Part shown: positions 1 to 64,000 of the stretch, in pieces
Position numbering within the stretch: position 1 is the stretch's first letter
How the letters are laid out: each line of letters begins with the position of its first letter
Source of the DNA: Mobula hypostoma
Lineage: Eukaryota
DNA: 64,000 nt
Direction: 5' to 3'
NCBI RefSeq assembly: GCF_963921235.1
Contig: NC_086097.1
Coordinates: forward strand, 51,772,001 to 51,836,000
Translations under genes and position numbers: made by a program
The notes under the pieces: model-generated
Seen by the model: the letters and a program-made list of their open reading frames with translations, nothing else
Database searches by the model: none
Told to the model about the DNA's origin: nothing

Positions 1-3000
1 TGATCTATCTCACTCCTGTACGCCTCGTCACCATCTGAACTGATCTATCTCACTCCTGTACGCCTCGTCACCATCTGAACTGATCTATCTCACTCCTGTA
101 CGCCTCGTCACCATCTGAACTGATCTATCTCACTCCTGTACGCCTCGTCACCATCTGAACTGATCTGTCTCACTCCTGTACGCCTCGTCACCATCTGAAC
201 AGATCTATCTCACTCCTGTACGCCTCGTCAGCATCTGAACTGATCTATCTCACTCCTGTACGCCTCGTCACCATCTGAACTGATCTATCTCACTCCTGTA
301 CGCCTCGTCACCATCTGAACTGATCTATCTCACTCCTGTACGCCTCGTCACCATCTGAACTGATCTATCTCACTCCTGTACGCCTCGTCACCATCTGAAC
401 TGATCTATCTCACTCCTGTACGCCTCGTCACCATCTGAACTGATCTGTCTCACTCCTGTACGCCTCGTCACCATCTGAACTGATCTTCTCACTCCTGTAC
501 GCCTCGTCACCATCTGAACTGATCTATCTCACTCCTGTACGCCTCGTCACCATCTGAACTGATCTATCTCACTCCTGTACGCCTCGTCACCATCTGAACT
601 GATCTGTCTCACTCCTGTACGCCTCGTCACCATCTGAACTGATCTATCTCACTCCTGTACGCCTCGTCACCATCTGAACTGATCTATCTCACTCCTGTAC
701 GCCTCGTCACCATCTGAACTGATCTATCTCACTCCTGTACGCCTCGTCACCATCTGAACTGATCTATCTCACTCCTGTACGCCTCGTCACCATCTGAACT
801 GATCTGTCTCACTCCTGTACGCCTCGTCACCATCTGAACTGATCTGTCTCACTCCTGTACGCCTCGTCACCATCTGAACTGATCTATCTCACTCCTGTAG
901 GCCTCGTCACCATCTGAACTGATCTGTCTCACTCCTGTACGCCTCGTCACCATCTGAACTGATCTGTCTCACTCCTGTACGCCTCGTCACCATCTGAACT
1001 GATCTATCTCACTCCTGTACGCCTCGTCACCATCTGAACTGATCTGTCTCACTCCTGTACGCCTCGTCACCATCTGAACTGATCTATCTCACTCCTGTAC
1101 GCCTCGTCACCATCTGAACTGATCTATCTCACTCCTGTACGCCTCGTCACCATCTGAATGATCTGTCTCACTCCTGTACGCCTCGTCACCATCTGAACTG
1201 ATCTATCTCACTCCTGTACGCCTCGTCACCATCTGAACTGATCTATCTCACTCCTGTACGCCTCGTCACCATCTGAACTGATCTGTCTCACTCCTGTACG
1301 CCTCGTCACCATCTGAACTGATCTATCTCACTCCTGTACGCCTCGTCACCATCTGAACTGATCTGTCTCACTCCTGTATGCCTCGTCACCATCTGAACTG
1401 ATCTGTCTCACTCCTGTACGCCTCGTCACCATCTGAACCGATCTGTCTCACTCCTGTACGCCTTGTCACCATCTGAACCGATCTACCTCACTCCTGTACG
1501 CCTCGTAACCATCTGAACTGATCTATCTCACTCCTGTACGCCTCGTCACCATCTGAACTGATCTATGTCACTCCTGTACGCCTCGTCACCATCTGAACTG
1601 ATCTGTCTCACTCCTGTACGCCTCGTCACCATCTGAACTGATCTATCTCACTCCTGTACGCCTCGTCACCATCTGAACTGATCTATCTCACTTCTGTACG
1701 CCTCGTCACCATCTGAACTGATCTATCTCACTCCTGTACGCCTCGTCACCATCTGAACTGATCTATCTCACTCCTGTACGCCTCGTCACCATCTGAACTG
1801 ATCTATCTCACTCCTGTACGCCTCGTCACCATCTGAACTGATCTATCTCACTCCTGTACGCCTCGTCACCATCTGAACTGATCTATCTCACTCCTGTACG
1901 CCTCGTCACCATCTGAACTGATCTATCTCACTCCTGTACGCCTCGTCACCATCTGAACTGATCTGTCTCACTCCTGTACGTCTCGTCACCATCTGAAACC
2001 GATCTATCTCACTCCTGTACGCCTTGTCACCATCTGAACCGATCTATCTCACTCCTGTACGCCTCGTCACCATCTGAACTGATCTGTCTCACTCCTGTAC
2101 GCCTCGTCACCATCTGAACTGATCTGTCTCACTCCTGTACGCCTCGTCACCATCTGAACTGATCTATCTCACTCCTGTACGCCTCGTCACCATCTGAACT
2201 GATCTATCTCACTCCTGTACGCCTCGTCACCATCTGAACTGATCTGTCTCACTCCTGTACGCCTCGTCACCATCTGAACCGATCTATCTCACTCCTGTAC
2301 GCCTCGTCACCATCTGAACTGATCTATCTCACTCCTGTAACTCGTCACCATCTGAACTGATCTATCTCACTCCTGTACGCCTCGTCACCATCTGAACTGA
2401 TCTATCTCACTCCTGTACGCCTCGTCACCATCTGAACTGATCTCTCACTCCTGTACGCCTCGTCACCATCTGAACTGATCTATCTCACTCCTGTACGCCT
2501 CGTCACCATCTGAACTGATCTATCTCACTCCTGTACGCCTCGTCACCATCTGAACTGATCTGTCTCACTCCTGTACGCCTCGTCACCATCTGAACTGATC
2601 TATCTCACTCCTGTACGCCTCGTCACCATCTGAACTGATCTGTCTCACTCCTGTACGCCTCGTCACCATCTGAACTGATCTACCTCACTCCTGTACGCCT
2701 CGTCACCATCTGAACTGATCTATCTCACTCCTGTACGCCTCGTCACCATCTGAACTGATCTGTCTCACTCCTGTACGCCTCGTCACCATCTGAACTGATC
2801 TATCTCACTCCTGTACGCCTCGTCACCATCTGAACTGATCTGTCTCACTCCTGTACGCCTCGTCACCATCTGAACTGATCTGTCTCACTCCTGTACGCCT
2901 CGTCACCATCTGAACTGATCTATCTCACTCCTGTACGCCTCGTCACCATCTGAACTGATCTGTCTCACTCCTGTACGCCTCGTCACCATCTGAACTGATC

Positions 3001-6000
3001 TATCTCACTCCTGTACGCCTCGTCACCATCTGAACTGATCTGTTTCACTCCTGTACATCTCGTCACCATCTGAACTGATCTATCTCACTCCTGTACGCCT
3101 CGTCACCATCTGAACTGATCTGTACATCTCGTCACCATCTGAACTGATCTGTCTCACTCCTGTACGCCTCGTCACCATCAGAACACATCTATCTCACTCC
3201 TGTACGCCTCGTCACCATCTGAACTGATCTCCCTCACTCCTGTACACCTCGTCACCATCTGAACTGATCTGTCTCACTCCTGTACGCCTCGTCACCATCT
3301 GAACTGATCTATCTCACTCCTGTACGCCTCGTCACCATCTGAACTGATCTGTCTCACTCCTGTACGCCTCGTCACCATCTGAACTGATCTATCTCACTCC
3401 TGTACGCCTCGTCATAATCTGAACTGATCTATCTCACTCCTGTACGCCTTGTCACCATCTGAACTGATCGATCTCACTCCTGTACGCCTCGTCACCATCT
3501 GAACAGATCTATCTCACTCCTGTACGCCTCATCACCATCTGAACTGATCTATCTCACTCCTGTATGCCTCGTCACCATCTGAACTGATCTATCTCACTCC
3601 TGTACGCCTCGTCACCATCTGAACTGATCTATCTCACTCCTGTACGCCTCGTCACCATCTGAACCGATCTATCTCACTCCTGTACGCCTCGTCACCATCT
3701 GAACTGATCTATCTCACTCCTGTACGCCTCGTCACCATCTGAACTGATCTGTCTCACTCCTGTACGCCTCGTCACCATCTGAACTGATCTATCTCACTCC
3801 TGTACGCCTTGTCACCACCTGAACTGATCAATCTCACTCCTGTACGCCTCGTCACCATCTGAACTGATCTATCTCACTCCTGTACGCCTCGTCACCATCT
3901 GAACTGATCTATCTCACTCCTGTACGCCTCGTCACCATCTGAACTGATCTATCTCACTCCTGTACGCCTCGTTACCATCTGATCTATCTCCCTCCTGTAT
4001 GCCTTGTCACCATCTGAACTGATCTACCTCACTCCTGCACACCTCGTCACCATCTGAACTGATCTATCTCACTCCTGCACACCTCATCACCATCTGAACT
4101 GATCTGTCTCACTCCTGTACGCCTCGTCACCATCTGAACCGATCTGTCTCACTCCTGTACGCCTCGTCACCATCTGAACTGATCTATCTCACTCCTGTAC
4201 GCCTCGTCACCATCTGAACTGATCTATCTCACTCCTGTACGCCTCGTCACCATCTGAACTGATCTGTCTCACTCCTGTACGCCTCGTCACCATCTGAACT
4301 GATCTATCTCACTCCTGTACGCCTCGTCACCATCTGAACTGATCTATCTCACTCCTGTACGCCTCGTCACCATCTGAACTGATCTATCTCACTCCTGTAC
4401 GCCTCGTCACCATCTGAACTGATCTGTCTCACTCCTGTACGCCTCGTCACCATCTGAACTGATCTGTCTCACTCCTGTATGCCTCGTCACCATCTGAACT
4501 GATCTATCTCACTCCTGTACGCCTCGTCACCATCTGAACTGATCTGTCTCACTCCTGTACGCCTCGTCACCATCTGAACTGATCTGTCTCACTCCTGTAC
4601 GCCTCGTCACCATCTGAACTGATCTATCTCACTCCTGTACGCCTCGTCACCATCTGAACTGATCTGTTTCAGTCCTGTACGCCTCGTCACCATCTGAACT
4701 GATCTATCGCACTCCTTTACACCTCGTCGCCATCTGAAACTCTCACTCCTGTACGCCACGTCACCATCTGAATTGATCTGTCTCACTCCTGTACGCCTCG
4801 TCACCATCTGAACTGATCTATCTCACTCCTGTACGCCTCGTCACCATCTGAACTGTTCAACCTCACTCCTGTACGCCTCGTCACCATCTGAACTGATCTG
4901 TCTCACTCCTGTACGCCTCGTCATCATCTGAACTGATCTATCTCACTCCTGTACGCATTGTCACCATCTGAACCGATCTGTCTCACTCCTGTACGCCTCG
5001 TCACCATCTGAACCGATCTGTCTCACTCCTGTACGCCTTGTCACCATCTGAACCGATCTGTCTCATTCCTGTACTACTCGTCACCATCTGAACTGATCTA
5101 CCTCGCTCCTGTACGCCTCGTCACCATCTGAACTGATCTATCTCACTCCTGTACGCCTCGTCACCATCTGAACTGATCTATCTCACTCCTGTACGCCTCA
5201 TCACCATCTGAACTGATCTGTCTCACTCCTGTACGCCTCGTCACCATTTGAACTGATCTATCTCACTCCTGTACGCCTCGTCACCATCTGAACGGATCGA
5301 TCTCACTGCTGTACGCATCGTCACCATCTGAACTGATCTATCTCACTCCTGTACGCCTCGTCACCATCTGAACTGATCTATCTCACTCCTGTACACCTTG
5401 TCACCATCTGAACTGATCTATCTCACTCCTGTACGCCTCCTCACCATCTGAATTTATCTGTCTCACTCCTGTACGCCTCGTCACCATCTGAACTGATCTA
5501 CCTCACTCCTGTACGCCTCGTCATCATCTGAACCGATCGATCTCACTCCTGTACGCCTTGTCACCATCTGAACCGACCTGTCTCACTCCTGTACGCCTCG
5601 TCACCATCTGAACCGATCTGTCTTACTCCTGTACGACTCGTCACCATCTGAACTGATCTATCTCACTCCTGTATGCCTCGTCACCAACTGAACTGATCTA
5701 TCTCACTCCTGTACGACTCGTCACCATCTGAACTGATCTCCCTCACTCCTGTACGCCTCGTCACCATCTGAACCGATCTGTCTCACTCCTGTATGCCTCG
5801 TCACCATCTGAACTGATCTATCTCACTCCTGTACGACTCGTCACCATCTGAACCGATCTATCTCACTCTTGTACGACGCGTCACCATCTGAACTGATCTT
5901 CTCACTCCTGTACGCCTTGTCACCATCTGAAACTCTAACTCCTGTACGCCTCCTCACCATCTGAACTGATCTATCTCACTCCTGTACGCCTCCTCACCAT

Positions 6001-9000
6001 CTGAACTGATCTATCTCACTGCTGTACGCCTTGTCACCATCTGAAAGTCTAACTCCTGTACGCCTCCTCACCATCTGAACTGATCTATCTCACTCCTGTA
6101 CGCCTCGTCACCATCTGAACTAATCTGTCTCACTCCTGTACGCCTCGTCACCATCTGAACTGATCTGTCTCACTCCTGTACGCCTCGTCACCATCTGAAC
6201 TGATCTATCTCACTCCTGTACGCCTTGTCACCATCTGAACTAATCTGTCTCACTCCTGTACGCCTCGTCACCATCTGAACTGATCTATCTCACTCCTGTA
6301 CGCCTCGTCACCATCTGAACTGATCTGTCTCACTCCTGTACGCCTCGTCACCATCTGAACCGATCTGTCTCACTCCTGTACGCCTCGTCACCATCTGAAC
6401 TGATCTATCTCACTCCTGTACGACTCGTCACCATCTGAAGCGATCTATCTCACTCATGTACGACGCGTCACCATCTGAACTGATCTTCTCACTCCTGTAC
6501 GCCATGTCACCATCTGAAACTCTCACTCCTGTACGCCTCGTCACCATCTGAACTGATCTATCTCACTCCTGTACGCCTCGTCACCATCTGAACTGATCTA
6601 TCTCACTCCTGTACGCCTTGTCACCATCTGAAAGTCTAACTCCTGTACGCCTCCTCACCATCTGAACTGATCTATCTCACTCCTGTACGCCTCGTCACCA
6701 TCTGAACTGATCTGTCTCACTCCTGTACGACTCGTCACCATCTGAACTGATCTGTCTCACTCCTGTACGCCTCGTCACCATCTGAACTGATCTATCTCAC
6801 TCCTGTACGCCTCGTCACCATCTGAACTGATCTGTCTCACTCCTGTACGCCTCGTCACCATCTGAACTGATCTATCTCACTCCTGTACGCCTCGTCACCA
6901 TCTGAACTGATCTATCTCACTCCTGTACGCCTCGTCACCATCTGAACTGATCTATCTCACTCCTGTACGCCTCGTCACCATCTGAACTGATCTGTCTCAC
7001 TCCTGTACGCCTCGTCACCATCTGAACTGATCTATCTCACTCCTGTACGCCTCGTCACCATCTGAACTGATCTATCTCACTCCTGTACGCCTCGTCACCA
7101 TCTGAACTGATCTATCTCACTCCTGTACGCCTCGTCACCATCTGAACTGATCTATCTCACTCCTGTACGCCTCGTCACCATCTGAACTGATCTATCTCAC
7201 TCCTGTACGCCTCGTCACCATCTGAATTTATCTGTCTCACTCCTGTACGCCTCGTCACCATCTGAACTGATCTACCTCACTCCTGTACGCCTCGTCACCA
7301 TCTGAACCGATCTATCTCACTCCTGTACGCCTTGTCACCATCTGAACCGATCTGTCTCACTCCTGTACGCCTCGTCACCATCTGAACCGATCTGTCTCAC
7401 TCCTGTACGCCTCGTCACCATCTGAACTGATCTATCTCACTCCTGTACGCCTCGTCACCATCTGAACTGATCTATCTCACTCCTGTACGCCTCGTCACCA
7501 TCTGAACTGATCTCCCTCACTCCTGTACGCCTCGTCACCATCTGAACCGATCTGTCTCACTCCTGTACGCCTCGTCACCATCTGAACTGATCTATCTCAC
7601 TCCTGTACGCCTCGTCACCATCTGAACTGATCTATCTCACTCCTGTACGCCTCGTCACCATCTGAACTGATCTATCTCACTCCTGTACGCCTCGTCACCA
7701 TCTGAACTGATCTATCTCACTCCTGTACGCCTCGTCACCATCTGAACTGATCTATCTCACTCCTGTACGCCTCGTCACCATCTGAACTGATCTGTCTCAC
7801 TCCTGTACGCCTCGTCACCATCTGAACTGATCTATCTCACTCCTGTACGCCTCGTCACCATCTGAACTGATCTATCTCACTCCTGTACGCCTCGTCACCA
7901 TCTGAACTGATCTACCTCACTCCTGTACGCATTGTCACCATCTGAACCGATCTGTCTCACTCCTGTACGCCTCGTCACCATCTGAACCGATCTGTCTCAC
8001 TCCTGTAAGCCTTGTCACCATCTGAACCGATCTGTCTCACTCCTGTACGCCTCGTCACCATCTGAACTGATCTATCTCACTCCTGTACGCCTCGTCACCA
8101 TCTGAACTGATCTATCTCACTCCTGTACGCCTCGTCACCATCTGAACTGATCTATCTCACTCCTGTACGCCTCGTCACCATCTGAACTGATCTATCTCAC
8201 TCCTGTACGCCTCGTCACCATCTGAACTGATCTATCTCACTCCTGTCCGCCTCGTCACCATCTGAACTGATCTGTCTCACTCCTGTACGTCTCGTCACCA
8301 TCTGAACCGATCTATCTCACTCCTGTACGCCTCGTCACCATCTGAACTGATCTATCTCACTCCTGTACGCCTCGTCACCATCTGAACTGATCTATCTCAC
8401 TCCTGTACGCCTCGTCACCATCTGAACTGATCTGTCTCACTCCTGTACGCCTCGTCACCATCTGAACTGATCTATCTCACTCCTGTACGCCTCGTCACCA
8501 TCTGAACTGATCTACCTCACTCCTGTATGCCTCGTCACCATTTGAACTGATCTGTCTCACTCCTGTACGCCTCGTCACCATCTGAACCGATCTGTCTCAC
8601 TCCTGTACGCCTTGTCACCATCTGAACTGATCTATCTCACTCCTGTACGCCTCGTCACCATCTGAACTGATCTATCTCACTCCTGTACGCCTCATCACCA
8701 TCTGAACTGATCTGTCTCACTCCTGTACGCCTCGTCACCATCTGAACCGATCTGTCTCACTCCTGTACGCCTCGTCACCATCTGAACTGATCTATCTCAC
8801 TCCTGTACGCCTCGTCACCATCTGAACTGATCTATCTCACTCCTGTACGCCTCGTCACCATCTGAACTGATCTATCTCACTCCTGTACGCCTCGTCACCA
8901 TCTGAACTGATCTGTCTCACTCCTGTACGTCTCGTCACCATCTGAACCGATCTATCTCACTCCTGTACGCCTCGTCACCATCTGAACTGATCTATCTCAC

Positions 9001-12000
9001 TCCTGTACGCCTCGTCACCATCTGAACTGATCTATCTCACTCCTGTACGCCTCGTCACCATCTGAACTGATCTATCTCACTCCTGTACGCCTCGTCACCA
9101 TCTGAACTGATCTGTCTCACTCCTGTACGCCTCGTCACCATCTGAACTGATCTATCTCACTCCTGTACGCCTCGTCACCATCTGAACTGATCTATCTCAC
9201 TCCTGTACGCCTCGTCACCATCTGAACTGATCTGTCTCACTCCTGTACGCCTCGTCACCATCTGAACTGATCTATCTCACTCCTGTACGCCTCGTCACCA
9301 TCTGAACTGATCTGTCTCACTCCTGTACGCCTCGTCACCATCTGAACTGATCTATCTCACTCCTGTACGCCTCGTCACCATCTGAACTGATCTATCTCAC
9401 TCCTGTACGACTCGTCACCATCTGAAGCGATCTATCTCACTCATGTACGACGCGTCACCATCTGAACTGATCTATCTCACTCCTGTATGCCTCCTCACCA
9501 TCTGAACTGATCTATCTCACTCCTGTATGCCTCCTCACCATCTGAACTGATCTATCTCACTCCTGTACGCCTCGTCACCATCTGAACTGATCTATCTCAC
9601 TCCTGTACGCCTTGTCACCATCTGAAAGTCTAACTCCTGTACGCCTCCTCACCATCTGAACTGATCTATCTCACTCCTGTACGCCTCGTCACCATCTGAA
9701 CTGATCTGTCTCACTCCTGTACGCCTCGTCACCATCTGAACTGATCTATCTCACTCCTGTACGCCTCGTCACCATCTGAACTGATCTATCTCACTCCTGT
9801 ACGCCTCGTCACCATCTGAACTGATCTGTCTCACTCCTGTACGCCTCGTCACCATCTGAACTGATCTATCTCACTCCTGTACGCCTCGTCACCATCTGAA
9901 CTGATCTATCTCACTCCTGTACGCCTCGTCACCATCTGAACTGATCTATCTCACTCCTGTACGCCTCGTCACCATCTGAACTGATCTGTCTCACTCCTGT
10001 ACGCCTCGTCACCATCTGAACTGATCTATCTCACTCCTGTACGCCTCGTCACCATCTGAACGGATCGATCTCACTCCTGTACGCATCGTCACCATCTGAA
10101 CTGATCTATCTCACTCCTGTACGCCTCGTCACCATCTGAACTGATCTATCTCACTCCTGTACGCCTCGTCACCATCTGAACTGATCTATCTCACTCCTGT
10201 ACGCCTCGTCACCATCTGAATTTATCTGTCTCACTCCTGTACGCCTCGTCACCATCTGAACTGATCTACCTCACTCCTGTACGCCTCGTCATCATCTGAA
10301 CCGATCGATCTCACTCCTGTACGCCTTTTCACCATCTAAACCGACCTGTCTCACTCCTGTACGCCTCGTCACTATCTGAACCGATCTGTCTCACTCCTGT
10401 ACGACTCGTCACCATCTGAACTGATCTATCTCACTCCTGTACGCCTCGTCACCATCTGAACTGATCTATCTCACTCCTGTACGCCTCGTCACCATCTGAA
10501 CTGATCTGTCTCACTCCTGTACGCCTCGTCACCATCTGAACTGATCTGTCTCACTCCTGTACGCCTCGTCACCATCTGAACAGATCTATCTCACTCCTGT
10601 ACGCCTCGTCACCATCTGAACTGATCTATCTCACTCCTGTACGCCTCGTCACCATCTGAACTGATCTATCTCACTCCTGTACGCCTCGTCACCATCTGAA
10701 CTGATCTATCTCACTCCTGTACGCCTCGTCACCATCTGAACTGATCTATCTCACTCCTGTACGCCTCGTCACCATCTGAACTGATCTGTCTCACTCCTGT
10801 ACATCTCGTCACCATCAGAACTGATCTATCTCACTCCTGTACGCCTCGTCACCATCTGAACTGATCTGTCTCACTCCTGTACGCCTCGTCACCATCTGAA
10901 CTGATCTATCTCACTCCTGTACGCCTCGTCACCATCTGAACTGATCTATCTCACTCCTGTACGCCTCGTCACCATCTGAACTGATCTATCTCACTCCTGT
11001 ACGCCTCGTCACCATCTGAACTGATCTATCTCACTCCTGTACGCCTCGTCACCATCTGAACTGATCTATCTCACTCCTGTACGCCTCGTCACCATCTGAA
11101 CCGATCGATCTCACTCCTGTACGCCTCGTCACCATCTGAACCGATCTGTCTCACTCCTGTACGCCTCGTCACCATCTGAACTGATCTGTCTCACTCCTGT
11201 ACGCCTCGTCACCATCTGAACTGATCTGTCTCACTCCTGTACGCCTCGTCACCATCTGAACTGATCTGTCTCACTCCTGTACGCCTCGTCACCATCAGAA
11301 CACATCTATCTCACTTCTGTACGCTTCGTCACCATCTGAACTGATCTCCCTCACTCCTGTACACCTCGTCACCATCTGAACTGATCTGTCTCACTCCTGT
11401 ACGCCTCGTCACCATCTGAACTGATCTATCTCGCTCCTGTACGCCTCGTCACCATCTGAACTGATCTGTCTCACTCCTGTACGACTCGTCACCATCTGAA
11501 CTGATCTATCTCACTCCTGTACGCCTCGTCATAATCTGAACTGATCTATCTCACTCCTGTACGCCTTGTCACCATCTGAACTGATCGATCTCACTCCTGT
11601 ACGCCTCGTCACCATCTGAACAGATCTATCTCACTCCTGTACGCCTCGTCACCATCTGAACTGATCTATCTCACTCCTGTACGCCTCGTCACCATCTGAA
11701 CTGATCTATCTCACTCCTGTACGCCTCGTCACCATCTGAACTGATCTATCTCACTCCTGTACGCCTCATCACCATCTGAACTGATCTATCTCACTCCTGT
11801 ATGCCTCGTCACCATCTGAACTGATCTATCTCACTCCTGTACGCCTCGTCACCATCTGAACTGATCTGTCTCACTCCTGTACGCCTCGTCACCATCTGAA
11901 CTGATCTATCTCACTCCTGTACGCCTCGTCACCATCTGAACTGATCAATCTCACTCCTGTACGCCTCGTCACCATCTGAACTGATCTATCTCACTCCTGT

Positions 12001-15000
12001 CCGCCTCGTCACCATCTGAACTGATCTATCTCACTCCTGTACGCCTCGTCACCATCTGAACTGATCTATCTCACTCCTGTACGCCTCGTTACCATCTGAT
12101 CTATCTCCCTCCTGTATGCCTTGTCACCATCTGAACTGATCTAGCTCACTCCTGCACACCTCGTCACCATCTGAACTGATCTATCTCACTCCTGCACACC
12201 TCATCACCATCTGAACTGATCTGTCTCACTCCTGTACGCCTCGTCACCATCTGAACCGATCTGTCTCACTCCTGTACGCCTCGTCACCATCTGAACTGAT
12301 CTATCTCACTCCTGTACGCCTCGTCACCATCTGAACTGATCTATCTCACTCCTGTACGCCTCGTCACCATCTGAACCGATCTGTCTCTCTCCTGTACGCC
12401 TCGTCACCATCTGAACTGATCTATCTCACTCCTGTACGCCTCGTCACCATCTGAACTGATCTATCTCACTCCTGTACGCCTCGTCACCATCTGAACTGAT
12501 CTATCTCACTCCTGTACGCCTCGTCACCATCTGAACTGATCTGTCTCACTCCTGTACGCCTCGTCACCATCTGAACTGATCTGTCTCACTCCTGTACGCC
12601 TCGTCACCATCTGAACTGATCTATCTCACTCCTGTACGCCTCGTCACCATCTGAACTGATCTGTCTCACTCCTGTACGCCTCGTCACCATCTGAACTGAT
12701 CTGTCTCACTCCTGTACGCCTCGTCACCATCTGAACTGATCTATCTCACTCCTGTACGCCTCGTCACCATCTGAACTGATCTGTCTCACTCCTGTACGCC
12801 TCGTCACCATCTGAACTGATCTATCGCACTCCTTTACACCTCGTCGCCATCTGAAACTCTCACTCCTGTACGCCACGTCACCATCTGAATTGATCTGTCT
12901 CACTCCTGTACGCCTCGTCACCATCTGAACTGATCTATCTCACTCCTGTACGCCTCGTCACCATCTGAACTGTTCAACCTCACTCCTGTACGCCTCGTCA
13001 CCATCTGAACTGATCTGTCTCACTCCTGTACGCCTCGTCACCATCTGAACTGATCTATCTCACTCCTGTACGCCTCGTCACCATCTGAACCGATCTGTCT
13101 CACTCCTGTACGCCTCGTCACCATCTGAACCGATCTGTCTCACTCCTGTACGCCTCGTCACCATCTGAACCGATCTGTCTCATTCCTGTACTACTCGTCA
13201 CCATCTGAACTGATCTACCTCGCTCCTGTACGCCTCGTCACCATCTGAACTGATCTATCTCACTCCTGTACGCCTCGTCACCATCTGAACTGATCTATCT
13301 CACTCCTGTACGCCTCGTCACCATCTGAACTGATCTGTCTCACTCCTGTACGCCTCGTCACCATCTGAACTGATCTATCTCACTCCTGTACGCCTCGTCA
13401 CCATCTGAACTGATCTATCTCACTCCTGTACGCCTCGTCACCATCTGAACTGATCTATCTCACTCCTGTACGCCTCGTCACCATCTGAACCGATCTATCT
13501 CACTCCTGTACGCCTCGTCAGCATCTGAACTGATCTATCTCACTCCTGTACGCCTCGTCACCATCTGAACTGATCTGTCTCACTCCTGTATGCCTCGTCA
13601 CCATCTGAACTGATCTACCTCACTCCTGTACGCCTCGTCACCATCTGAACTGATCTATCTCACTCCTGTACGCCTCGTCACCATCTGAACTGATCTGTCT
13701 CACTCCTGTACGCCTCGTCACCATCTGAACTGATCTGTCTCACTCCTGTACGCCTCGTCACCATCTGAACTGATCTATCTCACTCCTGTACGCCTCGTCA
13801 CCATCTGAACTGATCTATCTCACTCCTGTACGCCTCGTCACCATCTGAACTGATCTATCTCACTCCTGTACGCCTCGTCACCATCTGAACTGATCTGTCT
13901 CACTCCTGTACGCCTCGTCACCATCTGAACTGATCTATCTCACTCCTGTACGCCTCGTCACCATCTGAACTGATCTATCTCACTCCTGTACGACTCGTCA
14001 CCATCTGAACTGATCTTCTCACTCCTGTACGCCTGTCACCATCTGTCTACTCCTGTACGCCTCGTCACCATCTGAACTGATCTATCTCACTCCTGTACGC
14101 CTCGTCACCATCTGAACTGATCTATCTCACTCCTGTACGCCTCGTCACCATCTGAACTGATCTATCTCACTCCTGTACGCCTCGTCACCATCTGAACTGA
14201 TCTATCTCACTCCTGTACGCCTCGTCACCATCTGAACTGATCTATCTCACTCCTGTACGCCTCGTCACCATCTGAACTGATCTGTCTCACTCCTGTACGC
14301 CTCGTCACCATCTGAACTGATCTATCTCTCTCCTGTACGCCTCGTCACCATCTGAACTGATCTGTCTCACTCCTGTACGCCTCGTCACCATCTGAACTGA
14401 TCTGTCTCACTCCTGTACGCCTCGTCACCATCTGAACTGATCTATCTCACTCCTGTACGCCTCGTCACCATCTGAACTGATCTATCTCACTCCTGTACGC
14501 CTCGTCACCATCTGAACTGATCTATCTCACTCCTGTACGCCTCGTCACAATCTGAAACTCTCACTCCTGTACGCCTCGTCACCATCTGAACTGATCTATC
14601 TCACTCCTGTACGCCTCGTCACCATCTGAACTGATCTATCTCACTCCTGTACGCCTTGTCACCATCTGAAAGTCTACTCCTGTATGCCTCCACCATCTGA
14701 ACTGATCTATCTCACTCCTGTACGCCTCGTCACCATCTGAACTGATCTGTCTCACTCCTGTACGCCTCGTCACCATCTGAACTGATCTATCTCACTCCTG
14801 TACGCCTCGTCACCATCTGAACTGATCTATCTCACTCCTGTACGCCTCGTCACCATCTGAACTGATCTATCTCACTCCTGTACGCCTCGTCACCATCTGA
14901 ACTGATCTATCTCACTCCTGTACGCCTCGTCACCATCTGAACTGATCTATCTCACTCCTGTACGCCTCGTCACCATCTGAACTGATCTATCTCACTCCTG

Positions 15001-18000
15001 TACGCCTCGTCACCATCTGAACTGATCTGTCTCACTCCTGTACGCCTCGTCACCATCTGAACTGATCTATCTCACTCCTGTACGCCTCGTCACCATCTGA
15101 ACTGATCTATCTCACTCCTGTACGCCTCGTCACCATCTGAACTGATCTATCTCACTCCTGTACGCCTCGTCACCATCTGAACTGATCTATCTCACTCCTG
15201 TACGCCTCGTCACCATCTGAACTGATCTATCTCACTCCTGTACGCCTCGTCACCATCTGAACTGATCTGTCTCACTCCTGTACGCCTCGTCACCATCTGA
15301 ACTGATCTACCTCACTCCTGTACGCCTCGTCACCATCTGAACTGATCTATCTCACTCCTGTACGCCTCGTCACCATCTGAACCGATCTGTCTCACTCCTG
15401 TACGCCTCGTCACCATCTGAACTGATCTGTCTCACTCCTGTACGCCTCGTCACCATCTGAACTGATCTATCTCACTCCTGTAGCCTCTCCTGAACTGATC
15501 TATCTCACTCCTGTACGCCTCGTCACCATCTGAACTGATCTATCTCACTCCTGTACGCCTCGTCACCATCTGAACTGATCTGTCTCACTCCTGTACGCCT
15601 CGTCACCATCTGAACTGATCTATCTCACTCCTGTACGCCTCGTCACCATCTGAACTGATCTATCTCACTCCTGTACGCCTCGTCACCATCTGAACTGATC
15701 TTCTCACTCCTGTACGCCTCGTCACCATCTGAACTGATCTACTCACTCCTGTACGCCTCGTCACCATCTGAACTGATCTATCTCACTCCTGTACGCCTCG
15801 TCACCATCTGAACTGATCTGTCTCACTCCTGTACGCCTCGTCACCATCTGAACCGATCTATCTCACTCCTGTACGCCTCGTCACCATCTGAACTGATCTA
15901 TCTCACTCCTGTACGCCTCGTCACCATCTGAACTGATCTATCTCACTCCTGTACGCCTCGTCACCATCTGAACTGATCTATCTCACTCCTGTACGCCTCG
16001 TCACCATCTGAACTGATCTGTCTCACTCCTGTACGCCTCGTCACCATCTGAACTGATCTGTCTCACTCCTGTACGCCTCGTCACCATCTGAACTGATCTA
16101 CCTCACTCCTGTACGCCTCGTCACCATCTGAACTGATCTATCTCACTCCTGTACGCCTCGTCACCATCTGAACTGATCTATCTCACTCCTGTACGCCTCG
16201 TCACCATCTGAACTGATCTGTCTCACTCCTGTACGCCTCGTCACCATCTGAACTGATCTATCTCACTCCTGTACGCCTCGTCACCATCTGAACGGATCGA
16301 TCTCACTCCTGTACGCCTCGTCACCATCTGAACTGATCTATCTCACTCCTGTACGCCTCGTCACCATCTGAACTGATCTATCTCACTCCTGTACGCCTCG
16401 TCACCATCTGAACTGATCTATCTCACTCCTGTACGCCTCCTCACCATCTGAATTTATCTGTCTCACTCCTGTACGCCTCGTCACCATCTGAACTGATCTA
16501 CCTCACTCCTGTACGCCTCGTCATCATCTGAACCGATCGATCTCACTCCTGTACGCCTTGTCACCATCTAAACCGACCTGTCTCACTCCTGTACGCCTCG
16601 TCACCATCTGAACCGATCTGTCTCACTCCTGTACGACTCGTCACCATCTGAACTGATCTATCTCACTCCTGTATGCCTCGTCACCATCTGAACTGATCTA
16701 TCTCACTCCTGTACGCCTCGTCACCATCTGAACTGATCTCCCTCACTCCTGTACGCCTCGTCACCATCTGAACCGATCTGTCTCACTCCTGTACGCCTCG
16801 TCACCATCTGAACTGATCTATCTCACTCCTGTACGCCTCGTCACCATCTGAACCGATCTATCTCACTCCTGTACGACTCGTCACCATCTGAACTGATCTT
16901 CTCACTCCTGTACGCCTTGTCACCATCTGAACGATCTCTCACTCCTGTACGCCTCGTCACCATCTGAACTGATCTATCTCACTCCTGTACGCCTCGTCAC
17001 CATCTGAACTGATCTATCTCACTGCTGTACGCCTTGTCACCATCTGAAAGTCTAACTCCTGTACGCCTCCTCACCATCTGAACTGATCTATCTCACTCCT
17101 GTACGCCTCGTCACCATCTGAACTAATCTGTCTCACTACTGTACGCCTTGTCACCATCTGAACTGATCTATCTCACTCCTGTACGCCTCGTCACCATCTG
17201 AACTGATCTATCTCACTCCTGTACGCCTCGTCACCATCTGAACTGATCTGTCTCACTCCTGTACGCCTCGTCACCATCTGAACCGATCTATCTCACTCCT
17301 GTACGCCTCGTCAGCATCTGAACTGATCTATCTCACTCCTGTACGCCTCGTCACCATCTGAACCGATCTGTCTCACTCCTGTACGCCTCGTCACCATCTG
17401 AACTGATCTATCTCACTCCTGTACGCCTCGTCACCATCTGAACTGATCTATCTCACTCCTGTACGCCTCGTCACCATCTGAACTGATCTTCTCACTCCTG
17501 TACGCCTCGTCACCATCTCACTCCTGTACGCCTCGTCACCATCTGAACTGATCTGTCTCACTCCTGTACGCCTCGTCACCATCTGAACTGATCTATCTCA
17601 CTCCTGTACGCCTCGTCACCATCTGAACTGATCTATCTCACTCCTGTACGCCTCGTCACCATCTGAACTGATCTATCTCACTCCTGTACGCCTCGTCACC
17701 ATCTGAACTGATCTGTCTCACTCCTGTACGCCTCGTCACCATCTGAACTGATCTGTCTCACTCCTGTACGCCTCGTCACCATCTGAACTGATCTATCTCA
17801 CTCCTGTACGCCTCGTCACCATCTGAACAGATCTGTCTCACTCCTGTACACCTCGTCACCATCTGAACAGATCTATCTCACTCCTGTACGCCTCGTCACC
17901 ATCTGAACTGATCTATCTCACTCCTGTACGCCTCGTCACCATCTGAACTGATCTGTCTCACTCCTGTACGCCTCGTCACCATCTGAACTGATCTGTCTCA

Positions 18001-21000
18001 CTCCTGTACGCCTCGTCACCATCTGAACTGATCTATCTCACTCCTGTACGCCTCGTCACCATCTGAACTGATCTATCTCACTCCTGTACGCCTCGTCACC
18101 ATCTGAACTGATCTATCTCACTCCTGTACGCCTCGTCACCATCTGAACTGATCTATCTCACTCCTGTACGCCTCGTCACCATCTGAACTGATCTATCTCA
18201 CTCCTGTACGCCTCGTCACCATCTGAACTGATCTGTCTCACTCCTGTACGCCTCGTCACCATCTGAACTGATCTACCTCACTCCTGTACGCCTCGTCACC
18301 ATCTGAACTGATCGATCTCACTCCTGTACGCCTCGTCACCATCTGAACCGATCTGTCTCACTCCTGTACGCCTCGTCACCATCTGAACCGATCTGTCTCA
18401 CGGCTGTACGCCTCGTCACCATCTGAACCGATCGATCTCACTCCTGTACGCCTCGTTACCATCTGAACTGATCTATCTCACTCCTGTACGCCTCGTCACC
18501 ATCTGAACTGATCTATCTCACTCCTGTACGCCTCGTCACCATCTGAACTGATCTGTCTCACTCCTGTACGCCTCGTCACCATCTGAACTGATCTATCTCA
18601 CTCCTGTACGCCTCGTCACCATCTGAACTGATCTATCTCACTCCTGTACGCCTCGTCACCATCTGAACTGATCTGTCTCACTCCTGTACGCCTCGTCACC
18701 ATCTGAACTGATCTATCTCACTCCTGTACGCCTCGTCACCATCTGAACTGATCTATCTCACTCCTGTACGCCTCGTCACCATCTGAACTGATCTGTCTCA
18801 CTCCTGTACGCCTCGTCACCATCTGAACTGATCTATCTCACTCCTGTACGCCTCGTCACCATCTGAACTGATCTATCTCACTCCTGTACGCCTCGTCACC
18901 ATCTGAACTGATCTATCTCACTCCTGTACGCCTCGTCACCATCTGAACTGATCTATCTCACTCCTGTACGCCTCGTCACCATCTGAACTGATCTACCTCA
19001 CTCCTGTACGCCTCGTCACCATCTGAACTGATCTGTCTCACTCCTGTACGCCTCGTCACCATCTGAACTGATCTATCTCACTCCTGTACGCCTCGTCACC
19101 ATCTGAACCGATCTACCTCACTCCTGTACGCCTTGTAACCATCTGAACTGATCTGTCTCACTCCTGTACGCCTCGTCACCATCTGAACTGATCTGTCTCA
19201 CTCCTGTACGCCTCGTCACCATCTGAACTGATCTATCTCACTCCTGTACGCCTCGTCACCATCTGAACTGATCTATCTCACTCCTGTACGCCTCGTCACC
19301 ATCTGAACTGATCTATCTCACTCCTGTATGCCTCGTCACCATCTGAACTGATCTGTCTCACTCCTGTACGCCTCGTCACCATCTGAACCGATCTATCTCA
19401 CTCCTGTACGCCTCGTCAGCATCTGAACTGATCTATCTCACTCCTGTACGCCTCGTCACCATCTGAACTGATCTATCTCACTCCTGTACGCCTCGTCACC
19501 ATCTGATCTGATCTATCTCGCTCCTGTGCGCCTCGCACCATCTGAAACTGTCACTCCTGTACGCCTCGTCACCATCTGAACTGATCTATCTCACTCCTGT
19601 ACGCCTTGTCACCATCTGAACTGATCTATCTCACTCCTGTACGCCTCGTCACCATCTGAACTGATCTATCTCACTCCTGTACGCCTCGTCACCATCTGAA
19701 CTGATCTGTCTCACTCCTGTACGTCTCGTCACCATCTGAACTGATCTATCTCACTCCTGTACGCCTCGTCACCATCTGAACTGATCTATCTCACTCCTGT
19801 ACGCCTCGTCACCATCTGAACTGATCTGTCTCACTCCTGTACGCCTCGTCACCATCTGAACTGATCTATCTCTCTCCTGTACGCCTCGTCAACATCTGAA
19901 CTGATCTATCTCACTCCTGTACGCCTCGTCACCATCTGAACTGATCTGTCTCACTCCTGTACGCCTCGTCACCATCTGAACTGATCTATCTCACTCCTGT
20001 ACGCCTCGTCACCATCTGAACTGATCTATCTCACTCCTGTACGCCTCGTCACCATCTGAACTGATCTGTCTATCTCACTCCTGTACGCCTCGTCACCATC
20101 TGAACTGATCTATCTCACTCCTGTACGCCTCGTCACCATCTGAACTGATCATCTCACTCCTGTACGCCTCGTCACCATCTGAACTGATCTATCTCACTCC
20201 TGTACGCCTCGTCACCATCTGAACTGATCTATCTCACTCCTGTACGCCTCGTCACCATCTGAACTGATCTGTCTCACTCCTGTACGCCTCGTCACCATCT
20301 GAACTGATCTATCTCACTCCTGTACGCCTCGTCACCATCTGAACTGATCTATCTCACTCCTGTACGCCTCGTCACCATCTGAACTGATCTGTCTCACTCC
20401 TGTACGCCTCGTCACCATCTGAACTGATCTATCTCACTCCTGTACGCCTCGTCACCATCTGAACTGATCTATCTCACTCCTGTACGCCTCGTCACCATCT
20501 GAACTGATCTGTCTCACTCCTGTACGCCTCGTCACCATCTGAACTGATCTACCTCACTCCTGTACGCCTCGTCACCATCTGAACCGATCGATCTCACTCC
20601 TGTACGCCTCGTCACCATCTGAACCGACCTGTCTCACTCCTGTACGCCTCGTCACCATCTGAACCGATCTGTCTCACTCCTGTACGACTCGTCACCATCT
20701 GAACTGATCTATCTCACTCCTGTACGCCTCGTCACCATCTGAACTGATCTATCTCACTCCTGTACGCCTCGTCACCATCTGAACTGATCTGTCTCACTCC
20801 TGTACGCCTCGTCACCATCTGAACTGATCTATCTCACTCCTGTACGCCTCGTCACCATCTGAACTGATCTATCTCACTCCTGTACGCCTCGTCACCATCT
20901 GAACTGATCTATCTCACTCCTGTACGCCTCGTCACCATCTGAACTGATCAATCTCACTCCTGTACGCCTCGTCACCATCTGAACTGATCTATCTCACTCC

Positions 21001-24000
21001 TGTACGCCTCGTCACCATCTGAACCGATCTGTCTCACTCCTGTACGCCTCGTCACCATCTGAACTGATCTATCTCACTCCTGTACGCCTCGTCACCATCT
21101 GAACTGATCGATCTCACTCCTGTACGCCTCGTCACCATCTGAACTGATCTGTTTCACTCCTGTACATCTCGTCACCATCTGAACTGATCTATCTCACTCC
21201 TGTACATCTCGTCACCATCTGAACTGATCTGTCTCACTCCTGTACGACTCGTCACCATCAGAACACATCTATCTCACTTCTGTACGCTTCGTCACCATCT
21301 GAACTGATCTCCCTCACTCCTGTACGCCTCGTCACCATCTGAACTGATCTGTCTCACTCCTGTACGCCTCGTCACCATCTGAACTGATCTATCTCACTCC
21401 TGTACGCCTCGTCACCATCTGAACTGATCTGTCTCACTCCTGTACGCCTCGTCACCATCTGAACTGATCTATCTCACTCCTGTACGCCTCGTCACCATCT
21501 GAACTGATCTATCTCACTCCTGTACGCCTCGTCACCATCTGAACTGATCTATCTCACTCCTGTACGCCTCGTCACCATCTGAACTGATCTATCTCACTCC
21601 TGTACGCCTCGTCACCATCTGAACTGATCTATCTCACTCCTGTACGCCTCGTCACCATCTGAACTGATCTATCTCACTCCTGTACGCCTCGTCACCATCT
21701 GAACTGATCTATCTCACTCCTGTACGCCTCGTCACCATCTGAACTGATCTATCTCACTCCTGTACGCCTCGTCACCATCTGAACTGATCTATCTCACTCC
21801 TGTACGCCTCGTCACCATCTGAACTGATCTGTCTCACTCCTGTACGCCTCGTCACCATCTGAACTGATCTATCTCACTCCTGTACGCCTTGTCACCACCT
21901 GAACTGATCAATCTCACTCCTGTACGCCTCGTCACCTTCTGAACTGATCTATCTCACTCCTGTCCGCCTCGTCACCATCTGAACTGATCTATCTCACTCC
22001 TGTACGCCTCGTCACCATCAGAACTGATCTATCTCACTCCTGTCCGCCTCGTCACCATCTGAACTGATCTATCTCACTCCTGTACGCCTTGTCACCATCT
22101 GAACTGATCTACCTCACTCCTGTACGCCTCGTCACCATCTGAACTGATCTATCTCACTCCTGTACGCCTCGTCACCATCTGAACTGATCTGTCTCACTCC
22201 TGTACGCCTCGTCACCATCTGAACCGATCTGTCTCTCTCCTGTACGCCTCGTCACCATCTGAACTGATCTATCTCACTCCTGTACGCCTCGTCACCATCT
22301 GAACTGATCTATCTCACTCCTGTACGCCTCGTCACCATCTGAACTGATCTGTCTCACTCCTGTACGTCTCGTCACCATCTGAACTGATCTATCTCACTCC
22401 TGTACGCCTCGTCACCATCTGAACTGATCTATCTCACTCCTGTACGCCTCGTCACCATCTGAACTGATCTATCTCACTCCTGTACGCCTCGTCACCATCT
22501 GAACTGATCTGTCTCACTCCTGTACGCCTCGTCACCATCTGAACTGATCTGTCTCACTCCTGTACGCCTCGTCACCATCTGAACTGATCTATCTCACTCC
22601 TGTACGCCTCGTCACCATCTGAACTGATCTGTCTCACTCCTGTACGCCTCGTCACCATCTGAACTGATCTGTCTCACTCCTGTACGCCTCGTCACCATCT
22701 GAACTGATCTATCTCACTCCTGTACGCCTCGTCACCATCTGAACTGATCTGTTTCAGTCCTGTACGCCTCGTCACCATCTGAACTGATCTATCGCACTCC
22801 TTTACACCTCGTCGCCATCTGAAACTCTCACTCCTGTACGCCTCGTCACCATCTGAATTGATCTGTCTCACTCCTGTACGCCTCGTCACCATCTGAACTG
22901 ATCTATCTCACTCCTGTACGCCTCGTCACCATCTGAACTGATCAACCTCACTCCTGTACGCCTCGTCACCATCTGAACTGATCTGTCTCACTCCTGTACG
23001 CCTCGTCATCATCTGAACTGATCTATCTCACTCCTGTACGCATTGTCACCATCTGAACCGATCTGTCTCACTCCTGTACGCCTCGTCACCATCTGAACCG
23101 ATCTGTCTCACTCCTGTACGCCTTGTCACCATCTGAACCGATCTGTCTCATTCCTGTACTACTCGTCACCATCTGAACTGATCTACCTCGCTCCTGTACG
23201 CCTCGTCACCATCTGAACTGATCTATCTCACTCCTGTACGCCTCGTCACCATCTGAACTGATCTATCTCACTCCTGTACGCCTCGTCACCATCTGAACTG
23301 ATCTATCTCACTCCTGTACGCCTCGTCACCATCTGAACTGATCTGTCTCACTCCTGTACGCCTCGTCACCATCTGAACAGATCTATCTCACTCCTGTACG
23401 CCTCGTCACCATCTGAACTGATCTATCTCACTCCTGTACGCCTCGTCACCATCTGAACTGATCTATCTCACTCCTGTACGCCTCGTCACCATCTGAACTG
23501 ATCTGTCTCACTCCTGTACGCCTCGTCACCATCTGAACTGATCTATCTCACTCCTGTACGCCTCGTCACCATCTGAACTGATCGATCTCACTCCTGTACG
23601 CCTCGTCACCATCTGAACTGATCTATCTCACTCCTGTACGCCTCGTCACCATCTGAACTGATCTATCTCACTCCTGTACGCCTCGTCACCATCTGAACTG
23701 ATCTATCTCACTCCTGTACGCCTCGTCACCATCTGAATTTATCTGTCTCACTCCTGTACGCCTCGTCACCATCTGAACTGATCTACCTCACTCCTGTACG
23801 CCTCGTCATCATCTGAACCGATCGATCTCACTCCTGTACGCCTTGTCACCATCTAAACCGACCTGTCTCACTCCTGTACGCCTCGTCACCATCTGAACCG
23901 ATCTGTCTTACTCCTGTACGACTCGTCACCATCTGAACTGATCTATCTCACTCCTGTATGCCTCGTCACCATCTGAACTGATCTATCTCACTCCTGTACG

Positions 24001-27000
24001 CCTCGTCACCATCTGAACTGATCTCCCTCACTCCTGTACGCCTCGTCACCATCTGAACCGATCTGTCTCACTCCTGTACGCCTCGTCACCATCTGAACTG
24101 ATCTATCTCACTCCTGTACGACTCGTCACCATCTGAACCGATCTATCTCACTCCTGTACGCCTCGTCACCATCTGAACTGATCTTCTCACTCCTGTACGC
24201 CTTGTCACCATCTGAAACTCTAACTCCTGTACGCCTCCTCACCATCTGAACTGATCTGTCTCACTCCTGTACGCCTCGTCACCATCTGAACTGATCTATC
24301 TCACTGCTGTACGCCTTGTCACCATCTGAAAGTCTAACTCCTGTACGCCTCCTCACCATCTGAACTGATCTATCTCACTCCTGTACGCCTCGTCACCATC
24401 TGAACAGATCTGTCTCACTCCTGTACGCCTCGTCACCATCTGAACTGATCTATCTCACTCCTGTACGCCTCGTCACCATCTGAACTGATCTATCTCACTC
24501 CTGTACGCCTCGTCACCATCTGAACTGATCTGTCTCACTCCTGTACGCCTCGTCACCATCTGAACTGATCTATCTCACTCCTGTACGCCTCGTCACCATC
24601 TGAACTGATCTGTCTCACTCCTGTACGCCTCGTCACCATCTGAACCGATCTGTCTCACTCCTGTACGCCTCGTCACCATCTGAACTGATCTATCTCACTC
24701 CTGTACGCCTCGTCACCATCTGAACTGATCTATCTCACTCCTGTACGCCTCGTCACCATCTGAACTGATCTATCTCACTCCTGTACGCCTCGTCACCATC
24801 TGAACTGATCTATCTCACTCCTGTACGCCTCGTCACCATCTGAACTGATCTATCTCACTCCTGTACGCCTCGTCACCATCTGAACTGATCTATCTCACTC
24901 CTGTACGCCTTGTCACCATCTGAAAGTCTAACTCCTGTACGCCTCCTCACCATCTGAACTGATCTATCTCACTCCTGTACGCCTCGTCACCATCTGAACT
25001 GATCTGTCTCACTCCTGTACGCCTCGTCACCATCTGAACTGATCTATCTCACTCCTGTACGCCTCGTCACCATCTGAACTGATCTATCTCACTCCTGTAC
25101 GCCTTGTCACCATCTGAACTGATCTGTCTCACTCCTGTACGCCTCGTCACCATCTGAACTGATCTATCTCACTCCTGTACGCCTCGTCACCATCTGAACT
25201 GATCTATCTCACTCCTGTACGCCTCGTCACCATCTGAACTGATCTATCTCACTCCTGTACGCCTCGTCACCATCTGAACTGATCTGTCTCACTCCTGTAC
25301 GCCTCGTCACCATCTGAACTGATCTATCTCACTCCTGTACGCCTCGTCACCATCTGAACTGATCTATCTCACTCCTGTACGCCTCGTCACCATCTGAACT
25401 GATCTATCTCACTCCTGTACGCCTCGTCACCATCTGAACTGATCTATCTCACTCCTGTACGCCTCGTCACCATCTGAACTGATCTATCTCACTCCTGTAC
25501 GCCTCGTCACCATCTGAACTGATCTGTCTCACTCCTGTACGCCTCGTCACCATCTGAACTGATCTACCTCACTCCTGTACACCTCGTCACCATCTGAACC
25601 GATCGATCTCACTCCTGTACGCCTTGTCACCATCTGAACTGATCTGTCTCACTCCTGTACGCCTCATCACCATCTGAATCGATCTGTCTCACTCCTGTAC
25701 GCCTCGTCACCATCTGAACTGATCTATCTCACTCCTGTACGCCTCGTCACCATCTGAACTGATCTATCTCACTCCTGTACGCCTCGTCACCATCTGAACT
25801 GATCTGTCTCACTCCTGTACGCCTCGTCACCATCTGAACTGATCTGTCTCACTCCTGTACGCCTCGTCACCATCTGAACTGATCTATCTCACTCCTGTAC
25901 GCCTCGTCACCATCTGAACTGATCTATCTCACTCCTGTACGCCTCGTCACCATCTGAACTGATCTATCTCACTCCTGTACGCCTCGTCACCATCTGAACC
26001 GATCTATCTCACTCCTGTACGCCTCGTCACCATCTGAACTGATCTATCCTCACTCCTGTACGCCTCGTCACCATCTGAACTGATCTATCTCACTCCTGTA
26101 CGCCTCGTCACCATCTGAACTGATCTGTCTCACTCCTGTACGCCTCGTCACCATCTGAACTGATCTATCTCACTCCTGTACGCCTCGTCACCATCTGAAC
26201 TGATCTGTCTCACTCCTGTACGCCTCGTCACCATCTGAACTGATCTGTCTCACTCCTGTACGCCTCGTCACCATCTGAACTGATCTATCTCACTCCTGTA
26301 CGCCTCGTCACCATCTGAACTGATCTGTCTCACTCCTGTACGCCTCGTCACCATCTGAACTGATCTATCTCACTCCTGTACGCCTCGTCACAATCTGAAA
26401 CTCTCACTCCTGTACGACTCGTCACCATCTGAACTCATCTGTCACACTCCTGTGCGCCTCGTCACCATCTGAACTGATCTATCTCACTCCTGTACGCCTC
26501 GTCACCATCTGAACTGATCTATCTCACTCCTGTACGCCTCGTCACCATCTGAACTGATCTGTCTCACTCCTGTACGCCTCGTCACCATCTGAACTGATCT
26601 ATCTCACTCCTGTACGCCTCGTCACCATCTGAACTGATCTATCTCACTCCTGTACGCCTCGTCACCATCTGAACCGATCTGTCTCACTCCTGTACGCCTC
26701 GTCACCATCTGAACCGATCTGTCTCACTCCTGTACGCCTCGTCACCATCTGAACTGATCTATCTCACTCCTGTACGCCTCGTCACCATCTGAACTGATCT
26801 ATCTCACTCCTGTACGCCTCGTCACCATCTGAACTAATCTGTGTCACTCCTGTACGCCTCGTCACCATCTGAACTGATCTATCTCACTGCTGTACGCCTT
26901 GTCACCATCTGAAAGTCTAACTCCTGTACGCCTCCTCACCATCTGAACTGATCTATCTCACTCCTGTACGCCTCGTCACCATCTGAACTAATCTGTCTCA

Positions 27001-27896
27001 CTACTGTACGCCTTGTCACCATCTGAACCGATCTATCTCACTCCTGTACGCCTCGTCACCATCTGAACTGATCTGTCTCACTCCTGTACATCTCGTCACC
27101 ATCTGAACTGATCTATCTCACTCCTGTACGCCTCGTCACCATCTGAACTGATCTGTCTCACTCCTGTACGCCTCGTCACCATCTGAACTGATCTATCTCA
27201 CTCCTGTACGCCTCGTCACCATCTGAACTGATCTGTACATCTCGTCACCATCTGAACTGATCTGTCTCACTCCTGTACGCCTCGTCACCATCTGAACTGA
27301 TCTGTCTCACTCCTGTACGCCTCGTCACCATCTGAACTGATCTATCTCACTCCTGTACGCCTCGTCACCATCTGAACTGATCTGTCTCACTCCTGTACGC
27401 CTCGTCACCATCTGAACCGATCTATCTCACTCCTGTACGCCTCGTCACCATCTGAACTGATCTGTCTCACTCCTGTACGCCTTGTCACCATCTGAACTGA
27501 TCTATCTCACTCCTGTACGCCTCGTCACCATCTGAACTGATCTATCTCACTCCTGTACGCCTCGTCACCATCTGAACTGATCTATCTCACTCCTGTACGC
27601 CTCGTCACCATCTGAACTGATCTATCTCACTCCTGTACGCCTCGTCACCATCTGAACTGATCTGTCTCACTCCTGTACGCCTCGTCACCATCTGAACTGA
27701 TCTATCTCACTCCTGTACGCCTCGTCACCATCTGAACCGATCAATCTCACTGTTGTACGCCTCATCACTATCTGAACTGATCTATCTCACTCCTGTACGC
27801 CTCGTCACCATCTGAACTGATCGATCTCACTCCTGTACGCCTCGTCACCATCTGAACTGATCTTTCTCACTCCTGTACGCCTTGTCGCCATCTGAA
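1..27896. repeat. Satellite array of a 40-bp unit (TGATCT[A/G]TCTCACTCCTGTACGCCTCGTCACCATCTGAAC), about 700 copies, continues beyond the left window edge; derived from LINE RT coding sequence
   Basis: 40-bp periodicity is directly visible from base 1 to ~27,896, with an A/G dimorphism at unit position 7 and scattered variant or shortened units. The last unit merges into LINE sequence at 27,891-27,930. Confidence 0.99.
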
Positions 27897-28936
27897 ACTG
27901 TGCCAACAATAGTTGTGTCATCAGCAAACTTATAGATGCATAGCCACACAATCATGGGTGTAGAGATAGTAGAGTCGTGAACTAAGCACGCATCTTTGAG
28001 GTGCACAGGTATTGATTGTCAGTGAGCAGGAGATGTCATTTCCAATCCACACAGACTGGGGACTCCTGGTGAGGAATTTCAAGGATCCTGTTGCAGAGGG
28101 ACGTACAGAATCCAAAGTTTCTGAGCTTGTTTGTAAGAACTGAGGGCAGGATTGTGTTGAACACTGAGCTGTAGTCAATAAAAGCAGCCTGACAAAGGTA
28201 TTGCTATTGCCCAGGAGATCCAAGGCCGAGTGGAGAGCCAGTGAGATTGGATCCGCTGCAATCCTATTGCAGTGAAAGGCAAATTACAGCAGATCCTTCC
28301 TTAGGCAGGAGTAAATTCTTGCCATGACCAACCTCTCAAAGCACTTCATCACAGTAGATGTGACTACCACTGGGAGACAGTCACCCTGCTCTTCTTGGGC
28401 ACTGGTACGATTGGCACCCTTTTGAAGCAGCTGGGAACCTCTGACAGCAGCAGTGAGAGATTGAAGGTTTCCTTCAACACTCCTGTCAGTTGGTTGGCAC
28501 AGGTTTTCAGAGCCCCACCAGGTGCACCATCAGGGCTTGACGCCTTCTGAGAGTATACCCTCTTGAAAGATGTTCTGATGTTGGCTTTCGAGACTGAGAT
28601 GACAGGGTTGCCAGATGCTGCAAGGATTTGCACAGGTGTAGTTTTATTCTCCCTTTTAAAGCGTGCAAAAAAGGCATTGAGCTCAGCCGGCTATGAAGCA
28701 TCACAGCCACTCATGGTAGGTATCGCTTTGTAAAAAGTATTGGCCTGCAACCCTGCCAGAGCTGACGTGCATCTGATTTTTTTCTCTAACCTCAATCAAA
28801 ATAGTTTTTCTGCCATTAAAATAACTTTCAATAAGTCATACCAGGATTTCTTGTATAGTTCTGGATCACTGATCTGGCCCTCGACAGACTCCAAATGTCT
28901 TGGTTCATCCACAGCATTTGGTTTTGGTATGTACGG
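27860..28936 (-). mobile_element. Degenerate Rex1/Babar-type non-LTR retrotransposon, RT region (segment left of the LTR insertion)
   Basis: Minus-strand translation gives YKFADDTTIVG (FADD at 27,917-27,928), APQRCVLS..LY.LYTHDC and CANQLTGV..TFNLSL....VPSCFK..IVPVPKK. These are homologous to the plus-strand RT at 62,405-63,205. Confidence 0.9.
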
Positions 28937-29806
28937 TGTTACGTACCCTGTAACTGGGTTGCCAAACCAGCAGAAATGGATCACTCAGTTGGAGTCTGGA
29001 TTACTAGAACTAAGAAAGTTTTATTAAAGAAACAAGCAACACAGTAATCGAAAGGATAATAAATGCAACAGTTCAGCGATGATAAACACACATGTGCACA
29101 GAATTAAGATAACAGCATCAATCAAGCTCTATCGTTGTCTAGGGGTAAATGACCAAATTTCAAAGTGACTCAAAGTTCAGTCCAGTTTAGTAGTTCAGTT
29201 CGCAGTAATTGTTGCCATGGCGATGGACAACGTGGTGGGGGGGGGGAGAGAGAGAGGGAACAGGAACAACTGATCATTCAGACACGGCTTCAGTCACAGA
29301 CCGGCGATATGGCTCACAAGCAGCTTTTGGGCGGGTCCTTGGTGATGTCACCTGAGGTCACCGACTGTGACCCCTCCTCCAGATGCGGTCGATCCTCTGC
29401 AGTGAACCCGGCACCCAGGCAAGGGCGGACACACACCGGGTTCCCGCTGATCGTACCTTTCCACCCTGGCCGTTGTCTGGTACTTCCCACCGACTCGTGA
29501 GAAGCGTACCGCTTCCAGGGTCTCGTTACCTCGGGTGGCGTGTGTGTCCTGCCTTAGCGAACCGGTCCCTTTTTATCCCCCTGCTGGAGTATCGCCTGTC
29601 CATCACTTCAAACAGTTCAGTGTTCAAAGGGGGGAGCCGCTCCAGACAGCTCTCTCTCCCCCGTCCCTTCATTGCACATCTCCAGACGCTGCTCCATTGT
29701 TCCTTATCTCTCCTTCCCCTGAGGGCAGGTGGCAGACCACTTGCTGATGTCACTGATGCTAACCCAGGCCAGCAAACATCTTAATTTTATGTGTATTCTC
29801 GTCACA
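28937..29806 (-). repeat. 3' LTR (870 bp)
   Basis: TGTTACGTACC...TTCTCGTCACA, near-identical to 31,449-32,314. Adjacent to CTTCCCCCCTTT, the polypurine tract read on the minus strand. Confidence 0.95.
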
Positions 29807-29975
29807 CTTCCCCCCTTTAAGGATTTTTACCGGGAGGTAAAAATTACAAACATGAATACATTATTTGATACATACACAAATATACATCTTTATCAGCTAT
29901 TTGGCTAACACAGCGAGTTTGAAGCTGTCAACACCTTGACAGTCATCACATTTTCTGTTCCTTTTATATGTGTAA

Positions 29976-31445
29976 TTAATAATCCCTTAGACCAGGCTCC
30001 AACTCAGCAAACTTCATAATGGCCAAAAACACTGATGAATTGCGACCAATGTAACCTCTCATTTGGCTTTGTCCCAGACCACAATAACAAGGGTCGTCCC
30101 ATTCCGACTCAGTTTTCTCTCGCAAGGGCTTAGTAGGAGGGGGACGGGTATTGACCGCAGAGTTATTGCAAAACTTCCTGCAGTACCCCACCATCTCCAA
30201 GAGCCTTCTGAGGGCCCTCTTGTCTGTCGGGGTTGGGAGGTCAGCGATAGCCTGCACTGTAGCTTGCATCGCTGCCAGCTGCCCCTGTGTCACCACAATT
30301 CCCGGGTAAGTGACCATCGTGTGGCCGAATTCATTTTTTTCAAGGTTCACTATCAAACTGGCTTCAGACAGCCGTATTAAATTGCCAGTACACACCTCTG
30401 TGTTCATCAGCCCTTTAGTCACTGAATTACTCATTATATATGGGTGTTCTTTACTAGGCTGCCCTATTGTAACAGACATCAACCAACGTCCCAGTTCTTT
30501 GCATCGCCTCAGGACAATCAAACACACGTGTGCGAGTCCCTTAATTCCTTCTTCTAAAGATTCGCTTTGTTCGGGGATTAAGGGAGAGACCTTATCAGTA
30601 GACCTGGCCAAAACAATAGTCTTCTCCCATCTGATCGATCCCATCCTAATCTTTTCAAAATGGTTTTTTCCTCTTATCAGGGGGCCCCTAGCTTCATTGA
30701 TTTCCACGCTAACACCGACTAGGTTTGTTAGCATATCAAAAGCCGGTGACCGTCTCAGTTCGCGTCAGTCATAATCAATAACATTTTTCCCCCTGGGCAG
30801 CCGGTAAATCTCTTTCATGATTCCACCAACTGTTTCCTCCAGCACCGCAAAATGTCCACCGGGGGGTACCTCGTGGGCCATGTTAAAAACCTCATCCCCA
30901 TAACTCTTTTGCACCACCCCCCACTCCTCATCTGCGGATACTGTACTTGATTTCCCTTTCTTCCTTAGCACTTCCTCCTCCGCACAATAGCCTACTAGTT
31001 CCCTTGTTAAAGCTGTGTCAGAGAGAGCTGTCTCTGCCGAAACCATCAGCCCCTCGTCTCGCTCCTGCGTCTGCACTAATTCTTTCCTGGCTACTGCTAC
31101 GTCCGTCCCAGCTCCCTCACTACCTCTTGTCTCACTACACCCCGTCTCATACAAGGTTGGCAGAAACGTTTCAGCTAAATTCACTATCGCGGGCCCGTGA
31201 TGAACCTGTGAGTCCATGGGCGGGGCCTCAATGCTGGCAGGCTGGCCTGTCAATCTCACGACTGGGAACATTATTCCCCCGGCGAGGTCATTACCGAGCA
31301 AGACTTCCACGTCTTTCATCGGTAATTCGGACCTCACCCCGATCGTGACTAGTCCAGAGACCAGGTTGCTTTGTAAGTGTATCTGGTGCAAAGGGACTGA
31401 CTCTGTCCCAAATTTAGCGTTCAAAATCGCGGACGAGAACCCCAC
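29976..31445 (-). pseudogene. Deleted pol remnant: protease C-terminus, integrase zinc-binding region, RT thumb/connection; one reading frame with a single TGA at 30,765-30,767
   Basis: VPLHQIHL...EVLLGNDLAGG (protease end); AHEVPPGGHF...T...I...IY (integrase HHCC-like); RLSEASLIVNLEKNEF..VTYPG.VV.QG...AIADLPTPTDKRALRRLLEMVGYCRKFC (RT C-terminus). The two track ORFs share the same frame. Confidence 0.8.
31419..31444 (-). promoter_or_regulatory. Primer-binding site, tRNA-Pro-like
   Basis: Minus strand reads TGGGGTTCTCGTCCGCGATTTTGAAC just inside the 5' LTR. This resembles TGGGGGCTCGTCCGGGATTTGAAC, the complement of the tRNA-Pro 3' end. Confidence 0.75.
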
Positions 31446-31448
31446 TTA

Positions 31449-32314
31449 TGTTACGTACCCCGTAACTGGGTTGCCAAACCAGCAGAAATGGATCACTCAG
31501 TTGGAGTCTGGATTACTAGAACTAAGAAAGTTTTATTAAAGAAACAAGCAACACAGTAATCAAAAGGATAATAAATGCAACAGTTCAGCGATGATAAACA
31601 CACATGTGCACAGAATTAAGATAACAGCATCAATCAAGCTCTATCGTTGTCTAGGAGTAAATGACCAAATTTCAAAGTGACTCAAAGTTCAGTCCAGTTT
31701 AGTAGTTCAGTTCGCAGTAATCGTTGCCATGGCGATGGACAACGTGAGGTTGGGAGAGAGAGAGGGAACAGGAACAACTGATCATTCAGACACGGCTTCA
31801 CTCACAGACCCACGATATGGCTCACAAGCAGCTTTTGGGCGGGTCCTTGGTGATGTCACCTGAGGTCACCGACTGTGACCCCTCCTCCAGATGCGGTCGA
31901 TCCTCTGCAGTGAACCCAGCACCCAGGCAAGGGCGGACACACACCGGGTTCCCGCTGATCGTACCTTTCCACCCTGGCCGTTGTCTGGTACTTCCCACCG
32001 ACTCGTGAGAAGTGTACCGCTTCCAGGGTCTCGTTACCTCGGGTGGCGTGTGTGTCCTGCCTTAGCGAACCGGTCCCTTTTTATCCCCCTGCTGGGGTAT
32101 CGCCTGTCCATCACTTCAAACAGTTCAAGGTTCAAAGGGGGGAGCCGCTCCAGACAGCTCTCTCTCCCCCGTTCCTTCATTACACATCTCCAGACGCTGC
32201 TCCATTGTTCCTTATCTCTCCTTCCCCTGAGGACAGGTGGCAGACCACTTGCTGATGTCACTGATGCTAACCCAGGCCAGCAAACATCTTAATTTTATGT
32301 GTATTCTCGTCACA
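31449..32314 (-). repeat. 5' LTR (866 bp)
   Basis: Direct repeat of 28,937-29,806 with TG...CA termini. Confidence 0.95.
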
Positions 32315-32530
32315 ACGGTATGTTCTCGAAGGCACACACTCATTCACACAGGCCTTGATGAAGTCAGTGCCAACTGTGGCATATTCATTAACTCAAAGAT
32401 GAATCCCTGAATATTGTCCAGTCCACCAACTCAAGGTAGTCCTGTAAGTGCCTCTCTGCCTCCCCTGACCATATCTTCTTGGTCCTCTCAAATGTTGCTG
32501 TGGTCCATAGTCTCTGACTATATGCAGCAG
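32315..32530 (-). mobile_element. Continuation of the Rex1/Babar LINE beyond the LTR insertion
   Basis: Joining across the ACGG TSD restores ...ECVPSRTYRTYQNQ..WMN..., a typical Rex1-type linker region. Confidence 0.75.
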
Positions 32531-32534
32531 TAGA

Positions 32535-32795
32535 GCGCTTCCACCTATCACCTCCCAGATCTTATATCATCACTCCTCCCCTACCAGCCTTCTCCCTTGC
32601 CTAGTCTCGTCTATCATCTGTCAGCTTGTACTACTCTTATCTTCTTATTCTGGCTTCTTCCCCTTTCCTTTCCAGTCCTGATAAGGGGTCTGGGCCCAAA
32701 ATATCCACTGTTTATTCCTGTCCATCACCTGCCCTGACTGAGTTCCTCCAAAGTTTGCGTACGTTGCTCTCAGATTTCAGCATCTTCGGTCTCTC
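32535..32795 (+). mobile_element. Degenerate Penelope-like 3' end/pseudo-LTR fragment
   Basis: Similar to the reverse complement of 32,860-33,150. Contains a decayed hammerhead-like motif CAGTCCTGATAAGGGGTCTGGGCCCAAAA at ~32,672. Confidence 0.7.
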
Positions 32796-32859
32796 TCGAG
32801 TCTGACTAATCCCCAATGCTCTGATCAGTCTGATTACTCCCTGCCCCACTCAACAGTCT

Positions 32860-34790
32860 CACAAACAAGAGAAAATCTGCAGATGCTGGAAATCCAAGAA
32901 GCACACACAAAATGCCGGAGGAACTCCACAGGCCAGACAGCATCTGTGGAAAAGAGTCAACAGTTGATGTTTTGGGTCAAGACCCTTCATCAGGACAGGA
33001 AAAAAAAAGATGAGCAAGAAGGTAAAGGGAGGGGAGGAAGAAGTACAAGGTGGTATGTGATAGGTGAAACCGGTAGAGGGAGAAGGGTGAAGTAAAGAGT
33101 TGGGAAGCTGATTGGTGAATGAGATTAAGAGCTGGAGAAGGAGGAATCTGATAGGAGAGGGTAGATGACCATGGAAGAGAGGGAAGTGGGAGGAGCACCT
33201 GAGGGAGGTGAGGGGATGTGAGAGAGGGAAACGGGAATGGGAATGGTGAAGGGGGAGGGGGCAATTACTGCATGCCATTAGGGTGGAGGCTACCCAGCTG
33301 GAATATAAGGTGTTGCTGCTCCAACCTGAGTGTGGCCTCATTGCAGCAGTAGAGGAGCCATGGACTGACATGTCGGAATGGGAATGCGAAGTAGAACTGA
33401 ACTGCGTGGCCACCAGGAGTTCCCACTTTTTCTGGCGGATGGAGTGTAGGTGCTCAGCGAAGCGGTTTCCCAATCTACTTTGTGTCTCACTGATATACAG
33501 GAGGCCACACTGGGAGCGCTGGATACAGCAGATGTCTCCAACAGACTCACAGGTGAAGTGTCGCCTCACCTGGAAGGACTGTTTGGGGCCCTGACTGGTA
33601 GTGAGGGAGGAGGTGTAGGGGCAGGTGTGACACCTGTCCTGCTTGCAAGGATAAGTACGAGGAGGGAGATCAGTGGGGAGGGATGAATAGATAAGAAAAT
33701 CGCGTGGGGAGTGATCCCTGTGGAAAGCAGAAAGTTGGGGGGTGGGGGGAGGGAACGATGTGCTTGGTGGTGGAATCCATTTGGAGATGGTGGAAGTTAC
33801 AGAGAATTATGTGCTGGAAGCAGAGGCTACTGGGATGGTAGGTGAGGACTAGAGGAACCCTGTCCCTGGTGGGGTGGAGAGAGGATGAAGTGAGGACAGA
33901 TGTGCATGAAAGGGAAAGAGATACGGGTGAGGGCAGTATTGATGGTGGAAGGAAAGCCCCTTTCTTTGAAGAGGAGGATCTCATTAGTTTTGGAATGAAA
34001 AGCCTCATCCTGAGAGCAGATGTTGCAAAGACAGAGGAAGGGGATGGCATTTTTACAAGTCACAGGGTAGGAAGAAGTATAGTCCAGTTAGCTGTGAGAA
34101 CCAGTAAAAAATATCAGAATATACACTTTCTCCAGGCATAGAGACAAAGGGATTGAGAAAGAGGAGCGAGATGTCGGAAGTGGACCAGGTAAATTTGAGG
34201 GCAGGGTGGAAGTTAGAGGTAAAGTTGATGATGCTGTCGAGCTCAGCATGGGCTCAGGAAACAGCGCCAATGCAGTCATCGATATAGCGGAGGAATATTG
34301 GGGAGTAATACCGGTGTAGGCTTGGAACATAGCCTGTTCCATGTGGCCAACAAAAAGGCAGGCATAGCTGGGACCCATGCGAGTACTCCTTTGGTTTGGA
34401 GGAAGTGGGAGGAGCCAAAAGAGAAATTATTGAGACTGGGGACCAGTTCTGCCAGACAGAGGAGAGTGATGGTAGAGGGGAACAGGTTGGGTCTGTTATC
34501 TAGAAGGAAGCGGAGAACTTCTGATGGGGGATGGAGGTGTATAGGGACTGGACATCCATGATGAAAATGGGACATCGGGGCCAGGGAACTTGAAGTAATT
34601 GAAAAGCTCTATAGTGTTTGAAGTGTCACGGATGTAGGTAGAAAGGAACCTTACCAGGGTGTTAAAATAGCTGAGATATGCAGATATAAGTTCGGTGGGG
34701 CAAAAACAAAGAGTCTACCTGGACAGGCAGTTTTGTGGATCTTGTAGAAACAGGAGGGAACTATGAGGTTGCTGGCAGTGGATGGGAGAT
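32860..34790 (-). mobile_element. Penelope-like retroelement (RT plus GIY-YIG endonuclease), degenerate
   Basis: Minus-strand peptides [16 protein letters not shown] and MGPSYACLFVG (PLE RT) and HFTCES...CSQCGLLYI.ET..RLGNRFAEHL (GIY-YIG), followed by the pseudo-LTR. Confidence 0.88.
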
Positions 34791-34834
34791 TGTTTACTCT
34801 TTTCCATCGATGCTGGCTGCCTGCCTGCCGAGTT

Positions 34835-35435
34835 ATAACCATATAACAATTACAGCACGGAAACACGACATCTCGGCCCTTCTAGTCCATGCCGAATGCT
34901 TACTCTCACCTAGTCCCACCGACCTGCACTCAGCCCATAACCCTCCATTCCTTTCCTGTCCCTATACCTATCCAATTTTACTTTAAATGACAACATTGAA
35001 CCTGCCTCAACCACTTCAGCTGGAAGATTCAAGATTCAAAAAACTTTATTGTCATTCTAACCGTAAATCAGCTCTGCAGGGCAGAATGAGATAGCGTTTC
35101 TCAGGGGCAGTGCAATCATAACATAACAAACGCAACACTAAATAATAAACATAACAAAAAATAGTAAAACACAAAAATAGTAGCCGTGGAAGCTCATTCC
35201 ACACAGCTACCACTCTCTGAGTAAAGCAGCTCCCCCTCATGTTACCCTTAAACTTTTGCCCTTTAACTCTCAACACATGTCCTCTTGTTTGAATCTCCCC
35301 CGCTCTCAATGGAAAAAGCCTATCCATGTCAACTCTATCTATGCCCCTCATAATTTTAAATACCTCTGTCGTCCCCCCTCAACGTTCTACGCTCCAAAGA
35401 ATAAAGACCCAACTTAATCAACCTTTCTCTGTAAC
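34835..35435 (-). mobile_element. CR1-type LINE 3' end, interrupted at ~35,027-35,185 by a short LINE 3' tail fragment
   Basis: Minus [11 protein letters not shown]...TRGH.LRV.G..F....R...FTQRVV.VWNELP (CR1 ORF2 C-terminus). The insert is flanked by TGGAAG on both sides. Confidence 0.8.
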
Positions 35436-35508
35436 TTAGGTGATGAAACTCAGTTCTTCCAGCATTTTGCGTATGTTCCCTCGATAGTCTATCCAGCCCT
35501 GTTCAGTC

Positions 35509-35668
35509 CGTCCAATCCCCACTGCCCTGATTTCCTCCCTGTCCAATCCCCACTGACTGATTTCCTTTCTGTCCAATCCCCACTGACTGATTTCCACTCT
35601 GTCCAATCCCCACTGCCTTATTTCCTTTGTCCAATCCCCACTGCTCTGACTTCCCTCTGTCCAATCAC
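35509..35668 (+). promoter_or_regulatory. TMX1 proximal promoter: ~30-bp minisatellite with six CCAAT boxes
   Basis: GTCCAATC repeats with CCAAT at 35,512, 35,543, 35,573, 35,603, 35,631 and 35,661, about 95-245 bp upstream of the ATG. Confidence 0.75.
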
Positions 35669-35755
35669 TGACGAGCTTCTCCCTCCCCTGCCGTATTTGT
35701 ATTGAGGTAGTTCGCGATTGCGTCATTGACATGCGCAGCACACGTTTTGAGGAAA

Positions 35756-35916
35756 ATGGCGGTGGTTGCAGTTGGGCCCTTTGGGCGGCCGGCACTCGCG
35801 TTTGCGCTGTTGATCTTATGGTTGGTGCCACTTCTACAGGCCGAGAGGAATTTGGTCAAGGTCATTACTGACCACAACTGGAAGGAGATTCTCGAGGGCG
35901 AATGGATGGTGGAGTT
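35756..35916 (+). CDS. TMX1: TMX1 exon 1 (signal peptide to WMVEF)
   Basis: AAAATGGCG start context; MAVVAV...[18 protein letters not shown] donor, phase 2. Confidence 0.92.
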
Positions 35917-38900
35917 GTAGGTATCAAGATACTGTTACCCGCGCTGAATGGCCGTGGCGATTCAGGGCAGGCACACGGCCCTGGCCCTGGCCCCGCCTGT
36001 AATTTATCACAGGATGTGGGGAAGCAAGACTGTCGAATCCCGGGAGATATAAACACGTGAATGTTGTATGTCAGGATCGGGGCTAGAACTAGTGACTGGC
36101 GGCGCAGAGTCAGTGCAGTTAGAAGGGCAGGTCCGAGGCAGGCGTCTCCTAGAACTGGGAGACTCTTATCACTGCAGCGTTTAGACCTACTTTTGGTAAA
36201 TTGTAATATTTGAATTGTTCAGTAACATTTCTGAAATAAAACTCGTAAAATACATACAACAAAAGAATGAGCTAATGATAGCCGTGTGTGTTAATCGGTG
36301 CCTTGTTTAATCTCTAGTTATGCCCCCTGGTGTCCTGCCTGTCAACAACTTCAGTCAGAGTGGAATGAGTTTGCAGCGTGGAGTGATGATCTGGGTGTGA
36401 ACGTTGCCAAAGTGGATGTAACTGAGCAGCCAGGTATTTTCTTTGATTACTTGCAGTTTTTTTTTGCTGATGAGGGAAATAAAGTATCTTTATAGTAAAG
36501 ATTAAATCGTTTGGGAAAGCTGTTTTTCTATTCTTGAGAGCAGAAAAAAAAGCTTATAAAGAATGGTATTTGGGAGATGTAGCTGTTGAAGTGTTAGACT
36601 GCATTTTATTTGGGGAGTGTAAATGTTTGTTTCTATATGTTGCAAGGTTTGGTATATTAGTGTACCTGCTGTGAGTTACTATTCATTGAGTCATAGAAAA
36701 TACAGTACAGAAACATGTAGTCCATGTTGAACCACTTAAACTATTTACTCCCATCGACCTGTACCAGGACTATAGCCCTCCATACTCCTACCATCCATGT
36801 ATCTATCCAAACTTAAAATGTTGCAATTGAGCCATTTATCTGGCTGGTCCAGATCGCGCTGCAAGCCATGATTGTCTTCCTCGGTGTCACCTCCAATCTT
36901 GGTGTCATCTGCTAATTTACTGATCGAGTTAGCTGCATTATCACCCTGATCATTGATATGGATGACAAATAACAATGGACCATCTAACACCACTCTGGCT
37001 TTCCCACAAAGCTGATGTCTAATCCAATTTACTACCTCATTTTGAATGCCAAGCAAAAGAACCTTCTTGACCAATCTCCCGTGTAGGACCTTGTCGAATG
37101 CCTTGCTAAAGTCCATGTAGACAACATCAACTGCCTTGCCTTCATTAACTTTCTTGGTGCCTTCCTTGGGAAAATTCCATAAGATTGGTTAAACACGACC
37201 TAGCACATGCAAGGCCATGCTGACTATCCATGTTTTATCTAAATACTCATATCTGGTCCCTTAGAATACCTTCCAACAATCTTCCCATTACTGAGATCAG
37301 GCTCACTGGCCTATAATTTCCTGCCCCATTGAGCTTGCATGTGCAATCCACAAACCTGCCTGTCCACGTAGACCCATTATAACTGCTTGTTCCTGTTCCT
37401 GCCCCACTGAACTTGTATCTGCATACCTCAACTCAGTTCTATCCCCCTGGTCCAGTCCCTTCCTACCTACATCAGTTACACTTCACATGTTCTTGATCTT
37501 TTCAATGTTTTTAAGTTCCCTGGCCCCGATCATCTTATTTCCTATATACTTCCATCCCCCACCAGGAAGGCCTCAAAGCTCTCCATTTCTTTCTGGACTC
37601 CAGATCCAACCAGTTCCCCTCCACCTCCACCCACCTCTGTCTGGAGGAACTTGTCCTCACTCTTAATAACTTCACATTTGGCTCCTCTCACTTCCTTCAA
37701 ACAAAAGGTGTAGCCATGGGCATTCGCATGGGTCATAGCTGTGCCTGCCAGTTTGTTGGCTTTGTGGAACAGTCTGTGTTCCGAGTGTACAGTGGTATTG
37801 CTCCCTAACTTTTCCTACGCTGCATCGATGACTGCTTTGGGGCTGCTTCCTGCAGCATGCGGAGCTTGTTGACTTCATCAATTTTGCTTCCAACTTCAAC
37901 TCTGCCCTCAAATTTACCTGGTCCATTTCTGCCACCTCCCTCTCCTTTCTTGATCTCTCTGTCTCTCTCTGGAGAAGTGTATCTACTGATGTCTATTATA
38001 AACCCACTGATTCCCACAGCTACCTGGACTATACCTCTTCCCACCCTGTTACTTGTAAAAACACTGTCCCCTTCTCTCAATTCCTCTGTCTCTGCTGCAT
38101 CTGTTTCATTTGAGAACAAAGGAGATGTTCTCCTTCAAAGAAAGGGGCTTCCCTTCTTCCACCATCAAACCTGCCCTCAATCGCATCTCTTCCATTTTGT
38201 GCATGTCTGCCCTCATCCACAAGGGATAGAGTTTCTCTTGTCCTCATCTATCACCCCACCAGTCTCCGCGTCCAACACATAATTCTCCAGAACTTCCACC
38301 ATCTCCAGTGGGGTCCCACCACCAAGCACGTCTATCCCTCCCCACTCCCCCTCCCCACTTTCTGCTTTCCGCAGGGATTGCTCCATATGTGACGCCCTTG
38401 TCCTTTCGTCCCTCTCCACTGATTTTCCTCCTGGAACTAATCCTGGCAAGCAGAACAAGTGCTACACCTGCCCCTGTACCTCCTTCCTCACTACCATTCA
38501 GGACCCCAAACAATCTTTCCAGGTGAGGCGACACTTCACCTGTGAGTCTGTAGGGGTCATCTACTGCAGCGGTCTCCAACCACCGGGCTGCAAAGCATGT
38601 GCTACCGGGCCGCGAAGAAACGATATGAGTCAGCTGCACCTTTCCTCATTCCCTGTCACGCACTGTTGAACTTGAACATAGAGTTGCCAGCTGTCCCGTA
38701 TTTGCTGGGACATCCCGTATATTGGGCTAAATTGGTTTTTCTGGTATTTCCCCCACTAAGGTAGAGCATTCCTATGAAACCTTTTGTGCCAAAATGGCGT
38801 AAAGCGAAGAAGCAATTACCATAATTTACATGGGAAAAATTTTTGAGCGTTCCCAGACCCAAAAAGTAATCTACCACATCATACCAAATAACACATAAAA

Positions 38901-41900
38901 CCGAAAATAAATAACACTAACATATAGTAAAAGCAGGAATGATATGATAAATACACAGCCTATATAAAGTACAAATAATGTATGTACAGTCTAGTCGGGA
39001 AGATGAAGGCAAAGGCTGTTTGTAGGGGGAAAAATTGGCATGTGCGCTTATGTGCACACAGGTGCCTGCACAAGGCTTCGTGGTCATGGTAGTCTTTCTG
39101 GGGTAAAGTGTCCTGGGGTTTGACTGCTACTTTTGTCCCTTATTTGGGAGTGAGAAAGTTGGCAACCCTAACTGTAAAAGACATGTTGAGGTGAGTTTAA
39201 CCCTACTCGAACCCCCCCCCCCCCCCCGGGTCGGCTGGTCTGCGAGAATATTGTCAATATTAAACCGGTGCGCGGTACAAAAAAGGTTGGGGACCCCTGA
39301 TCTACTGTATCCAGTGCTCCAGCATAGATTAGAAACCACTTTGCTGAGCATCTACGCCCTGTCCGCCGGGATCTCTTGGTGGCCACCCACTTCAATTCTA
39401 CTTCCCATTCCCATTCCGACATGTCTGTCCATGGCCTCCTCCGCTGCCATGATTAGGCCACACTCGGGTTGGAGGAGTAACATCTTGTATTCTGTCTGGG
39501 TAGCCTCCACCCTGATGGCATGAACATTGATTTCTTGAACTTCAGGTAATGCTGCCGCCATCCCTTCCAACCCCCCCCCCCCCATCATTCCCTATTCCCA
39601 TTTCCCTCCCTCTCCTTATTATCTCCCTTTGGTGCTCCCACTTTTCTTTCTTCCATGAACTCCTGTCCTCTCCTATCAGATTTTCCCTTCTCTAGCCCTG
39701 TATCTCTTTCACCAATCAACTTACCAGCTCTTTACTCCCATCCACCACCCCCCCCCCACCCTTCCCGGTGTCACCTATCACTTTGTGGTTCTTCCTTCCT
39801 GCCCCCCCCCGCCATGTTCTTACTCTGACTCCTTAACCTTTTCTATCCCAGTTTTGATTAAGGGTCTCGGCCCAAAACGTCGACTGTACTTTTTCCATAG
39901 ATGCTGCCTGGCCTTCTGAATTCCTCCAGCACTTTGTGTGTGTTGCTTGGATTTCCAGCTTTTGCAGATTTTCTCTGCTTTGTTTTTAGAGCCTTTCTTA
40001 AACAGCAGAACAACATTAGCTATCCTTCAATCCTCTGGTACCTCACCTGTCGCTAAGGATGATTTAAATATCTCTGCTAGGGCCCCTGCAATTTCTGCAC
40101 TTGCCTCCTGCAGGATCCAAGGGAACACCTTGTCAGGCCCTAATGATTTGATTCACCCTTAAGACTGCAAGCACCTCCTTCTCTGTAATCTGCATAGGGT
40201 CCATTACTTTGTTGCTGCTTTGCCTCACTTCTATAGACTCTGTCTGTCTCCCGAGTAAATACTGATTTAAAAAATCCGTTTCAGATCTCCTCCGTCTATT
40301 TTGACACCATGCATACATTACCATTCTGATCTTCCAGAGGACCAAAGTTCCCTAAACCTATTATCTTTACCATTTATTCTGACGGGCACATACAGGCTTT
40401 GTACTCTCAAAATCTCAGTTTTGATGCCTTCCACATAGCAAGTACACCTTTGTCAGAAAGCAGCCTCTCCCAGTCCATGCTTGCCGGATTCTTTCTGATA
40501 CCATGAAAGTTGGCTTTTCTCCAATTTAGACTCTCAGCCTGCAGACCAGAGCTATCTTTTTGCATATTTACTTTGAAACTAATAACTTCATGTTCATTGG
40601 ATGCAGAGTGTTCCCCAACACAAACTTCTGTCGTCTGACCTGCCAAATTCCCAATAGCAGATCAAGTATTGGATGCTCTCATTGGGACTTCTGTGTACTG
40701 ATTAAGAGAACTTTCCTCAACACACTGACAAACTCTATCTTACAGTAAAACTGTTTTACAGTATGGAAATCCCAGTCAATATGTGGAAAGCTTCTGCTTG
40801 GTACTGCGCAAGCACTGCCGAACGGCTGTTATAATGCGCAGTCGGTGTGAACGACATGGGAGTTAAATTGTAAAATAAGCTTTTTTGACTAGTTAAAATC
40901 ACCTACTATATCAACCTTGCATTTTTTGCAATACTTCGCAACCTCTTTACAGATTTGTTTTTCTAAATCCCTCGGACTGTTGGTTGGCCTGTAATATAAC
41001 CATTAATGTGGTCATACCTTTCTTATTCCTCAATTCCAGCCATAAAGCCTCACTAGACCAGTTTTCCAGTCTGTCCTGAGTGTTGCCCTGACATCTCCCC
41101 TGACTAGTAGTGCCACCCATTCGCCTTTAATCTCTCCCGCACTGTCTAAAGCAATGGAATCCCAGAATATTGAGTTGTTTGTCTTACAACCACTTGTTCT
41201 TCTCAAGGTATTGAGTCTTCTACTTTAAAGTGTGCAGCAGATTTGGACATAATGCTGCAATTATAGTTGAACCAACATTTTATGGATTGATTTTCTTATT
41301 TTTTCCAGCTCTACATCTATTAATAAAGCCCTTCTCAATTGTCCTACCTCATCAATGATTGTGTATAGACAGTCACATCTCCACTTCTTCCACTTCAGAT
41401 GTATCCCTTGTTTTTCCTACTACTATATTATCACTTTGCATTTCACTACATTAAACTTCATCTACTCCTTATCTGCTGTTTTATTGAAGTCATCATCCTT
41501 AATGTTCTGTGCTACCAGCCTATTTTGAAATTGTGTACCTTCTATGCAGAAAAAAAATGAAGAAAATTTGTAATTCGTGAACCCTTGATGAAGAGCCTTG
41601 ATAAATGCATGTCACTTTTTTTCTTTGTCCCGTTCACTCAAGCCAATCTTCTGTCAAAGCCAATTCCGTAATATTGTTGTCAATGACCTTTTTTTATTCT
41701 GGAGGTTTCAGTTTTGATGGCAGATGCATCAAGCATAATTTGGCCTGGGAGCAAAAAACAAGCAGTTCGTAGGATGGGGGAAGAGGCAGAACGAGCCTCT
41801 TGTTGGATTTGGAGTAGACGAGAGGAGGGAAGCTGGAAGCCAGAAGCAGATGGGCAGTGATTTGGCCACCACTGCCGGCCCACCAACTGGAGAGTGTCGT

Positions 41901-44900
41901 GGTTAAGGGTCGAAACACTCGGTGAAGGTTGGGAACCACCTGATGACACCTGCTCCTGGCTGAAGGCTACAGTTACCTTATAAGGTAACTGGAGAATGCA
42001 CCCTAACAGGTGTATGTAACAAGACAAAGTCCATGTGCACAGCACCAACTGCGTCATCATTGTGTGCTTTCCCTGTGATGTATGGTTTTCCTTGTGCTAT
42101 GAGAAGAACCTGGAGCACCTTAAAAATAACGCAAACAACAACAGGAATTCTGCAGATGCTGCAAATTCAAGCAACACACATAAAAGTTGCTGGTGAACGC
42201 AGCAGGCCAGGCAGCATCTCTAGGAAGAGGTGCAGTTGACGTTTCAGGCCGAGACCCTTCGTCAGGACTAACTGAAGGAAGAGTGAGTAAGGGATTTGAA
42301 AGGTGGAGGGGGAGGGGGAGATACAAAATGATAGGAGAAGACAGGAGGGGGAGAGATGGAGCCAAGAGCTGGACAGGTGATAGGCAAAAGGGATACGAGT
42401 GGATCATGGGACAGGAGGTCCGGGAAGAAAGACAAGGGTCGGGGGGGGGGACCCTGAGGATGGGCAAGGGGTATATTCAGAGGGACAGAGGGAGAAAAAG
42501 GAGAGTGAGAGAAAGAATGTGTGTATAAAAATAAGTAACAGGTGGGGTACGAGGGGGAGGTGGGGCATTAGCGGAAGTTAGAGAAGTCGATGTTCATGCC
42601 ATCAGGTTGGAGGCTACCCAGACGGAATATAAGATGTTGTTCCTCACTCTTCCTCAGTTAGTCCTTACGAAGGGTCTCGGCCTGAAATGTCGACTGTACC
42701 TCTTCCTAGAGATGCTGCCTGGCCTGCTGTGTTCACCAGCAACTTTTATGTGTGCACCTTAAAAATAAGTGGTTTTGTAGGTTAATTGACCATTGTAAAA
42801 TTGCTCCCAGTGTGGAAGTAGGTTCCGGGCAGAGTTATAGGACTGTGAGCTAAATTTTTCAACAACGGATGTATGTAACTGGTGGACTGGAGGGTGTGTT
42901 TTTGTGTTGACTGTCTCAATGGCTTAAGTTTGAGAGGGAACCTATGACTTCCTCTTTGGGGGAGGGGTAAGAGAACTATTAGCATTGGCAACTCGTGGAA
43001 AGTGTGTGTTAAAAGATGGCAATACTATTTCTATAGATGGTGTTTAGTGTATTCCCAAAAATCAAACTGCATAATTTTGATTTTTCAATGATTTGCATTT
43101 TTGTTGTGACAAGTATCCTTTTTCAAACAGGTCTGAGTGGTCGCTTCATTATTACAGCTCTTCCCACAATATACCAGTAAGTACATTTTAAAGTTTTCTT
43201 ATTTGCTTGTGCATTTTTAAACATTTTTCCATGTAATTTTTATGCATTTTGATATATTGAATCTGCAGTTAGAAAATCTGGAAGTATTTCTTCCTATTCT
43301 TGTATAGCACTTAAACGCCTTCAGCAGTAATTTCTTCCTTCCTGTCCAAAATTGTGTCCAAATGAGTCAAATGCCTCGGCCACCATATATTCATGAAGAG
43401 ATGACTATGCTTTTGGATACAATATCAAATCAGTTGAAATTAATAGTGTTTATGCAGGACTGTGGTGTCTTATTCTAATATTGGTATCCTGTTCTTTTTC
43501 ATGTAATATGTGTCTAGTAATTTAACAATACTAGGACTTGGATAGCAATTACATCATAATACTTGTGCCATTCAGATATATTAACTTGGTTTTTAAACTG
43601 ATAGTTTGCTAATTCACAATGAGGTAATAAAGTTAGGTTAGAATGTATATTCTGTGCAGACATTGTGCAGTCCCATGTTGTTTATTTTTGTAAGGCTCAG
43701 TTAATCCTACGTAAAAGGAAGAAGTCAGGCATGGGGAACATGTAAGCTGAACACTGAATTCGGGGTCATCTTGAGGTATACCAGTTCCAAGCCCGGCTGT
43801 GAAAGGAGGAGAGTTGGGCATAGGGCTAGTAACCCCACCCTGTTTTAAAAAAAAATGACAACAACCCGGAGATGCAGAAAAGCCAACAGAAGCTCCAAAA
43901 AGTTGTCTAGAGAGAGAGGGAGAGGTAGAACTGGTGTGGATATAAATAAGAATTGCAAAAAGAGACCATAAGAAGAAAAAACAGTGAGGTAGTGTACATG
44001 TGTTCATTGTCTATTCAGAAATCTGATGGTGGAGGGGAAGAAGCTGCTCCTGAAATGTTGAGTGTGTCTTCAGCTCCTGTGCCACCTCCTTGATGGTAGC
44101 AATAAGAAAAGGGTATGACCTGCGTGATGGGGAGTCCTTAATGATGGATACTGCCTTTTAGAGGCAACGTCTCTTAGAAGTGTCCTCTGATGGGGAGACT
44201 AGCAGATGAAGCTGGCTGAGTTTGCAACTCTTAGCAGCGTTTTCCGATCTCCTACAGCAGCCCCTCCATACCAGGCAGTGATGCAACCAGTTAGAATGCT
44301 CTCTGCGGTACACCTGAAGAAATCTGAGTGACTTTGACATACCAATTCTCCTCAGACTCCTAATGAAATGTAGCCGCTGTTGTGGCGCCTTTGTAATTGG
44401 ATCAGTATGTTGGGCCCAGGGTAGATCCTCAGAGTTGACACCCAGAAACTTGAAACTGCTCGCCCTTTCCACTGCTGATCCCTCGATGAGGGCTGATGTG
44501 TGTTCTTTCGACTTCCCCTTCCTGAAGTCCACAATCAATTCCTTGGTCTTACTGACTTTCAGTACAAGGTTGTTGCTGTGACACTACTCAATCAGCTAAT
44601 CTATATCACTCTTATATGCTTCCTCATCACTATCTGAAATTCTGCCAGCAATAGTTGTGTTGTCAGCAAATTTATAAATGCGGTTTGAGCTATCCCTAGC
44701 CACCCGGTTGTAGTTATAGAGATAGTAGAGCACACATCTGGAGGTGCGCCTTTGTTGATTGTCGGCACGGAGAGGATGTTATTTCCGACCCACACTGACT
44801 GTGGTCTCCTGGTGAGGAAGTCAAGGATTCAGTTGCAGAGCCCACCATTTAGATACAAGGGCCCAGGATTTAGAGCCTGTTGATTAGTACTGAGGGTATG

Positions 44901-47900
44901 ATGGTGTTGAACACTGCTGTAATCAGTAAACAGCAGCCTTTGTGTAGTTGTTGCTATTGTCCAGGTGATCCAAGGCCGAGTGGAGAGCCAGTGAGATTGC
45001 ATCTGCTGTAAACCTTGACAATCGGCAAATTGCAGATTATTATTCAACTGGACTGAATTGTCTCGGGTGATTCCTGGAGTTTTTGAAAGGTGCAAAGTTA
45101 CTTGATGGCCTGATTATGTAAAAAAAGAGAGAGAAACATTATTAAAGCAATTGATTCCAGTAGTTGTCAACTTGAGTCAGTTAAGTTGTGATTTAAATTT
45201 GTGGTCAGAAGAACTTAATAACTTATTCCAAACAAGTGTTAATCTGCAGTAAACAAAATGAAAATGATGAAAACTCATTTATTTTTCTCACCAAGATTAT
45301 TTTATAATTTAAGGCAACAGTGTCCTTACAGGATCTTCTGTAAGTTTCCTTAGATAACTAGATGCTGCTATGATCTGAATCATTAGTCATTTTAACCATT
45401 TTTCATTAAAAAAATTAGCCTGGTTGCTGTATTATTATAACTTCAGATATTTTTCATTTTACATGTGTGCCCAGCTTTAATCAATTATTTCATTCTTCCT
45501 TTCTTTCCTCTAAATCTGTACATTGATAAGCAAGCTAAAGTGCAATTTATTTTACCTCTCTTGCTTTTTGCATAATATACATTATGTTTTGAAGACAAGT
45601 AAAGCATTGGAAGCTTCTATGTTGCCGCTTATTTAAGTGATATTTGTAATTTGTGATTGTGAAAGCATGAAAATCACTTGTGGTATTGAATTTTTTTTCC
45701 CCCAGTTGTAAGGATGGAGAATTTAGAAAGTATCAAGGGCCTAGAATGAAGAATGATTTCATTGACTTCATAGATGGAAAGAAGTGGGAAGCCATAGAAC
45801 CAATGTACTCTTGGTTACAGCCTTCCTCCTTTTTGTAAGTTTATGAACAATTCCAGCACATTTGTTTTTTTAACAGTAGTTAAACATAGAAACATAGAAA
45901 ACCTACAGCACAATACAGGTCCTTTGGCCCACAATGCTGTGCTGAACATGTGCTTACTTTAGAAATTATCTAGGGTTACCCATAGCCCTCTATTTTTCTA
46001 AGCTCCATTTGCCTATCCAGGAGCCTCTTAAAAGACGCTATCATATCTGCCTCCTCCAACGTCACTGGCAGCCCATTCCACACACTCACCACTCTGCGTT
46101 TTTTTTTTAAAAAAAAACACTTGCCCCTGACATTTCCTTTGTACCTACTTCCAAGCACCTTAAAACTGTGCCCTCTCATGTTAGCTATTTTAGCCCTGGG
46201 AAAAATATCTACTATCCACACGATCAATGCCTCTCATCATCTTATACCCCTCTGTCAGGTCGCCTCTCATCCTCCGCCGCTCCAAGGAGGAAAGGCTGAG
46301 TTCACTTAACCTATTCTCATAAGGCATGCTCCCAATCCAGGCAACATCCTTTAAAGTCTCCTCTGCACCCTTTCTATAGCTTCCACATCCTTCCTGTAGT
46401 GAGGTGACCAGAACTGTGCGCAGTACTACATGTGGGGTCTGACCAAGGTCCTATATAGCTGTAATGTTACCTCTCAGCTCTTGAACTCAATCCCATGATT
46501 GATGAAGGCCAGTGCACCGTATGCCACCTTAACCACAGAGTCAACCTGCGCAGTAGCTTTGACTGTCCTATGGACTCAGACCCCAAGATCCCTCTGATCC
46601 TTCACGCTGTCAAGAGTCTTACCATTAATACTATATTCTGCCATCATATTTGACCTACCAAAATGAACCACCTCACACTTAAACGAGGAAATCTGCAGAT
46701 GCTGGAAATTCAAGCAACACACATCAAAGTTGCTGGTGAACGCAGCAGGCCAGGCAGCATCTCTAGGAAGAGGTACAGTCAGGACGAAGGGTCTCGGCCC
46801 GAAATGTCGACTGTACCTCTTCCTAGAGATACTGCCTGGCCTGCTGCGTTCACCAGCAACTTTGATGTGTGTCATCTCACACTTATCTGGGTTGAGCTCC
46901 ATCTGCCACTTCTCAGCCCAGTTTTGGATCCTATCAATGTCCTGCTGTAACCTCGGAGAGTCCTCCATACTATCCACAACACCCCTAACCTTTGTTTCAT
47001 CAACAAATTTACTAACCTATCCCTCCACTTCTTCATCCAGGTCATTTATAAAAATCACGAAGAGAAGGGGTCCCAGAACAGATCCCTGAGGCACAACACT
47101 GGTCACGGATCTCCATGCAGAATATGACCCGTCTACAGCCACTCTTTGCCTTCTGTGGGCAAGCCAGTTCTGGATCCACAAAGCAATGCCCCCTTGGATC
47201 CCATGTCTCCTTACTTTCTCAGAAAGCTTTGCATAGGTACCTTTTCAAATGCCTTGCTGAAATCCATATACACTACATGTACTGCTCTACCTTCATCAAT
47301 GTGTTTAGTCACATTCTCAAAAAAATTCAATCAGTCTCGTAAGGCACCCATCAACTTAACAACCACTGAAGTAAGACTCATTGCTCTATAATTTCCTGAG
47401 CTATCTCTATCCCCTTTCTTGAATAAGGTGTATATTTTTCTTTAAATGTGTTATTTAAAGTAGTTCTTGGTTTTTGTTCATTATAATTTGGTTATGAAAT
47501 TGAAATTACATTACTTGTTTGAGGAATTTAAATGATGGGGAATGTAGACTCCATTGATGGTTCTTAAGACGAATTGTTAATTTATAGATAAAATTTCAAG
47601 TATTTAAAATCTTCTGGAAGCATCCTAACGTCACCTTAAAGTTAATAATATTTAAGGTGTAAAAGGCAGAAATTATTAAAAATGAATTTGTGAAAACCTG
47701 TCTGATTTTCCCCTTTCATTTTGATTAACTAATTTTGTGGTACGCTGTGTAAGTTCATAGTCAAGCTCATTTCTGAAATAAGTTTGTTAAAATGCTTGAA
47801 AGTGCTTATCAAAGAAACTAACTTGTCAGGATATGAAACAATGCCATAGAAATTTAAAGTAGAATGAGAAGTATTAGTGTATTGATTTTCATTTTGTTAC

Positions 47901-50900
47901 CCATTTCCAAGTAAGTGGTTGGTAGTGTATGGAATATTGTTGAAAATCCCTTTCTGTATAGAAGGAATGGACACAGTATTCACTGTTCTCAGTAAACTTA
48001 ACAAGAACACCAAGGATAGAATTGCTGCAGAGTAATATGGAGAAATTGTTTTCAGTCCAATATAGTGAACAACTTTTACAAAATTAGAACACAATCCCAA
48101 ATGTTGGTTGTGTTTTCTAATTGCCAGGATGTGGCATAACAATAGCACTCATCTTTGGACTTTAAATTCACCTTGGTTTCAAATAACCTTGGTTTGTGGG
48201 TTCTCTGAAATTATTTCATACTTTCATTCATCTAAGCATGCATTTGTTAGTTTATGAAAGTCAATAAGAATTGCCTTCTTACAGAATCTGTTCCATTTGA
48301 AAGTTGACTTCAGTTGAAGTGATCAAATAATGTTAGTTGGAATTATGAAGTACAGATGTGTTTAAGTATACATCATGAATTATTTGCTGACACTTTTAAT
48401 CCTTATTGAATATTACTGATGACCCTGTTGTAATATTGTTGCAGGATGAGTGGCATGTCGGCACTATTTCAGCTCTCCATGTGGATTCGTGTGAGTTACT
48501 ATCTGATACTAGTTGAGTTGTGACAGTGTAATTCTTGCATCTTGCTTCTTTAAAAGACATTTAATATTTAGGCAATTTTAGTGTGTATAGTCAGGGGTCA
48601 AATTGATGTTGGTACTGGGGGCTTAATTTTTTTATTCTAGCTTAATATCAGCTCAGTTTAATTTATAATTTGAACTGCCATTACACTGTAATACTGGATG
48701 AAGTAAGGGTTATTGTTCCTATCTTTAATTCTTTTTGCATTTGTTGAAGCTTTAATTACATAATTGGGGAAAATGGAACTGCAGATAGCCTAGTACAGGT
48801 AACTAGACAAAAATGAAGCTGCAGATAATGAGGGTGTTTGTTCACTTCCCAGCTTCAGATGCTTCAAACTTGAGGGCCAGTAGGGCTACATGATGGGTGA
48901 CTTTGCAAGTTGTATATATGTTTTTATTTCTACTATGTTACCTGTGAATAGATTATGGCAATTTTATATCATATATGCTTGTATTATATTAGTCATCTAG
49001 GTAAATAGCAAGATTTCATTGATCTTCTCATTTTTGCATCTGCATATTATCTTCTAGGCTCTTTAATTTTGTTTCATTATCCATAGTTCATGGCCTCTCA
49101 TCAATGGAAATTCAGGATATTTTCTAAGTGCGTGACTTTGTATTTCCATAAATTTCAAGTTGTTATGCAGTTCAACCCTTTTCAGTCCATCCATATCCCT
49201 ATAACATTTCTCTCATTGGCACAACTTTGTGTATTGCTTGAGCATATTGTTTAAAAATCCAAATCATAATTGAAAAATTTAGGACTCGTATACTTCTCTG
49301 GGGAATATAAAGCAATTATAGTTACCTGTGCCTTAATGTTCACTTGCTCTCCTGTAATTAGACTATGACTCTTTCTGTCTCAGTGTACTACCTTAATTGC
49401 TGCTTTGCATTCTACTTATTAACCAACCCTTATAAAATAGGTGGAAAGAGACTGATTGGATAGAAAGGGTAAATGTGTGTAGTTTGGGGGGATTTTTGAA
49501 CTGCATTTAGAAAAGTTGTGCATTGCTTTTGAGAATCTCAGTGTTCTTTTAGGCTGGTTGCTTGGTGATACCCAAAAATTACAATAGTTTGCATGTGAAA
49601 TTGCCTGATGCCTCTAATGAGGCATCTGACTTCAACAGCACAAAATGTGATTAAAGCTATATGGCTTTTGGAGTACTGCTGTTGTGTCCCAAGATTAATG
49701 CTCCTTGTTCTAAGCCATGTTTTTCTTTTCATATTTCTAGACATTGACTTTTTCCAGTGACTGATCTCATTATCTTAATGTGGCTATATTTTAAAATGCA
49801 TTTAAAATGTTTATTTTTCAGCACTGTCATAATTATTTCACAGAAGATATTGGCATACCTGTTTGGGGATCATATACCATTTTTGCTTTGGTGACTCTGT
49901 TTTCTGGCCTTGTGCTTGGATTGGTAAGATATCTAAAGATGGCTTTCGTAGGTTAATTTATGATGTAGAATGGTTTCAACTCAGATCTATTTTGACTGAA
50001 AATATACAAGTGCATTTATTATAAATAAAACTAAACAACATGGTTCAAAAATTCAAGTTTAACATAAAAAAATTCTTTGAGTTTATTAAATTTATTAAAA
50101 ATATCTGCATTTTTTTTAGATTCTGGTCTTTGTGGCAGACTGTGTATTACCATCCCGGAAATATAGACATCAACCTCATAGTTCTCAAAGTGAGTCCAAT
50201 TTTCTTCTAATAGTTTGCAGTACCTATGAATTTCAAGTACAGGGTTTTTGAAAATACACTTAAGAAAAGGAGCAGAAGCTAGTTTCAAAAAATGATTATC
50301 TTTCAGTTCCAGTAGATAGCGGGTCCATTATATAATATTTGAGGTCCCTTATTGTTAACAAATAATTTAAACTGCTTAGACTAACATGTTCGTCCTAGTA
50401 GCTTAAGATACTTATGGTCTCTCCACTTTCAGTTGTGTGAACTATTTTTTCCCCTTTGAGTATTTTGCTCTCCTATCCTTGCATCACCCCATATTCTTGT
50501 GCATTCCTGACCTCAGTCAATCCTTATTGATTTTTTTAAATTGGAAAAAGCTCTCAACTGCCTACCATCAGCATTCTCTGAAGATCATTATTGCTACTTC
50601 CTTTCGAGTAGTAACACTGACTTATACTATCCTTTGCAGACATTTTAATTAACGTATCTATTGATCATTAACTCATTCTCATCCTTAATGTTATATTTAA
50701 CAATGAACTAAGTAAATAGTTTACGGATTTTTTTTTAATTATATGAAGATTGAGTAACTTTTTTTTTGTTTCAATGAAAAAATGTCAGGAACCAAGCCAA
50801 AGGATGGACAGTTCCAGGATGAAGATGAGGAAGATCTGTGTTCTGAAGCAAAGAAGGGCAGTTGTAAAAGAATTGAGACAGCTATGGTGAAAGGAGATGG

Positions 50901-50967
50901 GGATCATTTACAGGATACTGTGAGAAAACGTACATTGGAATACAGTAGCAGAACTGATGATTCCTGA
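35756..50967 (+). CDS. TMX1: Thioredoxin-related transmembrane protein 1, spliced CDS of 8 exons (849 nt, 282 aa)
   Basis: Exons join with consistent phases and GT-AG introns. The product has a signal peptide, a thioredoxin domain [13 protein letters not shown], a TM helix ([26 protein letters not shown]), an acidic tail and the C-terminus [19 protein letters not shown] plus the short tail favours TMX1 over TMX4. Confidence 0.93.
36318..36433 (+). CDS. TMX1: TMX1 exon 2 (YAPWCPAC active site)
   Basis: TCTCTAG| acceptor, 116 bp, [15 protein letters not shown]...[14 protein letters not shown]. Confidence 0.96.
38567..39299. mobile_element. Non-autonomous hAT (Charlie-like) DNA transposon
   Basis: TIRs CAGCGGTCTCCAACC / GGTTGGGGACCCCTG. 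Perfect 8-bp TSD ATCTACTG at 38,559-38,566 and 39,300-39,307. Confidence 0.9.
38679..39170. mobile_element. Second TIR element nested in the hAT (TAGGGTTGCCA-type ends)
   Basis: TAGAGTTGCCAGCT... and ...AGTTGGCAACCCTA inverted termini; no TSD recognisable. Confidence 0.6.
41745..42055 (+). mobile_element. 3' end of a restriction-like-endonuclease non-LTR element (HERO/NeSL-like)
   Basis: The frame from 41,747 reads [27 protein letters not shown]...*, resembling the AE.AS.W.W.KR C-terminus of HERO-type elements (recognised from memory). Confidence 0.5.
42130..42753 (-). mobile_element. 5'-truncated Penelope insertion with inverted pseudo-LTR
   Basis: Inverted arms at 42,175-42,287 and 42,643-42,754. 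Flanked by the direct repeat GCACCTTAAAAATAA (42,115-42,129 and 42,754-42,768). Confidence 0.88.
42233..42270 (-). ncRNA. Minimal type-I hammerhead ribozyme motif of the Penelope pseudo-LTR (core intact)
   Basis: Minus strand: TAGTC-CTGACGA-AGGGTCTCGGCCT-GAAA-C-GTC-AACTG, i.e. CUGANGA core, stem II, GAAA, palindromic ACGU stem III and a GUC cleavage triplet. Confidence 0.7.
43131..43176 (+). CDS. TMX1: TMX1 exon 3
   Basis: [28 protein letters not shown], 46 bp. Confidence 0.95.
43690..43980 (+). mobile_element. Probable SINE-like repeat
   Basis: CCAAGCCCGG...GGAGGAGAGTTGGGCATAGGGCTAGTAACCCCACCCTG motif resembling vertebrate SINE/RTE-related repeats, with an A-rich end. Family not identified. 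Confidence 0.35.
43982..45030 (-). mobile_element. Rex1/Babar-type LINE RT/3' fragment; holds one unamplified homologue of the satellite unit at ~44,596-44,640
   Basis: Minus peptides [21 protein letters not shown] and IVDFRKGK...[12 protein letters not shown]...QRLHF.R.LRR. Confidence 0.88.
45706..45834 (+). CDS. TMX1: TMX1 exon 4
   Basis: [19 protein letters not shown]...[22 protein letters not shown], 129 bp. Confidence 0.95.
45884..47425 (-). mobile_element. CR1-type LINE 3' portion with (TTCTATGT)n-like tail, intron 4
   Basis: AACATAGAAACATAGAAA tail; minus peptides [31 protein letters not shown] and RGHSFKV...[10 protein letters not shown]. Confidence 0.88.
46681..46872. mobile_element. 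Miniature Penelope-derived hairpin insertion in CR1
   Basis: ~64-bp near-perfect inverted repeat (46,717-46,780 / 46,809-46,872) around a hammerhead-core remnant. Flanked by CACCTCACACTT / CATCTCACACTT. Confidence 0.85.
48445..48490 (+). CDS. TMX1: TMX1 exon 5
   Basis: TTGCAG| (L)[21 protein letters not shown], 46 bp. Confidence 0.95.
49822..49923 (+). CDS. TMX1: TMX1 exon 6 (start of TM helix)
   Basis: [46 protein letters not shown], 102 bp. Confidence 0.95.
50120..50189 (+). CDS. TMX1: TMX1 exon 7
   Basis: [36 protein letters not shown], 70 bp. Confidence 0.92.
50789..50967 (+). CDS. TMX1: TMX1 exon 8 (acidic cytosolic tail, stop codon)
   Basis: First phase-compatible AG after the poly-T tract (TGTCAG|GA); [15 protein letters not shown]...[15 protein letters not shown]. 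The exact acceptor is slightly uncertain. Confidence 0.85.
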
Positions 50968-51764
50968 TTCTGGGGCAAATTGAAGTAAAAGGTGACTAAA
51001 GCTATTGTCCTTCCATAAGGCTTTGAACTGTTAGGTAATGAACTTTTGGAAAAAGACTACGGTGAAGTGCAAGGTCACCTGCCGCAGATAGCAGTATTGT
51101 ATTAAATTTACTTTTGTTCTTGCGGGCTTTGTTGCAAAGTTACAAGGCTTTAATATTGAGCCTTGCATGTTCCTTTACATCTTCCAAACTTTCAATTATA
51201 TGATTAAAATGTCCTTTGTACTATTTTGATGGAAGACTTGAAATGTCACATTTATTAAATGAATGCTGTGGCAATATCCATGATCAAGTTCTGAAAATTC
51301 CAACCTTTCAAAGTAAATATAAAACATTAGCTTGGAAATGGTACACGTGCATATAGCAGCTAACTTACTGCAGTACACTTGAAAGTCATAGTGTATGTGG
51401 TAGAAGGTACTGTTTATGTTTAGTCACCCATCTGGATTGCTCTATTTTCATTGGAAAGCCAGTACTTTCAGATTAGGTATTTCTCAACACATTTTAAAAA
51501 TTTAGCTCATCAGCCACTAATTGGATTCAAAATTCTTTAAGATTGCATTTAAAATGGATAACAATGTTTCCAGTTATTTTGCATTTATTTTAATTTTATT
51601 CTCCTAGGTTTCTTGTTCCTGCTCATCCTGTCTTTGCCTGCATCAAAATTTTGATCTCGCGAACTTGCTTAAGCATAGCATGTTTGGGTGTCATTTCAAC
51701 CAAAGCGTCTGTTTACAAGGATTTAAGCATCTAAAAGTAATAACAAAACTAGCTGATCTAATCA

Positions 51765-51900
51765 CGATAAACAAGAGATTCTGCAGATTCTGGAAATTTT
51801 GAGCAACACACAGAATGCTGGAGGAACTCGGCAAGTCAGGCAACACCTATGGTGGGGAATAAACAGTTGACGTTTTGGGCCAAGACCTTCACCAGTCCTG
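51765..51900 (-). mobile_element. Penelope pseudo-LTR fragment in the probable TMX1 3' UTR
   Basis: AACAAGAGATTCTGCAGATTCTGGAAA...GTTGACGTTTTGGGCCAAGACCTTCACCAG matches 32,865-32,995. Confidence 0.75.
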
Positions 51901-53414
51901 TTGATTAGTGTTACCTCGACTGTATTCTGAGTCAGTTCTGATTAATAGTCACAAGTTGGGAGACGGAAGCTTATGTACTAAATACTTTATTGAGAGTGTA
52001 GCAGGAGAACTGCTTTAAACCATTGTGTCATTTAATCAGAAGGAAATGAATGTTTGAAGACCAAATGCTTCAGGTGCTAATGCTTCATGTTAAAAAAAGT
52101 ACCTCAACTACATCTAGCTTCTCATTTGGCTATTTATTAGTTTTAAAACTGTTGCAATTTTTGGCTGATGTGCATTTTCCCTTAATGGTGAGGATTTATT
52201 TTGTAATGAGGGAAATGAATTTATAATGTTCATTTGTGTATAAAAATGTTTTCAATGTTAACATTATTCTTGAAATATCTGAATTTGCTTTCAAGTGTTA
52301 TATTTGAATTGGGTTTTGTGAGGCATTCAACGGTACCATTAAAAACTTGGCATGTTGGTGTGAGTTATTACTTTGTAGACCAGGTTTTTGATGCATAAAA
52401 AACACTCCCAGTTGTTTGAACTATGCATATTTGCATGAATGTGTGTAATTTCGCACTGACATTATATGGTTGTATATTGCCTTATCCATTTACATTTAAC
52501 TGCCAAAAATAGGTACAAGACTTTTTTTTGGATATGTTGGAATAACAGATTCTAATGTCTATTAAGTTTGAAAATTATCCAGACTTACTGGGCTTCAAGT
52601 GAACTGCTGTTTTAAAAAGGGAATTTGAAGTAAAAATCTGTAAATAGTTTCAGTTCCTTCCTGTAAAATTGTACATTTTCTTTTGAAGATGCTTAACAGT
52701 AAAGATAATGTTAGATTGACTTTTACCAACTGTATTATGCTGAGATAAGCTGTTCTTTTTGTCAATAATTTATATAAAGCCACTTTCAATAATTTGCTTT
52801 GTTCTGCTTATTTCAAATCTTCGGGGAAAAATATAAACATTAAATTGATCTTGTATTTAATTGATGTGGGCAAGTTATAGTACGTCTTTGGCCTGGATAA
52901 TCTATGGGCACAAAATTTGTAATCCAATTTAAATGATAAGCTATGATGTACTTAAGACCTTTTGATGAGGTATAAATATGATGGAGCCATGCAGTTATGG
53001 AGTTCAGAGATGCTCTTTATTTTGTCTAGCAAGCAGCATTCCTTTTTAAAGAAAGATGCAAAATGCATTATCAGAGGATCAGGACATTTTCAAAATCTGA
53101 TTACATATATGGTAGACTAAGAATAAACTAAGTACCTGAATTGCATTTAGCTTATTGGATGCTTATTAGTTTTCAAAATGTTGCAATTTTTGATGGATGG
53201 TACTGACAATTGACCTGCTTACCCAACACAACATGTCAGTGAGTTGGTGATTCAAAGTGCTGATATTGCATGAGCTACTGCAATAGCTGCCATATTGAAC
53301 TCTGCAGCCTTTTTTTTATTCCAATAACATGAGGTAATTAATGAAAGTAACAATTTACATAATTTTACTATGGGAAATGAGTTCTACCTTTAGAATGGAT
53401 TCAATATTTAATTT

Positions 53415-53582
53415 GGAGACGGGACGGGATGCTGGAATCTGTAGTAACAAACTCAGTGGGTTGCACATTATCCTGTGGGAGTAAAGGAATTGTTAATGTC
53501 TGGTCACAACCTTGCATCAGGTCTTTGCTCCAACAGATGCTGCTTGACCTGCTGAGCTCTTCCAGTGGCTTGTGTGTTGCTC
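53415..53582. mobile_element. Old Penelope pseudo-LTR fragment with inverted halves
   Basis: GATGCTGGAATCTG... followed by ...AGATGCTGCTTGACCTGCTGAG...TGTGTGTTGC, degenerate versions of the same family. Confidence 0.5.
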
Positions 53583-54339
53583 AGTATTTAACTTCCTGAG
53601 TTGTGTCTGTGAATGCTTTTTTACTGCAAACTAGTGAGTGTTCATCGAGAGGGACTAATGCATTCAGTGTAGAACTTTAGTCAGAATTGGAAGACAGTAC
53701 AGCTAGGCAGTTACTTGAAATGGAGGACAGAACATTAGACAAATGAACAATGTCTACATTGGTCGGGGCATGAAGGGATTTGGTGAGAAAGCAGGAAATT
53801 GTGGCTGAGAGGAAAATTGGAGCAGCGGTGATGAGATGGTGGAGCAGACTGGAATGGCCTAATTCTTCTCCCATATCTTATGGTCTTGTTATTTCAGAAT
53901 AGTAGTAGAATGAAGGTGCTAAGTGGAAAAACAAGTTTTAAATTGCTTGTGGGCTGTTAAACTGAGGCAACTGGAAGCAGAGTGAGACAAAGATATTTTA
54001 CATGTACATGAAAACCTAGAGGGGACTGGTTAAGAATAATGCAGAAATAAACTGTCAGTGCATTATTCTGGGAGACTGAAAAATAATAATGCCAACTGCA
54101 TATCAAATTGGAATTTAAGGACTCTTCAATATTAAAGCTGGAGGTCTGCAAAATCCCAAGTGGTCAGATGGAATGTTGTTTTTCTAGTTCTGGTGGGTCT
54201 TGATTTCAACATGCCGTAGACCGAAACGACACTTCAAACTGGAATAAGCTTTTTTTTATATGCTTTAATCGAAGTACTTGAAAAAGCAGCCATTTATGTT
54301 GTTTACTTTCCCAAACTTGCAGGACACAGGGCCAGAGCT

Positions 54340-54962
54340 CAGGTAGACCTTGGTCAGACCCCACTTGGAGTACTGTTCAGTTCTGGATGTGGATACTGTA
54401 GACAGTATATTTAATATATCAAATATTGCTGTGATGATTATACATTCTAGTATCAATTGTTTGGCGACAATGAAGTATAAAGTGCAGAGGATATTTACAA
54501 GGATGTTGCCTGGATTGAAGGGTGTATCTTAATGAGAATAGGTTGAGTGAACTTGGCCTTTTCTCCTTGGAGCGAACAGAGGATGAGAGGGTAATCTGAT
54601 AGAGGTGTATAAGATTATAAGGGGCATTGATCATGTGGATACCCAGAGGCTTTTTCACAGGGCTGAAATGGCTAACACGAGGGGCATAGTTTTAAGATGC
54701 TTGGAAATAGGTACCGAGGGGATGTCAGGGGTAAGTTTTCTTTTCCCACACAGAGGAGTGGTGCATGGAATGCACTGCCGGCGGTGGTGGTGGAAGCAGA
54801 AACAATAAGGCCTTTTAAGAGCCTCTTAAGTAGGTACCCGGAGCTTAGAAAACTAGAGGGTTATGTGCTAGGAAATTCTAGGCAGTTTCTAGAGTAGGTT
54901 ACATGGTTGACACAACGCTGGGCCAAAGGACCTTTAATGTACTGTAGATTTCTATGTTCTAT
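54340..54962 (+). mobile_element. CR1-type LINE 3' end
   Basis: LVRPHLEYC, VQRIFTRMLPGL, YKIIRGID.VD and GAWNALP, with a TTTCTATGTTCTAT tail. Confidence 0.88.
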
Positions 54963-55344
54963 ACGTGGTGCAGGTAAATTGTCTCACTAAGTACTGATCT
55001 TTTTTTTGCTAAAAAGTAAGTTTGCGCTTGTTCCATTGTATTAATTTTTTTAAAAAACAATATGTGAGAGCAATGTGCAGATCTCTCTCTAGATGGCACT
55101 GGAGTGTAGCAGTGATAAACATTCTTGATGTAAAGTCAGTAAGAATTTCTCATTACAAAGATAAGAATTTGACACTCTAAATATTGTATCTTCAGTTACG
55201 AAATTGCCCTTTAATAAATATGACTTTAATTGACATTGGTGTCTGTGACTCCAATTTTCACCTGTAGTTGTGCGGTTTTGATTGCAAATATGACTGGGAT
55301 AGATATTTCTATACCAGTAATTTAAAGTTTTGCATTTCATAGAT

Positions 55345-55803
55345 GTTGAATGTTTTCAGTAACTTTAAATTCCTTGGTGCTATCATGTCAGAAGGTCTGT
55401 CCTGGCACCAGCATGTAAGTGCCAAAGACAGCACCTCTACTTTCTTAGAAGACCGTGCAGGTTTGACATATCATTTAAAACTTTGACAGACTTTTCTAGA
55501 ACCACAGTGGAAAGCATCATGGCCTGGTTTGGAAACACCAATGCCCGAGAATGGAAAAACCTATAAAAAAAAAGTAATGGATGCAGCCCAGTCCATCACA
55601 GGCAAAATGCTCCCACTATTGAGCACATCCACAAGTAGTGCTGCCACAAGAAAGCAACATCCATCATCAAAGCAACCCCATCACCATCTAGGCAATGCTG
55701 TCTTCTTCCTGCTGCCACTGGTAAGCAGGTACAGGAGCCTCAGATCCCACCCCACCAGGTTCAGGAACAGTTATGACCCTTCAACCATCAGGTTCATTAA
55801 CCA
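55345..55803 (+). mobile_element. Rex1/Babar-type LINE 3' fragment
   Basis: NFKFLG..., then LLP..SRYRSLRSHPTRFRNSY.PSTIR, the C-terminal motif shared with 63,487-63,690. Confidence 0.75.
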
Positions 55804-55965
55804 AGGTACAGAGCCGATAAAAACTATTCGTCCCCCCTTGGAAGTTGGATGTTTTCATGTTTTATTGTTTTGCAACATTGAATCAGAGAATTTGTCTTTT
55901 TTTGACACTGTTCAACAGAAAAAGACTCGTGTCAAAGTGAAAAAAGACCTCTACAAAATGATCTA

Positions 55966-56296
55966 CAAAATCATAAGATATAGGAGCAGAAGTAGGCCAT
56001 TCGGCCCATTGAGACTGCTCCACCATTTAATCATAGGCTGGTCCAATTCTTCCAGTCATCCCCACTCCTCTGCCTTCCCCTCTGATGTCCTGTCTAATCA
56101 AGAAACTATTTATATCTGCCTCAACTACACCCAATGACTTGGCCTCCACGGCCTCTCGTGGCAAAAAATTCCACAGATTTATCACCCTCTGACTAAAATA
56201 ATTTCTCCGCATCTCTGTTCTAAGTGGATGTCCTTCAACCCTAAATTCGTGCCCTCTTGTCCTAGACTCCCCTACCATAACTTTGCCATATCTAAT
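55966..56296 (-). mobile_element. CR1 3'-end fragment inserted in the Tc1 TIR
   Basis: Minus ORF MVGESRTRGH...RRNYFSQRVINLWNFLP. Confidence 0.8.
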
Positions 56297-56363
56297 AAAT
56301 TAATTACTAAATTACAAATATAAAACACAAAATAATTGATTGCATAAGTATTCAGCCCCTTCA

Positions 56364-56600
56364 GGGGGAGGGGAGGGAACATCAACTCAGACCATGAGAG
56401 GCCTGCGTCGGGCATTTCATGCCTTACAAGGTGCAGGTTGGAAGTCTGTGTGGGGCGCCACTCCTCGCACAGATACTAGAGCAAAGTGTGGTTAAGTGCC
56501 TTGCTCAAGGACACAAACATGCTGCCACAGCTGAGGCTCAAACTATCAACCTTGAGATCACTAGACAAATGCCTTAACCACTTGGCCACGTGCCCAACGA
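56364..56600 (-). mobile_element. tRNA-derived SINE with a CORE-like central motif
   Basis: Minus strand starts GGGCACGTGGCCAAGTGGTTAAGGC (A-box-like) and contains GTGTCCTTGAGCAAGGCACTTAACC. Flanked by TCAGCCCCTTCA repeats. Confidence 0.7.
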
Positions 56601-56614
56601 GTCAGCCCCTTCAA

Positions 56615-56761
56615 AAATGCTGGTGAACACAGCAGGCCAGACAGCATCTAAAGGAAGAGGTACAGTCAACGTTTCAGGCCGAGTCCTGACGAAGAGACCT
56701 GACGAAGGACACATTTTTTATGTGTGTTGCTTGAAATTCCAGCATCTGCAGATTTCTTTGT
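56615..56761. mobile_element. Miniature rearranged Penelope pseudo-LTR insertion
   Basis: Same family as 46,681-46,872; flanked by the GTCAGCCCCTTCAA direct repeat. Confidence 0.75.
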
Positions 56762-58337
56762 GTCAGCCCCTTCAAGTCAGTATTTAGAAAATGCATTTAG
56801 TAGACCTTTGGCAGCAATTACATCCCAGAGTCTATGTGGATAGGTCCCTATCAGCTTTGAACATCTGGACACTACAATTTTTCCCCATTCTTCTTTACAA
56901 AACTGCTCAGGCTCTTTCAAATTGCATGGGGACCGTGAGTGAAAAGCCCTTTTCCAGTCACAAATTCTCAATTAGATTGAGGTCTGGACTCTGACTTGGC
57001 CTCTCCAGGTTATTAACTTTGTTGTGTTTAAGCCATTCGAGTGTAGCTTTGGCTTTATGCTTGGGGTCATTGTCTTGCTGAAAAACAAATCTCCCAAATC
57101 ACAGTTCTCTTGCATACTGCATCGTTTTCCTCCAGGATTTCCATGTATTTTGCTGCATAAATTTTACCTTCTACCTTTACAACCCTTCTAGCACCTGCTA
57201 CAGTGAAGCATCCCCACAGCATGATGCAGTCGCCATCACGCTTCACAGTAGGGATGGTGCGTTTTTGATGATGTATGGTGTTTGGCTTACGTCAAACATT
57301 GTGTTTAGCCTGATGGCCAAAAAGCTCAAATTTGTTTTTCTCAAACCATAGGAACTTCCTCCAGATGATTTCAGTCTCCCACATGCCTTCTGGCAAACAC
57401 TAGCTGAGATTTCTTGTGAGTTTTTTTCAACAATGGCTTTCTCTTTGCCACTCTCCCATAAAACTGCGACTGGTGAAGCACCCAGGCAACAGTTGTTGCA
57501 AGCGCAGGCTCTCCCTTCTCAGCCATTGAAGCGTGTAACTCCTTCAGAGTTGTCATCGGTCTCTTGGTGGCCTCCCTCATTAGTCCCCTTCTTGTACGGT
57601 CACTTAGTTTTTGAGGACAGCCTGCTCTAGGCAGATTTACAGCTGTGCCATATTCTTTCCATTTCTTGATGATTGATTTAACTGTACTCCAAGGGATATT
57701 CAGTGACTTGGAAATTTTCTTGTATTCATCTCTTGATTTGGGCTTTTCAATAACCTTTTTGCAGAGCTGCTGGAGTGTTCTTTTGTCTTCTTGGAGTAGT
57801 TTTTTGCCATGATATTGACTCACCAGCAGATGGACCTTCCGGATACAGGTGTATTTTTTACTACAATCAATCAAAATGCCTTGATTGCATACAGGTATCC
57901 AAAAACAAATCTCCATTTAACTATGTGACTTCAAAAACCAATTGGCTGCACCAGTGATGATTTGATGTGTTATATTAAAGGTGGCGAATACTTATGCAAT
58001 CAATTATTTTGTGTTTTATATTTGTAATTAATGTAAATCACTTTGTAGAGATCTGTTTTCACTTTGACACGAAAATCTTTTTGTGTGATCAGTGTAAAAA
58101 AGCCAAATTAAATCCACTGTAATGTCTTAAAACAATAAAATGTGAAAACTTCCCGGGGGCGGGGGGGGGGGGTGAATACTTTTTATAGGTACTGTATCAT
58201 GTGTGAGTAAATCCATTGAAAAGTACAAGCTTAAGTTTATAAATGGAGGATATGAGAAGGAATACAAGTAGGTATTATTCAAATAGATTATGGGAATGAA
58301 CGATCTTAAGTGAGTCTATTACATTTGAATTGAAGTT

Positions 58338-58677
58338 ATAGAATTGTAAAGAGATACAGCACAGTCAGAAGTCCCTTCAACCCACTGAGCCTATGCAGAC
58401 ATTAACCATCCATTTATACTACTGCTACATTAATCTCATATTATATCCTCTCCACATTTTCATCTATCACTACCACTCATGCGAACAGTAGGGGCAATTT
58501 AATTCACTAACTGATACAGCTTTGGAATACGGGAGAAAACCAGAGCGACTGGAGGAAGCCCACTTGGTTACATGGAGAGTGTGCAACGATGACAGAGATA
58601 GCATCCAAGGTCAGGATTGATGCAGGTCTCTAGCGCTGTGAGACAGTGGCTGTATTTGCCGCATGACTGTGCTGCCC
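58338..58677 (-). mobile_element. V-SINE (HE1-like, elasmobranch type), degenerate
   Basis: The plus strand GGGAGAAAACCAGAGCGACTGGAGGAAGCCCAC...GAGAGTGTGCAA resembles the reverse complement of the V domain. A tRNA-like head ends ...GTGCTGCCC and there is a CR1-like tail. Confidence 0.65.
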
Positions 58678-58818
58678 TTTGAGATGGTTTGATGTTGATA
58701 CTGAGTGTTTCTGGAGTTATTATTTTCACTAATGTCCCCAAATTTGCCTGTTGCATCTGATTTCTAACAAAGCATTTGATGAGCGGCTTGGTTCTAGGAC
58801 TGTTGATTAGGTCACATA

Positions 58819-59859
58819 CTGTGCCCATAAAAAGTATTCACCCCCCCCCCCCGGAAGTTTTCATGTTTTATTGTTTTACAGCATTGAATCACAGTGGATT
58901 TAATTTGGCTTTTTTGACACCGAACAACAGAAAAAGACTCTCATGTCAAAGTGAAAACAGATCTCTACAAAGTGATCTAAATTAATTACAACTATAAAAC
59001 ACAAAATAATTGATTGTATAAGTATTCACCACCTTTAATATGACACACCAAATCATCACTGGTGCAGCCAAGTGGTCTTAGAAGTCATATGGTTAAATGG
59101 AGATCACCGTGTGCAGTCAAGGTGTTTCAGTTGACTGTAGTAAAAATACACCCGTATCTGGAAGGTTCAACTGCTAGTGAGTACTGGCATGAAGACAAAA
59201 GAACACTTCAAGCAACTCCGCAAAAAGTATTGAAAGGAGATAGATACAAGAAAATTTCCAAGTCACTGAGTATCCCTTGGATTACAGTTAAATCAAGAAA
59301 TGGAAAGAATATGGCACAGCTGTAAATCTGCCTAGAGCAAGCCATTCTCAAAAACTGAGTGACCGTGCAAGAAAGGGACTAGTGAGGGAGGCCACCAAGA
59401 GACCTATGACAACTCTGGAGGAGTTACAAGCTTCAGTGGCTGAGATGGGAGAGGTTGTACGTACAACATCTGTTGCCTGGGTGCTTCACCAATCGCAGCT
59501 GTATGGGAGAGTGGCAAAGAGAAAGACACTGTTGAAAAAAAACTCACATGAAATCTTGGTTAGAGTTTGCCAGAAGGCATGTGGAAGGCTCTGAAGTCAG
59601 CTGGAAGAAGGTTCTATGGTCTGTTGAAACCAAAACTGAGCTTTTTGATCATCAATCTAAATGCTATGTTTTGTGTTTTATATTTGTAGTTAATTTAGAT
59701 TACTTTCTAGATATCTATTTTCACTTTGACACAAAAGAATCTTTTTCTGTTGATCAGTGTCAAAAAGAAAGCCAAAATAAATCCATTGATTCAATGTTGT
59801 AAAACAATAAAACAAGAAAACTTCTGGGGGGCGGGGGTGAATACTTTTTATTGGCATTG
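58819..59859 (+). mobile_element. Internally deleted Tc1-like transposon, same family as 55,809-58,194, opposite orientation
   Basis: TA-flanked TIRs CTGTGCCCATAAAAAGTATTCACCCC / GGGGTGAATACTTTTTATTGGCATTG. N-terminal transposase fragments run up to WKKVLWS.ETK.ELF; the DDE region is deleted. Confidence 0.92.
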
Positions 59860-60289
59860 TATGTAAGAGGAAAAGTAAGTAAAAGCGTAGGACATCTTTT
59901 TAGAGGGGAAGAGTGTGCATGTCTTCCTAATTATGGGGGTCAATTTAGAACTAATCGAGAACGGATGTCTGAGGAGACGAAACAGACCTGAGCAAGCACG
60001 CAGGTCGATCTTGGAGGCTATGAGGTAACAAACTGTAAAGGTTATGGGTTCATTTGCAGTGATATTGGGGAAGGATTTCATTACTGCAGTTAGTTTCAAG
60101 TCTGTGGCTTATATAAATTGCTGCTAATAAGGTATTGATATTATATAGAAAAGTAATGGCGATTTAAGGCCGTCTTAATGGCAGGTTGCAATCAACATGA
60201 GTAGTTGCTTGTTTGGCTGAGACGGAGTGATATTTAAAAAGAGCTTGAAGACTTTTGGGGGCTTTAGGTGGGCTGCAGTCATAAGCATC

Positions 60290-62080
60290 TCCTAAGCACT
60301 CAGTAAAGAAGCCAATAAAAAGAAGCGACCATTGTTGGAGTGGACAGCATTGGAGTGGTCAGGCTTTGGCTCAACAGGCTTCGGCAAGAACAGATGGTGG
60401 CTCTAAGTAAGTTTCTAATAAGATTCTTTTCTCTGTCTTTGTCTATCAGTGCATAGCTGGTGCAGTGGGAATGAATTCAGGGTTAGTAATATGTTCTTTC
60501 TGTAAGACGTGGGAACACAGGGAAACCTCCAGTCTCTCTGATAACTACATATGCATGAAGTGCATTGAGCTGCAGCTCCTTAGAGATGGTGTTAAGGAAC
60601 TGGGGCTGCAGATCGATGGCCTTCGTGCCGATGAGGAGGTGATCGATAGGAGCTGTAGGGAGGTACAGGAGCAGATACCTAGGTGGCTGTCAGGAGAGGG
60701 AAAGGGAACAGGCAGACAGTGCAGGGAACCCCAGTGGCTGGTTTGAATACCTACCACCGGGAATCCACAGCGACCAGGTCTCTGGCACTGAGTCTGGCTC
60801 TGTGGCTCAGAAGCGAAGGAGGGAGAAGAGATGATAGGGGAATCCATAGAGCAGCAAACTGGAGATTCTCTGGATGTGAAAGAGACACCCGGATGATATG
60901 CTGCCTCCCAAGTGCCTGGGTTGGGTATGTCTCAGTTTGGGTCCACAACATTCTAAAAGGCAGAGAACGAGCAGCCAGAAGTTGTCATACTTATTGGTAC
61001 CAACAACATAGGTAGGAAAAGGGAGGAGGCACTGAAGAGAGAGTATAAGGAGTTAGAAAGAACAGGACCTCCAGGGTAGTAATCTCTGGATTGCTGCCAG
61101 TGATACATGCCAGTGAGGCTAAGAGTATGATGATTTGGCAGATGAATGTGTGGCTGAGGAATTGGTGCAGGGAACAGGGTTTCAGATTTCTGGATCATTG
61201 GAATCTCTTCTGGGATGGTATCCCAAAAGTGATGGGCTACACCTGAACCCAAGGGGGGCCAATATCTTTGTGGGCAGGCTTGTTAGAGCTGTTGGAGAGC
61301 GTTCAGACTAATTTGTCAGGGGGATGTGAACAGGAGTGATAGGGCTGATGATGCGGCAGTTGGTTTACAAGTAGGTGCAGTGTGCAGTGAGACTGTGAGG
61401 AAGGACAGGCAGATGATAGGGCAAAATTGCTGTCTCTGGGATGAATCGAAGTGTAAAATGAAAGCAAAATCAAAACGAGTGATGACTACAGGACGGAAGG
61501 TGCTATAATTGAAGGCACGCAGTAAATGGAATAAGACAGATGATCTTGTAGCACAGTTAGAAATTAGTCGGTATGACGTGGAGATCTCTGAGTCATGGCT
61601 GAAAGAAGATCAGAGTTGGGAGCTTAACGTCCAAGGATACAGATTGTATTGAAAGGACAGGCAGGTTTTCAAAGGAGTGGGGTAGGTCTGTTGATAAAAA
61701 ATGAAATCAAGTCCTCAGAAAGAGGTGACATAGGATCAGAAAATGTAGAATCCTTGTGGGTAGAGTTAAGAAGCTACAAGGGTAAAAAGATGGGAGGTAT
61801 ACGCAGGCCTCTAAACAGTAGCCAGGATGTGGGATACAAATTACAATAAGAAATAGAAAATACCTGTAAAAAGGTCAATGTTATAATTGTCGTGGATGTT
61901 TTCAATACTGCGGTAGGTTGGAAAAACCAGGTTGATGATTGATCCCAAGAGAGGGAATTTGCAGAATGTCTACAAAATGGTTTTTTAGAGCAACTTGTGG
62001 TTGAGCCAATAGGGGAAAGGCAATTCTGGATTGGGTGTTGTATAATGAACCAGACTTGATTCAGTAAAGGAACCCTTAGA
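60290..62080 (+). mobile_element. CR1-type LINE 5' portion: ORF1 (zinc finger/leucine zipper, SGNH esterase) and APE endonuclease, degenerate
   Basis: CSFCKTWE...YICMKCIELQLLRD.VKEL; DTRMICCLP.A; QPEVVILIGTNNIGRK; GVGLLIKNEI...VESLWVELR. Confidence 0.85.
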
Positions 62081-62099
62081 GAGAATTGTGCTTTCCCAT

Positions 62100-63945
62100 T
62101 CCATCAGGAAGGTAAAATAGAAGCATTCTCAGAGAATTTACAGTCACTTCTATGATACGAGAGGTGTATGTGCAGGGAATTCAGAGGATTACAAACTACA
62201 AGTCTACCCTGCATGTGTGACCAGGATGTTTCACTCCCTGAGAGGCTGAATGTCTTCTACGCCCGGTTTGATGTGCAGAGCAAAGTGCTGGCAAGGAAGG
62301 CATCCCTCCTCCCAGGGGAGCAGACTGTCTGGTTGAAGCTGATGTGAGGAAAACTCTGGCTAGAGTCAACCCATGCAAGCTGCAGGGCCCAATAATATGC
62401 CAGGTTGGGTTCTGAAATACTGTGCAGACCAGCTGACGGAGGTGCTGACAGATACAGTCAACATCTCTCTGGAACAATGCATTGTCCCTCAGTTTTCAAG
62501 GCGGCAGCCATCATTCCAGTGCCAAAGAAGGTGATAGTAACTTGCCTAAATGACTGTCGTCTAGTGACATTACCATCAACCATTATGAAATGCTTTGATC
62601 AGCTGGTCATGGAGCACATTAAAGGCTTTCTCCAGGCTACATTGGACCATTTCCAGTTCACTTATCAGGCAAATCGATCCACTGATGATGCAATAGCCTC
62701 TGCCTTCCGCACTGTCCTGCCCCACCTAGAAAGTGGGGTCTCATATGCCAGACTGCTGTTTATAGACTTCAGTTCAGCATTCAACACCGTCATACCCCAG
62801 AAACTAGTGGGGAAACTGTCCTCACTGGGTCTCAACATCTTCCTCTGCAACTGGACACTAGACTTCTTAACAGTAAGGCCACAGTCAGTCTGTGTGGGCA
62901 GCAACGTCTCTAGTCCAATTACACTGAGCACTGTCGCTCCCCAAGGCTGTGAGTTCAGCCTGCTACTCTTCGCACTGTTGACTCATGACTGTGTTGAAGG
63001 ATCCAACTCAAAATATGTCAGCAAGTTTGCGGATGACACAACAGTGGTTGTCCTTATCGAGAATGATGACGAGACGGAGTATAGAGAGGAAGTGGAGTGG
63101 CTGGTGGATCGGTGTGAGAAGACCAACCTAAGCCTGAACGTGGAGAAGACAAAGGAAATCATTCTGGACTTCAGGAAGGTGCAGACAAGCCATCCCCCTC
63201 TGTGAATACATGGCTCCTCTATAGAGAGAGTTAAGTGCACCAAGGTCCTGGGAGTTCACATCACCAATGACCTCACCTGGTCCCTTAATATCACCTCTCT
63301 GAACAAGAAAGCACAGCAACACCTCCACTTCCTAAGAATATTGAGGCAAGCAAGGTTCCCACAACCCCCCCCCCCACCATCTTAACTGGGTTTTCCAGGA
63401 GCACCATTGAGAGCATCCTGACAAATTGTACCTCCATCTGGTATGGGAGCAGTTGAACATCTGACCAGAAGTCCCTACAAAGGTCTGTGAGAACAGCTGA
63501 GAGGATCTCAGGGGTCTCCCTACCATCTATCTGGGAGATTTATCAAGAGCTCTCCATATGCAGGGCCCTTAGTGTTATTAAGGATCCCACCCATCCATCC
63601 AGCATCCTCTTTGACTTTCTACCATCAGGTAGGAGACTACGATGCATAAAAACAAGAACTGTCAGGATGAGAAACAATTTCTTCCCATAGGCCATTAGGC
63701 TTCTGAACTCCCTACCACATCATATTCGAAGTGTCCTGTGCCTTACAATATTTAATATTGATACACTTTAGTTTGTTATTTAAGTGTGATTCATCTGTAG
63801 ACTTTATCCTTACCTTCATAAGTTAGATGTGTTATGTGCTTTACAGCTTGGTTTGAAGAAATGTTGTCTCATTTCTGTATACATAATATACATTATATAC
63901 AAACGTACATGTATGTAGTTAAATGACAATAAACCTTACTTGGCT
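62100..63945 (+). mobile_element. Rex1/Babar-type LINE, RT region and 3' end
   Basis: ORF 62,405-63,205: IIPVPKK..CLND.R..TL...[46 protein letters not shown] and LNVEKTKE. The 3' end has AATGACAATAAAC. Confidence 0.92.
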
Positions 63946-64000
63946 TGATCATAGTATGACAGAATTCACCCTGCAGTTTGAGAAGGAGAAGCTAAAGTCA

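What the first reader, a model, noticed from the sequence alone, without database searches (positions are those of the whole stretch)
1..27934. A >27-kb satellite born in situ from 40 bp of a LINE reverse-transcriptase gene
Seen in sequence: on the minus strand the LINE reads YKFADDTTIVGTV-SDGDKAYRSEKDQ and then re-enters SDGDEAYRSEIDQ about 700 times. The unit is the 40 bp just downstream of the catalytic FADD motif. An unamplified single-copy homologue sits in the same window (44,596-44,640, CTAATCTATATCACTCTTATATGCTTCCTCATCACTATCTGAA), and a more distant one in the RT at 62,405-63,205 ([21 protein letters not shown]). Established: TE-derived satellites are known, usually from LTRs or UTRs. 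Inference: here the parent junction is preserved, so this is a birth site of a satellite from RT coding DNA, probably seeded by short CAG(T) microhomology.
Basis: partly seen in the sequence, partly recalled or inferred. Interest (0 to 1): 0.8.

Follow-up and report, generated by a model that had tools for sequence, protein, structure and literature searches.

The report
Satellite grown from LINE reverse-transcriptase fragment
More than 700 head-to-tail copies of a 40-base piece of a dead jumping gene's reverse-transcriptase region sit exactly where that piece belongs in one broken copy of the element, so the satellite likely grew there; this is a clear new example of a known way satellites arise.

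Summary
The array is real: 702 units of 40 bp fill window 1-27,896 and run off the left edge. The unit is the segment just after the FADD motif of a decayed LINE (Rex1/Babar-like; label recalled), which continues in register from base 27,897. Every unit, the edge unit included, lacks one codon that the LINE family carries in all four runs laid. The unit is 31-86-fold enriched in the best-matching run over three other sources, and among the rows shown only that run has tandem joints, so the expansion looks lineage-restricted. Multi-kilobase blocks were re-duplicated inside the array. In-place birth is the best reading (0.7) but unproven: the far end lies outside the window and no genome was held. 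The majority unit is closer to the family than the edge unit is, which also fits re-entry of a satellite born elsewhere. The CAG microhomology needs an extra one-base loss, and the 'single-copy homologue' is one paralogue of an abundant family. LINE ORF2-derived satellites and in-register terminal units are published (PMC9659126, PMC10702118). New member of a known kind.

The parts
1..27896 (-). 40-bp satellite array, 702 units, open at the window's left edge; LINE-sense strand is minus; contains re-duplicated multi-kb blocks
27857..27896 (-). Edge unit, contiguous with the host LINE; 3 substitutions from the majority unit; already lacks the 3-bp codon
   Evidence: family letters
27897..28936 (-). 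Host LINE, RT-coding part from upstream of the RT domain to YKFADDTTIVGTV; frameshifts, stops and small deletions; private CAG at 27,898-27,900
   Evidence: tblastn of RVT_1/PF09004 proteins over 28,929-27,863; translation; other letters and loose ends
28937..32314 (-). 3.4-kb LTR element nested in the host LINE; LTRs 28,937-29,806 and 31,449-32,314 (TGT...ACA, 18 mismatches in 866 aligned bases); 4-bp target duplication; decayed internal frames without a Pfam hit; Gypsy-like label is inferred
32315..32520 (-). 5' remainder of the host LINE beyond the LTR element (approximate end); reading continues across the target duplication
   Evidence: translation; weak tblastn 32,510-32,397, E 0.023
44026..45033 (-). 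Paralogous copy of the same LINE family, unamplified; segment homologous to the unit at 44,596-44,638 (43 bp) followed by the normal 3' RT sequence
62207..63708 (+). More distant LINE of the same kind, RVT_1 domain, used as protein query
35757..45803 (+).
   Evidence: translations

Best explanation
The array is a non-coding satellite made of a 40-bp piece of LINE reverse-transcriptase DNA, and it likely arose in place inside this one dead LINE copy by a small local duplication followed by repeated unequal exchange. Shown: the unit is the LINE segment after FADD; the host LINE runs in register up to the edge unit; edge unit and array share a one-codon loss that the family lacks; multi-kb blocks were copied within the array; the expansion is seen in one organism's run. 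Inferred steps: (1) the copy lost one GAG of a GAG-GAG pair by slippage; (2) the segment was duplicated, either by blunt end-joining or through the host's private CAG and the unit's terminal CAG with a later one-base loss in a T run; (3) this happened while the copy was still close to the family sequence, after which the edge unit decayed like the flank; (4) out-of-register sister-chromatid exchange or break-induced copying grew the array to roughly 100-200 kb and kept it homogeneous. No function is implied.
For: In-register colinearity with no spacer (alignment). Unit versus paralogue 33/40 and above 200 of 200 shuffles. Unit reads SDGDE-AYRSEID against SDGDEEAYRSEID in a sawfish protein model, P0121. 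105 of 110 measurable relatives share one motif spacing (120 listed of 911 found; 10 of the 120 had no measurable motif). CCT is put in behind 27,839/27,840 in 4 of 4 runs, and a motif for the 43-bp form was found 0 times in the array. Depth at 27,817-27,856 is 58-, 86- and 31-fold higher in X1 than in X5, X9 and X13 after scaling by the 26 LINE bins. The two go-back joints among the 15 rows shown are in X1 only. Rare variants recur at lags of 183, 204, 251, 277, 455 and 460 units (top lag 44 shared, permutation maximum 17), and six matched blocks differ by 0.4-3.2% against 4.2 +/- 1.2% for random blocks.
Against: The far end, where the 3' half of the LINE is predicted, is outside the window; none of that half lies inside the array and no genome was available. 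The majority unit is closer to the family than the edge unit is (33 versus 30 of 40 to the paralogue; family contigs with the CCT insertion lie on unit 2 far more than on unit 1) and keeps both CpGs, although the host flank differs from the family majority at about 7% or more of sites (12 shown rows in 28,381-28,560). This fits a younger donor as well as an early duplication. The host-type CAG-T-TTCAG joint occurs only once inside the array (19,542). No orthologous unexpanded copy could be identified in organisms B or C. 1,653 joint rows and 105 substitution rows were not shown, contigs drop rare forms, and X1 may be the source sample.
Confidence: 0.7

Rival explanations
1. The satellite was born in another, younger copy of the same LINE family and re-entered here by homology-guided repair or integration of a DNA circle, crossing over within the first 16 bases of the unit.
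For: The majority unit matches the family better than the edge unit does and retains its CpGs. The family offers very many landing sites (18,169-23,046 contigs laid per large run). The two private bases next to the edge resemble the array's own CAG joint and could be a repair scar.
Against: Only 16 bases of homology precede the codon loss, short for homologous recombination (established knowledge, recalled). The edge unit has decayed as much as the flank (3 of 40), which suggests long residence. No look-alike stretch was found among the noted windows of this genome (0 windows; weak, since only noted stretches are indexed).
Confidence: 0.2
2. This is a secondary locus: array plus extended LINE terminal unit was copied here as a block from the true birth site, as appears to happen with multi-locus SINE-derived satellites.
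For: In squamates one extended terminal unit is common to all major sSat instances across many loci (PMC10702118 Discussion).
Against: The flank is over 1 kb of LINE with a nested LTR element and a 5' remainder. An exact 141-bp X1 contig from this flank (28,638-28,778, 0 differences) has depth 14.6, like other single-copy-level contigs listed at 4.7-14.6 (table 8).
Confidence: 0.07
3. The array, or its junction, is an assembly artefact.
For: Perfect tandem repeats are error-prone in assembly, and the best-holding run may be the source sample. No listed contig spans the whole laid stretch.
Against: 127 distinct unit types with nested block structure. Three variant-specific joints seen in the window are also in X1 contigs at depth 131-430. 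The codon-exact junction would not be produced by mis-joining.
Confidence: 0.03

Closest known systems
SINE-derived satellites (sSats) of squamates, Vassetzky, Kosushkin and Ryskov 2023, PMC10702118 (abstract, passages and Discussion read)
   Same: Tandem repeats of an internal piece of a retroelement, with a terminal unit that continues in register into the parent element; up to 1000 units per locus; longer arrays more homogeneous.
   Different: Parent here is the coding RT region of a LINE, not a SINE; unit 40 bp against about 126-151 nt in the passages read; sSats are multi-locus and subtelomeric, whereas this array lies 7.9 kb from a gene and at least 49 Mb and 72 Mb from the ends of its assembled piece (positions listed).
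LINE ORF2-related satellites: chicken HinfI (CR1), Phodopus PROsat (L1 ORF2), seal Pvc20 (L1 ORF2), as listed in PMC9659126 (passages and table read; originals not seen)
   Same: Satellite or tandem repeat whose sequence derives from LINE ORF2 coding DNA.
   Different: In the passages read the link is partial sequence similarity of the monomer; here the whole unit is LINE-derived and the parent junction plus a diagnostic codon loss are preserved.
Harttia catfish satellite HviSat04-2959 with partial LINE Rex-Babar homology, PMC11955569 (passages read; supplementary tables not read)
   Same: A fish satellite that includes Rex-Babar-related sequence.
   Different: A composite monomer of about 3 kb with partial homology; no in-register junction described in the passages read.
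Rex1/Babar non-LTR retrotransposons (review PMC6274825, passages read)
   Same: RT of the same kind as abundant fish LINE proteins bearing RVT_1 and PF09004; 5' truncation without endonuclease is typical of Rex1 copies.
   Different: No hit was labelled Rex1 or Babar and no tree with named members was built, so the clade name rests on recall.

Membership tests
TE-derived satellite (sSat-type) | Long head-to-tail array of homogeneous units | tested here: met
   702 units, mean 0.93 substitutions per 40 bp
TE-derived satellite (sSat-type) | Unit homologous to a segment of a dispersed element | tested here: met
   33/40 to the paralogue, above 200 of 200 shuffles; 12 of 13 residues to P0121; family contigs align on the unit
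TE-derived satellite (sSat-type) | Terminal unit extended in register into the parent element | tested here: met
   Host LINE colinear from 27,897; one side only
TE-derived satellite (sSat-type) | Many loci, subtelomeric preference (typical of squamate sSats, not required of the wider kind) | tested here: inconclusive
   Interstitial by the positions; number of loci not testable without the genome; 0 look-alikes among noted windows
Satellite at its birth site | Both halves of one parent copy flank the array | not testable with these tools
   Far end outside the window; no G000
Satellite at its birth site | Unit carries marks private to the host copy | tested here: inconclusive
   Codon loss shared by edge unit and array and absent from the family, but the edge unit's three substitutions are not the majority state
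Satellite at its birth site | Unexpanded orthologous copy in a relative | tested here: inconclusive
   No tandem joint shown in X5, X9, X13, but no contig could be assigned as the orthologue
Rex1/Babar LINE (host element) | RT domain of the CR1-related Rex1 type | tested here: inconclusive
   RVT_1 in the paralogue and tblastn over the host; no named Rex1 sequence available for a tree
Rex1/Babar LINE (host element) | AP endonuclease next to the RT, often lost by truncation | tested here: inconclusive
   Host traceable only to about 32,520; no endonuclease seen
Rex1/Babar LINE (host element) | Conserved 3' UTR followed by an oligonucleotide tail | not testable with these tools
   Host 3' half not in the window
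Centromeric satellite | CENP-A chromatin on the array | not testable with these tools
   No chromatin data; the array abuts a gene-bearing region

The most novel reading that the evidence does not exclude
This ray genome repeatedly grows single-locus, lineage-restricted satellites of tens to hundreds of kb out of 26-54-bp internal pieces of unrelated dead elements (here a LINE RT; earlier unchecked notes list a SINE, a Penelope endonuclease and a twister module), with the parent junctions intact. The set would be a natural replicate series for how satellites are seeded, and here two private base changes that created a 3-bp CAG microhomology would explain why one copy among thousands became the seed.
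Probability: 0.3. Interest if true: 0.55.

Novelty: new member of a known kind. Interest (0 to 1): 0.32.

Why it matters
Satellite origins are usually inferred from partial similarity after the parent is gone. Here the parent junction, a diagnostic codon loss and relatives without a visible expansion are all available, so birth in place versus re-entry can be decided by reading one more junction. It adds a cartilaginous-fish, RT-coding example to a known class. It would matter more as one of several such loci in one genome than alone. No function or new mechanism is indicated.

Tried and rejected
Whole-genome look: not held, so the far end and other arrays were not examined. Metagenome scans for a LINE motif next to the unit and for the array joint: 0 matches each. 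Rfam on 24,000-64,000 at gathering thresholds: 0 matches. Folding: three units fold no better than shuffles on either strand (z +2.5 and +1.4), nor does the host junction (z +0.3), so hairpin-driven seeding has no support. Coding role: longest open frame 71 codons. A first anchor-based parse merged variant units (591 pieces) and was replaced by a wrap-around alignment. Pfam found nothing in the two host-LINE fragments or the LTR element's frames. Nine runs with small shares were listed; I laid 4 of the 16 listed runs (X1, X5, X9, X13), and the small shares laid proved to be mostly LINE-family sequence; the unlaid ones are no evidence. Summed depth was not used as a copy number; the size estimate uses three variant joints and is rough. 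A direct test of majority unit versus family sequence failed because 105 substitution rows were not shown. Paper searches listed no report of this satellite or of a LINE-RT satellite in sharks or rays; subscription journals are largely missing, bioRxiv supplements are closed and the Harttia supplements were not read. PMC12054243 held none of five terms.

Full report
Observation. The window opens inside a tandem array of period 40 that ends at 27,896. A wrap-around alignment splits it into 702 units of 127 types; 659 of 702 are 40 bp long, 305 of 702 equal the majority unit, and the mean distance to it is 0.93 substitutions, about 2.3%. On the minus strand the flanking frame reads YKFADDTTIVGTVSDGDKAYRSEKDQ and passes without a spacer into units that read SDGDEAYRSEIDQ in rotating frames. 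No open frame in the array exceeds 71 codons, so the array is non-coding.

The parent element. Proteins found with the RT at 62.4-63.2 kb (Pfam RVT_1; 911 hits, 120 listed) are mostly fish LINE proteins with RVT_1, many also with PF09004. They align by tblastn over 28,929-27,863, over 45,033-44,026 and over 62,207-63,708. I call this Rex1/Babar-like from recall; no hit carried that name. The host copy is decayed and is interrupted by a 3.4-kb LTR element at 28,937-32,314 (LTRs differ at 18 of 866 aligned bases; 4-bp target duplication), beyond which about 200 more bases of LINE follow. The closest named protein is a sawfish model, P0121, which points to a cartilaginous fish. An earlier AI note calls the genome a manta ray; I did not check that. 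Positions given with earlier notes put the window at least 49 Mb and 72 Mb from the ends of its assembled piece.

The unit is LINE-derived beyond doubt. It matches the paralogue at 44,596-44,638 at 33 of 40 bases with one 3-bp gap, and 0 of 200 shuffled units reached that score against the rest of the window. It encodes SDGDE-AYRSEID against SDGDEEAYRSEID in P0121. Among 110 of 120 listed relatives with a measurable motif, 105 share one spacing, and their block S-x-x-D-E-x-x-Y (read by eye) is one residue longer than the unit's. Contigs of all four runs laid put CCT in behind 27,839/27,840, while a motif for the 43-bp form was found 0 times in the array. So the array and its edge unit share a codon loss that the family lacks.

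Distribution. Sixteen runs were listed for 26,500-28,936; organism A held 0.32-0.51 of the words, organisms B and C and a skin metagenome 0.05-0.13. I laid four of them on 27,817-29,000. Across the 26 LINE bins X1 tracks X5 and X9 closely (median ratios 1.12 and 1.44), so the family is about equally abundant. In the second unit X1 is 58-, 86- and 31-fold above X5, X9 and X13 after scaling. The two go-back joints among the 15 rows shown occur only in X1; 1,653 rows were not shown. Contigs show presence, not absence, and X1 may be the source sample, so 'lineage-restricted' is likely rather than shown. Three variant joints occur 8, 3 and 2 times in the window and at depth 430, 310 and 131 in X1. 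Against 14.6 for an exact flank contig this suggests 4-7 times the visible array, roughly 100-200 kb, and up to 13 times if single-copy depth is 8. The tool warns that depth is no copy number, so this is an order of magnitude only.

Growth. Rare variants recur in the same order at lags of 183, 204, 251, 277, 455 and 460 units; the top lag shares 44 variants against a maximum of 17 in 50 permutations that sampled every third lag. Six matched blocks differ by 0.4-3.2%, random blocks by 4.2 +/- 1.2%. Multi-kb segments were therefore copied several times within the array, as unequal exchange or break-induced copying would give (inference). The four CpG positions carry transitions in 1.1-6.0% of units against a median of 0.3% elsewhere, consistent with germ-line methylation (inference).

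Seeding. The family reads other bases at 27,898 and 27,900 in 96-97% of depth in X1 and X5. These two host-private changes place CAG just before the unit, matching the unit's last three bases. The host has one more T than the array joint, so a CAG-mediated duplication gives 41 bp and needs a later one-base loss; the host-type joint appears only once inside the array. In the exact 40-bp register there is no microhomology with the paralogue's downstream bases. Hairpins are not indicated. The microhomology idea is plausible but not shown.

Evidence against simple recent birth. The edge unit differs from the majority at 3 of 40 bases and is further from the paralogue (30 versus 33 of 40). The host flank differs from the family majority at about 7% or more of sites, yet the majority unit keeps both CpGs and the family's residues. 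Either the first duplication happened while the host was young, or the array came from a younger copy and re-entered by homology. The far end would decide this and could not be read; no 3' LINE sequence lies within the array. I give birth in place 0.7, re-entry 0.2, block copy from another locus 0.07, artefact 0.03.

Comparison. PMC9659126 (passages and table) lists satellites related to LINE ORF2: chicken HinfI from CR1, PROsat and Pvc20 from L1. PMC10702118 (abstract, passages, Discussion) describes SINE-derived satellites whose terminal unit extends into the parent, with up to 1000 units per locus. PMC12692304 (passages) treats LINEs as an accepted source of satellites. PMC11955569 (passages) has a catfish satellite with partial Rex-Babar homology. 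PMC6274825 (passages) gave the Rex1 features. Two shark and ray genome preprints (passages) report abundant LINEs and tandem repeats, without this satellite in the passages shown; their supplements were not visible. Eight searches listed no report of it. Earlier unchecked notes of this scan describe three other TE-seeded arrays in the same genome, two with both halves flanking; they are leads, and they make this locus look like a recurring habit of the genome rather than a rarity.

Verdict. Observation confirmed; interpretation partly supported. A clean, newly seen member of a known kind, with a diagnostic codon loss that makes its birth directly testable. Interest 0.32.

Noticed in passing
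window 28,937-32,314: LTR element with 98% identical LTRs and a 4-bp target duplication nested in the host LINE; its LTR end had very high summed depth in X1 and X5, less in X9, so an abundant family. Internal frames gave no Pfam hit.
   Followed up: partly
window 26,947, 24,958, 24,364 and 13 more units: 16 units are 34 bp long; 8 of them share one joint and travel with the duplicated blocks, which makes them useful markers of array history.
   Followed up: partly
window 35,510-35,666: A 30-bp minisatellite of 5.3 copies lies about 90 bases upstream of the gene's start codon.
   Followed up: no
window 46,685-46,872: A short SINE-like piece with internal inverted symmetry is inserted in a decayed CR1/L2-like RT; related pieces occur at 42,143-42,290, 42,640-42,754 and 56,611-56,756.
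   Followed up: no
window 57,294-59,864: Two decayed Tc1/Sleeping Beauty-type transposase pieces in opposite orientation, 81% alike over 915 bases.
   Followed up: no
window 32,861-34,740 and 37,346-39,983: Two inverted decayed copies of another element, 71-74% alike, one each side of the gene's first two exons; they look Penelope-like (recalled), no Pfam hit for the frame tested.
   Followed up: no
window 44,161-44,583: Pfam PF09004, named ALKBH8_N, hits weakly (E 0.00046) on LINE sequence downstream of the RT and is precomputed on many LINE proteins, so the name can mislead annotation.
   Followed up: no
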